DNA of 64,000 nucleotides. Source: Candidatus Bathyarchaeota archaeon. Lineage in GTDB: Archaea; Thermoproteota; Bathyarchaeia; 40CM-2-53-6. The DNA lies in assembly GCA_963726255.1 (NCBI GenBank), contig CAVSBL010000002.1:1088001-1152000 (forward strand). The letters run 5' to 3'. The stretch's first letter is position 1. The number at the start of each line of letters is the position of its first letter. The notes under the pieces were generated by a model. It was not told the origin of the DNA and ran no database searches. It was given only the letters and a program-made list of their open reading frames with translations. Both the position numbers and the translations under genes were made by a program. This document shows positions 1 to 64,000 of this stretch, piece by piece.

Positions 1-41
1 ATATCGTGGGTTCGAGCCGCATCTCCAATCGGGCCGCGCCA
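1..41 (+). other. truncated tRNA-like 3' end at window edge
   Basis: GTGGGTTCGAGC T-loop-like motif and terminal GCCA; stems are imperfect and the 5' part lies outside the window. Confidence 0.3.
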
Positions 42-59
42 CGATTCACTTCACTTCTC

Positions 60-134
60 CTTGGGGCTTTTGCTGAGTATGTATGTGTTCCTGTGGATGC
101 GCTAGCTCTGAAGCCGGCCAATCTATCGTTCGAG
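60..134 (+). pseudogene. fragment of MDR/zinc-type NAD(P)-dependent dehydrogenase
   Basis: GAFAEYVCVP...LALKPANLSFE motif; no intact gene. Confidence 0.55.
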
Positions 135-182
135 GGGGGGCTGATTTTTCAATTGCCTTCTTTGCGTGAAGAAACTCCAAAT

Positions 183-1034
183 TCAACGAAACATGGCGCT
201 TATCTCCTTGGGGCTGGCAGCGTCAGCCGCGAACGAGAAAGTTCCATGCTCTCGCATTTCGCGAGCAGCACGAAGAAAAGCGCCGAGGGCGGTACGGTAA
301 AGTGCGCTTCCGACGCTAATTCGTTTGACCCCTACGGCTGAGAGCTCTGCTAAGCTTAGTCGAACTCCCTGTAATCCCATTACAACGTTGACCGGTCGCT
401 TTACACAGTTAACGACGGCTACAATTTCATCTTTAGTCCGCAAACCTGGAGCATACAAGACATCCGCGCCAGCTTTTTCATAAGATTGCAGTCGTTTTAT
501 CGTGTCTGTAAGGTCTGGCCGACCGTGCCAATAGTTCTCAGCACGGGCTGTCAGAGTAAAAGGAAAAGGAAGTGCACGCGCCGCGGCTACAGCTGCCTTG
601 ACTCTCTCTGTTGCAAGTTCTATTTCATAGATCGGGCGGTCTGGGTGTCCGGTTGCGTCTTCGATTGAACCGCCGACTATCCCGGAGGCCGCGGCACATC
701 TGATTGTTTCCGCTACAGCTTCTGGCGAGTCGCCAAATCCATTCTCAAGATCGGCACTGACGGGCAAATTAGTCGCAGAGGCAATAGCAGACGCATATCC
801 TAATGTGGCTTGGAGGCCAAGCGTGTTGTCTCTCCGCCCTTGAGAAAAGGCGTATCCCATACTGGTGGTGGCCAGTGCCTCAAAACCCATATGCGCTAGC
901 AAACGGGCACTACCCACATCCCACGGATTCGGGATGATGAAGGCGCCGTCTCGCTCATGGAGAGCTCTAAAGGCTCGTCCCTTCTCGACCTGTGTGCTCT
1001 TCATTTGGTTAGTTGCCTCCATCGGCATCCACAT
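183..1034 (-). CDS. isocitrate lyase/PEP mutase family protein
   Basis: PNPWDVGSAR, ATTS, DLENGFG, SIED, GADVLYAPG motifs. Confidence 0.9.
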   Translation of the reverse strand: MWMPMEATNQMKSTQVEKGRAFRALHERDGAFIIPNPWDVGSARLLAHMGFEALATTSMGYAFSQGRRDNTLGLQATLGYASAIASATNLPVSADLENGFGDSPEAVAETIRCAAASGIVGGSIEDATGHPDRPIYEIELATERVKAAVAAARALPFPFTLTARAENYWHGRPDLTDTIKRLQSYEKAGADVLYAPGLRTKDEIVAVVNCVKRPVNVVMGLQGVRLSLAELSAVGVKRISVGSALYRTALGAFLRAAREMREHGTFSFAADAASPKEISAMFR

Positions 1035-1139
1035 TCCCTAATGCAATACAAGAAGATTCAGGCGTAGGTAAAAGCAATAGTGTTCGTGCCTCAAGACGCG
1101 GAAGAATGACCGGCTACGAACTATCGAGCCCACGAAAAC

Positions 1140-1164
1140 GGTGGGGCCGGTGGGATTCGAACCC
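1140..1164 (-). repeat. tRNA 3'-end fragment (att-like)
   Basis: reverse complement GGGTTCGAATCCCACCGGCCCCACC; core repeated at 2030-2042. Confidence 0.7.
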
Positions 1165-1199
1165 TCAATTTCTAGCCTTCAACGCAATAGGTGCGTGTC

Positions 1200-1223
1200 G
1201 TGGGGCCCTTGGGATTTGAACCC
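1200..1223 (-). repeat. degenerate tRNA 3'-end fragment (att-like)
   Basis: reverse complement GGGTTCAAATCCCAAGGGCCCCAC. Confidence 0.55.
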
Positions 1224-1249
1224 CCCATATGGTGGGTTTATTTTACAGT

Positions 1250-1824
1250 CTAGAACTGCTCGTCGACTTTGCGGTACTCCCTCCGCAGGAAGTCAATCTC
1301 TCGCGACAACATGTCTCTAACATGATCCTCTCGCCTAACTGCATGCCTAAGCATGAAATCAACTGCCCGCTGCGAAACGCCAGTCTTCATGCAGGTCGTG
1401 TGGAAATAATCCCTCAGGTCATGCCACCGAAGACTCGCCGCGCGAACCGCCTTCTCAGCTTCCCTGAACCCTGCTCCGTGACCACCGGCGACTCAGCTCG
1501 TGGACGCGGAGAACGAGACTTCAAATCTTCCAGCAACCATTCGCATCCTCGCGACGACAGAAACGTACAGTACTTTATGACAGCAGCCCGCCGATTTCTG
1601 ACACCCAGAAGCTGAATCCGAGAAGGCACCTCCAAGAAACGCCTCTTCGCGAGCGATAACTCTACGAGGTTCCGAAAAAGGAGCTTGTTGATTTGCCCTG
1701 GCCAACCCAACCCAGAAAAAGTCGCCAACCCGACCGCCACTTTAGCGCCCAATATTGGACGGGGTTTCCTCTCCGAGACGAGTTGTCCGCAACCCGCGCC
1801 AGGCGCTTGCCCCGTCCAGAACAA
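1250..1824 (-). pseudogene. frameshifted tyrosine recombinase/integrase remnant
   Basis: Box I-like LATFSGL(GW)PGQI and KYCTFLSSRG in one frame; Box II WHDLRDYFHT...DFMLRH...REYRKV in another. Confidence 0.75.
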
Positions 1825-1886
1825 TTACCGTTCCAGACACCCAAATATCGTTACCGGACTCGCGCAGCCAGTTTGGGTGGTGGGCC

Positions 1887-2042
1887 CGGAGGGACTCATC
1901 ACCCTCGGAGAGTGGCGGTTGGGTTACCGCTTTCTCCCTTCTTCGCATAATGTTACCGTGCAGGCATATTAGCGAATGTCGCGGATAAGTTTTGTTTCCC
2001 GAAATGTGATCCTGCGCTTCCAGAAAGGTGGTGGGGCCGGTG
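1887..2042. repeat. ~150-bp direct repeat, copy 1
   Basis: near-identical to 5423-5580. Confidence 0.9.
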
Positions 2043-2230
2043 TACACTTGACTATGTGCAGATCATCAAGCACGTGCTAATTTGACGGAGCCTGACCTAC
2101 GTCGAGTTTTGAAGACAGTTTCAAGCATCTCCAAACGCTTCGAGACACCCTAGCAAACGAAACTCAAGGATGGGGTAGGGGATTCTGACCCCAATTACTG
2201 GTACATATAACCTCGGCCTGCGTTACATTT

Positions 2231-2407
2231 GTGAGTGACTTGTCATTGGTTACAGAAATCAAATATCAAAATAAAACTGTCTATTCATGTGAAATCTGCA
2301 AGTTAGGATATGCAGACAGACGAACCGCTAATGATTGCGAAAACTTCTGTAAAACCCACGGCGCCTGCTCACTAGAGATAACCAAAAACGCAGTCCACAA
2401 ACCGTGA
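2231..2407 (+). CDS. small Cys/His-rich metal-binding protein (not in ORF track)
   Basis: MSDLSLV...CEICKLGY...CENFCKTHGACSLEITK; TATA-like TACATATAA upstream. Confidence 0.7.
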   Translation: MSDLSLVTEIKYQNKTVYSCEICKLGYADRRTANDCENFCKTHGACSLEITKNAVHKP

Positions 2408-2481
2408 GCCAACTAGCCAGCAGACGAAAAGTAACAGTCTCCAGCGGCTGACGAGAAGGTACCGTTACCGAAAGTTGATTA

Positions 2482-2826
2482 TTACATGTCCTTGATGTGT
2501 TTCGTAATGCCCATGTAGCCAGTGATCTCGTTCTCTTTCTTCAAGGGCCGAACCGTCAGCAATCCTCGGAACCTACTTCCATTCTTTCTTACGAGCGTAA
2601 CCTCTTCCTCAAACTTCCCTGTCTCCGCCGCGGTCTTCAAGAGTCGAGGGACGAGCGTCTGAACCGCTTCAGGCTCGTGAAAGATCACGACGCTCTGTTT
2701 GCCTACGACTTCGTCCTCAGTCCAGCCAAAGAGCTGCTGGGCCCCGAGACCGTACGATGTAATTATCCCCTTCAAATCGCACGCTATTCCAGAATGGGAA
2801 GTATCTTCGGTCTTTGACATTACCAT
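2482..2826 (-). CDS. stand-alone PAS domain protein
   Basis: DLKGIITSY..GAQQLFGW..EVVGK, RKNGSRF. Confidence 0.85.
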   Translation of the reverse strand: MVMSKTEDTSHSGIACDLKGIITSYGLGAQQLFGWTEDEVVGKQSVVIFHEPEAVQTLVPRLLKTAAETGKFEEEVTLVRKNGSRFRGLLTVRPLKKENEITGYMGITKHIKDM

Positions 2827-2963
2827 TCACCGCTGCGGCATAATCGATATTGTCCCTTGTCTTTGGCTGTCACGTGATCCGTGGAATGAGCTTGCCTGAA
2901 ATTTAAGCCATACGTCATACATTCAGCATAGGATGGGGCGGGACATTTGATGGAATGAGGAGT

Positions 2964-3248
2964 TCATTCTGGTCGACGGGGGCTCAGTGGTCTCGTGTGG
3001 AAGGCAATCTCCCAGATCAGCATGGCTTGGTTGAAGCATTGCCTATGCAGAGTGCCTTGCATTGCTTCTCCCAAATCCCAGTTGGGTGACGTGAATCCAA
3101 CCCTCTTTGCGCATTCAATCATTCTAGGATTCTTATGAGTAATCTGTAATCTCATCACGCTGGGTTTTCCTTGGATGACCTTTTTGCAGGAGACGCAATA
3201 CACCTTGGATTTCACTTTGGTCTTCTGGCGTTTTTCTCTCCTAGGCAT
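2964..3248 (-). CDS. hypothetical protein, possibly Zn-binding
   Basis: CVSC...HRQC; directly downstream of the hemerythrin gene. Confidence 0.5.
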   Translation of the reverse strand: MPRREKRQKTKVKSKVYCVSCKKVIQGKPSVMRLQITHKNPRMIECAKRVGFTSPNWDLGEAMQGTLHRQCFNQAMLIWEIAFHTRPLSPRRPE

Positions 3249-3250
3249 CT

Positions 3251-3832
3251 TCAGACACCTCCTTTTCTGTTGATGTTGAATGATTTCTCAAGTTTCGCTA
3301 CCATCTGCTCGTATTTGTTATGGAAATCTGAACCGAATCTCGTCTCGACTTCATTGAAATTCCTTGTGAGGCCTGCTAGCTCTGGTTTGGGTAGAACTTT
3401 CTCGGTCATCGGGAAGAGAAGGTAGTCTTCTCTCCAAATGTGATCCGTGTACAAATCCATGGCACCTTTGATTGTCGCAGAGATCGTGACCTTTGCCGTT
3501 GAATCGCCGCTGGCGTATTTCTCGATCGCATCGTTCAGAGCGGTCATAAGCGCTCTCCCCTGTTTGTGCTCGCTTGTGAGTGTGCCTATTGGGCATCCCT
3601 GCGGACGGACTCCATTCCTTTCCAGCGTCGGGAAAAGACCGTCTTCTTCTTTTGCGTGATGAGCCTTGTCGGCAAAAGTTCGGAAGAAATCTACGATCTC
3701 CGTCAATATTGCAGCATCAATATCTCCGCCACTTTCAAGACGTTTATGCATAGCGGTGAGTACGTTAACCATTCGCAGGATTACTTTGTGCTCTTCCTCC
3801 AACACCTGGATAGCGGACGACGCAGAATTCAC
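3251..3832 (-). CDS. hemerythrin domain protein
   Basis: EEH, HHAKEE, EH, HIWRED motifs. Confidence 0.9.
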   Translation of the reverse strand: MNSASSAIQVLEEEHKVILRMVNVLTAMHKRLESGGDIDAAILTEIVDFFRTFADKAHHAKEEDGLFPTLERNGVRPQGCPIGTLTSEHKQGRALMTALNDAIEKYASGDSTAKVTISATIKGAMDLYTDHIWREDYLLFPMTEKVLPKPELAGLTRNFNEVETRFGSDFHNKYEQMVAKLEKSFNINRKGGV

Positions 3833-4191
3833 CGTGGCTGCGTCGGCGCTGCTGTGAACGTCTTGAGCTTCTGCCGAAGTGCACCAAAATCGCTCTTGGT
3901 TGAAAATTGGTTGTCCTCAGTCATCATGCCGCCCTCAACGGGACAATACTCAAGAGCATAGGTTGAAGCGGCTATGAGGAATTCAAGGTCTTCATTGTTC
4001 ACGTCCAGCCTATTAACGGGCTGAACTGCAACAGCCTGAAGTTTCTTGCGTAATGTCTCGAACGATATCTTGGTCGAGAAGTGTCCTGCCTCGGTCATTA
4101 TTCCTCCCTCAACTGGACAATTCTCAAGGGCGTAAGCGACGTTCGCCTTAGCCAACCTCAACTCCTTGTCGGTTAGCTCTATTCCCGTCAT
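3829..4191 (-). CDS. hypothetical protein with two internal CPVEGG repeats
   Basis: YALENCPVEGG and YALEYCPVEGG duplicated halves. Confidence 0.75.
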   Translation of the reverse strand: MTGIELTDKELRLAKANVAYALENCPVEGGIMTEAGHFSTKISFETLRKKLQAVAVQPVNRLDVNNEDLEFLIAASTYALEYCPVEGGMMTEDNQFSTKSDFGALRQKLKTFTAAPTQPR

Positions 4192-4307
4192 TTTCGTCTC
4201 ACACGACTATCATCTTGGCGAGTCAACTATAAGGGGTGACCCCTAACATGTTTGGGTGAGCATGATAATCAAAAGCGTTAACTGAATCAGGCAAGTTAGT
4301 CGGTCAT

Positions 4308-4436
4308 ATGTCAACGCAGACTTGCCCAAAATGTGGACAGCCAGTCCGATACGTCCAGGGACGAATGTACTGCGTAAATTGCGACAAAACAGCGTATGAA
4401 GCGACGAAAACTGGTCACTCTCATGAAACGAAATAG
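4308..4436 (+). CDS. small CPxCG zinc-ribbon protein (not in ORF track)
   Basis: MSTQTCPKCG...YCVNC. Confidence 0.6.
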   Translation: MSTQTCPKCGQPVRYVQGRMYCVNCDKTAYEATKTGHSHETK

Positions 4437-4472
4437 GAACGGCAACTAGATCCTAGAAGTGGTCTCACCACT

Positions 4473-4934
4473 TCACACTGACGGCTTTGAATCGTTCTTC
4501 CGTATCCCTTGGTGCGTCTGCAAAGCCCAGGGAAAGATGCGTTTTTCTTCGGCCTCAAAATGCGAACGAACCAGGTTGTCGAATTCGGAGGGTATTGATC
4601 CAAGTTCTTCAGGCGAGTTCATAGCCTTCTTCGAAATTGTATCAGCCAGTTTATGCATCGTTCGATGCTGCTGGAACACCTTGATGGCACCATTCGCCCC
4701 TTTTCGCCCATACGTATCGATGAAAAGTTTCAGCAATACATTCTCTTCGTCAACAATGTGTTGAACGGTTGAGTTGTCAAATTCTCTTGCCAGTTCGGCT
4801 CCTCTCGCATAGTCTTTCTTCTCCAAAACGTCGGTAAGCTCTGACAAGCGTTTTCTCTGTTCCTGATGCTCTTGGGAGAGGAGCGCAATGAGTTCCTCAA
4901 GTTCGAGTGGGCGAGCGACGATTCTCGAGGACAA
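4473..4934 (-). CDS. hemerythrin/HHE domain protein
   Basis: QEH, HIVDEE, QQH, HFEAEE. Confidence 0.85.
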   Translation of the reverse strand: MSSRIVARPLELEELIALLSQEHQEQRKRLSELTDVLEKKDYARGAELAREFDNSTVQHIVDEENVLLKLFIDTYGRKGANGAIKVFQQHRTMHKLADTISKKAMNSPEELGSIPSEFDNLVRSHFEAEEKRIFPWALQTHQGIRKNDSKPSV

Positions 4935-4943
4935 AGTCTCCGC

Positions 4944-5288
4944 TTACCTCGATTTTACCATAATCAGAATCATCTTGAACTTAGTGACCGCTTTGAGTGC
5001 ATGTGTTTTGTTGGGAGGCATTATGATCATCTCGCCTTCACTCAAGTGGAACATTTCACCGGAAATCTTGATGTCTACCTGACCCTCTATGACAATGACC
5101 AATGCGGCGTAGGGTGCTGTATGCTCACTCAATCCCTCGCCCTCATCAAAGGCAAAGGCTGTAACAGTACCTCCTTCTTCACCCACTAGAGTCCTGCTCA
5201 CAACTGCTCCGCTTTGGTAAGCAGTCAGATCTTTGAGCTTCATGACTTGTGCGACGACCGTTTTTGAGTTAGTCAATTCAAAACGCAC
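4944..5288 (-). CDS. cupin domain protein
   Basis: FAFDEGEGLSEHTAP...PNKTHALKA; true start may be TTG ~5276. Confidence 0.9.
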   Translation of the reverse strand: MRFELTNSKTVVAQVMKLKDLTAYQSGAVVSRTLVGEEGGTVTAFAFDEGEGLSEHTAPYAALVIVIEGQVDIKISGEMFHLSEGEMIIMPPNKTHALKAVTKFKMILIMVKSR

Positions 5289-5422
5289 CTCCTAATGCTT
5301 CCTAAGAGTATTCCGGGTTCCTCAATTAGTGTATTTGGTGGGATTTGACTCCCCTGACCTTGATTCGGCGAACGTCGGATGATTATCAGGCTGCTAACTT
5401 TTCTCGTCAGACAACATATTCT

Positions 5423-5580
5423 CGGAGGGACTCATCACCCTCAGAGAGTGGCGGTTGGGTTACCGCTTTCTCTCTTCTTCGCATAATGTTACCGTGCAGG
5501 CATATTAGTGAATGTCGCGAATAAGTTTTGCTTCCAGAAACCTAACCTTGCGCATCCAGAAAGGAAAGTGGTGGGCCCGG
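5423..5580. repeat. ~150-bp direct repeat, copy 2, abutting the tRNA 3' end
   Basis: near-identical to 1887-2042. Confidence 0.9.
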
Positions 5581-5675
5581 AGGGATTCGAACCCTCGACC
5601 AGCAGGTTCCTCCGCTATGCATATGAGCTTCGACTTTCAGTGTCTGTCGCTCTAGCCTAGCTGAGCTACGGGCCC
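5569..5675 (-). tRNA. tRNA-Ile2(CAU) with two introns (30/31: 5629-5643; 37/38: 5608-5621)
   Basis: GGGCCCG/CGGGCCC-ACCA acceptor; removing two BHB-like introns gives a 78-nt cloverleaf with a CTCATAA loop. Confidence 0.85.
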
Positions 5676-5941
5676 TTATTCTTTTAGTGACTTTAGGGGA
5701 CATTTCAGGATTAGGGTTCGAGTTTGGCAAACGTCAGGCGCCGACTGAACGTGTAGCTTAGAGCATTCGAAGGGTTCTACAGCCCCCAAGAGCTTCGGCT
5801 GGCTCTACATTAGAGCCCTCGCTAACACGCCACTCTCAAAGCATGAGCTCGCAAGGATCGCTTCGCTCCTCCTCCGCCGCTAATAGCCACGGAATAACCA
5901 TAATACCAGATTCCTCACGAAAGAGGGCCAGTGATTAAGCA

Positions 5942-6316
5942 GTGGATACCGACAAATTCGTAGAGGAAGTCTTCAAGAAAGACGGTCGGATTCGCTACGT
6001 AGGAATCGTTGATAGGGAGTTTCACGTCCTTGTCTCAAAGATGAGGGAGGGAGTTCAGAGTCTCACTCCCGACGAGAGCGACCGTAACTTTGTTCAATTG
6101 ATGCCCTCGATCATTCTCGACTCGGTCGAAAAGCTCTCGCCCTTTCTGGGTGTTGTTGAGTCCGTGACTATCAGATACGCGAAGGTGTTTCTAGTACTCT
6201 TCACTAAGGGCAGTTACGTGATTGTACTAAGCTTCAACCCAGACATTCAGAGGCCATTCATGAGCGCTCTGACAGAGTGGATGCAATCGCTAGCTTCCAT
6301 GTACCTATCCGAATAG
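5942..6316 (+). CDS. roadblock/profilin-like hypothetical protein (DUF6659-like)
   Basis: IRYVGIVD...SKMREG pattern. Confidence 0.65.
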   Translation: MDTDKFVEEVFKKDGRIRYVGIVDREFHVLVSKMREGVQSLTPDESDRNFVQLMPSIILDSVEKLSPFLGVVESVTIRYAKVFLVLFTKGSYVIVLSFNPDIQRPFMSALTEWMQSLASMYLSE

Positions 6317-6404
6317 ACACGCCTGCAGTGCTGAACCGTCGTTTTAGTGTCTGGGCATAGTCGTGTGCACGAGCTAGCGTCGATTGAGTTCTGAACTCTT
6401 CATC

Positions 6405-7115
6405 TTACTTCCGTCTGACGGAACTCTTACGCCATTGGTCGCGAGGAATTCTATGCCTCTCTTTTCTACTATCGTTCCGTGGTCGAACGTGCTTTGGTTT
6501 CCTTTGAGCGTGTATTCGATGTGTGCGCAGGTCAAACGTATAGATAGAACCACCGGCCAATACTTGAAATGGCCTAGTCACGTGTTTGCAATGATCGAAT
6601 TGCATGCTACCTTTCTTGTGGAAATATTCGAACCATGGCGGGTGTACGAAGTCGGATACTAGGACGCCGTCGATTTTGTAACCGAAATTGTCCGGTTCGC
6701 ATGCGTCACAAATCTCGTACGGGTATAGAAGCCCCCTATTCGCTTCATGTTGAACGAACAGATTGCTGCTTGGGTTCGCCAGCATTTCCAGCAACTCGTG
6801 ACTCATAGTTACCGTCCATTCACAACCAGCCTGCTTATCGCTCCTCGCAAACACTTTCGCTAAAGGCAAGCCTTTGGCTGTTAGGTCATGATAGCCGAGA
6901 ACGCCCGCTTGGTGTGAATCATCGAAGATTCCAAGCCACCAAGAATCGTGGCTTGGCTTTGATTTCTTAGGTACGAAGACAAGTTTGGCATTTGCCCCCC
7001 ACGGGGGCGCAAAATCGCGTCGCACTTGGGTCTGAAGCGACGGCAGTACAGATTTGACGTCGCTGTCAGCAAGGGTCTTGCTCTCGTTTATAATTTCGAT
7101 TCTGACATGAGCCAT
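6405..7115 (-). CDS. hypothetical protein, putative metallopeptidase-like
   Basis: LGYH, SHELLEML, YEICDAC motifs. Confidence 0.65.
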   Translation of the reverse strand: MAHVRIEIINESKTLADSDVKSVLPSLQTQVRRDFAPPWGANAKLVFVPKKSKPSHDSWWLGIFDDSHQAGVLGYHDLTAKGLPLAKVFARSDKQAGCEWTVTMSHELLEMLANPSSNLFVQHEANRGLLYPYEICDACEPDNFGYKIDGVLVSDFVHPPWFEYFHKKGSMQFDHCKHVTRPFQVLAGGSIYTFDLRTHRIHAQRKPKHVRPRNDSRKERHRIPRDQWRKSSVRRK

Positions 7116-7254
7116 GTAGGTTCCTCTAGCCTGTTAGCGTCTATAAGACTTGTCAGATCGAGTGAATTCCAGCAATTTGCGTCGTGGCAGTCACCATCAT
7201 GAGACCCTTAGTGCTATATTCCAAGACACATCATGTGTTGCCTGCTGAATTTGT

Positions 7255-7542
7255 ATGTCGAAACCGGACGAAATCGGCTTTAATCCACTTGAGGAACTTG
7301 ATCGTAGCGAAGCACGCATCGTCGTTAGATTGGAGTTTAGGCGATTCCGTAAACCGGTAACAATCATTCAAGGACTGCCTAGCACACGATTGGCGGAAAT
7401 TGCTCGCGAGCTGAAACGGAGGTTCGGGGCAGGGGGAACCACTAAAGGTGGAGAGGTCCTACTCCAAGGAGATCATCGCGGGCACATCAAACAAGAACTC
7501 GTGGAATTGGGATTCCCGGCTGACCATATCGACATGATCTAA
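7255..7542 (+). CDS. sui1: translation initiation factor SUI1/aIF1 family
   Basis: KPVTIIQGL, LKRRFGAGGT, LQGDHR. Confidence 0.9.
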   Translation: MSKPDEIGFNPLEELDRSEARIVVRLEFRRFRKPVTIIQGLPSTRLAEIARELKRRFGAGGTTKGGEVLLQGDHRGHIKQELVELGFPADHIDMI

Positions 7543-7560
7543 AGGAAAGGGATGAGAGCG

Positions 7561-7710
7561 TGGTGCTCCGGGCGGGATTTTCAGCGATTGAACCATCGCA
7601 TTCGAACCCGCGTCGCTGACTCTCTCCGCAAACTCGAGAGGCCAGCATACTCTCGGCGACATACGCCTTGACCGGGCTATACTCGGTAGCTGAACCGCTT
7701 CTACCGGAGC
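7561..7710 (-). tRNA. tRNA-Glu(CUC) with four introns (10/11: 7682-7700; 20b/21: 7652-7668; 37/38: 7622-7634; 59/60: 7578-7600)
   Basis: removing four BHB/BHL-flanked inserts gives a fully paired 78-nt cloverleaf GCTCCGG...CCGGAGC-ACCA. Confidence 0.88.
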
Positions 7711-7752
7711 CCCAACTAACCCGGAGCAATTGGACTAACGCTGTCCCACGGT

Positions 7753-7760
7753 ATTTTAAC
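7753..7760 (-). promoter_or_regulatory. TATA-like box for the tRNA-Glu precursor
   Basis: TTAAAATA about 25 nt upstream of the first GCTCCGG copy. Confidence 0.5.
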
Positions 7761-7807
7761 CGTGTGCACAGAAAAGAAAAACAGAGGAAAGAAGATGGAA
7801 GTGCCGC

Positions 7808-9433
7808 TTAGTATTCCGGCTCCCCACCTCTCGGTGGTGGAGTTGGAGGCGGCTTAGCTGCGGCTATTACATCATCAACCCTAAGAATCATTGACGCGGC
7901 TTCGGCCGCGGACCGTATTGCTTGCTCCTTCACTCGAACTGGTTCTACGACGCCCTGCTTCCTCATGTCTTTGACTCCGCCTTTGAAGACATCGACGCCT
8001 TGCGACACACCTCCTTTCTTGCCATGCGCCGAGCGGAGGGCAACCATTATGTCAATGGGGTCAAGCCCCGCGTTCTCGGCTAGGGTCTTCGGAATCATTT
8101 CCAATGTGTCTGCGAAAGCTTCTATCGCAAGTGCCTCACGCCCGCCAACCTTACTGGCATAATCACTCAACCTCTTGGAAAGTTCGGCTTCAATTGCGCC
8201 TCCGCCCGTGACGATTTTTGGTTCTTGCACCAAATCGATGGTTACGGAGAGTGCGTCTTTGAGCGCTCGTTCAGCCTCATCGACTAAGCGCTCTAAGCCT
8301 GCACGGATAAGGACGCTAACTGACCGTGGGTCCTTGCAGCCTTCAATGAAGACCATCTTGTCGTCTCCAATCTTTCTTTCTTCAACAAGGTCTGCTTTTC
8401 CCAGGTCGCTGGCTTTCAGGTCGTCCAGGTTTGTGATGATTCTTCCGCCCGTTGCTCTTCCTAACTTTTCCATGTCTGATTTCTTGATTCTTCGTACGCC
8501 CAGTATTCCTTCCTTTGCGAGGTAGTGCTGTGTAGTGTCGTCAATTCCTTTCTGGCAAAGGACTACGTTTGCGCCCGAAGTTTTGATCTTGTCCACCATT
8601 TCCTTCATCATGCGAGTTTCCTCGTCAAGGAAGGCCTTCATCTGGGTCGGGTCCTCGATGCGTATTTCAGCGGATATCTCGGTCTTTTCAATTTCAAGGG
8701 CTGCATCTATAAGCGCAATCTTAGCGTTCTTAACCTGCTTTGGCATTCCTGGGTGAACAACTTCCTTGTCGACGATAATCCCCCTGACCAGTTGGGTGTC
8801 GAGGAGGCTTTTGCCTTCCTTCTTTACGAGCTGCACGTTGTCGATGTCGGCGTACCATGCATCGCCGCGCTTTTCCTTAACCAGTTGAATTGCCTCAATG
8901 GCGATGTCGGCGAAGTGTTCACGGGCACCACCTAAACCCTTGCTATGCATCGCCGTCATGGCAACTTTCTTGAGAGCAACTTTGTCCTCAAGTTTAATCG
9001 GTTCAGATAGGGAATCGAGAATCTGAATCGCTCTGTCCGCCGCCTTCTTGTAACCCGCAACAATGATCGTTGGGTGAACGTCGTCATCGAGCAAGTCTTG
9101 GGCTCGTTTCAGTAGCCCGCCCGCAAGGATTACCGCCGTCGTAGTCCCGTCGCCAACTTCATCATCCTGTGTCTTGGCAACCTCAACCATCATTTTCGCG
9201 GCTGGATTCTGAACATCAACTTCGTCAAGGACCGTGGCCCCGTCATTTGTTACAGTCACATCGCCGAGGCTGTCAACGAGCATCTTGTCCATTCCGCGTG
9301 GGCCCAATGTCGTTTTCACAACTTCAGAAACAATGATCGCCGCTGTAATGTTGCTCCGTTGAGCGTCGCGGCCTCTATTGCGGGTGGATCCTTCCTTTAG
9401 AATGAGTACACGTTGACCAGAGAGCTCGGACAT
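7808..9433 (-). CDS. ths: thermosome subunit (group II chaperonin)
   Basis: [16 protein letters not shown] motifs. Confidence 0.97.
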
Positions 9434-9680
9434 TTTTTTGTTACCTCAGGTGACTACTTTGCATAAAATCAGCCGGTAAATAAGCATTTTTCTATTCAAG
9501 ACTCAGTCGGTTCAAGAAGGTGATTGAACAAATACTCTCTAAATCGGACGCCCGCCTTCATCGATCCTTCGTACTAGCGAGAAATCTGGCGCGGACTATC
9601 TAGCGAACTTATTATAGCCGTCCCACCATTCGTCCACACGAAGATTTTAGAATTTTCGGGAACGTTCGAGGAAAGCACAT

Positions 9681-10382
9681 TTGCCCGTTAACCTCTTGGT
9701 GCGAACCAGCAAACTTCGGAATTGCACTCTCGTTACCGGATTTCATGGCGTAGGGGAAACGGGATACATTTCTGTCTCATATCTCGTTCATGCTCTGAAT
9801 GCAAAGAGAATAGGATTTGTTGATGTGGCCCACCCTCCCCCATTCATCGCAACATCCGAAGAAGGTCTAGTCACTCCTTTCGAGGTATACAGGGCTGGGA
9901 ACATCGTGCTGGTGAAGTTGGAGTTTTCTCCGCATAGGGCGGAGGAGGCAGAGTTCGCCAAGACTCTGGCGCGTTGGATTATGGAAAACAAATTCAAAGA
10001 CGCAGTCCTCATCGGAGGCCTAGACGGAGCCCTGAAATCGGGCAAGGACGGCGTGAGAATTGTTACAACTGGAGAGTACCCGGTAAGAGCGAAGAAGATG
10101 AAACACCCGAAACTTGAAGCAGGCCTCTTCGTCTACGGACCGTTGGCCGTCATGTTAGGGGAATTCGAAAAACTGAACTTTCCTGCAGTAGCGGTGCTGC
10201 CCTACGCCTCCGCTGAACACGCCGATCCTAAGGCCGCGGCCACGGCGATTAGGGCAGTGTCGAAAGCGTACGGGCTAAAGGTCGACGTCAGGGACTTGGA
10301 ATACGATGCCGAAGATATTGAAGAAGAAATAGATAAACGAATGCAGCAAACAGCCCGGTCACTGCGCGGGATGTACGGCTAA
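9681..10382 (+). CDS. PAC2 family proteasome assembly chaperone
   Basis: TGFHGVGETG, IGGLD, DPKAA. Confidence 0.85.
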   Translation: MPVNLLVRTSKLRNCTLVTGFHGVGETGYISVSYLVHALNAKRIGFVDVAHPPPFIATSEEGLVTPFEVYRAGNIVLVKLEFSPHRAEEAEFAKTLARWIMENKFKDAVLIGGLDGALKSGKDGVRIVTTGEYPVRAKKMKHPKLEAGLFVYGPLAVMLGEFEKLNFPAVAVLPYASAEHADPKAAATAIRAVSKAYGLKVDVRDLEYDAEDIEEEIDKRMQQTARSLRGMYG

Positions 10383-10452
10383 TGCAAAATTCATACGTTG
10401 GTGAAAAGTTACCAACCAGGTCAGATTCATGAAACAAATTAGCTGATTTCGA

Positions 10453-11709
10453 ATGCAATTGCGATTTCTAGGTGCCTGTCAAGAAGTAGGTAGGTCCGCG
10501 GTCGCGGTCAAAGGCGCCCGTAGCCAGATCCTGATGGATTACGGCGTTATGATAAACCACGAAGTGGGCTTCCCGGTGCACGTTTCACCGAAGGACCTAG
10601 ACGCAGTTGTCCTAACCCATGCTCATCTTGACCACAGTGGACTCATACCCCTCTTCTACGTCCACTCTAGGATACCAGTCTACGCGGTCGAACCAACCTT
10701 CAAACTTACCCGAGTGCTCGTGCGCAACATGATCAAACTCAGCGGTTACTTCCTACCTTATGAGTACATGGACCTAGAAACGATGATGAATCATACCGTT
10801 CCCGTCGAATACCATGCAAAATTCAAGGTTGGCGACTCTGAAATCTCGATGATCAACGCCGGCCACATACCCGGGAGCGCACAGATAATAGTTGAAAACG
10901 ATGGTAGGCGAGTGCTCTACACCGGGGACTTCAACCTAATTCCGACCCACCTTGTTCCCGGCGCTGATAGAGAATACAACAACTTAGACGCCATAGTGAT
11001 CGAAAGCACGTACGCTATGGGCGACCATCCAGATCGGGCTGAGTCAGAACGCAACTTCGTCCTTGCCTGCAAGGAGGTTGTGGAAGGAGGAGGGACCGTC
11101 CTTGTTCCAGCCTTTGGAGTAGGCCGGTCCCAGGAAATTATTTGCATGCTCGCCGACCACAACTTCAACCACAAAGTCTTCGTCGACGGCATGGCTTTGG
11201 ATGCGATTAGAATGTTAGAGCAGCATCCGGGCGCGTTGAAAGACGAACACCTTTTCCGAAGGGCCATGAGAGAAGCGGAACAAATCAAGAATTGGCATGA
11301 CAGAAGACGTGCAGCCCACACTGAGGGGGTGATAATATCGCCTGCGGGAATGCTGAAAGGGGGAGCATCTGTTTTCTACATGGAAAACATCGCGACTAGG
11401 CAAGAAAATGGTATCTTCCTCGTCAGCTACCAAGTTGAAGGCTCACCGGGCAGGATACTCCTAGACGAGGGCCGATTCATCTTGCACGGCAAGGCTAGGA
11501 CTGTGAATGCCCGAGTTGAAAAATTCGATTTCTCATCCCACGGCGGAAAAACTCAACTCGAAGAAACCTTGAGAGAACTTGACAAGAAAACTCGCGTGTT
11601 TGTCGTTCATGGAGAAGAGGGAAACTGTAAGCACCTGGCTGAATTTGCATCACAGGAACTAGGCCTACAAGCCTCAACACCCCGCCCAGGTGAAACATAC
11701 GACGTCTGA
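10453..11709 (+). CDS. beta-CASP/MBL-fold ribonuclease (aCPSF2-like)
   Basis: THAHLDH, AGHIPGS, FSSH, VHGE. Confidence 0.92.
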   Translation: MQLRFLGACQEVGRSAVAVKGARSQILMDYGVMINHEVGFPVHVSPKDLDAVVLTHAHLDHSGLIPLFYVHSRIPVYAVEPTFKLTRVLVRNMIKLSGYFLPYEYMDLETMMNHTVPVEYHAKFKVGDSEISMINAGHIPGSAQIIVENDGRRVLYTGDFNLIPTHLVPGADREYNNLDAIVIESTYAMGDHPDRAESERNFVLACKEVVEGGGTVLVPAFGVGRSQEIICMLADHNFNHKVFVDGMALDAIRMLEQHPGALKDEHLFRRAMREAEQIKNWHDRRRAAHTEGVIISPAGMLKGGASVFYMENIATRQENGIFLVSYQVEGSPGRILLDEGRFILHGKARTVNARVEKFDFSSHGGKTQLEETLRELDKKTRVFVVHGEEGNCKHLAEFASQELGLQASTPRPGETYDV

Positions 11710-12235
11710 AGTTCTCGGTGTAATTCAAGTCGGCCCAACGAATGATTATCCGCTTACCACGATTAGGGATCAACTCTCCGATAGGTTTCCGAACTTCGCG
11801 CTCGAAACTATGCGTCCGCTCCCCGAACCTTCGGAGGCCTACGATTCGTTTCGCGGCCAATACCACTCCACACGCCTCCTTGTGCTCTTGGAGGAACACC
11901 TGCGAACGCTGCGGGTGAACAGGTTACTAGGTGTGGCAGCCCTCGACTTGTACGTCCCGGGTATGAACTTCGTATTTGGCGAAGCCAGATGCCCAGGCCA
12001 AGTGGCAGTCATTTCCACAAGGCGCCTAAAACCCACCCCCAGGAACCAACGCTTGTTTCGGGAACGCGTGCTCAAGGAAGCTGTTCATGAAATTGGGCAC
12101 ACAATGGGGCTGAAGCATTGCCCTGACTCTGCGTGCGTGATGCATTTCTCTGAGCACATTGGCGATACGGATAAGAAGTGTGCAACGTTTTGCGTGGAAT
12201 GCCAGTCGAGTTTGAAGGGGCGGAAAGTTGAGTAA
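11690..12235 (+). CDS. amzA: archaemetzincin
   Basis: HEIGHTMGLKHC...CVMHFS...C..C. Confidence 0.92.
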   Translation: MKHTTSEVLGVIQVGPTNDYPLTTIRDQLSDRFPNFALETMRPLPEPSEAYDSFRGQYHSTRLLVLLEEHLRTLRVNRLLGVAALDLYVPGMNFVFGEARCPGQVAVISTRRLKPTPRNQRLFRERVLKEAVHEIGHTMGLKHCPDSACVMHFSEHIGDTDKKCATFCVECQSSLKGRKVE

Positions 12236-13079
12236 GAAATTCAAGGCCAAGCCGGCCCAGTTGATTCCTGAAATCTCCGCCATAGCCCTCGCAGGGCTGT
12301 TTACCTTTAGCCTTCAATCGTCCAACGCCCCCATTGTCCCCATTACCGTCTTCCCGGAAACAACGAGCGGGATCACACTGAACGCCGGCATCTTCGTGGT
12401 GTTGATGGCAGCGACTGGAACTATCATGTACCTCTTCATAAAATTCGGATTGAAGCGCCTCGTTAGGTACCTGATCAACCTAGCTCTCCTAGCGCTGCTA
12501 TTCTTTCTGTTCACTTGGTATGGGTCCCTGTACGAAACTTACTTGCCACCGTTCTTGAGCTCCACAAGCTTTGGTTGGCTCATCGTAAGCTTGCTGGGCG
12601 CGGTCCTGCTGGGGCTCTTGATCTACAAAGCTAAGGGGGCGCTGCATTTGGTTGGCATCGTCCTAATCGGCGGACTTACAGGAACATTCCTCGGCGTGTC
12701 CATACCAACATTAACAGCTGTCGCGCTCTTGCTGGCGCTCGCTGGCTACGACCTCTTCGCAGTCTACAAGGGCCCGATAGGGAAAATTGCTCAATCAACT
12801 GACCTAGAGGAGTTCACAGGGGCCGTATTCACGTACGGCGACTTAACCGTCGGGATGGGGGACATGGTGTTTTACTCTATGCTCGCTAGCAACTCAATGA
12901 TGAATTTCGGGCCTCTCCCATTCCTCGCCGCAGCAGTCGGTTTGCTTATTGGAGCTTACCTCGGGTTCAAGATGCTTGAAGGGCGAGATATGTTTCCAGG
13001 TTTGCCGTTCGCCATAATTCTTGGACTTGTCTTCATGTATGTGACTTCTCAGGTTTTAGTAATGCTAAAACCGGCCTAA
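12228..13079 (+). CDS. presenilin/SPP-like intramembrane aspartyl protease
   Basis: multi-TM; YD, GMGD, PGLP motifs. Confidence 0.88.
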   Translation: MSKKFKAKPAQLIPEISAIALAGLFTFSLQSSNAPIVPITVFPETTSGITLNAGIFVVLMAATGTIMYLFIKFGLKRLVRYLINLALLALLFFLFTWYGSLYETYLPPFLSSTSFGWLIVSLLGAVLLGLLIYKAKGALHLVGIVLIGGLTGTFLGVSIPTLTAVALLLALAGYDLFAVYKGPIGKIAQSTDLEEFTGAVFTYGDLTVGMGDMVFYSMLASNSMMNFGPLPFLAAAVGLLIGAYLGFKMLEGRDMFPGLPFAIILGLVFMYVTSQVLVMLKPA

Positions 13080-13103
13080 ACATGTGCCTTCCCAACAAGA
13101 AGC

Positions 13104-14429
13104 TTAACGCCTCAAAATCGCTACGAGGTACCAAACATTGAGAAAGGTGAACAGCGTTCCGGCCAGAAAATCCAAAGCATACCTGATTGGCCCAATAGAT
13201 TGAGACAAGGCCGATTCAATTTGCAGGAAGTTTGGATTAATCGGGGACAAGAATCGAATTAGGAAGTAGTTGTTGCTTACCAGGTAAATCAACGCGACGG
13301 CCATCATTAGGAGCAGCGTTTTTTTCCTCTTCGGGTTCCAAACCGCCACATCGATCGCAGACAGGGCGAACAGGTAGATTGCGTACTGCTCAGTTACGCG
13401 AGCTCTGAAGATCAAGAAGACCAGCGTAACAACAAGAAGCGATTGAACGAGGCCGTAATCTGTATCAAACCGGAATCTCTTGAACGCCACCAACGTAAAC
13501 CCTCCGACCAAAGGTATCCAAACGAACCCCAAGAGCCTGTAGAAGTCTGGTGCTGTCGAGGGCTGTAAGAAGCCCAAGTTACTGAGGTAGAAGAGCGAAT
13601 CCCAAACCGACATCGATTCTCCGCCACGTCCAGCAGCCGACAGCAAAGATGACCCAATCGAGGGAAGAGGCCAGCGCATCACCTGAAATACAATCGCCGA
13701 AAACAGAGCAACCAGCCCAATGGCCAAGGCCGACCAAACCAAATCGCGCTCCCGCTTCATAGCGATGGGAACAGCATAAATGATCGGAACCGACTTCGCA
13801 AAAATAGCCAGTCCTGTCCAAAGAGCACTTTTTGCGCGAGAAATGGACATTACCGAAATCATAACGAACGCCATCGCGATTGAATCGAACATTCCCCAGA
13901 TTCCTGAGATGATTATCATGAATGGCGACAAGAGCCAAAACATCAGAACCCAACATGAGCGGCGAGGCTGCTTGGCGGAAACGTAAGAATACAGTAAATA
14001 GGCTAGGCCCACATCGCCGGCAATCACGGGCTGTTTGAGCAAAAAGTAGTATGCAAACCTGTTGCCGAAGCCAATCAAAGAGTACGCAGCGTACATCAAG
14101 CCGGTTACCAACGGCCAAAAAGGGAGGTATGCGATTGTCGCCGTGTTTTGTTCTGAGAAAGTGCTGGAAAAACTGAGGCCTGGAACAGGTGGTAGAATTC
14201 CATAAGGGTCGCCGCCATGAGTGAATGCATAACCCAACCTCACCCAGAGCTCGAAATCTGAAGGATGCCCTGTCCAGAAGGAGAACACTTCCCGGATCAA
14301 TACTCCCAAGACGAGAATGAGTAGAACTTCTTTCTGTGAAGGAGATGGCACGTGTTTTCCTTGAGACATTAGCATTTCCTTCCTTGGCATTACTTTCCTG
14401 CGGAAAGCAATAAGCGACCCGAGTTTCAA
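13104..14429 (-). CDS. GT-C membrane glycosyltransferase (GT87-like)
   Basis: multi-TM; GHPSD, YLP, IWGMFDS. Confidence 0.75.
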   Translation of the reverse strand: MKLGSLIAFRRKVMPRKEMLMSQGKHVPSPSQKEVLLILVLGVLIREVFSFWTGHPSDFELWVRLGYAFTHGGDPYGILPPVPGLSFSSTFSEQNTATIAYLPFWPLVTGLMYAAYSLIGFGNRFAYYFLLKQPVIAGDVGLAYLLYSYVSAKQPRRSCWVLMFWLLSPFMIIISGIWGMFDSIAMAFVMISVMSISRAKSALWTGLAIFAKSVPIIYAVPIAMKRERDLVWSALAIGLVALFSAIVFQVMRWPLPSIGSSLLSAAGRGGESMSVWDSLFYLSNLGFLQPSTAPDFYRLLGFVWIPLVGGFTLVAFKRFRFDTDYGLVQSLLVVTLVFLIFRARVTEQYAIYLFALSAIDVAVWNPKRKKTLLLMMAVALIYLVSNNYFLIRFLSPINPNFLQIESALSQSIGPIRYALDFLAGTLFTFLNVWYLVAILRR

Positions 14430-14437
14430 AATCGGCC

Positions 14438-14731
14438 TTACTTTGCGAGCTTGATTTTCTTTGTGAATTTGATGTTTGAGAGAGTGCCCCAGTACTTGAC
14501 GATTCGGGGTATATCGTATCCGCAGACTTCAACTATGCCTGGGTATGGATCGGTGGTTGGCGCTGTTCTAATTCCTAGGAGCTTCGTGCAAGCGAAGAAG
14601 AAGTACGCTCTGCTTTTCGTGGTTACTGCAAATAGAATTCCGGTCTTCTCGATGAGCAGCTTGAACATGGTCTGCTCGTAGATTAGCTTCCTCATGTTCT
14701 GTCGCTCGGTCATCTCTTGAGTCGAAGCCAA
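14438..14731 (-). CDS. hypothetical protein
   Basis: fills the gap in the operon, overlapping the upstream GT2. Confidence 0.55.
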   Translation of the reverse strand: MASTQEMTERQNMRKLIYEQTMFKLLIEKTGILFAVTTKSRAYFFFACTKLLGIRTAPTTDPYPGIVEVCGYDIPRIVKYWGTLSNIKFTKKIKLAK

Positions 14732-15447
14732 GGCTCGGGTTTAGCGAAACCGTATAGGAACTTGAGGTAGAATATCGGGACATAAAGAATGTTCTTCATA
14801 CTTCGACTGTTCAAGCTCAGGAACACAATTACTTTCAGGCAGAATAGGAGCTCTTTGAACTTCGAGTCAGGCAGCATTCTTGTGTTCGCTCCTTCCCACT
14901 CAGGTTTGAATTCTCTAAATTGGGAGCGATGAACCATTGAATCGAGAACGTAGTAAGTTCTGAGTTTATACTCGTCGAGGCGTTTTTGAATGAAAAAAGT
15001 CTCCCTGGCATCTATGTAATTCGGCACGACCTTGCCCAAGAAATCGCTCTTGCGCAGCACAAGAAGACTGGCAGGCAGGCCGTAACGAAAGCGATGCCCG
15101 ACAGCCATCCCAACCACTGCACCGTATTCTCTTTTCTGAAGAACGCTGTAAGCGGTGTCAAAGAAATCGGCCCTTACTATCTCCACGTCGCTGTCGACAA
15201 AAGCAATGTACTTAGTATTCGTGGCACCGAAACAAAGCTGCCTAGCGTATCCTAATCCTCTTCTCTCAGAGATTACTTCTGCGTTGAATTGTTTCGCGAT
15301 CTGGACCGTCCGATCCACGCTGTGGTGGTCAACGACTAGGAAGTGTGCTCCAGGAACGCGCTTTCTGATGCTGCCGAGGCAGCGTTCTAAGGTCTTTGCT
15401 GAATTGTATGTGCAGACGCAGAAAGTGAGTTCTCTCTCCTTTGTCAA
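14710..15447 (-). CDS. glycosyltransferase family 2
   Basis: CTYNS, VVD..S.D, FVDSD. Confidence 0.9.
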   Translation of the reverse strand: MTKERELTFCVCTYNSAKTLERCLGSIRKRVPGAHFLVVDHHSVDRTVQIAKQFNAEVISERRGLGYARQLCFGATNTKYIAFVDSDVEIVRADFFDTAYSVLQKREYGAVVGMAVGHRFRYGLPASLLVLRKSDFLGKVVPNYIDARETFFIQKRLDEYKLRTYYVLDSMVHRSQFREFKPEWEGANTRMLPDSKFKELLFCLKVIVFLSLNSRSMKNILYVPIFYLKFLYGFAKPEPWLRLKR

Positions 15448-16691
15448 CCTGCGGCTCTCCGATGGTAGACAGCGAGAAAGTGGTCGCCCAGGTGGTTCAT
15501 CGGAAATGTCTTCCCTAAGTTGAAATCAAATGATTTCCACAAACCGAATAGTTTCCGGGGTGGAAGATACTTTGTGAGATTCGATGGAGGAAGGGTAATT
15601 ACAACCCCGTAGACTTTCTTCAATTCGAAATAGGGATTGACGATCCTCCCGAGTGATGCTACTGAAAACGCATTTGTCGCGACGCAAAACCTGGACTTTC
15701 CTAGTGGTACGGGGTTACGAAACCTTGCGAATGCGAGTTTAGGTTTCAATTTGAAGGTGTACCCGAATATTTCGTATAGGCAATACTTGTTCCACACGCC
15801 GAGAACAAGAGGCGCCCGTTCCTTCAGAATAACGTGGAGAACGCGAATTGTTTCTTCTAACCGTGGTTCTGTATTGATTGCCCCGTAAGTAGAGCACGCT
15901 CCGTCGAGTTGGGACAGGCCTAGCTTTGTCATTTGTTCTTCCAGATGAACCGGCCTAGAATGGACGCCGATTATGTTGTCTGAGACGCCTGACTCCTTCG
16001 CCTTTGCGTTAAGCACGTCGACCATTTTGCTGGAGATGTCGGTGGCGATTACTCTGACGCCACGCTTTGCAAGGCTCAGTGTTTCGGTTCCGGTACCACA
16101 GCCTATCTCTAAGACGGTGTCCCCTGGCTTGAATAGCTGACTCATTACGGCGACAGAAACATTCCGCAGCCACGTGTTTACCGGGTTACCAAAGATATGT
16201 CTGTCGTAATCTTTAGCGACTGCGTCAAAGGCAGCTTCAAGGTCGCCATATATCACCTCGTCAAAACTTGCGGAGGCACTTTCCTGTACAATCAGTTCCG
16301 CGTAACTATGCTGGCCCTTGTAGTATTGGTTGACAACTGCCTTTCCATACTTTCGGGTGAATATCGAAAGCAAGGGGTCATCGAGCCCAGTAATCGTCTT
16401 CGTTTGCGCAACGCAGTTGAAGACCTTATCCTGAAAGAACAGCCGTCCCTTTGGGTTGCTTTGAAGATTGAGGAACCATCCTTGCTTACCCGTCCTCGCT
16501 GGAAAAACAATAATCTTGGTTCCTACGAAGACGTACCTGATCAAAACCTGGTGTGGGGTTCCACTGATGCGCCCGATGGTTTCGAGTCTAAGGTACTGGT
16601 TTTGCGCCGACGGCGAGTCCAAACCTGCCTTGGATGAAGTTGAGGTTCCCTGCATTTTGTCAACCTCACTCTCCCGTAGCCTTCCGCTCAA
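15444..16691 (-). CDS. split-barrel (Ddn/DUF385-like) domain fused to class I SAM methyltransferase
   Basis: LETIGRISG...WFLNLQSNP N-domain; VLEIGCGTG. Confidence 0.8.
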   Translation of the reverse strand: MSGRLRESEVDKMQGTSTSSKAGLDSPSAQNQYLRLETIGRISGTPHQVLIRYVFVGTKIIVFPARTGKQGWFLNLQSNPKGRLFFQDKVFNCVAQTKTITGLDDPLLSIFTRKYGKAVVNQYYKGQHSYAELIVQESASASFDEVIYGDLEAAFDAVAKDYDRHIFGNPVNTWLRNVSVAVMSQLFKPGDTVLEIGCGTGTETLSLAKRGVRVIATDISSKMVDVLNAKAKESGVSDNIIGVHSRPVHLEEQMTKLGLSQLDGACSTYGAINTEPRLEETIRVLHVILKERAPLVLGVWNKYCLYEIFGYTFKLKPKLAFARFRNPVPLGKSRFCVATNAFSVASLGRIVNPYFELKKVYGVVITLPPSNLTKYLPPRKLFGLWKSFDFNLGKTFPMNHLGDHFLAVYHRRAAG

Positions 16692-16778
16692 CCGTCAAGT
16701 TCCTTCGTGTTGGTTTGTTTCCGGCTAGTTGGCTCATGAGGCAGGTACTCTAGAGCGGAGGTGGCATATGGGCTTGAC

Positions 16779-17735
16779 CTAGGACCTGTTCCCAAACCTT
16801 TTCCACGGTATGTGCTTCCGCGTTGAGCTTACATTATCAGAGATTGCGAGGAGGATGGATGCGGCCTCACCCACCAGCGCCACGGGCAGAGCGGCGACCA
16901 GGCGCAGGGAACCCGCCAACGTTCTGATGAGGATCGAGAGACATAGAAGCGGATGCGACGTCAACATCGACTCCAAGGTTCTTGGTGGCTGACCAATAGT
17001 CTTCCAGATTTGAAAATGGCCGTAAACTATTCTTCGGCGTTGGCGAACGATGTCCACGAAGTTACGGGGAACATCAATCCTCACCTTAGCCGCTTCGCAA
17101 AACCTAATGTTATAGCCAGCTAGATGTGCCATTCCTGCCAGGTATGCACCGTCGTTCACGGTATCCAGTGGCAGTTTTTGAAGTGCCTTGGCTCGAAGCG
17201 CTAACAGTTCGTCACAGCAGCGATTGTTGAGGTCGCCATCATCTAGCTTCTGCAAGAATTCATTATGAACTCCCCAGATCAACCGCAGGACGCCGCCCGT
17301 TATTCCCCCCTCGTCGCCCACGACAGGGGAAGCGGAAACCATTCCAATGCTTTCGTCTCGGGCAATTTCATGCAGTAGCCTCGAAATCGCGCCGGGCTCA
17401 GGAATGGCGTCAGAATTCACGAGAACCAAGAATTCTCCATCAAGTTCTTCTACGATCTGATTAATCGCAGCTGATTTTCCTCGCCTCGTCGGTTCCTCAA
17501 TCAACACTAAACGTTGGTCTTGGCGCGCAAGCTCTCGCGCGAACCTCAAAGCTTGAGGGTCGCAGCCACTGGCGACCAGAACAATTCTTCTCAGCGTTAA
17601 GCCGGCTGGGTAGGATTCACTCGTGATGAGTTCAAGCAGCCTAGCCAAGTTTGCGGCAGAGTCCGCGGCACAGATGCCTATCGAGAAGCCGGTCTTGAGG
17701 ACACTAGCTACACGTAGGACAACACTCTGGCTCAT
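16779..17735 (-). CDS. glycosyltransferase family 2
   Basis: GKSAAIN, VNSD, ND, RQRRRI. Confidence 0.85.
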   Translation of the reverse strand: MSQSVVLRVASVLKTGFSIGICAADSAANLARLLELITSESYPAGLTLRRIVLVASGCDPQALRFARELARQDQRLVLIEEPTRRGKSAAINQIVEELDGEFLVLVNSDAIPEPGAISRLLHEIARDESIGMVSASPVVGDEGGITGGVLRLIWGVHNEFLQKLDDGDLNNRCCDELLALRAKALQKLPLDTVNDGAYLAGMAHLAGYNIRFCEAAKVRIDVPRNFVDIVRQRRRIVYGHFQIWKTIGQPPRTLESMLTSHPLLCLSILIRTLAGSLRLVAALPVALVGEAASILLAISDNVSSTRKHIPWKRFGNRS

Positions 17736-17765
17736 CGTCCAGATCCGCCCACCTTTACGATAAGG

Positions 17766-18725
17766 TTACTCGCCCCATAAAGCGAGGAGCCACTCGTAGA
17801 ACTTAGAGGTGTAGATGCAAGAGACGGGACTCATCTTCGTGCTAAAGACACGAAGGTTTTGGCCTCGCGAACTGAGCTTGAGGTTGGTTAAGTATGCCCT
17901 TATGTGGAGATAGCAACGTAGAACTGGAAAGACTATCCCTTCGGCCCAGTTGAGAAGAAATGAAAGCCGCATCGCGTCGTCAGCCCCAACCCTTTGATCA
18001 CCAGTGTCTCCCTTCAAGTCTTTGAGTTTTGCATTGTAAGGGAGTGAATAGAGCTCCCCCACCCAGTCGTTTCTTTGGAGTAGCTCTCTGTACTGATCTG
18101 AACCCGCGACGGGTTTTGCTTTGAGCAGTTCGCGGGCAAAGAGCGGGTTAGTTCTATTCATGTGAGATTCTTCATCGAAGCCTTCCTGGTCGTGGACGTA
18201 GCTCAAGCAGAAGAGAGAAAGGTGCGGCGGCCGCAAGCCCAAGAGCTTGTTCAATCTCACAAGAACCAACGTCATGAGAGCCGTGAGCCAGAGCCTATTT
18301 CGCTGCGTAACGATGAACAGGTCTATGTCGTCCCATTTGTCGGCGCTTCCGTAGGCAACGCTGCCAGTAACAGCAACTGTTCGAATGAAAGGCACTAACC
18401 GTGTCAAGACTCTCGCGAATTTCGCTGCCGAATCTAACTTCGCGGCGGACATCCGCTCTCTTTCCAAGCGAGAAGTGTCCGATTGGCTCGCACTTATGAG
18501 TAGGTAGCCGTCTTTGACTTGGAATGGAATGTCCGCGAAATCGTGCGTCGTCAACATAGATCGAAGTTGCTCGCCGGTAAGTTTCGTTTTCGGCAGAAAA
18601 TAAGTTGCCACTTCATCCAAGGTGAAAGGAAAATTGAGGTACTCCGATACCTTGAAGACTTTCTCCAGCCCTTCATGAATTTGATCGGAAACGACTTGAT
18701 TCTCCGCCGGAAGGGCTGTCTGCAA
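17766..18725 (-). CDS. Pol-beta-type nucleotidyltransferase domain protein
   Basis: TGSVAYG...DDIDLF. Confidence 0.8.
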   Translation of the reverse strand: MQTALPAENQVVSDQIHEGLEKVFKVSEYLNFPFTLDEVATYFLPKTKLTGEQLRSMLTTHDFADIPFQVKDGYLLISASQSDTSRLERERMSAAKLDSAAKFARVLTRLVPFIRTVAVTGSVAYGSADKWDDIDLFIVTQRNRLWLTALMTLVLVRLNKLLGLRPPHLSLFCLSYVHDQEGFDEESHMNRTNPLFARELLKAKPVAGSDQYRELLQRNDWVGELYSLPYNAKLKDLKGDTGDQRVGADDAMRLSFLLNWAEGIVFPVLRCYLHIRAYLTNLKLSSRGQNLRVFSTKMSPVSCIYTSKFYEWLLALWGE

Positions 18726-18843
18726 CTTGATTCATCCTTGAACTTTAGCTTGCAATTGTGTTAGGTGAATTTCGCACTCGATGACTGGCGAGGGTATAAA
18801 AGAATTACTACTACAAGCGTAGTAACTTGCAAGCCGGGAACGG

Positions 18844-18997
18844 GCGACGCAGTAGGTTTCCTCCAGTTGAAACCTGTACGCCATCGGAGAGTAGTTAAGG
18901 TGGTTTACGCAGGTACCGTCGCGCGGCATGACGTGGATCGACTGACCTGCACCGAGGCCCCTCACGCCAGATGAGGAGATGCATCTCCGCTGACCGC
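18844..18997 (+). ncRNA. candidate structured RNA with C/D-box-like 3' domain
   Basis: stems GCGACG/CGTCGC, TAGGTTTC/GAAACCTG, GCCATC/GGTGGT; GCGG-ATGACG..CTGA..ATGAGG..CTGA-CCGC. Confidence 0.5.
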
Positions 18998-19021
18998 AAC
19001 AACGCTTATACTTACTAGCTC

Positions 19022-19645
19022 ATGCTTGTCGTAACGAACGGTGCCCGAATGTCGGAATCTCGTGAGTACGTAGCGCCCAGCTGGGACAAAATCTACGAGA
19101 TGATTGTGGACCTAGCTCTCGGGATTAGAGCGTCCGGTTTCAAGCCAGACCTTATTGTTGGCGTCTCAAGAGGAGGTTGGGCGCCAGGAAGAATCCTATC
19201 CGACCTGCTCGAGAACCCCCATACGGCCAACATCAAAATTGAGTTCTATGTAGGCATCGAAAAGACAGGGAGAAAACCCGTCGTAACTCAGCCAATCAGC
19301 GAGGACATTTCCAAGAAGAATGTGTTGGTCGTCGACGACGTGGCCGATACCGGGGAGAGCCTGAAGCTCGCTTTGGACCATGTGCTTGAGAAGGGCGCTC
19401 GGAAGATTATGACGGTAACCGTATTCTACAAACCGCACAGCAAATTCAAACCAGACTTTTTCGCGGACACGACAAGCAATTGGATAATCTTTCCATGGGA
19501 GAGGCTGGAGGCAACAAAACTGTTACTCGACGAAGCCAAGGCTGAAGGGCGCAGTCTAGATTCTGTTCGTGCCGTATTGAAGAAGTGCGGGATCGAAGGC
19601 AGGATTGCAGATTCGCTCTTCCAACTAGCTAACGGCGGTTCCTAG
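19022..19645 (+). CDS. purine phosphoribosyltransferase (type I PRT)
   Basis: SRGG, VLVVDDVADTG, WIIFPWE; likely start 19049. Confidence 0.9.
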   Translation: MLVVTNGARMSESREYVAPSWDKIYEMIVDLALGIRASGFKPDLIVGVSRGGWAPGRILSDLLENPHTANIKIEFYVGIEKTGRKPVVTQPISEDISKKNVLVVDDVADTGESLKLALDHVLEKGARKIMTVTVFYKPHSKFKPDFFADTTSNWIIFPWERLEATKLLLDEAKAEGRSLDSVRAVLKKCGIEGRIADSLFQLANGGS

Positions 19646-19648
19646 TGG

Positions 19649-20215
19649 TTGTTATTCGCGATCAAGGATCCGGCGGAGTTCGTTTGGATTTCAGCGTTTG
19701 ACGTCAAACCTGACGACGTGGAGCTTGTACTCCGATCCATGCAGCAGCAGTTCCCTGACGTTAGTGTTCAACTAGTAGACTTGGACAAGGTAGGAGGCTC
19801 TCGTTATTTGTTTCTTGCCACCTTTAACGCGCTCAAATCTTTCCGTTCAGCGCATCCGATCGCACGCTCGCTCAGCATGGAAATCTTGCTTTATGTCGCG
19901 GCGAACAGACAGATAGGCGAAGCCTTGAAAATTGCGGGCGTAACTGCTGAAACTAGGAATGTCGCAACAATCGCTGAAGGCGACTCAAGAAGCCAGGTCT
20001 TGGAAGCTGCCGCAACCCTCCGAGAGATGCTCAAGAGAGAGGAAAGCGACGAGTTACTCGATAAATGGGATGGGAAACGCGTTGATCACGTTCGATCGGT
20101 CCATGGGATAGGTGATAAAGAGATCCGTGCTACACTCCGCAAGAATGAAGACCTGACCAAAGCCGTTGAGCGTTTAGCCATTGAAAGGTCTGCTATGCTC
20201 GCTATCAAGAAGTAA
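19649..20215 (+). CDS. cgi121: KEOPS subunit Cgi121
   Basis: EILLYVAANRQIGEALKIAGV, IERSA. Confidence 0.88.
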   Translation: MLFAIKDPAEFVWISAFDVKPDDVELVLRSMQQQFPDVSVQLVDLDKVGGSRYLFLATFNALKSFRSAHPIARSLSMEILLYVAANRQIGEALKIAGVTAETRNVATIAEGDSRSQVLEAAATLREMLKREESDELLDKWDGKRVDHVRSVHGIGDKEIRATLRKNEDLTKAVERLAIERSAMLAIKK

Positions 20216-20220
20216 CATAC

Positions 20221-20754
20221 TCAGGCCTTTCGCTTAGCCCGCTCAATCGAAAGGACATCGTCAGAGCGAATCAGGGCTAGACCTGCCAATTCGCCAATTA
20301 CCTCGACCAACACGATCCTGTCGGGATTCTCGAGGTCAACTTTTCGCTCGATGTGTTTTGCAATAGTGTCAATTATCGTTTTGCTCGACAAATCCGTGTG
20401 CCGTTTCTCTATTGTGATTCTGAACTTTTCCTCTTTCCCTATTCGTTCTCCCATTTCGATAGCTGCGTCCTTGATTGCCTCGAGGCTGGCCTCCACGACC
20501 CTTTGAATCGGAACGAGTTTCAAAGTGTACTTGAATTCCCACGGCCGTTCTCTCAGAAGGCTGCCAAGGTCTCGAATGGCTTTGATCGGGTCAAGCTTTG
20601 TTTTGGCAACGACTAGGCCGATTACGGAGGTTGTCTCGATTGTTGAACCGCGGTCGCCGACTTCTCCGAGTAGATACCACATCTCGCTGCACGTGTTTCT
20701 CTCGTTGCCTCTGCTGGTCGAGATGATCAGGTTGAAGTCGTTCAGCAAAGGCAT
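20221..20754 (-). CDS. THUMP domain protein
   Basis: KFRITIEKR, VDLENPD. Confidence 0.88.
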   Translation of the reverse strand: MPLLNDFNLIISTSRGNERNTCSEMWYLLGEVGDRGSTIETTSVIGLVVAKTKLDPIKAIRDLGSLLRERPWEFKYTLKLVPIQRVVEASLEAIKDAAIEMGERIGKEEKFRITIEKRHTDLSSKTIIDTIAKHIERKVDLENPDRIVLVEVIGELAGLALIRSDDVLSIERAKRKA

Positions 20755-20797
20755 ACCCCGGAATCCTGCGAAAGGTAAGCTCGTACCTTAATAGCTA

Positions 20798-21448
20798 TCA
20801 TGGGTTCCCCCCTCGTAGACAATTCATTATTTCCCGTGCTCCAATCGGTCCTTCACGTAGTATGGTGAAAGTTGGTTTAGTGAGGTTGACCACGGTCGAG
20901 GCTACGCCGAGTGGAGCTCTCCCTCCATCTAAAATGAGATCAACACGATCCCCTAGGTCCCTAGCTGCCTCCTCTGCGGAGACGGCTGGCGGTTTTCCTG
21001 TCAGGTTGGCGCTCGTCCCAACCAACGCGCCAGAGCACAAGCCGAGGAGGCTCAAACAGATTGAGTGTTTCGGCGAGCGCAAGCCCACAGTCCCGTCAAA
21101 GACTAGGTTTTCCGGGAGAACACCAAGAGCGGGAAGAACCAGCGTAAGCGGGCCAGGCCAGAATTTCCGTGCAAGCTTTCTCGCGCGGTCCGGGATTTGA
21201 GCTAGGCGTTCGGCATTTTCGATGTCTTTCACCAATACGGGCAACGGTCTAGTGGGAACACCCTTTACGCTCCTCGTCCGTTCAACCGCCGAAGAGTCGA
21301 GTGGATTGCAGCCCAAGCCATACACCGTGTCTGTCGGGTAGCAGATGAGCCCACCCTTTCCAACAACCTCTACTGCCGCAGTCAACCCTTCCAAGTCGGC
21401 TTTCAAGACGCGTGCCAACGAAATCGACGAACCTGCCGAAGCCAACAA
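20798..21448 (-). CDS. sua5: L-threonylcarbamoyladenylate synthase
   Basis: YPTDTVYGL, FWPGPLT, TSAN, STVV. Confidence 0.93.
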   Translation of the reverse strand: MLASAGSSISLARVLKADLEGLTAAVEVVGKGGLICYPTDTVYGLGCNPLDSSAVERTRSVKGVPTRPLPVLVKDIENAERLAQIPDRARKLARKFWPGPLTLVLPALGVLPENLVFDGTVGLRSPKHSICLSLLGLCSGALVGTSANLTGKPPAVSAEEAARDLGDRVDLILDGGRAPLGVASTVVNLTKPTFTILREGPIGAREIMNCLRGGNP

Positions 21449-21530
21449 AGTCGCGAACAGCTTAAAGATTAGTCCTCCGAGACTGACTCATTCCTTTCAC
21501 GGTAGACGCGGAAGACAAGAGGCCAATAGT

Positions 21531-22493
21531 GTGAAAACTGGCAGGTCTAGTAAGATCATTGTTCATGGTGGCGCGGGATTCTGGAAGAGCGACATCAGGA
21601 GCGCTTTGATCGGCGTCCGAAGGTCAGCGTCCCTTGGGTCGAGGGTTCTAGTAAATGGCGGCTCAGCTCTCGATGCTGTCGAATCGGCTGTTTCCGTTAT
21701 GGAAGACGACCCTGTATTCAATGCTGGCAGGGGGTCGTCTCTGACCTTTAACGGGACGGTCGAGATGGATGCAGCCATAATGGATGGGAGGGACCTTACC
21801 GCTGGGGCAGTTGCGCTCGTTCGCAAGGTAAAGAACCCAGTCCAACTCGCCCGCTTAGTTATGGAAAAGACCGACCACGTGCTTCTTGCTGGACGTACAG
21901 CGGAGAGACTGGCGAGGGCCTACTCGCTTCCTGTCACGAATCCTATTACCCCGAAAAGGCGCCGAATGCTTCTAAAATTGAAAAGAGGCCCATTGGACGC
22001 CCGATTGGCGTGGGTCCGGAAGAACCCGACCTTGTTGAGAAGCCATCCTGAGATCATTAAACACGACACTGTTGGCGCCGTGGCTCTGGATGCGAAGGGG
22101 AATTTCGCGGCCGCAGCCTCGACGGGGGGAACAACCATGAAGTTGCCTGGCAGAATCGGAGATACACCGCAGATTGGTTCAGGGGTCTATTCTGACAACC
22201 GGTGTGGAGCCGCAACGGTGACTGGTTGGGGAGAAGTAGCCATCAGGCTGACTCTATCAAAGGCAGTCTGCTCTTCTATGGAAAGAGGCCTGCCTGCGTC
22301 TAGGGCTGCAGAGCTGTCGGTGAGGATGGCGTCAAAACGTTTGAAGGGCGAAGCTGGCGTGATAGCCATTGACCGCCATGGGCGACTTGCCGCGGTTCAT
22401 AATACTCCCTACATGCCATGGGCATTCTGGGCAACGGGGATGCGTGCCCCTCAGGCGGTTTCGCGTGGAAAGATAGTGTCCCGGTTGCGGTAA
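21531..22493 (+). CDS. isoaspartyl peptidase/L-asparaginase (Ntn hydrolase)
   Basis: HGGAG, EMDA, DTVGAV, STGG, GRIGD. Confidence 0.93.
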   Translation: MKTGRSSKIIVHGGAGFWKSDIRSALIGVRRSASLGSRVLVNGGSALDAVESAVSVMEDDPVFNAGRGSSLTFNGTVEMDAAIMDGRDLTAGAVALVRKVKNPVQLARLVMEKTDHVLLAGRTAERLARAYSLPVTNPITPKRRRMLLKLKRGPLDARLAWVRKNPTLLRSHPEIIKHDTVGAVALDAKGNFAAAASTGGTTMKLPGRIGDTPQIGSGVYSDNRCGAATVTGWGEVAIRLTLSKAVCSSMERGLPASRAAELSVRMASKRLKGEAGVIAIDRHGRLAAVHNTPYMPWAFWATGMRAPQAVSRGKIVSRLR

Positions 22494-22633
22494 GCGTCGT
22501 GGCAGAGAGAGAAGCAAAGTTTCGCGTTCTCCAAATCAAACATGAAGAATCGAGAATGATTCAAAATCGGCAAAAGTTTTAAAGCCCCACCTTAGGGGGG
22601 TTAGTCGAGCTTTTGTCACGGGAGTTTCTTCTC

Positions 22634-22735
22634 TTGAGTGAAGATGAGAATTGGGATAATGGAGAAGAAGACGACTGGACAGATGACGAATGGGGAGAAG
22701 ATGATGGCTGGGGAGAAGAAGAAGAGGAATGGTGA
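22634..22735 (+). CDS. 33-aa acidic Trp-repeat peptide (not in ORF track)
   Basis: TTG start, GGAG RBS, TTTTAAA box; MSEDENWDNGEEDDWTDDEWGEDDGWGEEEEEW. Confidence 0.65.
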   Translation: MSEDENWDNGEEDDWTDDEWGEDDGWGEEEEEW

Positions 22736-22817
22736 CTGAGTCCAGCCTCAATTTCCTTTTTGCCCACAAAAACCGCTAACGAAAGGAAGATTCCCAGACA
22801 AAGTGGAGGATTTTCTA

Positions 22818-24596
22818 TTGCTACGTGTAGCCACACTGGACAAAGAACATTGTAAACCAGATGACTGCGGGATACCCTGCTATAGGTTCTGTCCAGAAGT
22901 ATTGAACCGAAGGTACGCAATCAAATTCATCGCCGGACAAAAGAAACCGATCATCGATGAAGACCTCTGCACAGGCTGCGGAATCTGCATCAAGAAATGC
23001 CCCTTCGACGCCATAACCATCGTAAAACTCCCACAGGAACTCGATGGGGAATGCATTCACAGCTACGGCGTCAACGATTTCAAACTATTCAGGCTACCTG
23101 TCCCACTAACTGGGAAAGTCATAGGATTAATCGGCCGAAATGGAACAGGCAAAAGTACCGCTCTACGAATTTTGGCTGGCGAACTCACGCCAAACTTCGG
23201 TACCCCAGAAACCCAGACAAACTGGGACACAGTTCTGAAAAGGTACCGTGGAACGTTGCTGCATGAGTATTTCAGTAGAATTTCAGCCAAGAAGTTGAAG
23301 GTCGTTCACAAACCCCAACATGTCGACAAGCTCGCATCAGTTCTGCAAGGTAGGATAGGCCTACTACTCAAGAAGGTTGACGAGCGCGGAAAACTCGCTG
23401 AGCTTGTCAAGGAACTTGAGCTGGAAACGCTTCTCGAAAGAGAAGCAAAGGTGCTGAGTGGAGGAGAACTACAACGCGTCGCAATAGCGGCGGCCATCAC
23501 GAGGGATGCGGACGTATACATTTTCGATGAGCCTTCCAGCTACCTAGACATTTACCAAAGAATGCGGGCTGCAGGAAGTATAAGGAGACTTGTGGACGAG
23601 GGCAAGTCCGTGATTGTTGCAGAACATGACTTGGCGATGCTCGATTACCTGTCTGATGAAGTCTACCTGGTCTATGGGCAACCGAGCTCGTACGGTATCG
23701 TCTCGCACGTCCACCCCACTAGGGGCGGAATCAACGATTATCTAATCGGGTTTCTGCCCGACGAGAACATGCGCTTCCGGGACGAACCTATTCGTTTCCA
23801 CGTAAGGCCACCGAGGCAGATCGACGTCGAATCCCAAACCAAGCTCGAATGGCCGGAGATAAGCAAGAGCTTCGGAAAATTCCGCCTGCGTGTCGAATCG
23901 GGCTCCATAAGCTCAGGCGAAATCGTCGGCGTTCTGGGTGCCAACGGAATCGGGAAAACCACATTCATCAAAGAGCTGTTGGAATACTATGCAGAGTCAG
24001 CCCAGAACCGGCTGCAGGTAAGTTACAAGCCCCAGTACATCTCCTCTGTCTACGATGGAACGGTTGATGGACTTCTAACAAGTGTTGCCGACGACTACTC
24101 TTCAGCCCTGTTCACCGATGAAGTAATTCGTCCACTGTCGATAAGCAAATTGTTGGATAGGAAAATAGGTGAACTGAGCGGTGGGGAATTGCAGCGTGTT
24201 GCAATTGCGGCTTGTTTGGGCAAGTCAGCTCAGGTTTACTTGCTAGATGAACCGAGCGCCTTCTTGGATGTCGAAGAGAGGTTGAATGTGGCCAAGGCCT
24301 TGAGGCATTTGGTAGACTCACGCCAAGCTTTCGCTTTCGTTGTCGAACATGATATTGTCGCTCAAGACTTCCTCGCGGACCGGATAATGGTTTTCAAAGG
24401 GTTGCCGAGCATCAGTGGCCAAGGCGCGACCCCAATGCCCTTGCGTGATGCGATGAACATTTTCCTCTCCGATATGGGCATCACATTCAGGCGGGACCCT
24501 GAAACCAAACGGCCGCGCATAAACAAAATGGACAGTAAGCTGGACAAAGAGCAGAAGGGTTCGGGCGAGTTCTACTACGCTGCCGCGACTGAATAG
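22818..24596 (+). CDS. rli: ribosome recycling ATPase ABCE1/RLI
   Basis: N-terminal 2x[4Fe-4S] cysteines, two ABC cassettes; GGAGGA RBS. Confidence 0.97.
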   Translation: MLRVATLDKEHCKPDDCGIPCYRFCPEVLNRRYAIKFIAGQKKPIIDEDLCTGCGICIKKCPFDAITIVKLPQELDGECIHSYGVNDFKLFRLPVPLTGKVIGLIGRNGTGKSTALRILAGELTPNFGTPETQTNWDTVLKRYRGTLLHEYFSRISAKKLKVVHKPQHVDKLASVLQGRIGLLLKKVDERGKLAELVKELELETLLEREAKVLSGGELQRVAIAAAITRDADVYIFDEPSSYLDIYQRMRAAGSIRRLVDEGKSVIVAEHDLAMLDYLSDEVYLVYGQPSSYGIVSHVHPTRGGINDYLIGFLPDENMRFRDEPIRFHVRPPRQIDVESQTKLEWPEISKSFGKFRLRVESGSISSGEIVGVLGANGIGKTTFIKELLEYYAESAQNRLQVSYKPQYISSVYDGTVDGLLTSVADDYSSALFTDEVIRPLSISKLLDRKIGELSGGELQRVAIAACLGKSAQVYLLDEPSAFLDVEERLNVAKALRHLVDSRQAFAFVVEHDIVAQDFLADRIMVFKGLPSISGQGATPMPLRDAMNIFLSDMGITFRRDPETKRPRINKMDSKLDKEQKGSGEFYYAAATE

Positions 24597-24636
24597 GCTG
24601 CTACAGGTTTAACTATGTCGTCTCCAAATTACCCGA

Positions 24637-24864
24637 ATGGAGACCAAACCCGAAGTGACAACGAACTACTGCCTCGAATGTGGCGGAATACTAACCTACG
24701 ATAGCGCACTGAAGCACTATACCTGCAAGAGCTGCGGCCTCACCGTGAGCGCCCAACAATTGATGGAGGGCCGTCTCAAGATTCGCAAACGCGAAACGCC
24801 AGAAGAGCAACACCGGCGCAAGCAGAACGAGTACTTAAAATGGTGGCTCTCCAAGAAAGAATAG
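24637..24864 (+). CDS. zinc-ribbon protein
   Basis: CLECGG...CKSCG, EYLKWWLS. Confidence 0.8.
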   Translation: METKPEVTTNYCLECGGILTYDSALKHYTCKSCGLTVSAQQLMEGRLKIRKRETPEEQHRRKQNEYLKWWLSKKE

Positions 24865-24975
24865 AATTCCGCCGTACCCTGTTACAGAGGTAACAGGTTC
24901 CCGTGAGTTTTTCCAGAAGAGATACCGTTTAATCGGCAACGTTTGATTCAGCACAGTACCCGAGTGTAAGCAAGA

Positions 24976-25788
24976 TTGCCGTGCACGGTAGAAATATTGT
25001 CGATTGGAAACGAACTCTTACTTGGGAATACGGTCAACACAAATGCTTCGTGGATAGCAGCCCAAGTCACTGGGCTTGGGGGTAGGGTAACTCGAATAAC
25101 GACGGTTGCCGACAATCTTGGCGAAATCTCTCGCTCCATAACCGAGGCATTAGGAAGGAAGCCCGTCTTCATAATCACAACGGGTGGCATAGGCCCTACT
25201 TTTGACGATATGACCCTCAAGGGCGTCGCAAAAGCCTTCCACTTGCGGATTGCATTGAGCACGGCGGCTGTACAAATGATTCGAGCCCATTACGCTCGAA
25301 GATTCCCCAGGCGAAGAATCACTTTAACAAAACCTCGCCTCAAAATGGCTTCAATCCCAGTCACGTCCGTCCCCGTAATCAACCCCGTTGGAACAGCCCC
25401 CGCGGTCCACTTGACCACGCGCAGCACAGAAATCTTCTGCTTACCAGGCGTGCCCAGCGAAGCAAAAGCGATCTTCAAAGGAACAATCTCCAAGGCTGTG
25501 AAAGCAAGGGCAAGCGGCATGATCTTCGTAGAAAAGTGGCTTAGAGTTCAAGGCGTTATGGAGTCTTCTCTTGCACCGCTTATCGACCGGGTGATGCACC
25601 GTTGGCAAGGGGTCTACGTAAAATCCCATCCGAGAGGAATAGAAGCAAGTGGCCGGCCGAACATTGAATTACACTTTTCAACATCCTCAACGTCGCCACT
25701 AAGGGCGAGGCGGTCTGTTTTTGGTGCAGTTAAGGACCTGAGAAAACAGCTTGAGAACTACGGTGCCCGAGTTACACCTTTAGCGTGA
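24976..25788 (+). CDS. CinA-like molybdopterin-binding domain protein
   Basis: IGNELLLG, TGGIGPTFDD, LPGVP, KSHP. Confidence 0.9.
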   Translation: MPCTVEILSIGNELLLGNTVNTNASWIAAQVTGLGGRVTRITTVADNLGEISRSITEALGRKPVFIITTGGIGPTFDDMTLKGVAKAFHLRIALSTAAVQMIRAHYARRFPRRRITLTKPRLKMASIPVTSVPVINPVGTAPAVHLTTRSTEIFCLPGVPSEAKAIFKGTISKAVKARASGMIFVEKWLRVQGVMESSLAPLIDRVMHRWQGVYVKSHPRGIEASGRPNIELHFSTSSTSPLRARRSVFGAVKDLRKQLENYGARVTPLA

Positions 25789-25846
25789 ACGCTGTCCGCG
25801 TCAGGTCGTAGTCAAAGTGCAGAACACGCATTATGTTATCCACAGT

Positions 25847-27670
25847 CTAAGAGAGCTTCCCGTACCGTTGGATATCTTCCTCTATAACCTTCAGGCTGCT
25901 CCGCCAGAAATCGGGCCTGTGCAGGTCAATGTCAAACCTCTTAGCCAGTTCCGCCGGCGTCGCTTCGCCAGTGCTGGCCAATAGCGCTTCATAGTCTTTC
26001 ACGAAGGGACGGCCGCGATCCACGTAGAGTGAATACAGCCCTGTCCCAAAGAGCAAGCCGAAAGCATACGGATAGTTGTAGAACGAAAACGACGGAATAT
26101 AGTAGTGACCCTTCCAAGCCCACATGTACTTGTGCAAGAAGCGTTCATCCAAGGCCTCGCCGTAAGTGGCCTTCTGGCATCTGAGCATAATCTCGCAAAA
26201 ATCATCCGCGGAAAGCTCAGAGTTGACACGGCGTTCGAAGACCTCTTTCTCGAACAGAAAACGGGAGGTTATGTCTACGATAACCTGAGTGGACCCGCTC
26301 AGCGAGGTTTCAAGGATTGCCAATTCCTCTTCGCGGCTTGAAGCCTCCTTTAGGGCTGCGTTAGCAATTATGGTCTCATTCATGATTGACGCGGTCTCAG
26401 CCAAGGTCATCGGTGTGATTCTTTGTAGCATCGTCTTGCCGACTAAGCATTCGTTATGGAAGGCGTGCCCTAGCTCATGGGCCACGGTCGAGACTTGGTC
26501 AAGTGACCCATCAAAATTGCACAGTACTCGTGACTCGTCCACTCCTGGGATGCCCATGCAGAATGCGCCTCCCCGTTTGCCGTTGCGCGGCTCTGCATCA
26601 ATCCAATGATTATCGAACGCTCTCTGCGCTAGCGCGGCCAAGCGGTCGCTGAAGCTGCGGAATTGAGTTATGATAAAGCCTACCGCTTCATCCCAAGTAT
26701 ATCGCCGGTCGCTTTTGCCAACAGGCGCGAATAGATCCGACCACGCAAGCTTCTCCTTGCCCAATAACTTGGCCTTGGTTAACAGGTATCGCCGAAAAAC
26801 TGGGAACGACTCCTCCATCACGGCCATTAATGTGTTCAGGGTTTCGCGGTCAATTCTTGAGGTGTCAAGTGAAGCATGAAGCGCGTCAACGCGGCCCCGT
26901 CTCTTATTCAGAGTGTTGGCGCTGCCTTTGACGCCGTTAAAGGCTCCGGCCAATGGTTCTCGTACGCTATCCCAAGCTGCCAGTTCGGCCTCGTAGGCAC
27001 GTCGGCGAACCTCTGGGTCGCGATGATGGTTAAGGTTCTGCAGCGCGGTGACCGGCATTTTCTGGGTTTTGCCATCTAATTCGAAGTCGACGGTGACCTG
27101 TGAGCAAATAGTTCCTTGCAGTTTGCCCCATGCGTTCGACCCGCTGAGTTCAAGTTCGGCTGCCAGAGATTCCTCCGGATCGCTCATCAGGAAACGGCTC
27201 TGTTCCGCCGTCTCACGAAGATAGAATGTATGAGCCTTAGCTGCGCCCTCCTGGGCCAATACAGCAGGTAGAACATCCCTAACGGTCCCAATCCAGCCCT
27301 TGAAGAGCACTTCTTGCTTCTGTAATCGGACACCCACCATCTCCAGTTCCGATTCTAACCTCTTTGCAACGGTGTTGTATGAATCGGTCGAAACGTACGA
27401 TGCCACGTACGCGTTAAGAGTGGCGAATAAGCGGAAGGCGGCGTTGGTAAGTGTCAAGTACTCGTCGATAACTGATTTCGCTTCTTTAGCAGTCACCTTT
27501 GATTTATCGGCCGTTGTCTTGGAAATCTTGTGCTCGACCAGGTAGACGTCGAGAGCGTCGATTTGGGCGGTCAGGCCGGCCGTAGCCTTCTTGAACTGCT
27601 CTGGCTCCAATGCCGGGAAGACGTTTGATAGATCCCATCGTGGTAACTTGCTGAAATTCTGACTTGCCAA
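25847..27670 (-). CDS. M3 family oligoendopeptidase F
   Basis: HELGHAFH, LAETAS, FYNYPYAFG. Confidence 0.93.
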   Translation of the reverse strand: MASQNFSKLPRWDLSNVFPALEPEQFKKATAGLTAQIDALDVYLVEHKISKTTADKSKVTAKEAKSVIDEYLTLTNAAFRLFATLNAYVASYVSTDSYNTVAKRLESELEMVGVRLQKQEVLFKGWIGTVRDVLPAVLAQEGAAKAHTFYLRETAEQSRFLMSDPEESLAAELELSGSNAWGKLQGTICSQVTVDFELDGKTQKMPVTALQNLNHHRDPEVRRRAYEAELAAWDSVREPLAGAFNGVKGSANTLNKRRGRVDALHASLDTSRIDRETLNTLMAVMEESFPVFRRYLLTKAKLLGKEKLAWSDLFAPVGKSDRRYTWDEAVGFIITQFRSFSDRLAALAQRAFDNHWIDAEPRNGKRGGAFCMGIPGVDESRVLCNFDGSLDQVSTVAHELGHAFHNECLVGKTMLQRITPMTLAETASIMNETIIANAALKEASSREEELAILETSLSGSTQVIVDITSRFLFEKEVFERRVNSELSADDFCEIMLRCQKATYGEALDERFLHKYMWAWKGHYYIPSFSFYNYPYAFGLLFGTGLYSLYVDRGRPFVKDYEALLASTGEATPAELAKRFDIDLHRPDFWRSSLKVIEEDIQRYGKLS

Positions 27671-27796
27671 GAACCTGTTCGCCTGTTTCTAGCATGCCCA
27701 GGGACCTCCATAATTGGTTTTGGCAACCAGAAATTTCCCGATAGTACTGCAAATAGCTTTGGACACCATCTAGCCGTGGCATAGAAGGGCTTCAGT

Positions 27797-28561
27797 GTGA
27801 CCAACACCGTGTTTATGGTTGGAATGGCCGGCTCCGGGAAGTCATCTCTCACGGCTGCGTATTCAGAATGGTTGAAGGAAAGCGACCAGGATGTTCTAAT
27901 AGCCAATTTCGACCCCGGAGCCACAGCCTTGCCCTATAATCCAGACATTGATGCACGCAAATACGTTGATGTCGAGAAATTGATGTTAGATTACAAACTC
28001 GGGCCGAATGGCGCGCTAATTATGGCCTCGGATTTGCTAGCCGACAACCTTGAGGAGATTCGGGGAGAAGTCCAAGACGCTAACCCCGACATACTCATTG
28101 TGGATACGCCGGGACAGATAGAGCTGTTCGCCTTCAGGGAGGGCGGGCGCTTCATTGCAAACCAACTGACGGATGAGAGCCGTGCAATAATCTATTTGAT
28201 GGATGCGCCCTTCACACGTTCCCCGCTTAACTTCATTTCAAGCGTATACCTAGCCGCAGCGATTTACAGTAGAATCACGCAACCCCAAATTTACGCCCTT
28301 TCTAAGGCGGACCTTGTCTCGGAGCAGGAGGTTGATACTATTGTCGCATGGGCAACTGAGCGCGAAGCCTTCGAGGAATCCTTGCAGACAGTACAGGAAC
28401 AGGACCTTTCAATGATTTCGAGGAACTTGGCGAATGCAGTTTTCGACGCTGGACTCTTGTCGGAGCCTATTCCAGTATCTTCGAAGGATAACTCGGGAAT
28501 GGTGGAACTCAATGCGGCTGTCACAAGAATTCTAACCGGCGGCGAGGAACAGTCCTCGTAA
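27797..28561 (+). CDS. GPN-loop GTPase
   Basis: GMAGSGKS, LGPNG, DTPGQIE. Confidence 0.93.
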   Translation: MTNTVFMVGMAGSGKSSLTAAYSEWLKESDQDVLIANFDPGATALPYNPDIDARKYVDVEKLMLDYKLGPNGALIMASDLLADNLEEIRGEVQDANPDILIVDTPGQIELFAFREGGRFIANQLTDESRAIIYLMDAPFTRSPLNFISSVYLAAAIYSRITQPQIYALSKADLVSEQEVDTIVAWATEREAFEESLQTVQEQDLSMISRNLANAVFDAGLLSEPIPVSSKDNSGMVELNAAVTRILTGGEEQSS

Positions 28562-28623
28562 TCATGCAAGATAATCATAATATCAACGAACATATGGCAA
28601 GAAGAATTCGGTTGAAGAGATAG

Positions 28624-29337
28624 TTGAGTCGTATGGCGCCCGCAGCCGTTGACCGGATTCTTCAGTCTGTGCGTGAGCAGAATCGGAGAGTCCTGCTCGA
28701 ACCTGAGGCCAAAGAACTTTGTCGAGCATACGGAATGCCGACACCAGCTTTTGGCGTAGCTCACAACCCTTCTGAAGCAGCAGAATTAGCGAATAAGGTT
28801 CAGTTCCCAGTGGTCCTGAAGGTTGTCTCGCAGGACATACTGCATAAGACCGAAGCTGGGGGAGTTTTGCTCGACCTGAATTCAAAGGAAGCGGTCGAAG
28901 ATGGGTATGGCCAAATCGTAGGCAAAGTTCGAGCCTACAACGAGAAGGCTCGAATCTCCGGTGTCCTCGTGCAGCACATGGCCCCCAAAGGTGTGGAAGT
29001 AATCGTCGGGGGTCTCCGGGATAGTCAGTTCGGTCCGACCGTCCTATTTGGGCTCGGTGGAATATTCGTGGAAGTCCTGAAGGACGCGAGTTTCAGGGTA
29101 GCCCCCTTAAGCGACCTCGACACCCGCCAGATGATCCGTGAGATTCGCGCCTATTCAATTCTGCAGGGCGTCAGAGGTCAACCTGCAGTAGATGAGGAAG
29201 CGATCATGCAAATTCTGCAGGCTACCTCAAAGGTCATGATGGAAAACGAAGCCATTCAGCAAATGGATCTCAACCCCGTGATAGTGTACGCAACGGGTGC
29301 CAGCGTAGTTGACGTTAGGATCATACTTGGCGAGTGA
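28624..29337 (+). CDS. acdB: ADP-forming acetate-CoA ligase beta subunit
   Basis: PVVLK..S.DILHKTEAGG, FGP, DLNP. Confidence 0.9.
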   Translation: MSRMAPAAVDRILQSVREQNRRVLLEPEAKELCRAYGMPTPAFGVAHNPSEAAELANKVQFPVVLKVVSQDILHKTEAGGVLLDLNSKEAVEDGYGQIVGKVRAYNEKARISGVLVQHMAPKGVEVIVGGLRDSQFGPTVLFGLGGIFVEVLKDASFRVAPLSDLDTRQMIREIRAYSILQGVRGQPAVDEEAIMQILQATSKVMMENEAIQQMDLNPVIVYATGASVVDVRIILGE

Positions 29338-29507
29338 GGACACGACTATTCCACACAACCAATTATATAGAGCCGCCATCCTGTTTCACGCACCCCAAAC
29401 CGCGTGTTCACATTGAAGCTTATAGGCACCCGCGAAAAATCGCTTCCGTTCAGAGAATTCGCCCGTGTATCGGCGGGATGGAGGTACTTCGCCTAGGTGA
29501 GACTGGT

Positions 29508-30404
29508 ATGGCTTCTAGCACATCCCAGACGCCTGTCGACAATTTGTACCAAGAACTAGATGTACTTAAGGAGAAAAATGCTGCAAAAAGAGCCAAAATC
29601 AGCATCCTCAGAGGACAGATTGAAGAGACATTAAGGCAACGTGATGAATTCAACGCGGAAGTGAAGCACGTATCCGAAGAGGTAAGAAAACTCAAAGCGA
29701 AACGTGATTCACTGAACACGAAAGTAAAAGAACTCAAAGAAAAGAGGGACGCGCTACGAGGAGTGGCCGCCCAAAAGCGTGAAGCTCTTTCAAAGCTTCT
29801 CGAACAGGCTAGGCACATATCAGAGCAACTACAAGGGAACATGTCCGAACTTTCTAGACAGATCAAGGGGCTAGAATGGTTCATTCAGACCACGCCCCTT
29901 TCGACTAAAGCTGAAAGGAACATTGTGGCCAAGATCGGCGCGTTAGAAGTAGGTTTGCAAAAGCACAAGGGCCTGAGAAACGTGAAAGACAAGCTCTTAC
30001 GGTTGAGGATTGAAGTTGGGGCTCTGAGGATGCAGGCACAGGCCACTCACGAGGCACTAACGAAAGTAGCTGAAGAAAGCGAGAAGGTTCACACATCCAT
30101 GCAAGAACTCGTTAGGATTCTGGTAGAGAGAAAGAAGGAAGCAGACGTGAAACATTCGGAGTACGTACAAAGAAGCCAGGAACGGCACGACCTAGTCTCT
30201 GACCTAAAAGCAAACTTAGAGCGTATGGACAAGATTCGAGCTCAGATAGGTGAAGCTAAAACATTGCCGAAGCTGAAAGGCGAGGAATTGAAATCGAAGT
30301 ACAAGCAGGCAGCGAATGAGAAGCTTCGGACGGGTGGAAAGTTATCATTCGAAGAATTCCAAGCACTAATGGAAGACAGCGGTTCTGATGATGACGACGA
30401 ATAA
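29508..30404 (+). CDS. archaeal coiled-coil protein
   Basis: heptad-rich; LEWFIQT, GKLSFEEF; GGTGA RBS. Confidence 0.8.
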   Translation: MASSTSQTPVDNLYQELDVLKEKNAAKRAKISILRGQIEETLRQRDEFNAEVKHVSEEVRKLKAKRDSLNTKVKELKEKRDALRGVAAQKREALSKLLEQARHISEQLQGNMSELSRQIKGLEWFIQTTPLSTKAERNIVAKIGALEVGLQKHKGLRNVKDKLLRLRIEVGALRMQAQATHEALTKVAEESEKVHTSMQELVRILVERKKEADVKHSEYVQRSQERHDLVSDLKANLERMDKIRAQIGEAKTLPKLKGEELKSKYKQAANEKLRTGGKLSFEEFQALMEDSGSDDDDE

Positions 30405-30422
30405 ATCCAGCGTTGATGGGTC

Positions 30423-31196
30423 ATGCCCAGAATTGCAATAATCGGAGGAAGTGGCCTCGAAGGTCTGCTTCAAGGCTCCCGCACACTTCAACTCGACACA
30501 CCGTATGGTCCTGCGCCTCCAATCTCCATAGGTACGGTCGGGAACGAGGAGGTTGCATTCCTCCCGAGACATGGGCCAAAGCACGACCTCCCGCCTCACA
30601 AAGTCAATTACAGGGCAAACCTGTCCGCGCTTAAACAACTTCAAGCGCAACGGGTCATAGCCACCAATGCAGTCGGCGCGATAAACGCAAGCTACGGCCC
30701 AGGCGACCTGGTCGTTGCTGAAGACATCTTGGATATGACGAAGTCCAGAACCTCAACGTACTTTGAGAGTGCACCTGTAACGCACATAGATGTCTCGCAA
30801 CCGTATTGCCCTGAACTCCGCAAGATCCTAATTGAATCTTGCAAAGGCTCCGGCGCGAAAACGTGGGACAGTGCGATCCTTGCAGCCACCGAGGGCCCGC
30901 GATATGAAACACCTGCAGAAATCCGAATGCTGCGCACACTGGGAGCCGATGTTGTTGGAATGACTGGAGCGCCTGAAGTTTTTCTTGCAAGGGAACAGGA
31001 GATGTGTTACTCGACGCTATGCTTCATCTCAAACCGCGCGGCCGGAATGCAAGAGAGGCTGTCAGCTAGGGAGGTCACGGAAATCGGAACGAGAGTCATG
31101 CCTGAGGTGCTCACCATTATACGTAAAGCTGTGGAACGCATCCCCAACGAGCGTAGATGCCCATGCACGAGGGCGATGGACCAAGCCCGAGTGTGA
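30423..31196 (+). CDS. mtnP: methylthioadenosine/purine nucleoside phosphorylase
   Basis: IIGGSG, PRHG, EGPRYET.AE, GMT. Confidence 0.9.
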   Translation: MPRIAIIGGSGLEGLLQGSRTLQLDTPYGPAPPISIGTVGNEEVAFLPRHGPKHDLPPHKVNYRANLSALKQLQAQRVIATNAVGAINASYGPGDLVVAEDILDMTKSRTSTYFESAPVTHIDVSQPYCPELRKILIESCKGSGAKTWDSAILAATEGPRYETPAEIRMLRTLGADVVGMTGAPEVFLAREQEMCYSTLCFISNRAAGMQERLSAREVTEIGTRVMPEVLTIIRKAVERIPNERRCPCTRAMDQARV

Positions 31197-31200
31197 ACCA

Positions 31201-31983
31201 ATGTTACCCACCCTCCTCAAGGCAATAGGCGCCTACACCGTCTATGAGAAGTGGCTCGGGGACCAAATCGCTTCAGACACGGTACCGGAACACGTTGGCA
31301 TAATACTTGACGGTAACAGGAGATGGGGCATAGAGAAATACGGCGACAGGCTCGACGGCCACTTATACGGCGCACGAACCGGAGAAGATTTCCTGGAATG
31401 GTGTTTGGACCTTGGCATTAAGACAGTAACGCTCTACGTTTTCTCCACTGAAAACTTCCAAAGACCCAGAGAAGAGGTGGACACAATACTCAAGTTGATT
31501 GAGGACGAAGCCAGGAAACTCATAACAGACCGGAGAATTCACGAGCATAAGGTGCACGTCAAAGCGATTGGCCGCATTGAACTACTGCCTGAATCACTAA
31601 GAAGGGTCCTCGATGAGGTGGAGAAGGCGACAGCGGCATATGACGAGCATTACCTGAACATTGCCGTGGCCTATGGTGGGCGCGCTGAAATTGTTGACGC
31701 CGCGAAGAGGATAATTGACGAGGTCAAAAGTGGCTCGTTGGATGAAGAGGCAGTTGATGAGGACATGTTCCGCAAATACCTGTACACCTCGCACCTTCCA
31801 AACCCCTACCCGGAGCTCATAATTCGCACATCAGGCGAAGAACGACTCAGCGGATTCCTGCTCTGGCAAGCAGCCTACAGCGAATTCGTCTTCTTAGACG
31901 TCTTCTGGCCTGAATTCCGCCGCATAGACCTACTAAGAGCCGTACGGACATACCAACGGCGAAAACGCAGATTTGGCAACTAG
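31201..31983 (+). CDS. uppS: cis-prenyltransferase (UppS family)
   Basis: ILDGNRRW, FSTENF, IRTSGEERLSGF. Confidence 0.95.
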   Translation: MLPTLLKAIGAYTVYEKWLGDQIASDTVPEHVGIILDGNRRWGIEKYGDRLDGHLYGARTGEDFLEWCLDLGIKTVTLYVFSTENFQRPREEVDTILKLIEDEARKLITDRRIHEHKVHVKAIGRIELLPESLRRVLDEVEKATAAYDEHYLNIAVAYGGRAEIVDAAKRIIDEVKSGSLDEEAVDEDMFRKYLYTSHLPNPYPELIIRTSGEERLSGFLLWQAAYSEFVFLDVFWPEFRRIDLLRAVRTYQRRKRRFGN

Positions 31984-32265
31984 AAAGACGAAGGCCGGCC
32001 CAGGCAACCACCACATATAGCCTGCCAGGCGACTCCCCTAAGCTACAAGTTTGGTAGGTCTCGTACCACCCTTACCTTGAATTTGTCTCGTTTGCCGAGA
32101 ATTCGAAAAGCAGCCCTATGCCAAATTTGACACGCCCCAATCCATACAAATCATCATGAAAGTGTAACCAAGCCTTATCTTCGCACCTCCTGAGCAGCCG
32201 ATAGCCCACGAGAGTTGCTAATGTGACAAAACCCGCGAATCACTCGCGGCGAGCATGAATTACCA

Positions 32266-35200
32266 TTGGTGTACATTAAGAGAATTGACCTGAGAGGCTT
32301 CAAGACCTTCGGGAAGAAGGCGACTGTTCACCTCGACCGCGGCCTCACGATCATAACCGGGCCGAACGGGTCCGGCAAATCGAACATCCTTGACTCGGTA
32401 AAGTTCGCGTTGGGAGAATTAAGCGCCAAAGAACTTAGGGGAGAGACAATAGGCGATCTGATTCACAAGGGAGTGATGGCGGCTACATCCCGCTCGGCCT
32501 GGGTCGCAGTACAATTTGACAACCAAGATAGACGAATACCCGTGGATGCCGAAGCGGTCACGATCTCACGAGAATTCCGGCGAGGCGGCGAGGGCATTTA
32601 CAGGCTTAACGGAAGAAAGGTCTCCCGAAAGCAGCTTACGGACATTCTCTCCTCAGCAGACATCCAAGTCTCCAGCTATAACATCGTCCCACAACACGCG
32701 ATTACACGCCTTGCTGAAGTAACAACCGAAGAGCGCCGGACGATAATTGAGGACATGATCGGAATCGCCGTCTACGATACTAAGAAAGCCTCGGCCCAAG
32801 TTGAACTCCAAAAGGCTGACGTGAACCTGCAAGTAGCATCAGCAAAGATTGAGGAAGTCAGACTCCGAGTCGAATCGCTGGAAAGGGAACGCAACGACTA
32901 CCTCAAGTACAAGCAGATTCAGAATGAAATTAACGGACTTCAAGCCAAAGCAATCTCCCACAAGATCAAGAAAACTCAACAAGAAAACAGCGAATTAGAA
33001 CAAGACCTCACCAAACATCAGCAGCAACTCCAAGAATTGAAAGCTGGCAAAGACCAGGTTATTCAGGAAAAGACGAAGCTTGAGTCTGAAAAAAGGGAAT
33101 ACGAAGAAACCGTAGCGGACAAAGGCAGCAGCAGGCTACTTGAAGTACAACGCAAAATGGGCGACGTCAACGCAACCATTGCAGGCCTACAGGCCCGGGC
33201 AAATGCCGCACAATCGAACATCAAATCCCTCCAAGATCAGAAAAGCGAACTGGAAAAGAACTCGACCGAAATACTCCAGAAAGTTAACAACTCAAAGAAT
33301 GAACTTTCGGAACTTAGAGCATCCCACGCCGCGCTCCTCCAGGCCATTGAAGCAAAACAAACTAAAGTTGGCGAATCATTCAAAGCACTCACCGATCTAA
33401 GAGACAAACTAGGCGCCCGCAACAAAGAGGCCGAAGACCTAGAACACACCATAGGCAGCCTAACGAGTAGAGTTGCTAGATTCACCTCGCAGGTCAAGGC
33501 GAGCGCCACAAAAATCGATTTGTTGAACAATCATTTGAAAACACTGCGAACACGCAAACAAGAATATGAGAACGCCCTTCAAAACGCCGCCAAGCATGTT
33601 GACGAACTGCTATCAGCAAAGGTCCAGGAGGGGAAAAGCTCAGCTGAGGCCGACAAGAAGATTTCTGGATACGTGAAGATTAAGCAACAACTTGCCCAAG
33701 ATGCGGAAAAGGCCAACGAGGTTGCAAAACGTTCTGCTCTAGAACTCACCGAGATAGAAACACAGAAGAACGTAACAGAGAACTTAGCCTCGGACGACAA
33801 AGCGCTCTCCCTGATCGAACAAATGGCTGAGGCGGGCGCCGTATCGGGTGTTTATGGGCGGCTAGCTGACCTTGTCAAGGTGAAAGACGGTTATGGGAAG
33901 GCTGCCCAAGCCGCAGCGGCGGGTTGGATGAAAGCCCTCGTTGTGAGGAACATTGAGGCGGCACTCTCATGCATCGAAGTTCTAAAGAAAACGAAAGTGG
34001 GACGCGTCAAACTTATTCCTCTCGAAGGCCTCACGCCGCCAAAGAAGGTCTACGTTCCCAAAGGAATTCAGGAAATCATCGGGCCAATCACAGACAGTCT
34101 TGAATTTGCAGAACGCGTTAGGCCAGCAGTGAACTATGTTTTCGGAGACACCCTGCTGACTTCGAATCAGAAATCAGCTTTCCTCGCGTCCCTGAAAGGC
34201 GTTCGAGCAGTCGCAGTCTCAGGCGATTTATACGAGCCGGGAGGCGCGATGGAAACAGGATACTTCAGGCAACCACTTGACGTCTCAAAACTGCTCCTGA
34301 AGGGCAAGACAATCGATCACCTAAGGACCACGCTTTCGTCCCTCGAGAAGTTGGCGGTGAAGGCCAAAGAGGAAATTGCCAGGATAGACCAGGAAATTCT
34401 TGACCAGCGCAACAGCAAAGTAAAGAGTCAAAACCTGATTCGGTCAATAGAGAGAGAAATCGCCACGCTCAAGGGAAACCTTGAACGAGCCCATAAGATT
34501 ATTGAGGATACCTCGGAACGAATCGAACAGATAACGCACGAAGTCGGTACGGAGCAAACGGTGCTCGAGGCCAGCGTATCGCAGAAGGAGAAGATACAAC
34601 CCAAACTGGCTGAGTTTGAGCAGACCCACAGCTCTCTAAAGATCCGTTCACAATCCGCCGTCCTCCTCGAGCGCGAGAACGAACACTCAACACTCACGAG
34701 TGAACTTACTGACCTCGTCCGACAGAAGATTGAAGCTGAAAGTCGAATTGAGTCGTTGAAATCTACTGTAACTGCGATAGAGCCGACTGCGGAACAAACG
34801 AAAATTCAGTCTACTAGCATTGACAGGCAACTGGAGAAACTGGCGTCAGAACTGCCATTGACCCAAACTGAACTTTCGAAGAACGAAGAGCAACTGAAGC
34901 AGCTTGCAGCAGCCAGGGACCAACTTACGCAGGAACTTGCTGGAGTCAGAGTCAAACGAGACGAGTACAATTCGCGCCTTCGTGAAATGGACGCGGAAAT
35001 AAACGAACTCTTCGGCAAACTTGACCCACTAAACAATAAGGTCGCTAACCTAACCGCCTCGCTCAAGCACACGCAGATGCAAACCGACTTTCACATGAAC
35101 GAACTGAAGGAACTGGGGTACCCAGAGGCAGTGGAAGTCAGTGACGATGAAATCCAAAAGCTAGAGACCACGCTTCCAGTGCTCAAGAAAGAGCTCGCTG

Positions 35201-35817
35201 GGATAGGGGGCGTCAACGAACTCGCTGCTTCCCAGTACGAGGAAGTTAAAGAAAATTACAAGCACCTAGCCACTAGAATTTACGACCTTGAGAAAGAGAA
35301 AATGTCGATAGTCCAATTCATGAACGAACTGGACCAACAGAAGCTTGAAGCTTTCATGAAAGCATTCAACCAAGTCAGTGAATCCTTCAGCCAAATTTTC
35401 TCAACAGTCACGAGCGGGGCTGGAAGGCTCTTTCTTGAGAAGCCTGAAAACCCGTTCGACGGAGGCGCTGACATTAGGTTACAGTTTCCTGGAAAGACTG
35501 AAATGTCGATTGGAAGCGCTAGCGGTGGCGAGAAATCAGTCGGAACTGTCTGTTTCATACTTTCCCTCCAAGCAATTCATCCGATGCCATTTTACATGAT
35601 GGATGAAATCGACGCCCACCTAGATGTGGTTAATTCACAGCGACTGGCGGAATTGCTAAAATCGAAGTCGAAGGGCTCTCAATTCATCGTCGTTTCGCTG
35701 AAGGACGTGACTATCGCTCGAGCTGATACGGTTTATGGCGTCTTCATTCAGGAAGGCGTCTCCCAAGTAGTTGGCCTGCCAATGCAGGAGGTAAGGACGG
35801 TTGGAAGAACTCAGTAA
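32266..35817 (+). CDS. smc: chromosome segregation protein SMC
   Basis: GPNGSGKS, hinge, SGGEKS, DEIDAHLD. Confidence 0.97.
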   Translation: MVYIKRIDLRGFKTFGKKATVHLDRGLTIITGPNGSGKSNILDSVKFALGELSAKELRGETIGDLIHKGVMAATSRSAWVAVQFDNQDRRIPVDAEAVTISREFRRGGEGIYRLNGRKVSRKQLTDILSSADIQVSSYNIVPQHAITRLAEVTTEERRTIIEDMIGIAVYDTKKASAQVELQKADVNLQVASAKIEEVRLRVESLERERNDYLKYKQIQNEINGLQAKAISHKIKKTQQENSELEQDLTKHQQQLQELKAGKDQVIQEKTKLESEKREYEETVADKGSSRLLEVQRKMGDVNATIAGLQARANAAQSNIKSLQDQKSELEKNSTEILQKVNNSKNELSELRASHAALLQAIEAKQTKVGESFKALTDLRDKLGARNKEAEDLEHTIGSLTSRVARFTSQVKASATKIDLLNNHLKTLRTRKQEYENALQNAAKHVDELLSAKVQEGKSSAEADKKISGYVKIKQQLAQDAEKANEVAKRSALELTEIETQKNVTENLASDDKALSLIEQMAEAGAVSGVYGRLADLVKVKDGYGKAAQAAAAGWMKALVVRNIEAALSCIEVLKKTKVGRVKLIPLEGLTPPKKVYVPKGIQEIIGPITDSLEFAERVRPAVNYVFGDTLLTSNQKSAFLASLKGVRAVAVSGDLYEPGGAMETGYFRQPLDVSKLLLKGKTIDHLRTTLSSLEKLAVKAKEEIARIDQEILDQRNSKVKSQNLIRSIEREIATLKGNLERAHKIIEDTSERIEQITHEVGTEQTVLEASVSQKEKIQPKLAEFEQTHSSLKIRSQSAVLLERENEHSTLTSELTDLVRQKIEAESRIESLKSTVTAIEPTAEQTKIQSTSIDRQLEKLASELPLTQTELSKNEEQLKQLAAARDQLTQELAGVRVKRDEYNSRLREMDAEINELFGKLDPLNNKVANLTASLKHTQMQTDFHMNELKELGYPEAVEVSDDEIQKLETTLPVLKKELAGIGGVNELAASQYEEVKENYKHLATRIYDLEKEKMSIVQFMNELDQQKLEAFMKAFNQVSESFSQIFSTVTSGAGRLFLEKPENPFDGGADIRLQFPGKTEMSIGSASGGEKSVGTVCFILSLQAIHPMPFYMMDEIDAHLDVVNSQRLAELLKSKSKGSQFIVVSLKDVTIARADTVYGVFIQEGVSQVVGLPMQEVRTVGRTQ

Positions 35818-36472
35818 GCCCTTTTGGATGAGGCCCCCTTACCTTATCCTATTCGACCTGTTGAGGCTTCACCGGGTGAAGCCTTGGGACGTCGACATAA
35901 GCAACCTACTGAATGCTTTCCTTGCCGAGATGAAGAAGAGCGGCTACATCGACTTTTCCGCCTCGGGCACGGCCTTGCTTTCATCCTCAGTCGTTCACCG
36001 CATGAAATCCGAACTTGTCCTGAAAATGGAAGAGCCTCCGAAACCCCCGGTTGCTAGACCTGACGTGGAGGTCCCACCACCCCTACCATTTCCTATTCGG
36101 TTTGAGTACACCTCAACATCAGTCGCTGAAATCCTCCGTACACTCCAACAGGTTTTGGAAAACGAGAAGACTGTCCTCGCGAAGAAGCCATTCGTGCTAA
36201 GCCCACCGTCGGTTTTCGAGCAATTAGATGCATTTCTCGCGAACATACAAGAGAACATCGAGAATTTTTATGCCGAACTCATCAAACTCAGCATTAGGGG
36301 ATTACCTCTCTCCTTCAAAGACCTCGTCAAGGGCCAAACGTTTCTCGAGGCGGTTCGAATTTTCATAATGTTACTCTTCCTAGCCAACGACAAGAAGATT
36401 CTGCTAACACAAGACGACCTAGGTTCCGACCTATTCGTCCGTTTAGGTGAGGTGTCGCCACCAATTGCTTGA
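35801..36472 (+). CDS. scpA: kleisin ScpA
   Basis: PWDVDI motif; position after smc. Confidence 0.88.
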   Translation: MEELSKPFWMRPPYLILFDLLRLHRVKPWDVDISNLLNAFLAEMKKSGYIDFSASGTALLSSSVVHRMKSELVLKMEEPPKPPVARPDVEVPPPLPFPIRFEYTSTSVAEILRTLQQVLENEKTVLAKKPFVLSPPSVFEQLDAFLANIQENIENFYAELIKLSIRGLPLSFKDLVKGQTFLEAVRIFIMLLFLANDKKILLTQDDLGSDLFVRLGEVSPPIA

Positions 36473-37088
36473 ACCGCCCAATGAAACCAATGAACCCACA
36501 CTAATTGTCCCCAAAGCAAAAACAAAGCTTGCCTTGATAGAGGCCGCCCTCTACGTTACTGGCAAGCCCTTAGACCTTAAGACACTTGGGTCAGTGGTGG
36601 GGTTTCGGTCGGAAGAGAAGACCAGGGACCTCGCTCGTACTCTGAAGGACAAATACGGAAAAGACGGAAGTTCACTTGAAGTGTTGGAGCTCAGCGACGG
36701 TAGGTTCGTGATGCAATTGAAGCCGCAGTACGTGCGGCATGTTAAGCGGCTGGCGACACGGCAACTGCTCACACCTGGGCCGATGAAGACACTTTCCTTT
36801 ATTGCAGTCAGGCAGCCCGTAACCCAGTCTTACCTTGCGAAAGTTAGAGGGAACCTAGCGTACTCACACGTCAAACAGCTTCGGGAAATGGGGCTCTTAG
36901 CAGAGGAGAAGTTGGGACGGACGAAAATGCTTCGAACAACTCCAAACTTCGCTGATTACTTCAACCTTAGTCATGACATGGCTGCCATGAAGAAGCAGCT
37001 GGAAAAACTGTTTGAAAACATCAAAATAGAAAGATCCCAACAAAAACCCGGTCCGAAAGTCGAAAAAGAGAAAGTTCTAAGTCCTTAG
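36447..37088 (+). CDS. scpB: segregation and condensation protein ScpB
   Basis: IEAALY, QPVTQ, TTPNFADYF. Confidence 0.92.
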   Translation: MRCRHQLLEPPNETNEPTLIVPKAKTKLALIEAALYVTGKPLDLKTLGSVVGFRSEEKTRDLARTLKDKYGKDGSSLEVLELSDGRFVMQLKPQYVRHVKRLATRQLLTPGPMKTLSFIAVRQPVTQSYLAKVRGNLAYSHVKQLREMGLLAEEKLGRTKMLRTTPNFADYFNLSHDMAAMKKQLEKLFENIKIERSQQKPGPKVEKEKVLSP

Positions 37089-37131
37089 GGAAATAAGAGA
37101 GCATTGCGATACGAGTCTTGAGGCGCAGCGA

Positions 37132-37296
37132 ATGGTTATGGTTGAATTTAACAAGCTGAAGGAGACCGTCGACATCTTCATACCTAGAACCACGGAGGGT
37201 GCTTCGATTACTTTGACGATGACCGTCGACAAGGCGAAGCAACTTTACCAACTCCTCCAAAAAGTTTTGAAAGAAAACGATCAACTACCCGCCTAG
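37132..37296 (+). CDS. small hypothetical protein (54 aa, not in ORF track)
   Basis: MVMVEFNKLKETVDIFIP...; fills the gap between scpB and rps8e. Confidence 0.4.
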   Translation: MVMVEFNKLKETVDIFIPRTTEGASITLTMTVDKAKQLYQLLQKVLKENDQLPA

Positions 37297-37375
37297 TCGG
37301 ACGGAAACATAACAACGCTTAAAAGAACCGCCCCTTGCCTCTCAGTGAAATTCAACTTAGGAGCTGGAATACAGT

Positions 37376-37771
37376 ATGCCCCAATGGCACGGAGACCTTC
37401 ACAAACGCAAGAAAACAGGCGGCAAGAAACACATGTTCCGCGGCAAGCGTGCTTTTGAAATGGGAAGCGACCCCGCGCAGACCATTGTGGGAGAAAAGAG
37501 AATATCGAAGAAACGAGGCCGCGGCGGGAAACCAAAGTTCGCTGCCTTGGCAGTTAACACTGTCAACGTCACCGACCCTTCAACGGGGAAAAGTCAAAAG
37601 ACAGAGATTAGAAGCGTCGTGAAGAACCCTGCCAACGTCGATTACCAACGCCGGGGAGTAATTACCAAAGGTGCCGTTGTCGAGACGCCCTTGGGACAGG
37701 CGATTGTGACCTCGAGACCAGGCCAGCACGGCGTCGTGAACGCCGTTCTCCTTCAAGGCACACAGCAGTAA
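37376..37771 (+). CDS. rps8e: 30S ribosomal protein S8e
   Basis: RKKTGG, NPAN, ITKGA, TSRPGQ.G.VNA. Confidence 0.96.
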   Translation: MPQWHGDLHKRKKTGGKKHMFRGKRAFEMGSDPAQTIVGEKRISKKRGRGGKPKFAALAVNTVNVTDPSTGKSQKTEIRSVVKNPANVDYQRRGVITKGAVVETPLGQAIVTSRPGQHGVVNAVLLQGTQQ

Positions 37772-37816
37772 TCCCACGCCTTCGTCCGTTCCCGCATTGC
37801 CTAGGCGAAGCTCTCC

Positions 37817-38128
37817 TTGAAACTTCAAGGGAAAATGGTTGTCTGGCCAGCCAACCTCGATTCTTCAAAATCTCGGAAAGGAGGAAGAAAACTACCTAAG
37901 GCTTCAGCGATTCAAGCTCCTAGGCTCGAGGAAATTAACGACGCTGCCGAACGCCTCTCCTTCGAAGCTGAAATAGTTCTCGCAAAATCGCTGCCCAGCT
38001 CATGGTGGGAGAAAGGTGGGTACGCCATACTCGCAAAGAAGGGCCCGAAGGGGAACCTGCTCCGATCCCTCGCAAGCGAGATTAAGAAGGCCAGGGCCGC
38101 GAAAACCGGGCAGGAAAAGAGAACCTGA
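37817..38128 (+). CDS. srp19: signal recognition particle protein SRP19
   Basis: VWPANLDS.KSR..GRKLP. Confidence 0.9.
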   Translation: MKLQGKMVVWPANLDSSKSRKGGRKLPKASAIQAPRLEEINDAAERLSFEAEIVLAKSLPSSWWEKGGYAILAKKGPKGNLLRSLASEIKKARAAKTGQEKRT

Positions 38129-38134
38129 GGGCGC

Positions 38135-39400
38135 TCAGGGCGGGAGCCCCCCGATCAGCGTCACATCTACGTTTTGCCCTCCCTCAATAGCTATAATCCC
38201 TTCATTGAGAGTGACGATTCCGTTCGCCCTAACCATGCTCATCAGAACTGAAGAACGTTGTAGTTTGAGCGGCTCGGCAACTAACCCCCGCCCATCACGC
38301 TTTACCATGACCCTCACAAAGGTCCTGTTACCGGGCGCCCCCGTGATTCTTTCACTCAAGAGCGCACTGACAGTTGGTTCGAACAATTCCTGAACGCCCA
38401 ACATCTTCGCGAGGACAGGACGTACGAAGGTTCGGAATGCGAAGAATGCGGAGACTGGAAACCCAGGCAGTGAAAATACGGCTTTGCCGTTCACCACTGC
38501 CAAGCCTGTTGGCATGGCAGGCCTCATGGCAACCCCATGTACCAACATACCCGGCTTGCCTAAGGTGTTGACACACTCAGGGACGAGATCCCTTTTGCCG
38601 ACCGAAGACCCTGCGCTTACAATGAGCGCATCGCATGTCTTCAATCCACTCCTCATAGCGTTCTTAATGCTGGATTCCAGATCCTTGACAATTCCCAGGT
38701 CAACGGCTCTCGCCCCCAATTCCTGAAGCATACCGGATATGATTGCCCTGTTGATGTCGATAACTTTGCCCGGGCTACGGCTACTGATCGAATCTACGAG
38801 CTCGTTACCAGTTGATATGACAGCTACGCGTGGCTCCCTAGCAACATACACTCTCGACAATGCTAGTACCTTCGATATGCCAATATCCTGCGGCCGGAGG
38901 CGCATCCCCTTCTTGAGCACAACCGTATGTGGTGTAACGTCCTCACCCTTCATCGCGATGCTCTGGCCGGGCGTAGTCGGGACGTGGACTGCGATTCTGC
39001 CTGCCGGAAGCTTGGTCGTTCGCTCAATCATCACGACGGCGTCTGCACCGGGGGGAATCACGCTCCCGGTTGCGACAGCAACGCTCTCTCCCGGCTCAAC
39101 CTGCAGTCTGGGTAAGGCGCCTATCCTGCTTTCCCCAACCACCCGAAGGATTGCGGGTTTGTCTTGAGAAGCATTCTTCACGTCTTCAACGCGGACAGCG
39201 TATCCGTCCATCACCGAGCGATCAACTGGTGGCAGGTACTGATTTGCAACGACGTCTTTTCCAAGGTATCGTCCCAAGGCCCGCTGAACAGCGACGGATT
39301 CGAGCTTGACAGTCGGCTCTCCGAGGGCAGCGAAAAGCATCTCAAGCGCGTCGTCAACCCTAGTTAGTTTTTGGAAACCTTCGGTGTGCAAATGACTCAT
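38135..39400 (-). CDS. moeA: molybdopterin molybdenumtransferase
   Basis: SVMDGYA, STGNEL, LPGFP. Confidence 0.93.
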   Translation of the reverse strand: MSHLHTEGFQKLTRVDDALEMLFAALGEPTVKLESVAVQRALGRYLGKDVVANQYLPPVDRSVMDGYAVRVEDVKNASQDKPAILRVVGESRIGALPRLQVEPGESVAVATGSVIPPGADAVVMIERTTKLPAGRIAVHVPTTPGQSIAMKGEDVTPHTVVLKKGMRLRPQDIGISKVLALSRVYVAREPRVAVISTGNELVDSISSRSPGKVIDINRAIISGMLQELGARAVDLGIVKDLESSIKNAMRSGLKTCDALIVSAGSSVGKRDLVPECVNTLGKPGMLVHGVAMRPAMPTGLAVVNGKAVFSLPGFPVSAFFAFRTFVRPVLAKMLGVQELFEPTVSALLSERITGAPGNRTFVRVMVKRDGRGLVAEPLKLQRSSVLMSMVRANGIVTLNEGIIAIEGGQNVDVTLIGGLPP

Positions 39401-39472
39401 GGGATTAACACTAATCCGACGGGAAGATATTATGCGCGGCAGATATCTAACACACTCTGCCGGTGGCCGCCC

Positions 39473-39748
39473 ATGGCCGATTCGCTGACCACGACGATTA
39501 CAATCCTTGGGGCGCTCGTCGTACTAATTGGGCTAATCTTCTGGATCCGAAGAGTTCGACAAAAAGGAGACGGCGGGCCTTTCATCGAACTTGAGAAATT
39601 GGTCAAGTGCAGGTCCTGCGGTTCTCTGATACCGGAAGGTGTCCGCAAATGCGCTTTTTGTGGCGTCTGGCAACGCCAAGAGGATTCCGGAGAACAAATA
39701 AATGGCCCAAAGAGCAATGGCACGAACGCCGCCGAAATGGCACACTAG
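39473..39748 (+). CDS. membrane-anchored zinc-ribbon protein
   Basis: N-terminal TM; CRSCG...CAFCG; stop overlaps tRNA G1. Confidence 0.7.
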   Translation: MADSLTTTITILGALVVLIGLIFWIRRVRQKGDGGPFIELEKLVKCRSCGSLIPEGVRKCAFCGVWQRQEDSGEQINGPKSNGTNAAEMAH

Positions 39749-39883
39749 CCGCCGTATGCGCATTCGCGTAGACGACAGCTCAGTGGTGGAGCAGCGGACC
39801 CTTCTCAGTAAGGGGCTGAAGCTGTTAAGCGGGCAGACACAGCTACCCGTTGGTCGCAGGTTCGAGCCCTGCCGGCGGCGCCA
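39748..39883 (+). tRNA. tRNA-Asn(GUU) with three introns (8/9: 39756-39776; 30/31: 39798-39820; 37/38: 39828-39844)
   Basis: removing three BHB-flanked inserts gives a fully paired 75-nt cloverleaf GCCGCCG...CGGCGGC-GCCA. Confidence 0.9.
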
Positions 39884-39933
39884 ATAAATCCTGCGATGAC
39901 CTTTTCTCGGCTAAAGGAGTTCCGTTCATTCAG

Positions 39934-40350
39934 ATGCGAATACGTGAATTTCAACTCAATGATTACGGCGATGTTGTGAACGTTTGGAATACAGCCGGGC
40001 TCATTCTCCGTCCAGGCGACGAATTTGAGGGAGTCAAGTTGAAGTTGCAAAGAGACCCTGACCTATTCTTGGTCGCCGAAGACGAAGATGAGATTGTGGG
40101 GGTCGTCATGGGAGCTTGGGATGGAAGGCGCGGCTGGATCAATCATCTTGCAGTGGTACCCAGTCATCAAAGACGTGGTATAGGCCAGGCGCTCATCGGG
40201 GAGGTTGAGAAACGCCTAATTGAGAAAGGGGCAAAGAAGGTTAACGCGCAGATCTACCGGTGGAACACAAAATCCTTTGATTTCTTCAAGTCAGTTGGTT
40301 ATGAGGTTCATTCCGACCTCGTAATGATAGGAAAGCACCTTAAGAAATAG
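39934..40350 (+). CDS. GNAT acetyltransferase (YpeA-like)
   Basis: DGRRGWINHLAV, QRRGIG. Confidence 0.9.
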   Translation: MRIREFQLNDYGDVVNVWNTAGLILRPGDEFEGVKLKLQRDPDLFLVAEDEDEIVGVVMGAWDGRRGWINHLAVVPSHQRRGIGQALIGEVEKRLIEKGAKKVNAQIYRWNTKSFDFFKSVGYEVHSDLVMIGKHLKK

Positions 40351-40371
40351 GACCGGCGTCTTATGCTTACG

Positions 40372-41442
40372 TTACTGCTTACTGCTTACTGCTTCTGGGA
40401 CGGGTATGTAGTCACAGATCGGTGAGGGCTTTTCGAGGATACGGTTGATTGTGACTTCGCCGATCATTCGGCAGTACTTGGTGATCTGGGCAAGGTTCCA
40501 GACGATCATTCGGAGGCTTGCAGCTGCGCTCGCGTCCTTCACGTGGGTAAGAACCCTCTGGGTTAACTTTCTCGAATCGTCCTCTGCTTCTTCTACCATT
40601 TCAATGGCTTCATTTGACATGGCGATGTCCCCGGTGAGAAGCGCCTTGACGGTGTGATTTGAAATCTTGATTGTTGCGTTGCTGAACTTCGCAATTTCGT
40701 TGAGAATTGCTTCGCTTGTTATTTCGCGGACCTTCAGGTCTAGCACTTCCTTCGCAATGTTTTCAGCGCAGTCAGCCATCTCTTCGAGTGTTTTTGCGAC
40801 CACTCTGTTTCCGGGTATGTGAAGCGGCGAGTCGATACCTATCTTTGTTCCGACACTCCTGTCTCTTATCGCCAAGAGCAGTTGTCTGACTATCAACCAG
40901 TATATTCGATCCGATTCCTCTTCCATATGGCTTACTTCGGCCGCGAGTTCGGGCCGCTTTTCGACGAGAGCCTTGATCGAGACCTCGATCATCGAGTTGA
41001 TTATGATATGCAAGCGTCGCATAAGGCCGTAGATTGGAAAGCGGGTTGGATCAACGAAGCTTTGAAGCGTAACCTGCTTCAAGGTTTGTTCAACAATGCT
41101 AAGCCCTGTAAGACGCTGAGTGGTGGCACGAATCTCCTCGAGGTGGCCTTTCTTCAATTCATCCTTTGCAACAATTTGTATCGTGTCATGACCGAGAATA
41201 TAGTTCGCTGTGATGACCCGGGTTAGGAGATTGGGGGAAGTGCAGAGGTCTGGGTTAACAATGCAGTCCTTGATTTCCTCTCGCTTATGCTCGGTCCCCG
41301 GGATTAGCTTGAGCGACCCGTCGTCTTCGCGTTTGATTGAGACAATGTCACCTGCTTTCAGTTTTACGTCTTCAACCCACTCTCGAGGCAGAGAAACAGT
41401 TAGAGTTGAATATCCAACCCTCTGAACTTTACGAGCTTCCAA
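40372..41442 (-). CDS. AbrB-PhoU transcriptional regulator
   Basis: RKVQRVG.STLTVSLP.EW plus two PhoU repeats. Confidence 0.9.
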   Translation of the reverse strand: MEARKVQRVGYSTLTVSLPREWVEDVKLKAGDIVSIKREDDGSLKLIPGTEHKREEIKDCIVNPDLCTSPNLLTRVITANYILGHDTIQIVAKDELKKGHLEEIRATTQRLTGLSIVEQTLKQVTLQSFVDPTRFPIYGLMRRLHIIINSMIEVSIKALVEKRPELAAEVSHMEEESDRIYWLIVRQLLLAIRDRSVGTKIGIDSPLHIPGNRVVAKTLEEMADCAENIAKEVLDLKVREITSEAILNEIAKFSNATIKISNHTVKALLTGDIAMSNEAIEMVEEAEDDSRKLTQRVLTHVKDASAAASLRMIVWNLAQITKYCRMIGEVTINRILEKPSPICDYIPVPEAVSSKQ

Positions 41443-41587
41443 ACTTCCGCACAGGTAATTACCGTCTAATCCCTAGAATATATACTTCCATATTGTTTCT
41501 CATGGTCTAAACTAACCTTTACCAATATAGAGGCGGCCACCCGTATTCTATACACGTAGCTAAGTCTGTAACCGAACCGGCATTACC

Positions 41588-42811
41588 CTAGCTCGCTACT
41601 GAAAAGGCGAATGAAAATACGTACTCCCCGATGCGCTTTGCACCGGCCCTTATTCTTTCTTCGGGCTCGCTGACGAAGGTCATTCTCACATGCCCTGCGC
41701 CCTTTTCGCCGAAGAAGGACCCTGGAATGACCACCACGCCTTTACTGGACATCAGATGATTGCAGAATTCCTCCTCGCTCTGCTCCATAGACTTTAGGTA
41801 TCGTTTGATGTCGACGAAGAAATAGAACGCCCCGTCGGGTCTAACAGTTTTCGCATCGGGCAAGTTCTCCCTGATAGCTTTCTCCATGCAATCTCTTCGC
41901 TTCATGTACGTAGGAATTACGAAATCGCGCAGGTATTTCTCTTTCACATCGCCGCTTAGGAAGCGAATCATTGCATTTTGGCTAAGGGTGTTCGGTGCGA
42001 GGGAGGTATACTGCTTTACCTTTTCCATCCCATCAATAAGGTCCTGTGGTCCGAGCGCATATCCCAATCTTAAGCCGGGTACCGAAGCTTCCTTAGAGAA
42101 GCTACCTACGGAGACTACTCTTTCTCGGGCACCAGGGAATGTCGTAATTCTAGGCTGGTTATCTTTTCCATAAACGATATCGCGATAGGTTGAGTCGTTG
42201 ATAATCCAGAAGTCGTGGTCAATCGCCAGGTCGACGAGCCCCTTGACAAAGTCAGGTCGGACTATCCGGCCTGTGGGATTGTCCGGGCTGAGGAGAACAA
42301 TTGCCTTCGTCCGTTTGGTTACCAGCGACTTCAGTAATTCAAGGTTAGGCTGGTATCCGTCTTCCACGCGTACAGGCAGTTTAATGATGCGCGCCCCAGC
42401 CAACTGAGCCGCTTCCAAATAACCGAGGTAAGTTGGGTCGGTTACGATTAGCTCGTCGTTCTTGTTGAAAATTGAGAGGTAGGCGATGAATATGGCTTCA
42501 GTGGCACCGTCCGCCAAAATGACTTCCTTTTCTGGACCATACCTCGTGCCTTGATGCTTCGCCCAATCATCAGCAATGAGCTTCCTCAATTCAAAGTAAC
42601 CGCGCGTTCCGGTATAGGCTGTGGTCCCCTGCGGATCATGCGTGATTCTCTTCACTATTTCTTCAGAGACTTCTTTCGGCGGGGGAAGACTTGGTCCTCC
42701 GCCTCCAAAAGAGATGAGTTCCTTTCTCTTGCTTGCTTCGGCCAGAAGAGCGGTGACGCGGCGGATGGGTGAGATATGAAGGGAGGTAACACGGTCCGAG
42801 AGAGTTACCAT
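41588..42811 (-). CDS. class I/II PLP aminotransferase
   Basis: SPDNPTG, SFSK...PGLRLG. Confidence 0.93.
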   Translation of the reverse strand: MVTLSDRVTSLHISPIRRVTALLAEASKRKELISFGGGGPSLPPPKEVSEEIVKRITHDPQGTTAYTGTRGYFELRKLIADDWAKHQGTRYGPEKEVILADGATEAIFIAYLSIFNKNDELIVTDPTYLGYLEAAQLAGARIIKLPVRVEDGYQPNLELLKSLVTKRTKAIVLLSPDNPTGRIVRPDFVKGLVDLAIDHDFWIINDSTYRDIVYGKDNQPRITTFPGARERVVSVGSFSKEASVPGLRLGYALGPQDLIDGMEKVKQYTSLAPNTLSQNAMIRFLSGDVKEKYLRDFVIPTYMKRRDCMEKAIRENLPDAKTVRPDGAFYFFVDIKRYLKSMEQSEEEFCNHLMSSKGVVVIPGSFFGEKGAGHVRMTFVSEPEERIRAGAKRIGEYVFSFAFSVAS

Positions 42812-42942
42812 CTCACTATGCCTACTTCTGGAGCGCGGGTTTACTTGGGCTCAGTATAAGCTTTCCAAAATAATGTAATTACACTAAATGCCAAGAGAAT
42901 ACGACTGAGACAATAATTAGAAGTGCAGGAGGCGCCGGTTCG

Positions 42943-43386
42943 TTGTGTCGAAACTTTGTTGAGGACGGTGGCTGTTATGCGACCGGTGGGAAATGCCTCT
43001 TGGGGCTGAGCGGCGCCTTGGCGAGGAACAAGGATGGTGCTTGTGAACTCCACGGGAACCTTGATGTGTGGCTGACAGAGAAGAACGACCTTCTCATTAC
43101 TGACCTAGGTTTTCCATCCGAGGAACCAAAACAATGCCTGGCACTTGGTGTAAATGAAACTCTGGCCAGAGAAATCGCAGCGAACAAAGCACATCAGCTC
43201 CAAACATCGATCCTCACAAGCGAGCGCAGATGTTCGAAATGCCAGAGGAGCTACTGGGTTAGTGAACACAGCCGCTCGACCGGACTTCTTGAAATTGGCG
43301 CTAGGTACTTCTGCCCGGATTGCATTGACAAGGAAAGTGCAAGTGTTGAGGGGAAGGTGGGAGTTCAGCGATACTGGTGCGGATGA
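42943..43386 (+). CDS. Cys-rich hypothetical protein
   Basis: multiple Cys incl. CSKC, CPDC. Confidence 0.55.
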   Translation: MCRNFVEDGGCYATGGKCLLGLSGALARNKDGACELHGNLDVWLTEKNDLLITDLGFPSEEPKQCLALGVNETLAREIAANKAHQLQTSILTSERRCSKCQRSYWVSEHSRSTGLLEIGARYFCPDCIDKESASVEGKVGVQRYWCG

Positions 43387-43392
43387 TTTCGT

Positions 43393-44025
43393 TTACTGTG
43401 TGGCCCATGTGGGAATGCAATGGAAAGGTGATTTGGCTTCGAATTCGGGGATTGGGTTGGACCTGACAAACTCCCTTCCCTTAGTCAACGCCAAATAATT
43501 CAATGACATCAGGCTTTCCTTCTTCCCTGCCAAGAAATACTTCAACGATTCTTTTACGCGGGCATCAGTAACTTGTGGGTGGCACAACTGAATGAAGGCA
43601 CCGTACATTACTGCGTTAGCAAACATCTTCGTATCCTGCACCTCCGTTGGAAACTCACTCCTCAATTTATCTGCAATCTCCGTTGCTGGAATACCGAGCG
43701 CCTTGACATCATCGCGGTCGACATCAGTGGCTATTAGCGACGTGTTGTAGAGGACCAATCCGTTCGACCGAAGGTAGTTGAGGAAATCCATTGATGGTTG
43801 GTTCATGATTATTTCAACGTCGGGTTCCTCGGCTATCGGGTTGTCAACTTCCTCGTCCGAGATTACGACATAGCATTTTGCTTTCCCACCACGGGTCTCG
43901 GGGCCGTAGGATGGAGTGTATGCGACATGTTTGCCCTCTAGCATAGCCGTGTAGGCTATGTAGTCGCTGAGGAGCAGGACGCCCTGGCCACCGTGCCCAG
44001 CTATGAGAACCTTGGTCTTGGTCAT
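43393..44025 (-). CDS. 2-oxoacid:ferredoxin oxidoreductase gamma subunit
   Basis: AGHGGQG, PSYGPETRGG. Confidence 0.93.
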   Translation of the reverse strand: MTKTKVLIAGHGGQGVLLLSDYIAYTAMLEGKHVAYTPSYGPETRGGKAKCYVVISDEEVDNPIAEEPDVEIIMNQPSMDFLNYLRSNGLVLYNTSLIATDVDRDDVKALGIPATEIADKLRSEFPTEVQDTKMFANAVMYGAFIQLCHPQVTDARVKESLKYFLAGKKESLMSLNYLALTKGREFVRSNPIPEFEAKSPFHCIPTWATQ

Positions 44026-44822
44026 TGCTTCTCAACTCCGAACTTATCCTTGTACACGCCAAGCGGGAACTTCTTGGCCATGTGCTCGTACACGAATCGC
44101 TTCGCATCTAGGATTGGCAACTTCCAGTTTATCGAGCAGGTGCTCAGAAGTTCAACGAAGGCGAACCCGCCTAATTCCTGGACTTTGAAGGCGTTCTGGA
44201 CAGATTTCTTCGCGTCGAGGAGGTTCTTAATCGTGTACACATTGCCCCTCGGGCTCGAAATCTCTTGAACTGCTAGGCTTGCACGTTTCACATAGGCTGC
44301 ACCGTCTATTCCTGAGAGAAGCTTTGAAACATCGAGCTCGGTTCCTGTCATGGCTGCGTCCCTTCCGAAGGGTGTCGTCGTTGTGACCTGCCCTTCCAGT
44401 GTTGTGGGGGCCATTTGGCCGCCGGTCATGCCATAGATTGCGTTGTTTACAAGGAACACTGTGATCGGAGTGTTTCTCTGCGCTGCGTAGACCAATTCCA
44501 GAAGGCCGATCGATGCAGCGTCCCCGTCCCCCTGAACTGTAAAGACGGTCAGTTCTGGCTTGATCCTCTTTAGGCCTGTAGCAACTGCTGGCGCCCTTCC
44601 GTGGGCCGCCACGATATGGTCGCAGTTGAAGTAATTGTAGGCCAGAACGCTGCAACCTACTGAGTCTATCATAACCGTTTTTTCGCGGATTCCTAGTTCA
44701 TCCATAGCGGCCGCGATTAGTCGCGTTAGTGTTCCATGTTCGCATCCTGCGCAGTAGTGCGTTGGGTTGTCGGTCAGGGATTCTAGTTTGCCAACCTTTG
44801 TCTTGAGGGTGATTTGGCTCAT
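44022..44822 (-). CDS. 2-oxoacid:ferredoxin oxidoreductase beta (TPP) subunit
   Basis: YCAGC, HGRA, GDGD, NNAIYGMTGGQ. Confidence 0.93.
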   Translation of the reverse strand: MSQITLKTKVGKLESLTDNPTHYCAGCEHGTLTRLIAAAMDELGIREKTVMIDSVGCSVLAYNYFNCDHIVAAHGRAPAVATGLKRIKPELTVFTVQGDGDAASIGLLELVYAAQRNTPITVFLVNNAIYGMTGGQMAPTTLEGQVTTTTPFGRDAAMTGTELDVSKLLSGIDGAAYVKRASLAVQEISSPRGNVYTIKNLLDAKKSVQNAFKVQELGGFAFVELLSTCSINWKLPILDAKRFVYEHMAKKFPLGVYKDKFGVEKQ

Positions 44823-45895
44823 GCTGCAACAACCTCCAGTCGTCGGAGTTTGCTTTCTATTTCGGCTTCGGTTGGGACGATTCCACCCCACTTGCCTAGA
44901 AAGTCGACTGTGACTCCTTCGCCAACCGCTAGTCTCACGTCTTCGTACATCTGGCCGGTGTTCAATTCAATGTCCAAGAATTGTTTTCCTTCTGATGCAA
45001 GTTTTCTGAGTGCAAGCGTGGGAAATGGCCAGAGGGTGATTGGTCTGAAGAGGCCGACCTTAACGCCTTTCGAACGAAGTCGATTGATGACGCCCTTTGC
45101 GATGCGTGACACAATTCCGAAGGCGACGATGACCTTCTCCGCATCTTCTGTCATGTAAGCTTCAAACCTGACCTCATTCGCTTCAGCTTGCTTGTACTTC
45201 TCGAAAATCCTGCCCATGTGTTTGTAGTGCTTTTGGTAATCGAGTTCAAGCGAATTAAGTATGTGCGGCCCGCGGCCCTTGGCGCCAGTAGCCGCCCAAG
45301 AAGAGACATCGTACTTCTCCGGCGTGAACTCGGGGAACACGACGTCCTCTTTCAGTTGCCCTGTGAAGGCGTCTCCCAGAATTAGTGCTGGGTTTCGGTA
45401 CTTGAAGGCTAGGTCGAAGCCAATTCTTGGGAAGAGGGCCATCTCTTGGACTGAGGCTGGGGCTAGGACAAATAGCCGGTAATCCCCATGGCCGCCTCCT
45501 TTTGTTGATTGGAAGTAGTCGCTCTGTTCCGGACCAAGGTTTCCTAGGCCCGGCCCTGCCCGGCAGATGTCGACGACCAAGAATGGAAGCTCCATTCCAG
45601 CCGCATACGACAACCCCTCCTGTTTCAGGCTGAACCCGGGGCTAGAGGTCGCGGTCATCGCTCGTACTCCACCTGACGCGGCCCCGATGACCATGTTGAT
45701 GGCTTCTAGTTCACTCGCAGCCTGCAGGAAAAATTTGAAATCTGGGTATTTCTTGTTGCCAAACTCTCTTGCTAGGGTTTCCGGAATTTCACTGGATGGG
45801 GTAATTGGGTAGGCGAAGTACGCATTGAGCCCGGCCTCGAGTGCTCCGTATGCCACGGCCTCGTTGCCTTTCAGGTAAACTCGTTGCTTCGGCAT
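44819..45895 (-). CDS. 2-oxoacid:ferredoxin oxidoreductase alpha subunit (Vor-like)
   Basis: GNEA, YPITPS, TSSPG, RAGPGLG, GGGHG. Confidence 0.93.
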   Translation of the reverse strand: MPKQRVYLKGNEAVAYGALEAGLNAYFAYPITPSSEIPETLAREFGNKKYPDFKFFLQAASELEAINMVIGAASGGVRAMTATSSPGFSLKQEGLSYAAGMELPFLVVDICRAGPGLGNLGPEQSDYFQSTKGGGHGDYRLFVLAPASVQEMALFPRIGFDLAFKYRNPALILGDAFTGQLKEDVVFPEFTPEKYDVSSWAATGAKGRGPHILNSLELDYQKHYKHMGRIFEKYKQAEANEVRFEAYMTEDAEKVIVAFGIVSRIAKGVINRLRSKGVKVGLFRPITLWPFPTLALRKLASEGKQFLDIELNTGQMYEDVRLAVGEGVTVDFLGKWGGIVPTEAEIESKLRRLEVVAA

Positions 45896-46147
45896 CTATG
45901 CTTTCACCTGGACCTCACTGATAGCGAAATCGGGGCAGACCCAATAGCAGATGGCGCATCCCGTGCACTCACCCTTTGTCCCGCGATACGTAAATTCGGC
46001 TGGGTGGAAGCCAGCATGATTCAGCTTCGTAGAGAGCTTCAGGTTTCCTTGCGGGCAAGTAACGACGCACAGTTCGCATGCTTTGCAGCGCTCATCCAAG
46101 ATCTTTACTGAGGCTCTAGGTTGAAGAATCGTTGCGGTTTCGGTCAA
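45896..46147 (-). CDS. 2x[4Fe-4S] ferredoxin (delta subunit)
   Basis: two CxxCxxCxxxCP motifs. Confidence 0.92.
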   Translation of the reverse strand: MTETATILQPRASVKILDERCKACELCVVTCPQGNLKLSTKLNHAGFHPAEFTYRGTKGECTGCAICYWVCPDFAISEVQVKA

Positions 46148-46563
46148 GCCTTCACGACCTCCTTCTTATCAACGAAATTTTCCAACACGTAACGGAGCAT
46201 AGCGTAATGCTGTTCTTCATCCAAAGCGAGCATCGTGAACAAGGTCTTTAAGTGCGGGTCTCTGACCTGCGATGTCGCTGAAGTGAAGAGTCGTAGCGCG
46301 TTTTCCTCCATGTCCATCAAGCGCAGTAATTCTTCCCGACTTTCGTTGACGGGTGCAAGTCCTTCCCACTGGTTTGTGGCGAGGTAGCTGATTGCGCAGT
46401 TGATGACATCGGCATGTTGCATGGTGTCCCGCATGAGTTTGGTGTAGAGAATCTTGACGACGCTGTGCTTGGTTTCTCTGACCTTCTTGGCATAGACTTC
46501 GGTTTCATGTTCTTCGTGGTCTAGCTGCTCATGCAGCAAAGCCAAGAGTTGCTCGTTTCGCAT
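46144..46563 (-). CDS. ferritin/rubrerythrin-like protein
   Basis: E..E, DTMQH, EE, DEEQH. Confidence 0.78.
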   Translation of the reverse strand: MRNEQLLALLHEQLDHEEHETEVYAKKVRETKHSVVKILYTKLMRDTMQHADVINCAISYLATNQWEGLAPVNESREELLRLMDMEENALRLFTSATSQVRDPHLKTLFTMLALDEEQHYAMLRYVLENFVDKKEVVKA

Positions 46564-46647
46564 ACGCCTGTCGCGAGAAAGCAGCCAGGTAATTACTCTT
46601 AGCGGTTCTGCTAGTATTCTATGTATTGTATCGACCCGTTGGTGGCA

Positions 46648-47871
46648 TCACGTCGTTTCTCGCGGCTTCACTAGCAGCAAAGCCGAAACTGCACCAAACA
46701 ACGCTGCCGCGCTGCCAGCCATAAGCGCGAAGAAGAACCCCTTCGTGACTTCCAGAATGTAACCAGTCAAGACGGCCACGACGATTCCGGCGACGTTTCC
46801 CCCGAAGTTTTGAACGCCACCCATCGTCCCCGTGAACTTCTTCGGTGTCGCTTCAACTAGCGCAACCCAGAGTGATGGCGTTGCGAATCCGAGAGCTGCT
46901 CCTGCGAGGCTCAAGGCAAACAATGCGGAGTAGGGATCTGGGGCGTAAGCGGTCGCGAACAGCATAATTGATGCCCACACCATTCCGAGCGCAAAGAGCT
47001 TGTTCCGGAGTCCAACTGGGGAACCGCCCCGTTTTACAAGATAGTCTGAAACTACGCCACCAACCAGAAGCAATGTCACAACAGCGGATAACAGCGGAAG
47101 GGTTGAGAAGATACCCGCGTTGAGAATTGTGAACTTCTGTTCACGAACAAGATACGTGGGCAGCCAGAGGTTCAAGTAGTAGGCCACATACCCCTGACCG
47201 AAGCTAGCTAAGGTAAGTCCCAACCCCAAAGGACTGATCACTACAGGGATGCTTCCGCGAAGGTCCGTTTTCTGTTTCAGTCCCTTTCTTGGTATCCGCC
47301 CTCGAGGGTTGTCCTCGAATACAAGAAGCCATACGGCACACCAAAAAAGCCCGAGAAGCCCTGTAGCGAAAAATGCCCATGGCCAGCCGTATACGACGGC
47401 CAACCATGCTGCGAACGGAAAGGCGAGCACAGGACCTAGTCGGCCGCCTGCGATCCAAATCGATGTTGCTCGCGCCCGCTCTTCCTTCTTGTACCATCCG
47501 GAGGAGGATACCTTCGCCCCAGACACAAAGTTTGGTGCTTGGGTGACGCCGAGAGCGGCGCGGAGCGCGAAGAGGGCGAAGAAGGAGTTTGCGAATCCTG
47601 TGGCAATGGTTAGTATTGATGTAGCTAACCCGCCGACAAATAGGCTCAGCTTCGCGCCGAACCGGTCTGTGAGAAGACCGGCAACTGGCTGAAGAAGCGT
47701 ATAGATCCATAGGAATGCTGAGAGTGTGAGTCCCAGTTGGAAATCGGACATGTGGAGATCGCTTTGGAGGATCGGCGCAACTGGCGACAAGTTGACCCGG
47801 AGTACGAAGGTTACGAAGATTCCTGCACTCGTGAGAATGGCCATGGTCCAGCGGTTGCGTAGTGGGTCCAT
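46648..47871 (-). CDS. MFS transporter (ACS-like)
   Basis: ~12 TM; GLLTDRFG, ERARA. Confidence 0.92.
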   Translation of the reverse strand: MDPLRNRWTMAILTSAGIFVTFVLRVNLSPVAPILQSDLHMSDFQLGLTLSAFLWIYTLLQPVAGLLTDRFGAKLSLFVGGLATSILTIATGFANSFFALFALRAALGVTQAPNFVSGAKVSSSGWYKKEERARATSIWIAGGRLGPVLAFPFAAWLAVVYGWPWAFFATGLLGLFWCAVWLLVFEDNPRGRIPRKGLKQKTDLRGSIPVVISPLGLGLTLASFGQGYVAYYLNLWLPTYLVREQKFTILNAGIFSTLPLLSAVVTLLLVGGVVSDYLVKRGGSPVGLRNKLFALGMVWASIMLFATAYAPDPYSALFALSLAGAALGFATPSLWVALVEATPKKFTGTMGGVQNFGGNVAGIVVAVLTGYILEVTKGFFFALMAGSAAALFGAVSALLLVKPRETT

Positions 47872-47893
47872 CTCGTGCCCTCAGTGCGCTTCT

Positions 47894-48679
47894 TTACTGT
47901 GGGACCGGGACCATGTTGGCAAGCGCCATATCTGACAGAGTGTACTTCCTAAGATTGGCGATTTGCGGCTGGGTCAGGGTTGTACAAGCAAATCCCCAGT
48001 GGAACGATATCCAATCCCCCGGCCTGGCGCCTCTCACAAAACTTCGGCCTTGAACGTCGGCGAGAACCTTGGTCTTGGTTGTTTCACCCAAGGATAAGCG
48101 GCCGTTGATGCGTAGGACCGGTTCGTACTCGACGATCAAATTTCCCTTGTCGTCGGCTTCCAGTATTTTTCCCCAAGAGATGCGGCACTTGTCCATCAAT
48201 GCTCCCACCTCATCATCAAGTCCAGTGGCGTTCGCAAACGCATCCGGAACATTGCCACTCATTGAGAAAGCGTTGAAGACGTGAAGTGCGTGGTGGGGAA
48301 AAGCGGCGTACGGCTGCGTATCGAATAGTTTCTTTATTTGCTCCTTCGAGAATTTTGCCTTCAACCGTTCCCTTAGGTGGTCATAGAATTCCCCGGGCGA
48401 AATCTTCTCAAGAAGATCATTTCCGATCCAGTAGGCTTCGACGGCGCGGTAATCGAAGGGGTTGTCGGCCCCCACAGACTTGGCGATGAAACGAAGATAA
48501 GGGTAGGCAGCCTGGAAGCCTTCCAAGGCTTTGATCAATTTCTTGCTAGGCTTGTTGCTCAAACACGCGTCGAGTAGGACGTCGTTTTCATCTGGTCCGC
48601 AATAGCCCAAGCGGTTCGGCATGAAGCTATGTCGGGCAGCGAGAATTGCTCCGTCGACTCCACGTGAACTCAACTCCAT
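47894..48679 (-). CDS. DUF6390-like hyp-associated protein
   Basis: PNRLGYCGP, EAYWIGN, PHH..HV, DKCRISWG, HWGFAC. Confidence 0.75.
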   Translation of the reverse strand: MELSSRGVDGAILAARHSFMPNRLGYCGPDENDVLLDACLSNKPSKKLIKALEGFQAAYPYLRFIAKSVGADNPFDYRAVEAYWIGNDLLEKISPGEFYDHLRERLKAKFSKEQIKKLFDTQPYAAFPHHALHVFNAFSMSGNVPDAFANATGLDDEVGALMDKCRISWGKILEADDKGNLIVEYEPVLRINGRLSLGETTKTKVLADVQGRSFVRGARPGDWISFHWGFACTTLTQPQIANLRKYTLSDMALANMVPVPQ

Positions 48680-48689
48680 GCCCCGCCTT

Positions 48690-48917
48690 CTAACTTCCTT
48701 GCAGTTCGCGAATTATCTTCCAAGCTTCCAGCGTCTCTTCTGCCTCTCGGTTAGAGAGAACCCTAATTGCGAAACCGCCTTGAACTAGAACATAGTTGCC
48801 AATCTGCGCATTGACGAGGGAGATGTTCACGTTGTCCCTTACGCCGTCGGCGCCGTAATCCACCGATGCAGAGTCACCCCTGATCGCCACGACTTTGCCG
48901 GGGAAACTGAGGCACAC
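48690..48917 (-). CDS. hypC: HypC/HupF family chaperone
   Basis: MCLSFPGKV...G.YVLVQGGFA. Confidence 0.88.
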   Translation of the reverse strand: MCLSFPGKVVAIRGDSASVDYGADGVRDNVNISLVNAQIGNYVLVQGGFAIRVLSNREAEETLEAWKIIRELQGS

Positions 48918-49060
48918 CGTGGGACACTCCTATAGGTACCTGTTTTCCAAGGCTATATGTTTGTAATGCTGTCCCCAAGATTGGGATGGGGATTTGCTCC
49001 GGAAATCAGCAACCACCTTCATAACCCGATATACCCAAGCCCGGCCTAGGTGCGTTAGAA

Positions 49061-49744
49061 TTGACTAGGCCATCCGAAGTCGTCACCTCCGCGGAGGGCG
49101 AAGTATTCGACGTGGAGCTTGAGGTTGACATCCTAAAAGAAAACCAACGCCTCGCCGACGAGAACAAGAAGAAGCTGGGTGTGAACAAGATCCATGCGAT
49201 CGACGTTATGGGTTCCGTGGGGTCAGGAAAAACCTCCCTCATCAAGGCTATAGTTTCGAAACTCAAGCACAAATACCGAATCGCAGTCATTGAGGGCGAT
49301 GTAACGACGACGATTGATTCTGAACTCATCGCATCTGAGGGAGTTCCGACAGTTCAGGTCAACACTGGCAAAGAATGCCACTTGGACGCGAACCTGATCA
49401 AGAAAGCTTTGGATCGACTGCAACTCGACCGGCTCGACCTGATATTCATCGAGAATGTCGGAAACCTGATTTGCCCAGCCGAGTTCCCGCTTGGGTCTGA
49501 CAAGCGGTTGGTCGTGATCAGTGTGACGGAGGGCCCCTACATGGTTCTCAAACATCCAATGATGTTCCTAGGCGCCGACGTGGTAGCCATAAACAAGGTA
49601 GACTTGGCCAAGGCAATGGAAGTTGAACCCAAGAAACTCAGCGCGGACGTTGCTAGACTGAACCCGAAGGCCGTTACGTTGCACACAAGCTGCAAGAATG
49701 GAGAAGGGGTTGAAGCAGTCGTTAAGGCGCTCGGCTTGAGCTAG
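49061..49744 (+). CDS. hypB: hydrogenase nickel incorporation GTPase
   Basis: GSGKT, ECHLDA, ENVGNLICP, NKVD. Confidence 0.95.
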   Translation: MTRPSEVVTSAEGEVFDVELEVDILKENQRLADENKKKLGVNKIHAIDVMGSVGSGKTSLIKAIVSKLKHKYRIAVIEGDVTTTIDSELIASEGVPTVQVNTGKECHLDANLIKKALDRLQLDRLDLIFIENVGNLICPAEFPLGSDKRLVVISVTEGPYMVLKHPMMFLGADVVAINKVDLAKAMEVEPKKLSADVARLNPKAVTLHTSCKNGEGVEAVVKALGLS

Positions 49745-49755
49745 GCGTTTGGAAT

Positions 49756-50172
49756 ATGCATGAGTTTTCGTTTGCTTCATCAATTGTAGAATCGGTTCTT
49801 GACCTGGCAACCAAGCAAGGAGCGAGTAGGGTGTTAGAAGTTCATCTGAGAATTGGAAAGCTGAGGGCCCTGTCGATTGAGCAGTTGCGCTTTTCCTACG
49901 GCATCCTTGCTGAGGGGGCCATTCTTGGAGGCTCCCAGCTCATTGTAGAGGAGTCAAATGGAAGCCTTACGTGTGGTCATTGCGGGTATCATGCTGAATT
50001 CGACCCAGAGGGCGATTCGTCCTTCCACTTTGGGATACCGCCGCTGATCTGCCCGGGGTGCGGTGGCGCTCTAAGTATCGAAGGCGGTGACGAATGCCTG
50101 ATAACGAGCGTTCGAATGGTCCTTCCGACGACCGTGGGAGGAAACCAGGCAGCGGGTAATGCCACGAATTAA
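49756..50172 (+). CDS. hypA: hydrogenase nickel metallochaperone
   Basis: MHE, CGHC, CPGC. Confidence 0.93.
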   Translation: MHEFSFASSIVESVLDLATKQGASRVLEVHLRIGKLRALSIEQLRFSYGILAEGAILGGSQLIVEESNGSLTCGHCGYHAEFDPEGDSSFHFGIPPLICPGCGGALSIEGGDECLITSVRMVLPTTVGGNQAAGNATN

Positions 50173-50295
50173 GTTGACTACGTAGCGCCATTTCTCTATA
50201 TAGAATTGCTGCGGAATATATAACTGGTCACTATCGCTGACACTAATTCCGGTTTACGGGCGTCATCTAAGTAATGGCGACAGAGTGAACCAATA

Positions 50296-51390
50296 TTGGA
50301 GATTAGAAAGGTTCAGAGAGTCGGGCATTCGACGTTAACAGTCTCCCTCCCAAGGGACTGGGTCAGGCAGGTTGGACTGAAGCAGGGAGGCGTAGTAACA
50401 CTCCGCCTTTCCGAATTCGGCGAACTCATAGTTACTCCAGGGAGTGAAATAGAATCAGAAGAAATGGCCGTCTGCAAGATAAACGCCGACGCCTGCAGGG
50501 ATCACGAATTTCTTGGTAGAATGATCACTGGGAACTACATCTTAGGCCGCGACACCATAATTATCTCATCATCGAAGGATCTGACCCCAGAACAACTAAC
50601 CGAAATCCGTAACTCAACCCGGAGGCTAAGCGGTCTAGGCATCGTGGAGCAAACTCCAAAGGAAGCAGTGGTTCAATGTTTCTTGGACCCCTCCAAGTTC
50701 ACAGTTACTGGAGTGCTATCACGCCTTCACAAAGTAGCCGTTTCAATGCTCGAGACTTCTATGCAGGCGTTAGTTGACCGGAAGTTTTCTCTAGCGGTGG
50801 AAGTGTTAGAACTCGAGAACGAAGCCGATCGGCTGTACTGGTTGATCCTGCGGCAGATATTTCGGGCAATATCGAAGATACCACTATCGCGCCATGTTGG
50901 AATAGAATCAGCAACAAACGCAGTTGGTTACCGTGCTGTCTCGAAATACTTCGAAGAGATGGCTGACTGCAGCGAGTCAATCGCTAGCTTAGTACTCTCC
51001 ATGGCTGATGAAAACTGCGCCGAATACGCCACTGTAATTGACGAAGTGTGCAAGTTCGGAGCTGAAACTCTCGCCATATCGAACAGTGCGATGGATTCGT
51101 TGAGCATGCTGGATGTCGAGTTAGCTAACCAAGTAATCGCACGCTCAAAGCACGCTGAGGAACATGAAAAAGACATCATAGAGCTCGTTGTATCATCTGT
51201 TCAAGAACGCAAACTGGCAATAGCCCTTAGGGGAATAGTATGGAACCTAGCGGAAATATGCCGCTCCGCTCAAATGGTCGCCGAGGTAGCAATGAACCGC
51301 TACCTTGAAAGCAATAGCGACATGTGTCAATTTTGGAAAGAGCGGAAGAACGGGGGAGACGTTCAATACCTGAAGAAGGTCGTAGCCTAG
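50296..51390 (+). CDS. AbrB-PhoU transcriptional regulator (paralog)
   Basis: RKVQRVGHSTLTVSLPRDW plus PhoU repeats. Confidence 0.9.
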   Translation: MEIRKVQRVGHSTLTVSLPRDWVRQVGLKQGGVVTLRLSEFGELIVTPGSEIESEEMAVCKINADACRDHEFLGRMITGNYILGRDTIIISSSKDLTPEQLTEIRNSTRRLSGLGIVEQTPKEAVVQCFLDPSKFTVTGVLSRLHKVAVSMLETSMQALVDRKFSLAVEVLELENEADRLYWLILRQIFRAISKIPLSRHVGIESATNAVGYRAVSKYFEEMADCSESIASLVLSMADENCAEYATVIDEVCKFGAETLAISNSAMDSLSMLDVELANQVIARSKHAEEHEKDIIELVVSSVQERKLAIALRGIVWNLAEICRSAQMVAEVAMNRYLESNSDMCQFWKERKNGGDVQYLKKVVA

Positions 51391-52844
51391 ACTCATTCTT
51401 TGAACCCAAATCCATAGCCATCGTAGGCGCATCGCCCACACCTAGCCGCATAGGCTACGTGATGGCCCAAAACATGGTGACCAATCACGCGAGAGGAGTC
51501 TTCAAGGGCGAAGTCTACCTCGTAAACCCGAAACGCAACGAAATCCTCGGCCAGAAAAGCTATCCGTCAATCTCAGCGATCCCAAACCCCATCGAGACAA
51601 TTCTAGTCGCGATACCCGCTGTAGGAGTCCCAGACGTAATTGAAGAAGCTGGAAAGATGGGGACAAAAGCAGCTATCGTGATATCGTCAGGTTTCGCAGA
51701 GGTCGGCAACCGAGCGTTAGAAGAACAACTCGTAGATGTGGCAAGAAGATACGGCGTCAGAGTAATAGGGCCCAACTGCCTAGGAATCTACGATGCCTAC
51801 ACTGGAATGGACACGCTGTTCCTTCCCGAAACAAAATTCCTTTCCGACGGCCGCGAAGTCGTTGCCACCCCGCGGCCGAGACCTGGTTCGGTTTCGTTTC
51901 TAACCCAAAGCGGAGCCTTCGGCGCGGCAGCGCTGGACTACATGGCAGGCCATGGAATGGGTATACGCGGATTCGTTAGTTACGGAAATAGGTGCGACGT
52001 GACGGAAGACGAACTCCTTGAATACTTCGCAAACGACCCCCAAACCAAAGTTATCCTCATGTATGTTGAAGGCCTAGCTAAGGGACGGAAGTTTCTCGAG
52101 AGAGCGAAGGACACGACGCGAAAGAAACCTGTCGTCGCGCTCAAGTCAGGCAGGACTGAGGCAGGAACAAGGGCCGCGGCATCCCATACAGCAGCGTTAG
52201 CTGGAATAGAACAAATCTACGAGGGAGCATTCAGGCAGGCAGGAATCATAAGGGTTCGAAACGTTGAAGAACTCTTCGACTTTGGGCGCGCATTAGCCCT
52301 ACAGCCACCCGGTTACACTCAGAGCGTAGCCGTTTTGACGAACGCTGGCGGACCAGGAATCATTGCGGCGGATGCGTTGGAAGAATCAGGATTGAAGGTC
52401 CACAAATTCTCCGAACGAATTATGACACAGTTTGATGCCTTCAAAGCGAAGAAGCTACTTCTACCAGTACTTTCAGGGTTTAATCCGATGGACCTTTCAG
52501 CCGAGGCCACGAGCGAAATGTTTTCGCTTGCCCTCTCAACGATCTTGGACGACCCCGAAATAGGAGGGCTTGTGTTGATTACATTGCACCATGCGCCAAC
52601 AATTCTTGATGATGCTGTAGATAAGATCGCGAAAACTGTACCCAAGTACGGCAAACCTGTTACAGTCTGCGACATGGGCGGGACCGAAATGGCAGAAACC
52701 ATGAGAATGGCGTTTGAGAAAAGGGGAATACCGTCTTACTCAGTGCCCGAAAGGGCCGCACGCGCCCTCTGGGCATTGGTCTACTACGGGACTTATCTGC
52801 AAGACCATGGTGTCGTAAAGGCCGCAGGGGAAATCGAAGCCTAG
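51324..52844 (+). CDS. acdA: ADP-forming acyl-CoA synthetase alpha subunit
   Basis: IVGAS, GPNC, QSG, SHT, TNAGG; start uncertain. Confidence 0.93.
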   Translation: MSILERAEERGRRSIPEEGRSLDSFFEPKSIAIVGASPTPSRIGYVMAQNMVTNHARGVFKGEVYLVNPKRNEILGQKSYPSISAIPNPIETILVAIPAVGVPDVIEEAGKMGTKAAIVISSGFAEVGNRALEEQLVDVARRYGVRVIGPNCLGIYDAYTGMDTLFLPETKFLSDGREVVATPRPRPGSVSFLTQSGAFGAAALDYMAGHGMGIRGFVSYGNRCDVTEDELLEYFANDPQTKVILMYVEGLAKGRKFLERAKDTTRKKPVVALKSGRTEAGTRAAASHTAALAGIEQIYEGAFRQAGIIRVRNVEELFDFGRALALQPPGYTQSVAVLTNAGGPGIIAADALEESGLKVHKFSERIMTQFDAFKAKKLLLPVLSGFNPMDLSAEATSEMFSLALSTILDDPEIGGLVLITLHHAPTILDDAVDKIAKTVPKYGKPVTVCDMGGTEMAETMRMAFEKRGIPSYSVPERAARALWALVYYGTYLQDHGVVKAAGEIEA

Positions 52845-52859
52845 GATGAGACTTTCCTT

Positions 52860-54023
52860 TTGTCAGCCACAAGTCTACCTAAGTATGTTGAACAGCTGAA
52901 AGCCCGCCCTCTGGACCAATTCATGTCCAGTCCAGTTGAATTATCAGCTGACAGCAACCTCGCCAAGGTAGTAGGACTGCTAAAAGAACGCGGCGTCTAC
53001 GAAGTCTTCATTCCGGAAAGCAGTCGTTGCGGAATGATATGCACGAGGGACATTCTGAAGACAACGAACATCGAAACGACAAAACCAAGCGCCCTGATGT
53101 CCTACATACCTTCGCTTGGCAAAGATGCGCTTGTCAGCGAAGCGGCGAGACTGATGGCGGACTACAGGGTGAGAGCCGTACCCATATCCGACGGCCGCAA
53201 AATCGTAGGCCAAGTAAACTGCGCAAGCATCCTTCTGGAGCTGAAAGGTAAGATTGGTGGTGACCTGCGAATTTCCTCTCTTGCGACAAAGAACCCGATC
53301 ACGGTCGACGAAACAGCAGCAATCGGTAAGGCGAGAGAACTCATGGTCCGGAAGCGAATTGACCACCTACCCGTAACTTCAGGCGGTCGAGCAACTGGAA
53401 TCATAACCTCATTTCAAATCGTCACGAGTATGTCCCCACCCGAACGCGTTGGGAGCAAATCGATGAAACCGGAAACCCGGAGTAGTCTAGACTTTCTTGT
53501 TGGAGACGCAATGGAGCGAGATCCCTTGACCTGTCAACCTGAAACTAGCGCCGAACAAGCTTTAGGTACGATGCTAAAGAGCGCGAAGACTTACATTCTC
53601 GTCAACCAATGGGAAGAACTTCAAGGGATAGCCACACAACGGGATTTCATGTCCCTGCTTGCGGAGGTGGAACCTGAACCTGAAGTCCCGATATTCATGG
53701 TTGGACTTCCGGAAGACCCCTTCGAAGCTGAGGCAACGAAAGCGAAGTTCAAACGAACAATCAATCAACTTCACCGTCATTTTCCCGACCTTCTCGAGGC
53801 AAGGTCCGTCATAAAATCGAAATACACGAAACCCGGAAAGGAACGAGGACGGTATGAAGTGACGGTGCACATCAAAACCCCCACGAACTCCTACAGCTAC
53901 TCAGAGGGCGGGTGGGAACTCCCCGTCATATACGACATAATAACGGACAGACTTAAACGACTGTTGACGCAGAAACAAAAGCGTCGAAGAACCCGCGATA
54001 GGGAGCGCCAAGAAACAGTCTGA
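52860..54023 (+). CDS. four-CBS protein with C-terminal HPF/RaiA-like domain
   Basis: repeated CBS motifs; C-terminal beta-alpha-beta-beta-beta-alpha pattern. Confidence 0.75.
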   Translation: MSATSLPKYVEQLKARPLDQFMSSPVELSADSNLAKVVGLLKERGVYEVFIPESSRCGMICTRDILKTTNIETTKPSALMSYIPSLGKDALVSEAARLMADYRVRAVPISDGRKIVGQVNCASILLELKGKIGGDLRISSLATKNPITVDETAAIGKARELMVRKRIDHLPVTSGGRATGIITSFQIVTSMSPPERVGSKSMKPETRSSLDFLVGDAMERDPLTCQPETSAEQALGTMLKSAKTYILVNQWEELQGIATQRDFMSLLAEVEPEPEVPIFMVGLPEDPFEAEATKAKFKRTINQLHRHFPDLLEARSVIKSKYTKPGKERGRYEVTVHIKTPTNSYSYSEGGWELPVIYDIITDRLKRLLTQKQKRRRTRDRERQETV

Positions 54024-54054
54024 ATCGTTTTGAACCATCGGGAGTAATCAGTTC

Positions 54055-56076
54055 TTGCTGCTACCTACCAGTATGAGGCGGGTCGAGATCATTGTCCCGC
54101 AGAAAAAGTTCGATGACGTAATGCTCTACCTCCGCGAGCAGAATGCGATTGAACTCCTCGACATGAAGGAGATGATCAAGGGGTACGGCGGGGGCGTAGT
54201 TTCAACAACAGTCTCAGACCGACTGTACCGCCTAACGACACTTGAGTCAAAAATCAATTCAATCATCGCAGCACTCGAAATTACCTCACGCCCAAAACAA
54301 GTTCTCGTGGAACCAAGAATTTCAGATGAAGAACTGGGCAAAGTAGAGAAACGAATCGCCGAAATCGAACAACAGGTAACTGTGCTCACTACTGAAGCCC
54401 AAGCCCTCGAGTCATTAGTAGCCTACGCGGAGCGCCAGCTTCAGCTCAGTATAGATGAGATCCTGGGAATAGAGAATGTAAACTCCCCCGAGGGAAGACA
54501 CAGGCTGGAAGAAATCGTCGCCGGTATATTTCAGACGCTGAAACCCTCAGAGCTCAAAGTCGCGGGGCCGGTCGGAGAATTAATTCAACCCAAGGCATTG
54601 GAAGATGCCGTTGTCAAAGACATTACAAATAACGTAACCACGATCCTAACAACAAAGCGCGACAGAACAGCAGTTGCTGATGCCGTGACCCAGACGCTAG
54701 GCCTCAAACTGAAAACCGTGTTCAGGAACAAACGCTTGGCCTACGAGCCGACCAGCAGAATTGAAGAAGCGAAGCGAAGGCTCAACGAACTCAAAGACAA
54801 ACTCGACGACATCAGCAGAACCGGCGGTGAATACCTCCTAGTGAACAGGGAGGTAGTCGGGGCAGAGAGAGCCTTCGAGCAAGCGAAGGCCTACACTGGC
54901 AAAACAGAATCCACTTCTATGATTGAAGGTTGGGTGCCCGCATCAAAGCTAGGCAAAATCAAGTCAGCGCTTCAAGAAATCTGCGACGGAGAAGTCATAA
55001 TCAAGGATTGGGCTAGTAAGCATGCCCCAACTAATGTCGCTAAACCCAAGCTCCCAATGCTTCAGATTTTCGAGAAGCTGACGATCGGCTTCGGCGTCCC
55101 CAAGAGTGATGAAATCGACCCAACGATTCTGTGGCTCGTCACCTACCCACTCTTCTTCGGATTCATGTTTGGCGACGTGGGTAACGGAGTTGTAGTAATC
55201 ATTGTTTCAGCTATGTTTTGGCTCAAGAAGAGACAGGGCTTGGTAATTCCAGACACCGCTTATGGCGGTATGGGAGGAGTATTCAATATGATAATTCAGG
55301 GAGCACCCTTACTTGTGCTCAGCGGCGCGTCAGCGCTCGTTGTGGGGTTCCTCTACGGGAGCGTTTTCGGAAACGTTCAGTGGTTCCGATTGATCACAGG
55401 GCTTCCCGGGCCACTGTGGTTCGAACCTTTCGATAATATACGGCTCATGTTGAGGGTATCCATTACTATTGGTGTTATTCACATAATGTCAGGCCTCTGC
55501 CTCGACATCTTCAACAAGGCCTACGCAAAGGAATACCGCGAACTAGTCTCTGGCCCACTGGTATGGCTTTGGTTCTACGGCGCGTTCGGAATAACCTTGC
55601 TGCAATATGGCCTGCGGTTTCCAAACTATCTTTTTGACCCCCGTAACACAACTGACCTCTTCCTGAGGATTGGCATCCCGCTGATCGCTATGATGGTGCT
55701 CAAGTTCTGGTCGGAGGGGCCCATGGGCCTAATGCATGCATTCGAAAATCTTCTGTCGTCCCTGTCCCACACGATCTCCTACGTCCGAATCTTGGCCATG
55801 AAGCTAATCGAGGATGTCTTCTTCCGACTCTTTCTGGGAGTCCTGTTGTTCTTCATGGCCTGGGGCAATATTGGAGGGGCAGTACTCGGATACGTGCTTT
55901 TCGCAGCCCTAACTATCGTTCTAATACTGATCTTGGAGACCGCTTTCGTATTCATGCAGTCGCTTCGACTTCACTGGGTCGAATGGTTCATGAAATTCTA
56001 TGGAGGCAGCGGCACAGCCTTCAAACCCTACGGGGCCGAACGAACCCATACAAAGGTTCGTACAGGCGTACCGTAG
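54055..56076 (+). CDS. atpI: A/V-type ATP synthase subunit I (a)
   Basis: EGWVP, EIDPT, FGFMFGDVG, SYVRI, RLHWVEWF.KFY. Confidence 0.9.
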   Translation: MLLPTSMRRVEIIVPQKKFDDVMLYLREQNAIELLDMKEMIKGYGGGVVSTTVSDRLYRLTTLESKINSIIAALEITSRPKQVLVEPRISDEELGKVEKRIAEIEQQVTVLTTEAQALESLVAYAERQLQLSIDEILGIENVNSPEGRHRLEEIVAGIFQTLKPSELKVAGPVGELIQPKALEDAVVKDITNNVTTILTTKRDRTAVADAVTQTLGLKLKTVFRNKRLAYEPTSRIEEAKRRLNELKDKLDDISRTGGEYLLVNREVVGAERAFEQAKAYTGKTESTSMIEGWVPASKLGKIKSALQEICDGEVIIKDWASKHAPTNVAKPKLPMLQIFEKLTIGFGVPKSDEIDPTILWLVTYPLFFGFMFGDVGNGVVVIIVSAMFWLKKRQGLVIPDTAYGGMGGVFNMIIQGAPLLVLSGASALVVGFLYGSVFGNVQWFRLITGLPGPLWFEPFDNIRLMLRVSITIGVIHIMSGLCLDIFNKAYAKEYRELVSGPLVWLWFYGAFGITLLQYGLRFPNYLFDPRNTTDLFLRIGIPLIAMMVLKFWSEGPMGLMHAFENLLSSLSHTISYVRILAMKLIEDVFFRLFLGVLLFFMAWGNIGGAVLGYVLFAALTIVLILILETAFVFMQSLRLHWVEWFMKFYGGSGTAFKPYGAERTHTKVRTGVP

Positions 56077-56158
56077 CCTGACCTCGAAATATCGACGCCA
56101 CCCGTTTATATCAGCCTTGTCGCTTTCGTGTCAGACAGTTCAGACGGTGGTATAATCA

Positions 56159-57475
56159 ACGAGTAGTACTGCTTCACAAGTACAGGCAGTCAATGACATT
56201 GTCGCGGAGCTACAGGATTATGGCCTAACTCGCAATGAAGCTCGCGTTCTAATCTTCCTAGCCAAGACCGGCCCTTCGAAAGCCAGCGAAGTAGCTCGGG
56301 GAGTGCAAATCAACCGGACAGAGACCTACAGGACAATAAGAAACCTACAGCGCCGCGGACTCGTGGAAGCTACACTCGAACGGCCAGTGCGCTTCCAATC
56401 CGTACCTTTCGACAGGTGCCTACGTATCCTAATCGATGAAAGAAAGGCGAAGTTGAGAATTCTCGAGCAACGTGGCGAAGAGTTGCGCCGCCACTTCGCG
56501 GACGTTCGGGTTGAACCCGTCAGCCAGGAAGTTGAACGTTTCCAGGTGGTTGAAGGCAGGCTTCGAATTGAGCAACGGTTACTCGGTATGTACGGCCAAG
56601 CTCAAAAATCCGTCATGACCGTTCTCTCGCCGTCCGAAGTGATACGAGCCGATACCTCGGACCTGCTCGACAGGCTTGGTGACGCTGCAAAGAACGGCCT
56701 TCGAGTAAGGGTGATAACCTCGATAAATCAAAGCAACTTGGGAATTGTCGAGAAGCTTCACGGAAACATTGAGATAAGGCATATTGACTTGAAAGCAAAA
56801 CCGATTCCTCGGGTTTCCATAATCGATGATAATGAAGCCCTCTTCGAAATCACAACTGCTGACGAAAGTTCGAGAAGCGACGAGGAAGTCGCATTATGGA
56901 TTAACAGCCACGCTTTCATAAGAAACCTTCAGGCGTACTTCGAAGAGATGTGGAATTCCAGCACGCTGGCTGAAGGCCGGTTGGAGGCACTGCGAAGAGG
57001 AATACCGTCGGACGACCTAAGAATTTTCAAGGGCAGAAGCGAAGTAAGCAGGAAACTCAATGAGATGATAGCGTTAGCCAACCAGAGTGTTGAGATTTGG
57101 ACAACGATGAGGGGAATTCAAGCCATCGCAGACTTCCATTTCGACCAGCTCAAAGAAGCAAAGGCTAGAGGTGCGAAGATACGCATCATAGCGCCCATCA
57201 CGAGCGAGAATACAGAGGGGGCCCGCAAGCTTGTCCCCGTTTCAGAATTACGTTATTCTGAAGCTCTCGGGCCAGCGGGAATTGCGATTTCTGATCAACG
57301 AGAGTTGATGTTGTACGAGAGATTGCCTGACGACCACAACGCCGATGTCGGCGCAGACGTAGGATTCTGGACCAATAGTACACGCTTCATAGAAACAATG
57401 AGCAGAGCCTACGACGCGATGTGGAAAGGCGTATTTGCGATCTATGCTCCAAAACGCCGCGGACTACACAGATAG
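56159..57475 (+). CDS. TrmB family regulator with two effector domains
   Basis: GLTRNEARVL HTH is in frame upstream of GTG 56303; start uncertain. Confidence 0.85.
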   Translation, partial: TSSTASQVQAVNDIVAELQDYGLTRNEARVLIFLAKTGPSKASEVARGVQINRTETYRTIRNLQRRGLVEATLERPVRFQSVPFDRCLRILIDERKAKLRILEQRGEELRRHFADVRVEPVSQEVERFQVVEGRLRIEQRLLGMYGQAQKSVMTVLSPSEVIRADTSDLLDRLGDAAKNGLRVRVITSINQSNLGIVEKLHGNIEIRHIDLKAKPIPRVSIIDDNEALFEITTADESSRSDEEVALWINSHAFIRNLQAYFEEMWNSSTLAEGRLEALRRGIPSDDLRIFKGRSEVSRKLNEMIALANQSVEIWTTMRGIQAIADFHFDQLKEAKARGAKIRIIAPITSENTEGARKLVPVSELRYSEALGPAGIAISDQRELMLYERLPDDHNADVGADVGFWTNSTRFIETMSRAYDAMWKGVFAIYAPKRRGLHR

Positions 57476-57528
57476 AATCCCTATCGCGACGCTGACCGTT
57501 AGAGAAGTGACGAATAAGGTTCTGTACT

Positions 57529-58398
57529 TTGCCTAAGTCGAATTTTGGATGCCAGCTTCCCCAGGACAGCGATGATTTCGACCACGTGATCGAAGTGGCG
57601 AAACATTGTGAGAGCCTCGGCTACGACAGTGTCTGGGTCTATGACCACCTGTCCCCTTTCTGGTCATGTTCCGGCCGAGCGTTGGAGTGTTGGACTACTC
57701 TCTCGGCAATTGCTGCGCGGACGAACAGCATTAAGGTCGGCACGCTAGTGACAAACGTTGGCCTACGCAACCCGAGTTTGCTTGCCAAAATGTCGAGCAC
57801 CCTCGACAACATCAGCAACGGCCGGCTAATCCTCGGCCTCGGCACCGGTGACAAAATGAGCCACGAAGAACTCCATTCGCATGGGTATAAGTTTCACGAC
57901 CTCAATGAGAGAATCGAACGCCTCAGGGAATGCATTGTGATTCTGAAGACCATGTGGACCAAAGAAGAAGCCACGTTTCACGGAAAACACTACCAGATTT
58001 CAGGTGCACTTAACTTTCCGAAGCCGAAGCAACAGCCACATCCACCGATCTGGATTGGTGGACGACACTTTAGGATCTTAGATGTCGTCGCAGAGCATGC
58101 TGACGGTTGGAACCACTGGGGGCTCAGCAAAGATGGAGTCGAACGTCGAAACGAATACCTCAACAAAAGATGCGCTGGGTATGGGCGTCAGCCAAACAGT
58201 ATTCTAAGATCGTGGTCGGGAACCTTTCGGCGACTTTCAGAGGGCGCTGGGAATAATTCGGAAGCAGTCCGGAATATTGCTGGGAAGTTGCAAAAACTGG
58301 CTGGCCCAGAAACTGCATACTTCATTGCGTCGTTCGACTCACGTGCCGGACCGGAAAGTTACCAAGCCTTTGCCGACGCAGTAAAGAGCTTCTCTTAG
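57529..58398 (+). CDS. LLM-class (F420/flavin) oxidoreductase
   Basis: GYDSVWVYDH, GRLILGLG, PKPKQQPHPPIWIGG. Confidence 0.92.
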   Translation: MPKSNFGCQLPQDSDDFDHVIEVAKHCESLGYDSVWVYDHLSPFWSCSGRALECWTTLSAIAARTNSIKVGTLVTNVGLRNPSLLAKMSSTLDNISNGRLILGLGTGDKMSHEELHSHGYKFHDLNERIERLRECIVILKTMWTKEEATFHGKHYQISGALNFPKPKQQPHPPIWIGGRHFRILDVVAEHADGWNHWGLSKDGVERRNEYLNKRCAGYGRQPNSILRSWSGTFRRLSEGAGNNSEAVRNIAGKLQKLAGPETAYFIASFDSRAGPESYQAFADAVKSFS

Positions 58399-58399
58399 G

Positions 58400-59128
58400 A
58401 TGCTCCCTATGCCTCTATTCAGTCATAGTAGGCCAAGAACTCGCCAAATCACGTTGGCCGCGTCCTTTGCCGCGGTCTATTTCGTGCTCCGAAGTGTTCC
58501 CACATTTCAAATGGTCGGAATTTCCAGCCGATTCACTGCGGGCGATCTTCTTCTGACCTCGATTGCTCTGCTCTGCGGCCTTTGGAGCGGCACTCTTTCA
58601 GTCTTCATCGGAACAGTTCTGGCCTATGGCGTTAGGCCACCTGTGTTCTTCGGCCTCGATTTCCTTCCAGCCCTTGTCAATGTCACTGTGGCCGCTCTTT
58701 TGCTCTCAGGCCGCTACAGAATCGCACAGGGAATTTACGGTACAGTCTTTCTTGCATTCATCTTGAGTCCTTACAGCCTATTGTTTGGCTTTGGCTACGT
58801 ACCTTACACGTGGCTGCACATTGTCGCACTCATCCTCCTTCTATCGCCAATCGCCCCCAAGACCCCTCGGTGGGTAAACAGCTCTGGTTTGCAGCAGATC
58901 GTAGCAATAGGATTCCTAGCCTTTGTAGGCACTATGGGACAACACCTCGCGGGGGGCCTTCTTTACGAATTGGCGGCAGGGTTCGTCGGGGGCGTGAGCC
59001 CAGCCAATTTCATGGAATTCTGGAGGATCATCTTCTGGCTTTACCCAATCGAACGGCTCCTAATCGTTGCCTTTTCCATGTTCATAGCGCTGGCCATGAA
59101 ACGCTCCCTAAGGAAATGGGTTCCGTAG
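58400..59128 (+). CDS. membrane protein, ECF S-component-like
   Basis: multi-TM; GT..QH..G, YPIER. Confidence 0.65.
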   Translation: MLPMPLFSHSRPRTRQITLAASFAAVYFVLRSVPTFQMVGISSRFTAGDLLLTSIALLCGLWSGTLSVFIGTVLAYGVRPPVFFGLDFLPALVNVTVAALLLSGRYRIAQGIYGTVFLAFILSPYSLLFGFGYVPYTWLHIVALILLLSPIAPKTPRWVNSSGLQQIVAIGFLAFVGTMGQHLAGGLLYELAAGFVGGVSPANFMEFWRIIFWLYPIERLLIVAFSMFIALAMKRSLRKWVP

Positions 59129-59220
59129 CTGGTTTCGAGGCCGCTCTGAGGTCGCCGCGAAATTTTCGGTGATTAGGGTTCGGTTCAGACAACGGAGAGA
59201 AAGCCGTTGGCTCTCAATTG

Positions 59221-60342
59221 TCAGCTGATTTCTTTCAGTTTGGCAGGCAGATATTTGTCTACGATGTAGGCCAGCCCGTATCGGCTGAAAGCTTCCTGTT
59301 CTGCCTTGCGTTTAACTTTCAGGAATGTTTCGATTTCCTTCTTCCATAGCTTTCCATTATACCTTGGATCCTTCTCGAGTTCATAGAGCCTCTTTATGTC
59401 CAGGTCCGTTAAGGGGTCGCTTGGAAGCTTGTAGTCTACGATATCAGAGGCCCATACACCCGCCCATTTAGCGTCTGGCGTGTTGAGTTCCCGGAGATGC
59501 GCCGCGTTTGCTGAGCCGGATATTATGACGTTGGCAATGTGCATACCCCAGGGGTCTGCGTCGCAGAAGATGTAGACTGGAAGTTTCAATTCTTTGTTCA
59601 ATCTCCGAAGGAGTGCCCGTGTTGCGCGCGGTGCCTGCCCGGCGGTGTGAATCAATAGGGCCTTATATTTTTCGTGAACCCTCTCTTCAATGAAGCGCGT
59701 GAATAGGCCGCCTTTCTCGATGGCAATTACCTTGTCAGCGTTGCAATCTGCAAATTCTGCGTTTGTGAGCGCTGGCCCTATCATCATTCCATCGGGGTGT
59801 GATGCAAGGTTCAGTTCTTTTCCTTCATACCCTCGGACCGTGTACTGGATGGTCAAGTCGCCGAAGATTGCGCTGCGTTCTTCGGGAAAGACGTTGAAGT
59901 CTTCTCTCGAGTAGCCGAGAACTGTTTCAAGGTCCGTTATGATGTCGTCGCTTTCAGCTTGGTCTGTGAAGCTCATTTCATATGCTTGCGCCGAATAGAA
60001 AACGTCTCTGAGGGTTGATGTTTTTCCTTCCCGTGCAAGTTCGTCGACGAAGGATCCGGTCCAGACGAGTTGTGTTAGTGGCCGAACATGTCTGATGTTT
60101 CGGGCGCTGCGCTTCACATTATGCTCGCCGAGTATGTATTGCCGGGTCTTCTCGTCATAGTGTATGTTGTTTATGGACCGGCTGGGCATTCGAACCGTGG
60201 GCCATTGTTTCTGGGAGAGTTGTTCGTAGATTTGGCTACCTAAACCCTTGAGGCTGTCTAACACTTGGCCTCTGCGTTGTTCTACTCGGCTAGTCTTGCT
60301 CGCTTTGGTCGCTTTGGTCGTCTTCACTATCTTCTTTTTCAT
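59221..60342 (-). CDS. top6A: DNA topoisomerase VI subunit A
   Basis: LRDVFY, IEK, DADPWG, KAEQEA. Confidence 0.96.
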   Translation of the reverse strand: MKKKIVKTTKATKASKTSRVEQRRGQVLDSLKGLGSQIYEQLSQKQWPTVRMPSRSINNIHYDEKTRQYILGEHNVKRSARNIRHVRPLTQLVWTGSFVDELAREGKTSTLRDVFYSAQAYEMSFTDQAESDDIITDLETVLGYSREDFNVFPEERSAIFGDLTIQYTVRGYEGKELNLASHPDGMMIGPALTNAEFADCNADKVIAIEKGGLFTRFIEERVHEKYKALLIHTAGQAPRATRALLRRLNKELKLPVYIFCDADPWGMHIANVIISGSANAAHLRELNTPDAKWAGVWASDIVDYKLPSDPLTDLDIKRLYELEKDPRYNGKLWKKEIETFLKVKRKAEQEAFSRYGLAYIVDKYLPAKLKEIS

Positions 60343-61852
60343 GCTTCAAAACACTCCTGAGCAGTGGGGAAACATCCGGAGGCTTGCCTTTCTTAGCGAG
60401 CTTAGCTGAGAACGATGCAATCTTAGGCAGGTATTTCTGGAACACATCAAGCCTGTGCTTATCATGCGCCAGGTGGATCTTTTTCGAAAGGAACAACGAG
60501 AGTCTACGCGCAACTTCGCGAACGGCGTTCAGGACCTCTCGTTCTACATCAGGTCGGTCGGCAATGAATTCCTTACCCACAGTCTTGTAGGGAACCTTTG
60601 TGGAACAGATGTGAACGAAAACTGCAATCGGCATATCTGGGGAGACTTTATAGTGTCTCCAATCAACCTCTGTGTTCACAACTTTCCATGATACGTCACT
60701 TGCCTCATCGAAGAGTAATGGAATCTTGTTCGCAAATCTGAAAAGTTTGATTCCTCCCCCGGCCTCGATTTGACCGCCATAAGCTATGCCCACTTCGACT
60801 ATGAATGGGAAACCCGCGTAAGCTGATGGCTTCCTTTGATAAACAGCAACGAACTCCGGCGCGAGCTCTTTCTTGATTCCCGCTTCAAGCAATTCCTCCC
60901 CAAGGGGTGACAAACAACTTGCGTCTGGGGCAAGGAACTTGTAATTCTTCATTGCGTTTACAATCTGAACGATTTCTTCCGGTGTCAGCTTCTTCGGGTT
61001 CTTCTTGGTGGGCAGGTCAACTTGCTGCAGGAATGAAGTTGCGATTGTTCGGCCAACTCTGTGAAAGTGGCTCTTCATGAACCCGACGAGTGTGCGTTCC
61101 TTGGTCAACTCGATAAGGCGCTTCATCGTTTCGACGTCGACGCCATAGGGGTGCGGTAGAGTTTCTTGCGGCGGTTTAGGCATTAGTAGGGTCGCACGGT
61201 CGAACCTATAGAGCCTGCCTCTCGGGTCAACGTAGGTTATGGTTGCATAGGGTGCGACGATCGCGGTTTCCATTAGGTAATCCAGAATCTTGGACATCGC
61301 ACGAGTGTAATCTGCCTCGGTGGAGAATTCGATGACGGAGCCGTGCCAATGGTTCTCGTTCGGGTGCGTCTTGTGCTTGAGAATGACCGGCTTGTTCTTT
61401 TGGATATCAATCATCAAATTGTACTGGTGTATCTTCGTTCGACCAGTACTGGACATGATTATTGCGTTTCCATGGGTCGTAATCTGGCCGTACAGTATGG
61501 CCATCTTACCGCCCAACCCGAAGGTGCCACGTGTCTGACGAAGCTTGTACTTGGAACCGAAGAGAACCTGCGCGAAGGCTGAAGGTATGATGTCGTAGGG
61601 AATCCCTATCCCGTTGTCTTCAATATGAACCCTGTAAACTCCCGGGCCATCTGTCGGCCCCGACTCGTGAGATATTCGGATGTAAATGTCAGGTGGAATC
61701 TCTCGTGTCTCACATGCGTCGAGTGAATTCTCGACTAGTTCACGGATGGTGGAGTATATCGCCCTTGTCGGATTTGTGAACCCGGCGATGTCCCGGTTGC
61801 GGTAGAAGAAATCTGCCGCCGATATTTCTTGGAATACTTCTTGGAGCGCCAT
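60290..61852 (-). CDS. top6B: DNA topoisomerase VI subunit B
   Basis: ELVENSLDA, DNGIG, GSKY, RFANKIPL. Confidence 0.97.
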   Translation of the reverse strand: MALQEVFQEISAADFFYRNRDIAGFTNPTRAIYSTIRELVENSLDACETREIPPDIYIRISHESGPTDGPGVYRVHIEDNGIGIPYDIIPSAFAQVLFGSKYKLRQTRGTFGLGGKMAILYGQITTHGNAIIMSSTGRTKIHQYNLMIDIQKNKPVILKHKTHPNENHWHGSVIEFSTEADYTRAMSKILDYLMETAIVAPYATITYVDPRGRLYRFDRATLLMPKPPQETLPHPYGVDVETMKRLIELTKERTLVGFMKSHFHRVGRTIATSFLQQVDLPTKKNPKKLTPEEIVQIVNAMKNYKFLAPDASCLSPLGEELLEAGIKKELAPEFVAVYQRKPSAYAGFPFIVEVGIAYGGQIEAGGGIKLFRFANKIPLLFDEASDVSWKVVNTEVDWRHYKVSPDMPIAVFVHICSTKVPYKTVGKEFIADRPDVEREVLNAVREVARRLSLFLSKKIHLAHDKHRLDVFQKYLPKIASFSAKLAKKGKPPDVSPLLRSVLKHEKEDSEDDQSDQSEQD

Positions 61853-61909
61853 CAGGGTTCGCCTATGTTGGTGAAGCTGGGGGATAAAGCTGATGATGGT
61901 TGCTCCGTG

Positions 61910-62488
61910 TCACGTAGGCGGCTTCTGCCATAGCTCAAGGGTTTCTCTTTTCTTGGCTTCGCTCTTTATCTTTCTAAGCAGTTTGTACACGGTGGAATGT
62001 TGTTTGCCTTTGAGCAAGAGTTCGATTGCTACCCTCGCGGCAGTCACGGTTTCGTATTCGCCTATCATAGAAATTGTGTGGCCGTAGACCGAGACTTTCG
62101 CGTCCGTCATTTCCTCTATTAGCCTGCGAATTTTGCCTTCGCGCCCAATCACTCGACCCTTAAGCCTTGAAATCTCGTTTTCGTTTCTTCCGAGTGTTTC
62201 CCTCAGGTCGATGATGTCTAGGATGATGTCGTCATCGACGAGTTCCATCGCTCGCTCGGGCGAGAAACCGCGGCCAATCGCGAGGACAACGTCGCGAGCT
62301 CGAAGGATGGTGGTTGCGTCATCAGAATTTTCTCGAGGAACGATTTCTACGACACCGCCTTGACTTTGGATTAGCAAGTGCGCCTTGAACGCATCTTCAA
62401 TTTTGCTCTTAGTCGAACCGTCCTTTCCGATGAGCACGCCCATGCGTTCGGAGGGGATTGTGGTGCTAATTCGCGTCGACATCTTCAC
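61910..62488 (-). CDS. KH-domain rRNA processing protein Dim2/Pno1
   Basis: GVLIGKDG, AIGRGF, GRVIGREG. Confidence 0.93.
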   Translation of the reverse strand: MKMSTRISTTIPSERMGVLIGKDGSTKSKIEDAFKAHLLIQSQGGVVEIVPRENSDDATTILRARDVVLAIGRGFSPERAMELVDDDIILDIIDLRETLGRNENEISRLKGRVIGREGKIRRLIEEMTDAKVSVYGHTISMIGEYETVTAARVAIELLLKGKQHSTVYKLLRKIKSEAKKRETLELWQKPPT

Positions 62489-63275
62489 TCGTCACCCACT
62501 TCGTTAATCTTTCAATCGGAGGTACGGTTACACCGATCCGCGAGAAATATTCATTCATGCGAACCAAGTCTCTTTCGAGAAACTTGCGGGCCATGGGATG
62601 TTCAGGGGGCACGGCTTGGGCGAAGTCAAAGATTACCGGCTCTAGGTCAACTATCATGATGTTATACTCACTTAGGTCACCGTGTACAAGTTGGGCTTTT
62701 TGGTAGAGCCTTTTTACAGCTTCAGCAATTTTGTCGTACACTTGGGCTGGGTGGTCTAAGGGTGTCTCCCTCAGCAGCGGAGCGGGAATACCGTTTCTTC
62801 CGATGAACTCCATAAGCAGTACGTTTCCCTCTACCTTCAATGGCATGGGGACCCGGACGCCCGCGTCACGTGCTTGTTGGAGGTTCCTGAACTCCTTCAG
62901 AGCCCAAAGGTTGACGAGCGACCTTGTGTCTTTTCTAGTGTTCTTGAACCTTTCATCGCCTTGTATGTACATCATCCTGCCGCTCACAAATCCCGCAGAC
63001 GTGGTCAAGAAAATCTTGATTGCCACTAGCTTGTTTCTTCGTCCAACTCCCCAATACAGACGTGATTCTTTTCCTGAGCGCACTACACCGTTGATGTTTC
63101 GGATGTACCCGCGGTTCAGCAAACGATATACTATCATCAGAGTCGATTTATCGAAAACCTCTTCAAGAGACTCCATCTCCTCGCTACGTTTCTTCCTCAT
63201 TAACCGGTCTACTTCGTAGCGGGCAACCCTGCGGCGTAGCTTCCGCTCAGCTACGGACTCCACTTTCCCCACCAA
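62466..63275 (-). CDS. rio1: RIO1 kinase
   Basis: SGKES, VHGDLSEYNI, FDFAQAV. Confidence 0.95.
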   Translation of the reverse strand: MVGKVESVAERKLRRRVARYEVDRLMRKKRSEEMESLEEVFDKSTLMIVYRLLNRGYIRNINGVVRSGKESRLYWGVGRRNKLVAIKIFLTTSAGFVSGRMMYIQGDERFKNTRKDTRSLVNLWALKEFRNLQQARDAGVRVPMPLKVEGNVLLMEFIGRNGIPAPLLRETPLDHPAQVYDKIAEAVKRLYQKAQLVHGDLSEYNIMIVDLEPVIFDFAQAVPPEHPMARKFLERDLVRMNEYFSRIGVTVPPIERLTKWVTSEDVDAN

Positions 63276-63296
63276 GCAATCTCATCTAAGAAAAAA

Positions 63297-63611
63297 CTAG
63301 GCAGCCAGACGACCTTGGCTTCGTAGCCAGTTTGATTGGCTTTCCGTATACCGCCAGAGAATATCTCCTCTGCTATCGGCCTGGAAGTCCCACGGAGCAA
63401 CCAGTACCGTGTCTCCGACCTTGATCCAGACTCGGCGCTTCATCTTACCTCGAATTCTGCAGACCCTCTCGTGTCCGTCCCCACACTTGACCATTAGCCT
63501 ATCATAACCCAGCATCTGGGTTACAATTCCCAGTAGCTGCCCCTCATCGGGCATGACCATTTCCCTGAGTTCGCCTTCACTCAGAACCTTCTTCTTACCC
63601 ACATTTTCCAC
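63297..63611 (-). CDS. eif1a: translation initiation factor aIF-1A
   Basis: RIRGKMKRRVWIK.GD.VLV.PWDFQ. Confidence 0.96.
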   Translation of the reverse strand: MENVGKKKVLSEGELREMVMPDEGQLLGIVTQMLGYDRLMVKCGDGHERVCRIRGKMKRRVWIKVGDTVLVAPWDFQADSRGDILWRYTESQSNWLRSQGRLAA

Positions 63612-63692
63612 CGAAGTTTCGTCGCGCCTATATTCCGACCAGCCTAAATAAGCCTACAGCCCACCGCAAGCAAACAGACCGCTCAGCGCCAT

Positions 63693-63992
63693 TCACATTC
63701 TGATCATCTGGACGTGCGGCACCCCGCCGATACGGAGAATCGCGGATGGGTCGACAAAACCCCCTTGAACCGCCGCTTCAACTATGCCCTCGCCCACCAG
63801 GTTCGCTATGTCTGCCCCGTCAATGGCCTGCAGCGCTTCAGGAATGCTAGTGGAAACGCCCTTGTAGAAATCAACCTTCACTTCGAGCTTCAACTTTCCC
63901 TCACGAAATGTTGCCCCGAGAAGTTCCGAATCACAAACGGCCACGAGGGTGTACTTTGCGTCTTTGAAGATTCGAAGAGAGACTTTGCTCAC
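63693..63992 (-). CDS. DUF424 family protein
   Basis: VAVCD.ELLG, FYKG, ANLVG, GVPHVQ. Confidence 0.9.
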   Translation of the reverse strand: MSKVSLRIFKDAKYTLVAVCDSELLGATFREGKLKLEVKVDFYKGVSTSIPEALQAIDGADIANLVGEGIVEAAVQGGFVDPSAILRIGGVPHVQMIRM

Positions 63993-64000
63993 GCGGGGGC

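Follow-up and report, generated by a model that had tools for sequence, protein, structure and literature searches.

Three tRNA genes in a 64,000-nt window of a genome from soil or peat Bathyarchaeia (the window being the whole stretch of DNA that was analyzed) are each interrupted by two to four short introns, which the splicing endonuclease is expected to remove. The locus as a whole is best explained by three functional tRNA genes with two to four protein-spliced BHB introns each, a role for the upstream leader included, and we put the probability of this reading at roughly 85%. A BHB consists of two 3-nt bulges around a 4-bp helix, is cut after the second base of each bulge, and is flanked by an outer and/or an inner helix. 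This cut geometry agrees with the placement of C32-U33 in an earlier sequence-only reading of the same DNA. We infer that an alpha/beta EndA would cut at both 3-nt bulges of each BHB, after which RtcB would join the exons.

The sequence-only reading had reported three genes with nine introns, and recomputation of the window coordinates placed all of them at the positions it listed. It should be noted that three is the number of genes caught by the seeds, and that a more disrupted gene may exist in the window. All three genes encode the CCA end. The tRNA(CAT) gene (5569..5675, minus strand) is interrupted at 30/31 by 15 nt (5629..5643, minus strand) and at 37/38 by 14 nt (5608..5621, minus strand). 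The 30/31 motif is of the hBH type without an inner helix, with a 4/4 central helix and a 3-bp outer helix formed with C32-U33-C34, and the 37/38 motif draws a 3/4 central helix from positions 32-35. Four introns interrupt tRNA-Glu(CTC) (7561..7710, minus strand). The first, at 10/11 (7682..7700, minus strand; 19 nt), is of the HBh' type and has a 4/4 central helix with positions 5-8 and a 3-bp inner helix. The second, in the D-loop at 20b/21 (7652..7668, minus strand; 17 nt), pairs 4/4 with 17a-20 and also has a 3-bp inner helix; the third, at 37/38 (7622..7634, minus strand; 13 nt), pairs 4/4 with 32-35, with the anticodon stem serving as outer helix. The fourth, in the T-loop at 59/60 (7578..7600, minus strand; 23 nt), is a full hBHBh' motif with a 4/4 central helix formed with 54-57, the 5-bp T stem as outer helix and an inner helix of 5 bp. 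The tRNA-Asn(GTT) gene (39748..39883, plus strand) has three introns, at 8/9 (39756..39776, plus strand; 21 nt), 30/31 (39798..39820, plus strand; 23 nt) and 37/38 (39828..39844, plus strand; 17 nt). In the 8/9 motif, a 3/4 central helix with positions 3-6 stands between an outer helix of 1-2 with 10-11 and a 5-bp inner helix; the 30/31 motif is a full hBHBh', with a 4/4 central helix formed with 25-28, an outer helix that takes in C32-U33 and a 5-bp inner helix; and the 37/38 motif has a 4/4 central helix with 32-35.

BHB geometry is thus present at all nine sites, each with at least 3/4 central-helix pairs (4/4 at seven of them) and at least one flanking helix, although inner helices are weak or missing in the CAT 30/31 intron and in all three 37/38 introns. 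The nine sites have BHB scores of 7-10; when all 8,505 cut pairs possible in these genes are considered, 1.06% reach this level. Because the solver admits only cut pairs that are already BHB-like, the quality of the motif at solver-derived sites is partly circular. Junctions defined by orthologues are free of this circularity; for Asn 8/9 and 30/31, every orthologue examined carries the intron.

Removal of the introns in silico restores recognizable tRNAs. ARAGORN reports a canonical tRNA in 3/3 spliced products and in 0/3 unspliced genes, and it calls the spliced Glu product tRNA-Glu(ctc) and the spliced Asn product tRNA-Asn(gtt). The real genes have cloverleaf scores of 54-57 (57 for Asn); on the same scale, shuffled gene interiors reached a best score of 53 in one of 30 trials, and the remaining 29 either stayed at or below 47 or yielded no solution. 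The CAT gene is formally a Met gene by its anticodon but probably encodes Ile2: it is identical to tRNA-Ile(GAT) at 64/78 positions, compared with 56/78 and 50/78 for the other two CAT genes. The earlier label 'Ile' is corrected to this extent, as a probable identity reached through similarity.

In relatives these genes recur with anywhere from 0 to 4 of the introns, placed at the predicted junctions, and for seven of the nine introns the junction is confirmed by absence at the exact site in orthologues, a comparison that makes no use of the motif. The CAT orthologue in L160 is intronless, 75 nt long and joined as predicted; the 30/31 intron is present in 11 of 12 solved CAT orthologues (L160 being the exception), and the 37/38 intron is missing from L160 and L154. 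Syntenic Glu orthologues have 0-4 of the same introns, with L045, L048 and L051 intronless, and each of the four inserts is missing at its exact predicted junction in some orthologue. The 10/11 intron is missing in this way in 20 orthologues, the 20b/21 intron in L045, L048, L051, L050, L052, L053, L060 and L073, and the 37/38 intron in L045, L046, L048, L051, L059 and L060. For Asn, the 37/38 intron is missing at the exact junction in L121, L124, L127, L128 and L117-L119, and the 8/9 and 30/31 introns are present in every orthologue examined.

In the orthologue alignments the exons are nearly invariant and the introns variable, with inner helices maintained by compensatory changes. For example, the inner pairs of the Glu 10/11 intron are kept in 38/39 cases over 13 distinct orthologous introns (3/39 when the partner is slid by one), and those of Asn 8/9 in 50/54 over 18 distinct orthologous introns (6/54 when slid). 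The Glu 59/60 inner pairs, in which GC/TA, CG/GC and GC/AT/CG exchanges occur, are kept in 71/72 cases over 24 distinct orthologous introns, and the Asn 30/31 inner pairs in 54/54 over 18 orthologous introns, summed over two register classes. In Glu 20b/21, the central helix has at least three pairs in all 21 distinct orthologous introns. On the thermosome tree, the Glu introns build up from 0 to 4 and losses come later. The series of syntenic Glu genes with 0, 1, 2, 3 and 4 introns is a natural record of gain and loss, usable for dating gains and for tracing the route by which the introns arrived.

These comparisons bear on the objection that at least one of the three genes is an unspliced pseudogene, or that some inserts are not introns (Glu, for instance, having three introns and an enlarged loop). 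Such an outcome would fit with the existence of several solver solutions (150 candidates for Glu and 70 for Asn) and with RNA data, as a search for the spliced joint in three soil metatranscriptome runs found none. The only RNA-library contig lying on a tRNA body is the Glu gene of a relative, unspliced and at low depth, and it may be precursor or carried-over DNA. Nevertheless, we consider this objection very improbable, given that the genes keep their synteny in many species, their exons unchanged while their introns vary, and that all four Glu inserts are individually dispensed with in orthologues. In addition, the best solution for Glu, with four introns, scores 56 and the best with three scores 50, a second genomic match to the Asn gene was sought and not found, and the anticodon CTC occurs once in the list of 34 tRNA genes rebuilt from the genome.

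The genome also encodes candidate enzymes for splicing. There are two matches to PF01974, one of 80.9 bits in a 188-aa ORF and one of 53.3 bits in a 187-aa ORF; the former resembles the catalytic repeat, and the latter the N-terminal repeat, of two-repeat enzymes. The alignment of the 187-aa paralogue is gapped where M. jannaschii EndA has its 'EH' residues, the position of the catalytic His. The match of the 188-aa protein to the A. pernix alpha subunit runs end to end and takes in the specificity loop (E 7.7e-41); the protein's alignment to 3P1Z chain B is ungapped across the loop, with K41 and K43 at the places of K44 and R46. In A. pernix, the conserved K44 has a role in the specificity loop near the catalytic pocket (PMC3241643). 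The EndA architecture, which the sequence-only reading had left to be classified, is therefore one of two separate genes, catalytic and structural, with a crenarchaeal specificity loop. These features point to an alpha/beta EndA pair in the host, for which a heterotetramer and relaxed cutting are predicted. RtcB is encoded as well (571 bits).

The order of splicing is constrained by bases that two motifs share. The 30/31 and 37/38 motifs have positions 28, 32, 33 and 34 in common in the CAT gene and 25-28, 32 and 33 in Asn, and a listing of the pairs agrees with the previous observation that C32-U33 serves both the outer helix at 30/31 and the central helix at 37/38. Because of this sharing, the full 30/31 and 37/38 motifs cannot coexist in either gene. 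The outer helix at 37/38 has 1 bp in the unspliced form and, once the 30/31 intron is removed, 4 bp in CAT and 7 bp in Asn. In Glu, all four motifs can form together because each uses different bases. For CAT and Asn, the competition for positions 25-28 and 32-34 suggests that the two motifs would be presented in turn, with refolding between them. The sequential splicing with refolding proposed earlier is in this respect supported by the shared bases, to the limit of sequence analysis, and we infer the order of removal from the same pairs. A need for stepwise removal of closely spaced introns has already been described in the available text of PMC8450103. We regard it as rather unlikely that these introns leave in no fixed order, with a broad-specificity enzyme cutting relaxed half-motifs either way, even though the host EndA has the specificity loop that allows the A. 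pernix enzyme to cut relaxed motifs, unspliced 37/38 sites keep the central helix and one outer pair, and our reading of the pairs is that removing either intron first leaves the other motif intact. Against this, C32-U33 cannot serve two helices on one molecule, the canonical 37/38 outer helix arises only once the 30/31 intron is gone, and the literature cited above describes the same need.

A genome-wide BHB-aware search, which the sequence-only reading had called for, yielded 34 rebuilt tRNA genes that together hold 74 introns, or 2.2 each; a single gene is without an intron, and 34/34 pass cloverleaf restoration after removal of the inserts. A 59/60 intron is found in four other tRNA genes besides Glu. 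None of the 74 introns is at least 80% identical to an intron of another gene (shuffled, 0), and at 70% identity 12/74 match another gene's intron, against 2 when shuffled. An intron expansion comparable to or greater than that of Thermoproteales and overlooked by standard annotation had been anticipated, and the figures agree with it for the tools compared, ARAGORN with default settings and the Rfam tRNA model. ARAGORN finds 0/3 of the genes in the window, and Rfam places 1/3 above threshold: the CAT gene scores 48 bits, Asn scores 23.6 bits and falls below threshold, and Glu has no match to the model at E<=10. tRNAscan-SE 2.0 includes an iterative BHB intron search. Across 41 genomes searched, this one included, there are 10-30 Rfam tRNA matches per genome. 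Most tRNA genes of this order are left unannotated by general tRNA finders, and inferences of completeness and codon usage are distorted because the tRNA genes of an abundant group go unannotated.

A further feature lies outside the mature genes. The first introns of Asn (8/9) and Glu (10/11) build their BHB from the acceptor 5' strand, and both genes have a 7/7 copy of this strand in the leader: GCTCCGG (7721..7727, minus strand), 17 nt upstream of position 1 of Glu, and GCCGCCG (39728..39734, plus strand), 20 nt upstream of position 1 of Asn. Among the 34 rebuilt genes only these two have a 7/7 copy, with Cys also having one if another start is taken; two Leu genes parsed with an 8/9 intron match their leaders at only 5/7 and 6/7. 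Predicted folds of Glu and Asn show the copy base-paired to the acceptor 3' strand. With the leader included, the minimum-energy fold is more stable than the best fold in which the real acceptor stem is enforced, by 6.0 kcal/mol for Glu and by 7.9 kcal/mol for Asn. Enforcing the exact 8/9 BHB of Asn costs 6.7 kcal/mol relative to the minimum-energy fold. We propose that in the primary transcript the copy would bind the acceptor 3' strand, so that the strong real acceptor stem could not out-compete the weak BHB of the first intron, and that RNase P would remove the leader afterwards.

The 7/7 copy is present in 13/13 Glu orthologues with the 10/11 intron and in 1/20 without it, counts that are not independent, as one gain within a single clade may account for the association. 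In Asn it is present in 19/19 solved genes (our own included) from several families, 12-30 nt upstream, in leaders that are otherwise divergent and unalignable. It is possible, if doubtful, that the copy has no folding role and is a footprint of the arrival of the first intron (e.g., an insertion duplication) or a neutral relic. In one clade the Glu copy does arise alongside the 10/11 intron, and L027 keeps the copy without that intron, so a copy can persist without its proposed partner. The invariance of the Asn copy within unalignable leaders and at variable spacing, however, argues for selection; the one deviating copy observed (L076, C to T) remains able to pair with the acceptor 3' strand, and the predicted folds make use of the copy. 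We give somewhat less than an even chance to the joint reading that the leader copy is a dedicated cis-acting folding device and that the family represents a third independent runaway gain of tRNA introns. As a device, the copy would have been gained with the 8/9 or 10/11 intron, held by selection, and left as a relic after intron loss, as in L027. If functional, it would explain in a new way how a weak splicing motif can form in competition with a strong acceptor stem.

The closest parallel to such a device is provided by the split and permuted tRNAs of Nanoarchaeum equitans and Cyanidioschyzon merolae (PMC4090602), in which, according to the accessible text, sequence outside the tRNA also builds a helix that enables splicing. 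Their leader and trailer form the BHB itself, whereas the role proposed for the present leader copy is to occupy the acceptor 3' strand and thereby free the 5' strand for the intron BHB; a leader-copy device of this kind was not found in the portions of the literature on leader/trailer helices of split and permuted tRNAs that were available.

With regard to intron load, the earlier statement that Thermoproteales are the main group known for heavy loads needs updating, since Thaumarchaeota and Asgard archaea are also in print, as far as the available portions of these sources go. In the accessible parts of PMC8450103 and PMC4033280, Pyrobaculum calidifontis has 71 introns in 46 tRNA genes (1.54 per gene), the Thermoproteales mean is 0.84, and three introns is the maximum given for a gene. 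The present genes resemble those described there in several respects: the BHB introns are short, they occupy the canonical site as well as many non-canonical ones, a gene may hold several, and some lie so near each other that one has to leave before the next motif can form. An apparent alpha/beta EndA with the crenarchaeal specificity loop is a further likeness. They differ in belonging to Bathyarchaeia of soil and peat rather than to hot-spring organisms, in their higher density (2.2 per rebuilt gene), in a gene with four introns, and in having no intron families across genes at the 80% level, such families being described as the mark of intron transposition in Thermoproteales. A very high load, four-intron gene included, thus extends beyond the Thermoproteales of hot springs, for which such loads were defined, to mesophilic Bathyarchaeia of soil and peat. 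In some Asgard families, tRNA genes hold about 2.2 intervening sequences each and five at most, many of them in the D-arm (bioRxiv 10.64898/2026.10.13.758758). In what is available of this preprint, the likeness extends to introns missed by standard tools, repeated gains and almost no shared intron families; the phylum is different, and 'Bathyarchae' is absent from that text. If the joint reading is true, this family of soil Bathyarchaeia would count as a third independent runaway gain of tRNA introns, with every step from 0 to 4 visible in living relatives. The multi-intron layout of tRNA genes is already known; here it is unusually dense and accompanied by a conserved upstream leader copy.

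Three interrupted tRNA genes, each with an encoded CCA, lie in the window: tRNA(CAT), probably Ile2, at 5675..5569 (reverse strand), with introns at 30/31 and 37/38; tRNA-Glu(CTC) at 7710..7561 (reverse strand), with introns at 10/11, 20b/21, 37/38 and 59/60; and tRNA-Asn(GTT) at 39748..39883 (forward strand), with introns at 8/9, 30/31 and 37/38. The sequence was read by eye and with a solver, a program that removes up to four candidate bulge-helix-bulge (BHB) introns and scores the remaining cloverleaf, and all nine introns proposed by the sequence-only reading were recovered at the same positions. After in-silico splicing, all three genes were called as canonical tRNAs by ARAGORN; unspliced, none was. 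Default ARAGORN reported no tRNA in the 64-kb window, while the Rfam tRNA model gave one match above threshold (5572-5675, reverse strand). For these two programs, the expectation that standard annotation misses such genes stands in the window with this one exception. When permitted to include introns, ARAGORN listed 35 'genes', of which many had introns ranging from hundreds of nucleotides up to 2,802 nt, and the CAT gene was misread as Gln; this output was discarded.

All nine sites display the BHB layout: the central helix, 4 nt long, has 3 or 4 pairs, each bulge measures 3 nt, and there is an outer helix, an inner helix or both. Their BHB scores lie at 7-10 on our scale, a level attained by 1.06% of the 8,505 cut pairs that these genes allow. 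When gene interiors were shuffled, the best solver cloverleaf scored 53 in one of 30 trials, the other 29 scoring 47 or less or staying unsolved, whereas the real genes score 54-57. It should be noted that the solver admits BHB-like cuts only, and hence comparison with relatives is the stronger test. The motif alone was rejected as a gene finder: its strict form occurs 231 times in a 5-kb piece of one strand and its relaxed form about once per base, so that a motif-only search is useless without the cloverleaf test.

Orthologues of all three genes show introns present in some relatives and absent from others. The 80 thermosome loci closest to that of this Bathyarchaeia archaeon stem, with few exceptions, from assemblies of Bathyarchaeia from soil, peat and sediment. 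tRNA-Glu adjoins the thermosome gene on its downstream side and is present there in 34 of these 80 loci. Among the 31 loci read consistently by the solver, three tRNA-Glu genes have no intron, two have one, five have two, ten have three and eleven have four; three further loci, mis-solved (L035, L063) or left unsolved (L074), each show three inserts by eye. Every tRNA-Glu intron is missing from some orthologue, precisely at the predicted junction. In a thermosome tree (32 rows, with L024, L060 and L074 omitted; midpoint root only), the intron-poor loci form one clade, a 9-row clade carries three introns, and a 12-row clade carries four with two secondary losses. For tRNA(CAT), 12 orthologues were read: L160 is without introns and agrees with the mature form predicted, seven share both introns of the window gene, one is missing the 37/38 intron and three have a third. 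The 8/9 and 30/31 introns of tRNA-Asn occur in all 18 solved orthologues, from several families, and the 37/38 intron is absent from four of these and from three further orthologues read by eye.

Exons are near invariant among the orthologues, and introns vary in length and sequence with their helices retained. Inner-helix pairs are kept in 50/54 cases for Asn 8/9 (6/54 with the partner slid by one), in 38/39 for Glu 10/11 (3/39) and in 71/72 for Glu 59/60 (26/72). Inner helices are minimal or absent in the 37/38 introns and in the CAT 30/31 intron, which rely on the exon-side helix. Elsewhere in the order, several families have the Asn(GTT) and CAT genes on opposite strands with a few hundred bases between them (locus pairs L123/L149, L127/L160, L128/L155 and others); in the present genome the distance is 34 kb. 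In an assembly filed as Acidiferrales bacterium, a Bathyarchaeia thermosome gene is found on each of two contigs, L027 (88% identical) and L043 (83%), and L027 also has the syntenic three-intron tRNA-Glu; these contigs are probably mis-binned under an acidobacterial bin.

The sequence-only reading had held that the 30/31 and 37/38 motifs of CAT and Asn exclude each other through bases 32 and 33, and this is borne out with further shared bases. Positions 28, 32, 33 and 34 are common to both motifs in CAT, and positions 25-28, 32 and 33 in Asn; the four motifs of Glu have no base in common. Moreover, the 37/38 outer helix has one pair in the unspliced transcript and gains length once the 30/31 intron is gone, to 4 pairs in CAT and 7 in Asn. 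Because of the shared bases and this gain, both motifs cannot form fully on one molecule. We propose that the introns are removed sequentially; either 30/31 or 37/38 could go first. Archaeal tRNAs in which one intron has to be excised before the next motif forms have already been described, according to the available text of PMC8450103.

A 7-nt copy of the acceptor 5' strand is found in the leader, 17 nt before Glu and 20 nt before Asn. Among Glu orthologues, a 7/7 copy is present in 13/13 genes with the 10/11 intron versus 1/20 without it, an association that may rest on a single gain; the sole exception, L027, is placed within the four-intron clade. All 19 solved Asn genes (our own included) have the copy, in leaders that are otherwise unalignable. 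Across the 34 genes rebuilt from this genome, a 7/7 copy occurs at Asn and Glu only, and also at Cys if an alternative start is used; these are the genes in which the acceptor 5' strand goes into the first BHB. In minimum-energy folds predicted with a leader of 21-24 nt, the copy is paired to the acceptor 3' strand in both Glu and Asn, and the Glu fold also includes the 10/11 BHB. Enforcing the real acceptor stem makes the fold less stable, by 6.0 kcal/mol for Glu and by 7.9 kcal/mol for Asn. We infer that the leader copy could act as a decoy, which would free the acceptor 5' strand for splicing. By eye, within 45 nt upstream, most of the 34 rebuilt genes have an A/T-rich TTTAA/TTAAA-type box at about 28-38 nt. 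For Glu and Asn the closest such box lies at about 45-60 nt, and hence the leader copy would fall inside the transcript.

The proposed intron expansion extends beyond the window. CCA follows 16 of the 17 Rfam tRNA matches in the genome, and 15 of the 17 are 90-126 nt long. A BHB-aware census seeded on the T-arm plus CCA rebuilt 34 genes, every spliced form passing ARAGORN, with 74 introns in total: six genes have one, 15 have two, ten have three and two have four. Only one is intronless. The commonest positions are 37/38 (18), 30/31 (9), 29/30 (6), 45/46 (6) and 59/60 (5). The acceptance line of 53 was set from a first solver pass (at most two introns, 328/717 seeds), whose solutions, many of them false with scores of 25-51, were set aside.

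Roughly a dozen of the anticodons to be expected were not recovered, and several genes are unsolved or doubtful, so the census is a lower bound that includes some wrong parses. Parses scoring 53-54 are probably wrong in detail in some cases; a Glu(TTC)-like gene at C2:1298224-1298095 (C2, genomic contig coordinates) was parsed as TCT, and the Cys gene scores 52 with three introns and 56 with four. Clearly real genes left unsolved lie at C2:297602-297717, 276827-276706 (Ser-like), 2206499-2206620 and 267000-266775. The Rfam model itself finds only 10-30 tRNAs per genome in 41 genomes, our own included.

Among the 74 introns, no two from different genes reach 80% identity. The best hint of common intron origin in this genome comes from the 45/46 introns in Gly(CCC) (C2:500947-500773) and Pro(TGG) (162989-162891), which are 75% identical over 23-24 nt. 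The only Rfam match without CCA is a 73-nt Asp(GTC)-like gene outside the window (C2:1442027-1442099, reverse strand), whose acceptor 3' and 5' strands pair poorly; it could represent a pseudogene or have an undetected 3' disruption. At window 1141-1226 (reverse strand), two pieces of tRNA 3' end (a T arm with the acceptor 3' strand, one of them terminating in CC) are separated by 59 nt and directly follow an ORF ending near 1250 that reads by eye as an integrase; C2:1087971-1088000, just before the window, belongs to the same observation. One piece resembles the Pro(GGG) 3' end, and the pair has the look of attachment-site remnants left by an integrated element.

The splicing endonuclease EndA, whose architecture the sequence-only reading had singled out as a check, is encoded by two paralogues, the catalytic one with a crenarchaeal specificity loop. 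The 187-aa paralogue matches the structural repeat, with a gap where Methanocaldococcus jannaschii has 'EH' residues, the position at which we take the catalytic His of that enzyme to lie. The alignment of the 188-aa protein to the catalytic alpha subunit from Aeropyrum pernix (3P1Z chain B; E 7.7e-41) spans it entirely, with the loop ungapped and lysines at the places of K44 and R46. In A. pernix EndA, K44 confers broad specificity (PMC3241643, in the text available). The exon-joining ligase RtcB is also present.

Parts of the stretch were found in three soil metatranscriptome runs at about 95-98% identity. The shares are small, and no exon joint was found in them; for the CAT gene they give generic 33-nt T-arm matches only. 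An RNA contig of a relative (run X3) spans the whole unspliced tRNA-Glu (window 7565-7714), and its differences, 7/7 listed substitutions and one insertion, all fall within the four introns. Splicing of these introns is predicted.

A literature search for tRNA introns in Bathyarchaeota or Bathyarchaeia yielded no article dealing with them. In the available text of reviews and the tRNAscan-SE 2.0 paper, three introns are the archaeal maximum and Pyrobaculum calidifontis is the named record holder, with 71 introns in 46 genes (PMC4033280, PMC8450103). An Asgard preprint of October 2026 (bioRxiv 10.64898/2026.10.13.758758) gives 2.2 intervening sequences per gene, with up to five in one gene, for some families and 1.54 per gene for P. 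calidifontis; Bathyarchaeia are not mentioned in its accessible portion. The most interesting parts of the finding are the leader copy and the series of Glu genes with stepwise intron numbers, and it is well supported that the multi-intron BHB tRNA genes described here belong to an already known phenomenon.

What the first reader, a model, noticed from the sequence alone, without database searches (positions are those of the whole stretch)
7561..7710. tRNA-Glu(CUC) interrupted by four introns
Seen (minus strand): GCTCCGGTAG[19]TATAGCCCGGTCA[17]AGTATGCTGGCCTCTCG[13]AGTCAGCGACGCGGGTTCGAA[23]TCCCGCCCGGAGCACCA. Each insert has a 4-bp central helix (CGGT/ACCG, CGGT/GCCG, CTCT/GGAG, TTCG/TGAA) followed by 3-nt bulges at the cut sites. 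The exons join into a fully paired 78-nt tRNA, so 72 of 150 nt are intron. To my knowledge the commonly cited maximum for archaeal tRNAs is three introns, and 10/11 is not a position I know as typical. Novelty needs a literature and database check.
Basis: partly seen in the sequence, partly recalled or inferred. Interest (0 to 1): 0.92.

Follow-up and report, generated by a model that had tools for sequence, protein, structure and literature searches.

The report
Four-intron tRNA-Glu gene with leader decoy
This is a real glutamate tRNA gene of a Bathyarchaeia archaeon cut into five pieces by four short introns, and a conserved copy of its own 5' end just upstream looks like a built-in helper that lets the first intron fold into a cuttable shape.

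Summary
The joined 78 nt are called tRNA-Glu(CUC) by ARAGORN. ARAGORN and Rfam miss the unspliced gene.

Each of the four inserts is precisely absent in at least one same-genus orthologue, and 13 genomes carry all four. Each has a 4-bp helix flanked by two 3-nt bulges. The genome encodes a two-subunit EndA, RtcB and RNase P RNA.

"More than three introns" is no longer unheard of. Reviews to 2021 say three is the maximum. An October 2026 preprint reports up to five in Asgard archaea. Nothing I could search reports this for Bathyarchaeia.

The same genome also has four-intron tRNA-Tyr and tRNA-Pro(GGG) genes and a five-intron tRNA-Trp candidate.

The 5' leader carries a 10-nt segment complementary to the 3' acceptor strand. 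Such a segment accompanies the 10/11 intron in 31 of 31 tRNA-Glu loci and in 4 of 85 loci without that intron. In folding predictions it raises formation of the first splicing helix from 0.02 to 0.89. No RNA evidence was obtained.

The parts
7561..7710 (-). whole tRNA-Glu(CUC) gene, 150 nt, five exons and four introns, CCA encoded (7563-7561)
7701..7710 (-). exon 1 (tRNA positions 1-10)
   Evidence: invariant or nearly so in 18 distinct orthologues
7682..7700 (-). intron 1, 19 nt, at 10/11. The central helix pairs tRNA nt 5-8 with the intron; the inner hairpin has 3 bp; there is no contiguous outer helix (relaxed motif).
   Evidence: exactly absent in L017 and L019
7669..7681 (-). exon 2 (positions 11-20b, D stem 5' strand and D loop)
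7652..7668 (-). intron 2, 17 nt, in the D loop (about 20b/21, my numbering). The central helix is 4/4 and uses the G18 G19 region; the inner hairpin has 3 bp.
   Evidence: exactly absent in L020
7635..7651 (-). exon 3 (positions 21-37, includes anticodon CTC)
7622..7634 (-). intron 3, 13 nt, canonical 37/38. The central helix pairs positions 32-35 with the intron; the outer helix is the anticodon stem.
   Evidence: exactly absent in L020
7601..7621 (-). exon 4 (positions 38-59)
7578..7600 (-). intron 4, 23 nt, at 59/60 in the T loop. This is a full helix-bulge-helix-bulge-helix motif: outer helix = T stem (5 bp), inner hairpin 5 bp.
   Evidence: exactly absent in L013, L015, L016, L018
7561..7577 (-). 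exon 5 (positions 60-76 with CCA)
7719..7728 (-). leader 'decoy': 10 nt at -18..-9, complementary to tRNA positions 64-73 (3' acceptor strand plus discriminator)
7752..7759 (-). TATA-like box (TTAAAATA) at -49..-42, conserved in the orthologues. It would put the transcription start at about -19, that is at the decoy (inference from the usual archaeal spacing, recalled).
7808..9433 (-). thermosome-like gene upstream on the same strand (name from my reading of the ORF; no family search); used as syntenic anchor in 19 of 20 loci

Best explanation
This is the functional, and apparently only, tRNA-Glu(CUC) gene of a Bathyarchaeia archaeon. It is transcribed from its own TATA-box promoter as a precursor of about 170 nt.

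Four short introns lie at 10/11, D loop about 20b/21, 37/38 and 59/60. Each folds with the six exon nucleotides just upstream of it into a local bulge-helix-bulge element: a 4-bp helix between exon and intron, flanked by two 3-nt bulges. A two-subunit (alpha-beta)2-type splicing endonuclease cuts in both bulges, RtcB joins the exons, and RNase P removes the leader. CCA is encoded in the gene.

Shown here: the gene structure, the exact intron boundaries, the motifs, and the presence of the enzymes.

Inferred: that splicing happens, and in what order. Also inferred, at about 0.6: the first ten nucleotides of the leader pair with the 3' acceptor strand. This would leave tRNA nucleotides 5-8 free to pair with intron 1 instead of closing the acceptor stem. 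If so, splicing of intron 1 would precede 5' end maturation.
For: Cloverleaf of the joined exons.

Orthologues were found next to the same thermosome gene in 19 of 20 same-genus loci. All four introns are present in 13 genomes including the window's own. Intron 4 is exactly absent in 4 genomes, intron 1 in 2, and introns 2+3 in 1.

Central helix 4/4: intron 1 in 17 of 17 loci, intron 2 in 17 of 17, intron 3 in 16 of 17, intron 4 in 11 of 14. Compensatory changes occur in the intron hairpins.

Only one other tRNA-Glu gene (UUC) was found in a 98.5%-complete genome.

The EndA catalytic subunit (188 aa) matches PDB 3p1z_B at E = 8e-41. By my reading of the sequence and recalled motif knowledge, it has Tyr/His/Lys in place. 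A second paralogue (187 aa) lacks the His. RtcB scores 571 bits and RNase P RNA 174 bits.

Decoy:
- A 10-bp leader/3'-end helix is kept in 12 of 12 sequences in an RNAalifold consensus.
- A leader segment pairing with 7 or more nt of the 3' strand occurs in 31 of 31 tRNA-Glu loci with the 10/11 intron and in 4 of 85 without it.
- For tRNA-Trp the figures are 21 of 22 loci with the intron and 1 of 7 without.
- In Glu, Trp, Asn and Leu(CAG) of the own genome the nucleotide 5' of the copy complements each tRNA's own discriminator, 4 of 4.
- The predicted probability of the intron-1 helix is 0.02 without the leader, 0.89 with it and 0.36 with a shuffled leader (17 loci).
Against: There is no RNA evidence. 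The two metatranscriptome runs found hold contigs only over 7770-8000, not the tRNA.

Without the leader, the minimum-energy fold of the 150 nt is a rod at -65.9 kcal/mol. The structure that shows all four motifs scores -39.8 kcal/mol, or -46.2 when the rest is allowed to fold.

Introns 1 and 2 lack a contiguous outer helix, and intron 3 has an inner helix of 0-1 bp. Three of the four motifs are therefore relaxed.

Decoy:
- Within the genus the helix never varies except for two C-to-T changes, so there is no within-family covariation.
- Relatives are not independent.
- In the model the decoy still beats the true acceptor stem after all introns are removed: P(acceptor) = 0.0. How it is displaced for RNase P is unexplained.
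- For tRNA-Asn, Leu(CAG) and Leu(GAG) the leader abolishes the acceptor pairs, but the intron helix is not predicted to form (0.0, 0.0, 0.12).
- Leu(GAG) has an 8/9 intron but no decoy.
- The transcription start has not been mapped.
Confidence: 0.87

Rival explanations
1. It is a decaying tRNA pseudogene that has accumulated insertions and is not processed into a working tRNA.
For: Standard finders do not see it. There is no expression evidence.
Against: The exons are invariant or nearly so in 18 distinct orthologues, while the inserts diverge and keep their helices. The promoter box is conserved. No other CUC isoacceptor was found in the genome. Most other tRNA genes of the genome are interrupted in the same way: 35 of 36 candidate loci are 93 nt or longer.
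Confidence: 0.04
2. The gene is real but has fewer or differently placed introns, for example three introns plus an unusual extra arm.
For: When a long variable arm was allowed, my solver also accepted a 3-intron product of 91 nt.
Against: L020 lacks exactly the 13-nt and 17-nt inserts. L013, L015, L016 and L018 lack exactly the 23-nt insert. L017 lacks exactly the 19-nt insert. With a normal 4-5 nt variable loop, the only strict solution is the four-intron one, with no stem mismatch.
Confidence: 0.03
3. The leader copy of the acceptor strand has no role in folding. It is a relic of how the gene or intron arose, or a promoter-proximal DNA element.
For: The helix is invariant within the genus, so pairing is not proven by covariation there. 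Two congeners that lost intron 1 keep the copy. One tRNA with an 8/9 intron has no copy.
Against: The copy is kept in lineages whose surrounding leader sequence is unrelated. It is missing in 81 of 85 intron-less tRNA-Glu loci. It matches each tRNA's own acceptor strand and discriminator in four different tRNAs. The same association holds for tRNA-Trp across several families. Both substitutions seen are C-to-T and keep a G-U pair.
Confidence: 0.3
4. It is an assembly or binning artefact.
For: The genome is a metagenome-type assembly with 9.3% estimated contamination.
Against: The gene lies on the 2.36-Mb main contig. The same architecture appears in independent assemblies of 13 species.
Confidence: 0.01

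Closest known systems
Multiple-intron tRNA genes of Thermoproteales (e.g. Pyrobaculum calidifontis, 71 introns in 46 genes; PMC8450103, passages read)
   Same: Short introns at canonical and non-canonical positions. Bulge-helix-bulge motifs, some relaxed. A two-subunit EndA of the TACK type.
   Different: Those genes are reported with at most three introns each (PMC4033280, PMC8450103). Here there are four, in a different class (Bathyarchaeia). No leader decoy is mentioned in the texts I could read.
[quoted passage not shown]
   Same: Almost every tRNA gene is interrupted, with about two or more inserts per gene, many in the D arm. Standard finders miss them. Two EndA paralogues are present. 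The preprint states up to five inserts in one gene.
   Different: The phylum is different. The preprint's text names no Bathyarchaeia (0 occurrences) and never uses the word 'leader'.
Nuclear tRNA genes of the red alga Cyanidioschyzon merolae (PMC3728597, passages read)
   Same: Ectopic and multiple introns (up to three) with bulge-helix-bulge motifs in the D arm, at 37/38 and in the T loop. Intron removal was shown to follow an order.
   Different: It is a eukaryote, with at most three introns. Some of its genes are permuted, which this one is not.
Split tRNAs of Nanoarchaeum equitans and permuted tRNAs (PMC4090602, passages read)
   Same: Leader or trailer sequence pairs with another part of the precursor, so that a splicing motif can form.
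   Different: There the leader and trailer themselves form the motif and are cut off by EndA. Here the exons are colinear in one gene. The leader is proposed only to hold the 3' acceptor strand away.

Membership tests
archaeal EndA-spliced (bulge-helix-bulge) tRNA intron | removal of the insert restores a standard tRNA cloverleaf | tested here: met
   ARAGORN calls tRNA-Glu(ctc) on the joined exons; each insert is exactly absent in a relative.
archaeal EndA-spliced (bulge-helix-bulge) tRNA intron | 4-bp central helix flanked by two 3-nt bulges, with the splice sites in the bulges | tested here: met
   4/4 pairs for all four introns at the boundaries demanded by the product. The rule 'cut after the second bulge nucleotide' is recalled. 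It is self-consistent with the canonical 37/38 intron of this gene.
archaeal EndA-spliced (bulge-helix-bulge) tRNA intron | strict form: both outer helices of at least 2 base pairs (definition quoted in PMC7714728, footnote) | tested here: inconclusive
   met by intron 4 only (5 and 5 bp). Intron 3 has outer 5+ and inner 1. Introns 1 and 2 have inner 3 and outer 0-1. RNAalifold proposes a displaced outer helix for intron 1 between leader -2..+3 and D-loop 14-17a.
archaeal EndA-spliced (bulge-helix-bulge) tRNA intron | splicing endonuclease and RtcB ligase encoded in the genome | tested here: met
   two PF01974 proteins. RtcB, 571 bits.
archaeal EndA-spliced (bulge-helix-bulge) tRNA intron | intron is actually excised in the cell | not testable with these tools
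   only two RNA runs were found, and neither covers the gene.
(alpha-beta)2 heterotetrameric EndA with broad substrate range | one catalytic and one non-catalytic paralogue of about 180 aa | tested here: met
   the 188-aa protein is closest to PDB 3p1z_B/3ajv_B/2cv8_A (8e-41 to 5e-37). The 187-aa paralogue has no His at the catalytic place, by my reading of the alignment. That the PDB entries are crenarchaeal enzymes is recalled.
(alpha-beta)2 heterotetrameric EndA with broad substrate range | specific loop with a lysine needed for relaxed motifs | tested here: inconclusive
   alignment: query K41 aligns with K44 of 3p1z_B. That this lysine matters is recalled, not tested.
split or permuted tRNA gene | exons at separate loci or in permuted order | tested here: not met
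   the five exons are colinear within 150 nt.

The most novel reading that the evidence does not exclude
Introns that abut the acceptor stem (8/9 to 10/11) can only fold into a cuttable motif if the 3' acceptor strand is kept busy. These archaea would solve this with a cis-acting decoy: the first 8-10 nucleotides of the primary transcript copy the acceptor 5' strand and complement the discriminator.

The decoy would act as a folding switch. It would make this class of intron spliceable and would force splicing to precede RNase P. It would travel with the intron through evolution, in at least tRNA-Glu and tRNA-Trp across Bathyarchaeia and neighbouring lineages.

Alongside this, the genus would be a third, independent hotspot of extreme tRNA gene fragmentation. 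About two introns per gene is a rough figure from my uncurated census. Several genes have four introns and one has five.
Probability: 0.5. Interest if true: 0.8.

Novelty: new variant of a known kind. Interest (0 to 1): 0.68.

Why it matters
(1) It extends tRNA genes with more than three introns to Bathyarchaeia, a widespread soil and sediment group. That would make three lineages with extreme tRNA fragmentation: Thermoproteales, two Asgard classes, and this genus.

(2) Standard finders miss these genes. ARAGORN finds 0 in this 64-kb window, although the window holds at least three. Rfam's tRNA model passes its threshold at only 17 places in the whole genome. tRNA counts used to grade such genomes would therefore be too low.

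(3) The leader decoy, if real, is a simple, testable rule for how an intron can survive next to the acceptor stem. It also predicts an order of processing steps.

Tried and rejected
Expression. The look-up of sequencing runs gave two soil metatranscriptome runs holding a tenth of the sampled words. Read laying placed one contig per run on 7770-8000 / 7789-8000 only. Nothing lies on the tRNA and there are no joints. This says nothing either way.

Rfam at a permissive threshold. On 7400-7900 there was only a chance-level H/ACA match (13 bits). On the tRNA-Trp locus there was only a chance-level miRNA match.

A fifth intron between the leader copy and the true 5' end. I rejected this. The only self-complementary 4-mer would put the splice sites where the product loses U8, and relatives would give other products (reasoned).

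Whole-genome census.
- My own search combined a bulge-helix-bulge rule, cloverleaf checks and ARAGORN.
- It recovers the target as its only strict solution.
- It also gives false solutions: loci with 4-6 long 'introns' (144263-144598 passes ARAGORN; others do not), and many wrong anticodon calls in the mode that allows one motif-free insert.
- I therefore use it only for well-checked genes and for locus lengths.
- Of the 35 anchor rows, I dropped two by eye as spurious (1898579-1898850, 1950824-1951353).
- I added three loci, giving 36.

Thermosome tree. Only 5 of 17 inner branches are well supported. One row (L010) is not syntenic and sits on a very long branch. I use only the well-supported trio L007/L018/L020.

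Literature.
- Searches for four or five introns in archaeal tRNA found nothing relevant.
- Bathyarchae* + tRNA + introns gave 12 papers, none on this by title or abstract start.
- Leader + acceptor stem + bulge-helix-bulge gave 12 papers. I checked two of them (PMC4090602, PMC3218864) and the 2026 preprint for 'leader' and found no decoy.
- PMC1370505 and PMC1852824 are not held.
- Key subscription papers (Sugahara 2007-2009, Fujishima 2010, Marck and Grosjean 2003) could not be read, and supplements were closed. So 'not in print' is limited to these searches.

Full report
WHAT IS THERE

Cutting it at 10|19|13|17|17|13|21|23|17 and joining the odd pieces by coordinates gives 78 nt. ARAGORN calls this tRNA-Glu(ctc) over its full length, with all four stems paired and CCA encoded. 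The unspliced gene is invisible to ARAGORN (0 genes in the window) and to Rfam, both at its gathering thresholds and at E up to 10.

By my numbering the inserts lie at 10/11, in the D loop (about 20b/21), at 37/38 and at 59/60.

ARE THE FOUR INSERTS REAL INTRONS?

The strongest evidence is comparative. A DNA search of 40 relatives plus the own genome returned 20 same-genus loci. The gene sits downstream of the same thermosome-like gene in 19 of the 20; L010 gave no hit.
- All four inserts are present in 13 genomes including the window's own (L001-L012, L014).
- The 23-nt insert is exactly missing in L013, L015, L016 and L018.
- The 19-nt insert is missing in L017 and L019. The 3' part of L019 is masked by N.
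- The 17-nt and 13-nt inserts are both missing in L020.
- In three further genus genomes only a 3' fragment matched, so no orthologue was retrieved.

Exons are invariant or nearly so, while inserts vary in length and sequence.

I used the geometric rule for archaeal splice sites: a 4-bp helix, two 3-nt bulges, and a cut after the second bulge nucleotide. The rule is recalled, but it fits the canonical 37/38 intron of this very gene. Under it, the boundaries forced by the comparisons are the only product-equivalent ones with a 4/4 central helix for introns 1, 2 and 4. Intron 3 also allows shift +1.

Across the 18 distinct orthologues the central helix is 4/4 in 17 of 17 (intron 1), 17 of 17 (intron 2), 16 of 17 (intron 3) and 11 of 14 (intron 4).

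On the alignment, 97.7% of 734 cells pair in the proposed structure, against 35-45% with slid partners. Five pairs show changes on both sides, and no shuffle of 500 reaches the observed values.

Only intron 4 is a strict motif with two good outer helices. Intron 3 has a minimal inner helix. Introns 1 and 2 lack a contiguous exon-side helix.

ORGANISM AND MACHINERY

Exact-pattern hits in named genome records that carry the same gene are titled Candidatus Bathyarchaeia or Bathyarchaeota archaeon.

The genome is 2.42 Mb, 98.5% complete, with 9.3% contamination by the tool's figures. It encodes:
- Two PF01974 proteins. The 188-aa one is closest to PDB 3p1z_B, 3ajv_B and 2cv8_A (E 8e-41 to 5e-37). 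By my reading it carries the catalytic residues.
- The 187-aa one lacks the histidine at that place. This is the two-subunit arrangement that PMC7714728 describes as typical of the TACK group and as accepting relaxed motifs (passage read).
- RtcB (571 bits).
- RNase P RNA (174 bits).

The only other tRNA-Glu gene found is a UUC isoacceptor with two predicted inserts at C2:1298092-1298224. The four-intron gene therefore appears to be the sole CUC isoacceptor.

THE LEADER DECOY

Aligning the 90 nt upstream in 20 orthologues shows two conserved blocks in otherwise variable sequence: a TTAAAATA box at -49..-42, and a 10-nt block at -18..-9. The second block repeats the acceptor 5' strand. It is complementary to tRNA positions 64-73, that is the 3' acceptor strand plus the discriminator. 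By the usual archaeal spacing (recalled), transcription would start at about -19, so the block would be the very 5' end of the precursor.

Why this matters. The central helix of intron 1 uses tRNA nucleotides 5-8, which in the mature tRNA belong to the acceptor stem.

Folding tests. In partition-function folding of 17 orthologues:
- Without the leader, the intron-1 helix has mean probability 0.02 and the competing acceptor pairs 0.96.
- With the natural 22-nt leader, the figures are 0.89 and 0.00. Fifteen of 17 loci are at 0.87 or more; L015 and L016 are at 0.39 and 0.25.
- With shuffled leaders, the figures are 0.36 and 0.46.

RNAalifold, run independently on 12 four-intron sequences with leaders, predicts the 10-bp leader/3'-end helix in 12 of 12. 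It also pairs exon nucleotides 5-10 with intron 1.

Distribution in tRNA-Glu. Among 116 distinct tRNA-Glu loci of Bathyarchaeia and neighbouring lineages:
- All 31 with a 10/11 intron have a leader segment, at -12 to -23, that pairs with at least 7 nt of the 3' strand. In 27 of them it is an exact 7-mer copy.
- Only 4 of 85 without the intron have one. By my inference, two of those four are the congeners L017 and L019, which lack the intron; one search lists only L017 by name.
- The surrounding leader sequence in the distant lineages is unrelated.

Distribution in tRNA-Trp across several families of the order: 21 of 22 loci with a 10/11 intron have such a segment, against 1 of 7 without.

Distribution in the own genome. 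An exact 7-mer copy within 60 nt upstream occurs in 3 of 36 candidate tRNA loci:
- The three are Glu-CUC, Trp and Asn. All have their first intron at 8/9-10/11.
- A fourth, Leu-CAG (intron at 8/9), has a 7-nt pairing segment. The fifth such gene, Leu-GAG, has none.
- None of the 31 loci whose first intron lies further 3' has an exact copy.
- In all four cases the base before the copy complements that tRNA's own discriminator.

Caveats:
- The helix does not vary within the genus.
- Relatives are not independent.
- The start site is not mapped.
- In the model the decoy still wins after splicing, with P(acceptor) = 0.0.
- For Asn and the two Leu genes, the model frees the nucleotides but does not form the intron helix.

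I put the functional reading at about 0.6.

THERMODYNAMICS OF THE WHOLE PRECURSOR

Without the leader, the 150 nt prefer a rod-like fold (-65.9 kcal/mol) over the fold that shows all four motifs (-39.8 kcal/mol, or -46.2 when the rest is left free).

Taken locally, the element of intron 1 is the minimum-energy fold. Those of introns 4 and 2 are within about 1 kcal/mol of it. That of intron 3 competes with a register-shifted helix.

Each motif is a self-contained hairpin made of six exon nucleotides plus the intron. All four could therefore form as the RNA is made. That is inference.

EVOLUTION

On a tree of the upstream thermosome gene, the well-supported trio L007 (four introns), L018 (no intron 4) and L020 (no introns 2 and 3) shows that the intron set changes between close relatives. 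The four-intron state is spread over most branches, so losses are the simpler reading. The tree is poorly resolved and unrooted, so this is only a suggestion.

CONTEXT IN THE SAME GENOME (outside the finding)

- tRNA-Tyr(GUA), 199 nt, has four introns at about 31/32, 37/38, 53/54 and 59/60. Both T-arm introns are exactly absent in three congeners, and the first intron is absent in five.
- tRNA-Pro(GGG), 181 nt, has four introns in 18 of 18 genus orthologues retrieved.
- tRNA-Lys, 190 nt, has three or four.
- A 229-nt locus gives a perfect tRNA-Trp(CCA) after removal of five inserts at 10/11, 28/29, 37/38, 45/46 and 59/60. The 10/11 insert is exactly absent in other families. The other four are kept across the order.
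- Of 36 candidate tRNA loci, 35 are 93 nt or longer, and the mean length is 134 nt (my sum of the lengths). The census is my own and is not complete.

WHAT IS KNOWN

- A 2014 review states a maximum of three introns (PMC4033280, passage read).
- A preprint of October 2026 reports 2.2 intervening sequences per gene and up to five in one gene in two Asgard classes. It used 18 non-Asgard reference genomes, and its text contains neither 'Bathyarchae' nor 'leader' (10.64898/2026.10.13.758758; abstract, sections 13 and 16 and passages read).
- My searches for four or five introns in archaeal tRNA, for Bathyarchaeia tRNA introns and for a leader/acceptor device found nothing else.

VERDICT

The observation and the interpretation stand. 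'Four' is beyond the figure given in reviews but not beyond the newest preprint, and it is not even the record in this genome. New, as far as I could search, are the lineage and the leader decoy that accompanies introns next to the acceptor stem.

Noticed in passing
G000:C2:266772-267000 minus strand (locus L196; outside the window): Five-intron tRNA-Trp(CCA) candidate, 229 nt. Inserts of 28, 19, 61, 19 and 25 nt lie at 10/11, 28/29, 37/38, 45/46 and 59/60, and the spliced 77 nt are called tRNA-Trp by ARAGORN. The 61-nt 37/38 insert is conserved across families of the order and has a C-box-like motif. There is no Rfam match.
   Followed up: partly
G000:C2:1445282-1445480 (L142) and C2:979121-979301 (L143), both minus strand: Four-intron tRNA-Tyr(GUA) and tRNA-Pro(GGG) genes. 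Tyr is confirmed by exact absence of inserts in congeners. Pro is kept with four inserts in 18 of 18 orthologues.
   Followed up: yes
window 39748-39883 plus strand (= C2:1127748-1127883): tRNA-Asn(GUU) candidate with three predicted introns (8/9, about 30/31, 37/38). An 8-nt leader segment at -21 pairs with its 3' acceptor strand and its G discriminator. Rfam gives only a partial 23.6-bit tRNA match here.
   Followed up: partly
window 5569-5675 minus strand: The only tRNA that Rfam finds in the window (48 bits). It is 107 nt with CCA, so it is also interrupted. My solver did not resolve its introns convincingly.
   Followed up: partly
L158/L170 (G004) and L160/L169 (G011): In two congeners the tRNA-Tyr gene is followed, about 1.1 kb downstream, by a second copy of its 3' part (query positions 91-199). 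This may be a duplication, an integrated element or a very long insert.
   Followed up: no
G000:C2:1441996-1442099 minus strand: tRNA-Asp(GUC) candidate whose single 28-nt insert lies inside the 3' acceptor strand, at position 68 of the precursor.
   Followed up: no
whole genome G000: Rfam's tRNA model passes its threshold at only 17 places in a 98.5%-complete genome. tRNA counts used for genome-quality grades would be too low for this lineage.
   Followed up: partly
window 7709-7713 with 7665-7669 (leader -2..tRNA nt 3 with D-loop nt 14-17a): RNAalifold predicts a 5-bp helix between the last two leader G's plus tRNA nt 1-3 and the D loop, kept in 11-12 of 12 sequences. It could serve as a displaced outer helix for the intron-1 motif.
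   Followed up: no
window 7487-7729 minus strand: An 80-aa open frame overlaps the whole tRNA gene. It is most likely not a gene.
   Followed up: no
L021-L138 (listing): Other Bathyarchaeia lineages carry different intron sets in tRNA-Glu. L035 and L135, for example, have three inserts, including one inside the anticodon loop region and one in the T loop. Intron turnover in this gene is therefore wide.
   Followed up: no

What the first reader, a model, noticed from the sequence alone, without database searches (positions are those of the whole stretch)
7701..7728. Decoy copy of the acceptor-stem 5' strand in the leader of tRNAs with acceptor-proximal introns
Seen: TGCTCCGGG (7720-7728) lies 17 nt upstream of tRNA-Glu and can form 9 bp with the 3' strand CCCGGAGCA, versus 7 bp for the real stem. 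tRNA-Asn likewise has CGCCGCCG (39727-39734) 20 nt upstream, forming 8 bp with CGGCGGCG. These are the two tRNAs whose first-intron helix consumes acceptor bases (5-8 in Glu, 3-6 in Asn). tRNA-Ile has no such intron and no copy. The duplications do not fit a BHB, so they are not extra introns. Inference: the leader acts as a cis RNA chaperone that occupies the 3' strand, freeing the true 5' strand to form the splice motif, and may also delay RNase P cleavage. I know of no description of this.
Basis: partly seen in the sequence, partly recalled or inferred. Interest (0 to 1): 0.88.

Follow-up and report, generated by a model that had tools for sequence, protein, structure and literature searches.

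The report
Leader mimic of tRNA acceptor strand
In these uncultured soil archaea, tRNA genes whose first intron lies next to the acceptor stem start their transcript with a short conserved sequence that can pair with the tRNA's 3' end in place of the true 5' strand, probably so the intron can be cut out without losing the tiny first exon.

Summary
In this Bathyarchaeia genome, 5 of 40 located tRNA genes have an 8-9 bp Watson-Crick match between leader and own 3' end (control 4 of 1192). All five have a bulge-helix-bulge (BHB) intron spliced after position 8-10, whose central helix uses acceptor bases 3-8.

Across relatives, 96 of 98 distinct Asn, Glu-CUC, Cys and Trp genes with that intron have a match of 7 bp or more. 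Only 2 of 38 without the intron do. Within single genomes, only the intron-bearing tRNAs carry it.

The spacer is not conserved. Some Asn genes carry a shifted element that pairs with the discriminator and CCA. So complementarity to the 3' end is selected, not copy identity. The element starts 21-29 nt after a TATA-like box, about where transcription should start.

Best reading (0.68): a cis leader element holds the 3' strand. This lets the true 5' strand form the splice motif, tethers the 8-10 nt first exon, and postpones RNase P.

Not shown: the transcription start, the pairing in RNA, and any effect on splicing.

Against: tRNA-Gly(CCC) has such an intron without the element, and folding models do not explain leader release.

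I found no description in the literature searched.

The parts
7752..7759 (-). TATA-like box (TTAAAATA) of the tRNA-Glu(CUC) gene
   Evidence: Read. GGTTAAAATA is conserved in 19 same-genus orthologues. It ends 21-23 nt before the leader element in 17 of 17 distinct loci.
7720..7728 (-). Leader element TGCTCCGGG. GCTCCGG (7727-7721) equals the acceptor 5' strand. G7720 can pair with C65. T7728 faces A73 but is probably position -1 of the promoter.
   Evidence: 9-bp helix. Conserved in 19 of 19 genus orthologues, two of them with one C-to-T change that keeps a G.U pair. u8 is G in 16 of 16; u9 is C in 13, T in 2, A in 1.
7711..7719 (-). Non-conserved spacer between the leader element and the mature 5' end
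   Evidence: 16 distinct spacers in 16 distinct loci, length 5-11 nt.
7704..7710 (-). True acceptor 5' strand of tRNA-Glu(CUC), positions 1-7
   Evidence: Followed by U8, A9 and, after the intron, the D arm.
7682..7700 (-). First intron of tRNA-Glu (19 nt; boundaries movable by 1-2 nt because AG is repeated). The BHB central helix pairs tRNA positions 5-8 with the intron's 3' part.
   Evidence: BHB scan: 4 of 4 central pairs, 3 bp on the intron side. The intron is absent in L018 and L019 and in 8 loci of other families.
7564..7573 (-). 3' target of the leader: G64, C65, acceptor 3' strand 66-72 and A73 (GCCCGGAGCA), followed by the encoded CCA at 7563-7561
   Evidence: Pairing probability to the leader is 0.99-1.00 in the model.
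7561..7710 (-). tRNA-Glu(CUC) gene, 150 nt, four predicted BHB introns (after position 10, in the D loop, at 37/38, in the T loop)
   Evidence: Intron solver, cloverleaf score 23.5. ARAGORN and Rfam at gathering score miss it.
39696..39703 (+). TATA-like box (AAATAAAT) of the tRNA-Asn gene
   Evidence: In Asn loci the TATA-like 8-mer ends 21-29 nt before the element in 42 of 43.
39727..39734 (+). Leader element CGCCGCCG. GCCGCCG (39728-39734) equals the acceptor 5' strand. C39727 faces G73 but is probably position -1.
   Evidence: 8-bp helix. An exact GCCGCCG lies upstream in 44 of 44 distinct intron-bearing Asn loci.
39735..39747 (+). Non-conserved spacer
   Evidence: 45 distinct spacers among 47 distinct loci, length 5-23 nt.
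39748..39754 (+). True acceptor 5' strand of tRNA-Asn
39756..39776 (+). First intron of tRNA-Asn (21 nt, after U8). The central helix pairs positions 3-6 with the intron's 3' part.
   Evidence: 3 of 4 central pairs here, 5 bp on the intron side. Distant orthologues (L051, L052, L055, L056) have GGCG there, giving 4 of 4 (read by eye).
39873..39880 (+). 3' target of the leader: acceptor 3' strand CGGCGGC plus G73; encoded CCA at 39881-39883
39748..39883 (+). tRNA-Asn(GTT) gene, 136 nt, with at least three introns
   Evidence: My solver mis-solved the later introns. Only the first intron is relied on.
5569..5675 (-). Comparison tRNA (anticodon CAT) with no intron near position 8-10 and no leader element
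   Evidence: Rfam tRNA 48 bits. Best leader helix 3 bp.

Best explanation
The element is a cis-acting part of the pre-tRNA 5' leader. It sits at the very 5' end of the primary transcript and pairs with the tRNA's own 3' end: the acceptor 3' strand, and in some genes also N73, CCA or the last T-stem bases.

Proposed sequence of events:
1. The leader and the true 5' strand plus first intron are transcribed first. The true 5' strand folds with the intron into the bulge-helix-bulge (BHB) motif, whose central helix uses acceptor bases 3-8.
2. When the 3' strand emerges, it pairs with the free leader element instead of invading the BHB.
3. This keeps the splice motif available to the splicing endonuclease.
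4. It keeps the first exon (leader plus 8-10 nt) tied to the tRNA body until RtcB has ligated.
5. It withholds the RNase P substrate until the intron is gone.
6. After splicing, the freed true 5' strand displaces the leader and RNase P removes it.

Shown here: the element, its specificity for its own tRNA, its conservation against a drifting spacer, its coupling to the intron, and the presence of the enzymes.

Inferred: the transcription start, the pairing in RNA, every effect on splicing or RNase P, and the release step.
For: 1. Not chance: a helix of 8 bp or more in 5 of 36 own leader/3'-end pairs against 4 of 1192 mismatched pairs.

2. Coupling in this genome: 7 tRNAs have an intron spliced after position 8-10 (Asn, Glu-CUC, Cys, Trp, Leu-CAG, Leu-GAG, Gly-CCC). 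Five of them carry the element. None of the 34 other located tRNAs does.

3. Coupling in relatives, counting distinct sequences. With the intron, the helix is 7 bp or more in Asn 44 of 44, Cys 19 of 19, Glu 17 of 18 (the other is 10 bp with one G.U) and Trp 16 of 17 (the other is 6 bp). Without the intron: Cys 0 of 6, Glu 1 of 26, Trp 1 of 6.

4. Same-genome contrasts: G025 has the intron and element in Trp but not in Cys or Glu. G033 and G037 have them in Cys but not Trp. G039 has them in Trp but not in Cys or Glu. G024 has them in Cys but not Glu.

5. Selection on pairing rather than identity:
- Spacers differ in nearly every locus.
- In Glu, u8 is G in 16 of 16 and u9 is C or T in 15 of 16. 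These pair with C65 and G64, whereas the true strand continues U8 A9.
- In other families Trp elements extend as GGGGCCGAAG into the T stem.
- I fetched 8 Asn genes that have the intron but no exact copy. All 8 carry a related string. The script measured a 7-10 bp Watson-Crick match in 6 of them: TGGCGCCGCC three times, GGCGCCG twice, GCGCCGC once. These pair with G73, C74, C75 and A76. One gave 5 bp (GGTGCCGC; 8 with one G.U, by eye). For one the 3' end lay outside the fetched piece, and GGCGCCG was seen by eye.
- Five internal substitutions in elements all keep a G.U pair (L012, L018, L199, L231, L264).

6. Position: a TATA-like 8-mer ends 21-29 nt before the element in 42 of 43 Asn loci and 21-23 nt before it in 17 of 17 Glu loci. 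From recalled knowledge of archaeal promoters, that is the usual distance to a start site.

7. Models: with the leader, the 3' strand pairs with it (P 0.82-1.00 per base) and the native acceptor has P 0.00. Without the leader the native acceptor has P 0.83-1.00. The BHB central helix has P 0.94 (Glu) and 0.95 (Trp) with the leader and 0.00 without. The leader lowers the cost of the BHB conformer by 2.8-6.2 kcal/mol compared with no leader.

8. Machinery in the genome: archaeal RNase P RNA (173.6 bits), two splicing-endonuclease family ORFs and RtcB.
Against: 1. tRNA-Gly(CCC) (G000:C2:500770-500938, minus strand) has an intron after U8. Its central helix on positions 3-6 is supported by a compensatory change among 19 orthologues. 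Yet its transcript appears to start at G1 with no leader element, and the model gives native acceptor P 1.00 and BHB P 0.00. So the element is not indispensable.

2. tRNA-Leu(GAG) has the intron but only a 4-bp match at the predicted start. It has a different conserved leader motif instead.

3. Two genus members lack the Glu intron but keep the element: L018, and L019 (identical to L068). One intron-less Trp gene (L201) has an 8-bp match.

4. Compared with shuffled leaders, the real leader lowers the BHB cost clearly only for Cys (7.0 against a median of 11.9), Glu (1.9 against 4.8) and Asn (7.2 against 9.0). It does not for Trp (5.7 against 6.0) or Leu-CAG (6.4 against 6.0).

5. The nearest-neighbour model still favours leader:3' pairing by 3.5-6.5 kcal/mol after the introns are removed. 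The release step needs tertiary structure or RNase P capture, neither of which is modelled.

6. There is no RNA evidence. The start site is inferred from promoter spacing only. The single metatranscriptome contig on the gene stops before the element.

7. Acceptor stems are invariant within each tRNA family, so there is no classical covariation. Many loci are close kin, so counts overstate independent events.

8. My tRNA catalogue holds 41 genes and is probably incomplete.
Confidence: 0.68

Rival explanations
1. The leader:3'-end pairing is functional but not about splicing. It would protect or mask the encoded CCA end, or time RNase P, aminoacylation or quality control. On this view the link with the intron is indirect.
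For: - Some elements pair with G73 and CCA rather than with the whole acceptor strand.
- The element persists in intron-less L018 and L019/L068, and partly in L201.
- The modelled pairing stays favoured after splicing.
- tRNA-Gly(CCC) manages an 8/9 intron without it.
Against: The element is missing from 36 of 38 intron-less orthologues. It is also missing from the 34 tRNAs of this genome without an 8-10 intron, almost all of which also encode CCA. Within single genomes it follows the intron from tRNA to tRNA.
Confidence: 0.12
2. It is a relic without function: a duplication of the gene's 5' end that arose together with the intron, or the old 5' strand left at the promoter when a segment carrying a new copy plus the intron was inserted.
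For: - The element sits where the start of a leaderless gene would be.
- In G000 the sequence before the element resembles the spacer: GTTAGTCCAATT-GCTCCGG against GTTAG-TTGGG-GCTCCGG.
- Element and intron appear and disappear together.
Against: - The 7 nt are kept exactly in 44 of 44 Asn loci across at least 10 families, while 45 of 47 spacers differ in sequence and range from 5 to 23 nt.
- Shifted elements and flanks complementary to positions 64, 65 and 73-76 are not copies of anything in the 5' strand.
- Substitutions keep G.U pairs.
Confidence: 0.08
3. The upstream copy is the real mature 5' strand of a leaderless transcript. The stretch from its end through the second copy would then be one more intron.
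For: - The predicted start coincides with the copy.
- Models keep the upstream copy paired with the 3' strand.
- In Cys the CCGG palindrome gives a 4-of-4 central helix for removal of the 12-nt repeat unit.
Against: - For Asn, Glu and Trp, none of the 8 possible registers gives a BHB. The central helix reaches at most 3 of 4 pairs with no adequate flanking helices.
- Shifted elements could not supply a correct 5' end.
- Using u8 as position 8 would give A, G or C instead of U.
- RNase P RNA is present to remove a leader.
Confidence: 0.05
4. It is a DNA-level signal, such as an initiator or promoter-proximal element or a protein-binding site.
For: It lies at the predicted start. Position -1 is a pyrimidine in most loci, even where it cannot pair (Cys with U73).
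Against: The sequence is different for each tRNA and always matches that tRNA's own 3' end. There is no common motif. tRNAs without the intron lack it although they use the same kind of promoter.
Confidence: 0.03

Closest known systems
Complementary leader and trailer sequences of split tRNA halves in Nanoarchaeum equitans (as described in passages of PMC4090602 and PMC4033280)
   Same: Extra sequence outside the mature tRNA base-pairs to hold tRNA pieces together so that a BHB-dependent endonuclease and ligase can act. It is removed afterwards. It is specific to each tRNA.
   Different: In split tRNAs there are two transcripts, and the complementary flanks themselves form the helix of the BHB. 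Here there is one transcript. The leader does not form the BHB; it replaces the acceptor 5' strand on the 3' strand. It would be removed by RNase P, not by the endonuclease.
Permuted tRNA genes (Cyanidioschyzon merolae, Thermofilum pendens), where leader and trailer pair into a BHB (passages of PMC4090602, PMC3728597, PMC3218864)
   Same: Flanking sequence of a pre-tRNA pairs with another part of the precursor to organise processing.
   Different: No permutation, no circular intermediate and no BHB at the termini were found here.
Non-canonical and multiple BHB introns of Thermoproteales and other archaea (passages of PMC4033280)
   Same: The first introns here are ordinary relaxed BHB introns at non-canonical positions. 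The genome has two endonuclease-family genes. This fits the heterotetrameric type that those reviews link to relaxed motifs; that assignment is recalled, not tested.
   Different: I found no mention of a leader element coupled to intron position in the passages I read.
Exon-binding guide sequences of self-splicing introns: the internal guide sequence of group I, and EBS/IBS of group II (recalled, no call)
   Same: Base pairing that keeps a freed 5' exon in place between the two steps of splicing.
   Different: Those guides lie in the intron and belong to a ribozyme. Here the proposed tether lies in the leader of a protein-spliced tRNA.
Leader:3'-end pairing in bacterial and eukaryotic pre-tRNAs that modulates RNase P cleavage (recalled, no call)
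   Same: Pairing between the 5' leader and the 3' end changes the access of RNase P.
   Different: Those pairings extend the acceptor stem. They do not replace the 5' strand and are not tied to an intron.

Membership tests
Archaeal BHB tRNA intron (the first intron of the five tRNAs) | 4-bp central helix flanked by two 3-nt bulges on opposite strands, with the splice sites in the bulges | tested here: met
   Central pairs: 4 of 4 in Glu, Trp, Leu-CAG and Leu-GAG; 3 of 4 in Asn and Cys. Asn orthologues reach 4 of 4. Gly-CCC is 4 of 4 with a compensatory change.
Archaeal BHB tRNA intron (the first intron of the five tRNAs) | At least one flanking helix (relaxed hBH or HBh') | tested here: met
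   Intron-side helix of 3-7 bp; exon-side helix of 0-2 bp.
Archaeal BHB tRNA intron (the first intron of the five tRNAs) | Removal gives a tRNA with a standard cloverleaf | tested here: met
   Cloverleaf scores of 21.5-23.5 for Glu, Cys and Leu. Asn and Trp were only partly solved. Intron-less orthologues show the spliced junction directly.
Archaeal BHB tRNA intron (the first intron of the five tRNAs) | Actual cleavage by the splicing endonuclease and ligation by RtcB | not testable with these tools
   Only the genes are shown: two PF01974 ORFs and one PF01139 ORF.
Extra BHB intron made of the repeat unit (upstream copy as the true exon) | A BHB in one of the 8 registers that give the same mature sequence | tested here: not met
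   Asn has at most 2 of 4 central pairs. Glu and Trp have at most 3 of 4 without adequate flanking helices. Only Cys reaches 4 of 4, through its CCGG palindrome.
Split-tRNA type complementary leader | Two separately transcribed halves | tested here: not met
   Element, exons and introns are contiguous behind one TATA-like box.
Split-tRNA type complementary leader | The complementary flanks form the helix next to the BHB bulges | tested here: not met
   The element pairs with positions 64-76, far from the intron.
att-site duplication by an integrated element | Direct repeats of a tRNA end that flank inserted DNA with an integrase | tested here: not met
   The repeats are 7-10 nt and 4-31 nt apart, with nothing between but a short spacer. 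They are conserved across families in different genomic contexts.
Functional RNA:RNA pairing element (general) | Conserved against drifting flanks | tested here: met
Functional RNA:RNA pairing element (general) | Compensatory covariation of both partners within one orthologous family | tested here: inconclusive
   The acceptor stems are invariant within each family. Only one-sided changes to G.U (5 cases) and different sequences in different tRNA families are seen.
Functional RNA:RNA pairing element (general) | Both partners are present in the same RNA molecule | not testable with these tools
   The start site is inferred from promoter spacing only. The RNA contig does not reach the element.

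The most novel reading that the evidence does not exclude
The element is an obligatory intramolecular clamp and timer. This would be a class of pre-tRNA cis element not described before. By standing in for the acceptor 5' strand it makes protein-catalysed splicing possible at a site that the mature fold forbids. It holds an 8-10 nt exon for ligation and enforces splicing before RNase P. Its gain would then be what allowed introns to settle next to the acceptor stem in Bathyarchaeia. The different leader motif of tRNA-Leu(GAG), which is complementary to the D loop of the second exon, would be a second solution to the same problem.
Probability: 0.4. Interest if true: 0.85.

Novelty: new variant of a known kind. 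Interest (0 to 1): 0.78.

Why it matters
Archaeal tRNA introns at non-canonical positions have been catalogued for twenty years. A BHB that consumes acceptor-stem bases competes with a GC-rich 7-bp stem, and after cleavage it leaves an exon of only 8-10 nt. How such an intron can be spliced has not been addressed in anything I could find.

A conserved, tRNA-specific leader element that tracks exactly these introns gives a concrete, testable answer. It predicts a fixed order of processing steps. It also shows that pre-tRNA leaders in archaea can carry selected structure.

In practice it matters for annotation. ARAGORN found none of the three tRNAs in the window, and Rfam at its gathering score found one. 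The element also helps to fix the true 5' end of such genes.

The many natural variants (exact, shifted, extended, G.U-substituted, lost) amount to a ready-made mutational series for experiments.

Tried and rejected
- ARAGORN on the window found 0 tRNAs. On the genome it found 30 genes, many with wrong anticodons. Rfam at gathering score found 1 of the 3 in the window and 17 in the genome. I therefore wrote my own T-arm/acceptor scan and a BHB intron solver.
- The solver mis-solved several genes: Asn as a class II tRNA, and the gene at C2:38393-38567 as having an intron after position 9. An alignment of 22 orthologues showed that gene to be tRNA-Pro(CGG), with its first intron in the D loop and no leader element. 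I rely only on first introns that I checked by eye or by orthologues.
- The catalogue has 41 genes. Some tRNAs were not found.
- The iMet row used a wrong 5' end, so its 6-bp 'match' is an artefact.
- Chance, att-site duplication and an extra BHB intron were considered and rejected (see rivals).
- A BHB between leader and trailer that would let the endonuclease create the 5' end was checked by hand for Glu. It gives 3 of 4 central pairs only if G1 is unpaired, and the cut falls one base after CCA. I dropped it.
- A C/D-box guide function of the leader was considered. No box motifs are in the leader.
- Thermodynamics support occupancy of the 3' strand. They give mixed results against shuffled leaders and do not explain release.
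- RNA evidence: one search found three soil metatranscriptome runs with small shares, kept as contigs. Laid on window 5400-9500, one 154-nt contig of X3 covers 7565-7714 with all four Glu introns unspliced and 11 differences. It stops before the element. This gives no information on the start site and is not proof of transcription.
- The class-wide pattern GCCGCCG-N(4-25)-GCCGCCGT has a high background in GC-rich genomes, since the reversed control scored similarly. It was used only together with coordinates and with fetched loci.
- The more specific pattern hit 12 of 401 genomes of the phylum, all 12 within the class. It tests only exact copies.
- Literature: searches (listings), plus 'find' passages in PMC4090602, PMC4033280, PMC7714728, PMC3293823, PMC3218864 and PMC3728597. 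None showed a leader element complementary to the acceptor 3' strand. I did not read whole papers. Supplements are closed, and tables of leader sequences there could bear on novelty. Subscription papers (for example the original SPLITS and Marck & Grosjean papers, recalled) were not seen.
- Complex prediction, structure prediction and protein searches were not used because they do not bear on this question.
Full report
WHAT IS THERE. The window comes from a Bathyarchaeia metagenome-assembled genome. The taxon name comes from record titles of close relatives of its thermosome gene. The window is G000:C2:1088001-1152000.

The finding sits downstream of the thermosome gene (7808-9433, minus strand). 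On the minus strand the order is:
- a TATA-like box TTAAAATA (7759-7752);
- 23 nt further, TGCTCCGGG (7728-7720);
- a 9-nt spacer;
- a 150-nt tRNA-Glu(CUC) gene (7710-7561) that ends in an encoded CCA.

tRNA-Asn on the plus strand has the same layout: AAATAAAT (39696-39703), CGCCGCCG (39727-39734), a 13-nt spacer, and the gene at 39748-39883. ARAGORN finds no tRNA in the window, and Rfam at its gathering score finds only the third one, at 5675-5572.

THE INTRONS. I enumerated bulge-helix-bulge (BHB) candidates: a 4-bp central helix between two 3-nt bulges. I then chose the sets of deletions that give a cloverleaf.
- tRNA-Glu resolves cleanly into four introns.
- Its first intron is spliced after position 10, and its central helix pairs tRNA positions 5-8 with the 3' part of the intron (4 of 4 pairs).
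- The first intron of tRNA-Asn is spliced after U8 and uses positions 3-6. This is 3 of 4 pairs here, and 4 of 4 in distant orthologues that have GGCG instead of GACG.

To form the splice motif, the lower or middle acceptor stem must be unpaired from the 3' strand.

NOT CHANCE, AND NOT ONLY THESE TWO. My scan located 36 tRNA genes in the genome. For each I measured the longest Watson-Crick helix between the 45 nt upstream and the gene's own 3' end (T-stem 3' strand, acceptor 3' strand, N73, CCA).
- It is 8-9 bp in 5 of 36: Asn, Glu-CUC, Cys, Trp and Leu-CAG.
- It is 8 bp or more in 4 of 1192 pairs of a leader with another tRNA's 3' end.
- Four more tRNAs found later give 4-5 bp.

The five are exactly the genes whose first intron is spliced after position 8-10. 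Two further genes have such an intron.
- tRNA-Leu(GAG) has only a 4-bp match at the predicted start.
- tRNA-Gly(CCC) has none.
- A suspected eighth case was a solver error. An alignment of 22 orthologues shows that gene to be tRNA-Pro(CGG) with its first intron in the D loop.

The result is 5 of 7 against 0 of 34. The catalogue of 41 genes is probably incomplete.

RELATIVES. I fetched the orthologous loci from 40 relatives (same genus, family and order) for Glu, Asn, Cys and Trp. I also took 80 Bathyarchaeia loci next to the thermosome gene. Counting distinct sequences:

With the first intron, a leader:3' helix of 7 bp or more is found in:
- Asn 44 of 44;
- Cys 19 of 19;
- Glu 17 of 18 (the other, L072, has one C-to-T change: 5 bp Watson-Crick, 10 bp with the G.U);
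- Trp 16 of 17 (the other has 6 bp).

Without the intron:
- Cys 0 of 6;
- Glu 1 of 26;
- Trp 1 of 6.

The pattern differs from tRNA to tRNA within one genome.
- G025 has intron and element in Trp but not in Cys or Glu.
- G033 and G037 have them in Cys but not Trp.
- G039 has them in Trp but not in Cys or Glu.
- G024 has them in Cys but not Glu.

That speaks for several coupled gains or losses rather than one inherited block. Close kin are many, though, and the counts are not independent events.

At class level, tRNA-Asn genes without the intron (GCCGCCGTAGCTCAG) are common outside the window's order. In 12 that I fetched, the 3' end lay inside the fetched piece for 6, and the best helix there was 3-6 bp. 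For the other 6 I saw no such string by eye.

An exact-copy-plus-intron pattern for Asn hit 12 of 401 genomes of the phylum. All 12 lie within the class: 12 of the 60 class members in that sample and 0 of 341 others.

COMPLEMENTARITY, NOT COPYING. Four observations show that pairing with the 3' end is what is kept.

1. The spacer drifts freely: 45 distinct spacers of 5-23 nt in 47 Asn loci, and 16 in 16 Glu loci. The element stays exact.

2. The conserved flanks are not copies of the true strand. In Glu the element continues G-C (u8 is G in 16 of 16; u9 is C in 13, T in 2, A in 1). These pair with C65 and G64, while the true strand continues U8-A9. In other families Trp elements read GGGGCCGAAG or TGGGGCCGAAG and run into the T stem.

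3. Eight Asn genes outside the order have the intron but no exact copy. All eight carry a shifted element, by script or by eye.
- The script measured TGGCGCCGCC (10 bp, three genomes), GGCGCCG (twice) and GCGCCGC. These pair with G73, C74, C75 and A76.
- One gene gave 5 bp Watson-Crick (GGTGCCGC, 8 bp with one G.U by eye).
- In one gene the 3' end lay outside the fetched piece, and I saw GGCGCCG by eye.

4. The five internal substitutions I saw in elements all keep a G.U pair: L012, L018, L199, L231 and L264. This is a small sample, and transitions are common anyway.

POSITION. A TATA-like 8-mer ends 21-29 nt before the element in 42 of 43 Asn loci, and 21-23 nt before it in 17 of 17 Glu loci. 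From recalled knowledge of archaeal promoters, initiation at a purine about 22-27 nt after the box would put the start at the first G of the element. Position -1 is a pyrimidine in most loci, also in Cys where it cannot pair with U73. In intron-less genes the same measure gives 22-39 nt to the mature 5' end in most loci, which means leaders of roughly 0-15 nt.

MACHINERY. The genome has a full-length archaeal RNase P RNA (173.6 bits), two splicing-endonuclease family ORFs of about 200 and 192 aa and RtcB.

MODELS. With ViennaRNA at 37 C, transcripts from the predicted start to CCA pair their 3' strand with the leader element (P 0.82-1.00 per base; in Leu-CAG six of seven bases). The native acceptor is absent (P 0.00). 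Without the leader the native acceptor forms (P 0.83-1.00).
- The BHB central helix has P 0.94 in Glu and 0.95 in Trp with the leader. It has P 0.00 without, and 0.24 and 0.18 with shuffled leaders.
- For Asn, Cys and Leu-CAG the model prefers other registers of the same hairpin.
- The cost of forcing the BHB falls by 2.8-6.2 kcal/mol with the leader. Against shuffled leaders of the same composition, the gain is clear only for Cys, Glu and Asn.
- After removing the first or all introns, the model still prefers leader:3' pairing by 3.5-6.5 kcal/mol.

MECHANISM. I propose that the element is a stand-in for the acceptor 5' strand.
- Shown: the sequence facts above.
- Inferred: the BHB hairpin forms first, and the late-made 3' strand is captured by the free 5'-terminal element.
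- Inferred consequences: the motif survives; the first exon, which would otherwise be an 8-10 nt oligonucleotide held only by four pairs to the excised intron, stays tied to the body; and RNase P has no substrate until the intron is gone.
- Inferred release: strand exchange with the freed true 5' strand, helped by tertiary folding and made irreversible by RNase P.

AGAINST.
- tRNA-Gly(CCC) is the clearest problem. It has an intron after U8 whose central helix (positions 3-6 with GGCC or AGCC in the intron) shows a compensatory change among 19 orthologues. Its predicted start is at G1, it has no element, and the model predicts a closed acceptor stem.
- tRNA-Leu(GAG) has a different conserved leader motif, GGCCTGG or GACCTGG. 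This is complementary to CCAGGTC in the D loop of the second exon. It may be another way to tie the exons, but I did not test this.
- Two genus members have lost the Glu intron and keep the element. One intron-less Trp gene has an 8-bp match. Recent intron loss would explain this, but so would a function apart from splicing.
- There is no RNA-level evidence. Three soil metatranscriptome runs hold parts of the region only as contigs. One contig covers 7565-7714 unspliced and stops before the element.

KNOWN OR NEW. Four full-text searches, and passages of six papers on archaeal tRNA introns and on split and permuted tRNAs, did not show such an element. I did not read whole papers, supplements were closed, and subscription papers were not available. 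The nearest known things are the complementary flanks of split and permuted tRNAs. Those form the BHB itself; this element does not.

VERDICT. The mechanism remains to be shown at the bench.

Noticed in passing
L145:86-92 (G000:C2:2253985-2253991, leader of tRNA-Leu(GAG)); orthologues L205-L218: This tRNA has an intron after U8 but only a 4-bp match to its 3' end. Its leader instead carries a conserved GGCCTGG or GACCTGG at -9 to -3, complementary to CCAGGTC in the D loop of the second exon. The motif is present in the 13 orthologues with the intron, and I did not see it in Leu genes without that intron.
   Followed up: partly
L297 (G000:C2:500760-501010, minus strand), tRNA-Gly(CCC): A gene that appears leaderless, with a 47-nt intron after U8. 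The intron's 3' end (GGCC) pairs with acceptor positions 3-6 (GGTC). Orthologues show a compensatory change (GGCT with AGCC). The 5' half of the intron holds a conserved block, TGAGTGCGAGAG, that includes GTGCG, complementary to positions 70-74.
   Followed up: partly
G000:C2:1442025-1442100 and about 30 nt downstream (minus strand), tRNA-Asp(GTC): The 3' acceptor strand appears to be interrupted by a 28-nt intron (CC / 28 nt / AGGGC G CCA), which leaves a 9-nt last exon. I saw no matching trailer element. The leader holds CAGGG, complementary to positions 2-6.
   Followed up: partly
window 7729-7742 (minus strand) and orthologues L003-L020: The block GCGTTAGTCGG between the TATA-like box and the Glu leader element is conserved in the genus. 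In this genome it resembles the spacer (GTTAGTCCAATT against GTTAGTTGGG), as if the unit had once been duplicated in tandem.
   Followed up: no
L143 (G000:C2:266772-267000, minus strand), tRNA-Trp(CCA): This 229-nt gene has several introns. The long intron after the anticodon contains ATGACGA and CTGA strings that look like C and D boxes. That recalls the box C/D guide RNA known in the tRNA-Trp intron of other archaea (recalled, not tested).
   Followed up: no
L146 and orthologues (tRNA-Cys leader), G000:C2:667484-667495: GCCGGGG contains the palindrome CCGG. So the two copies can pair with each other and give a 4-of-4 central helix for removing the 12-nt repeat unit as a bulge-helix-loop. This is not possible for Asn, Glu or Trp.
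   Followed up: partly
window 7561-9433 and loci L062-L141: tRNA-Glu(CUC) directly downstream of the thermosome gene is a conserved arrangement. My script found it in 30 of 80 Bathyarchaeia loci within the 600-nt flank. Two loci (L127, L140) have another tRNA there (acceptor GCCGGGG, G73) with an intron after position 8 and an upstream copy or near-copy.
   Followed up: partly
whole genome G000: 35 of the 36 tRNA genes first located encode the 3' CCA; one reads CTA. Standard tools miss most of them: Rfam passes 17, and ARAGORN gives 30 calls with many wrong anticodons.
   Followed up: no
window 7565-7714: A 154-nt contig from a soil metatranscriptome run (X3) matches the tRNA-Glu gene with all four introns present, 11 differences and one inserted base. 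It comes from a relative. It may be precursor RNA or contaminating DNA.
   Followed up: no
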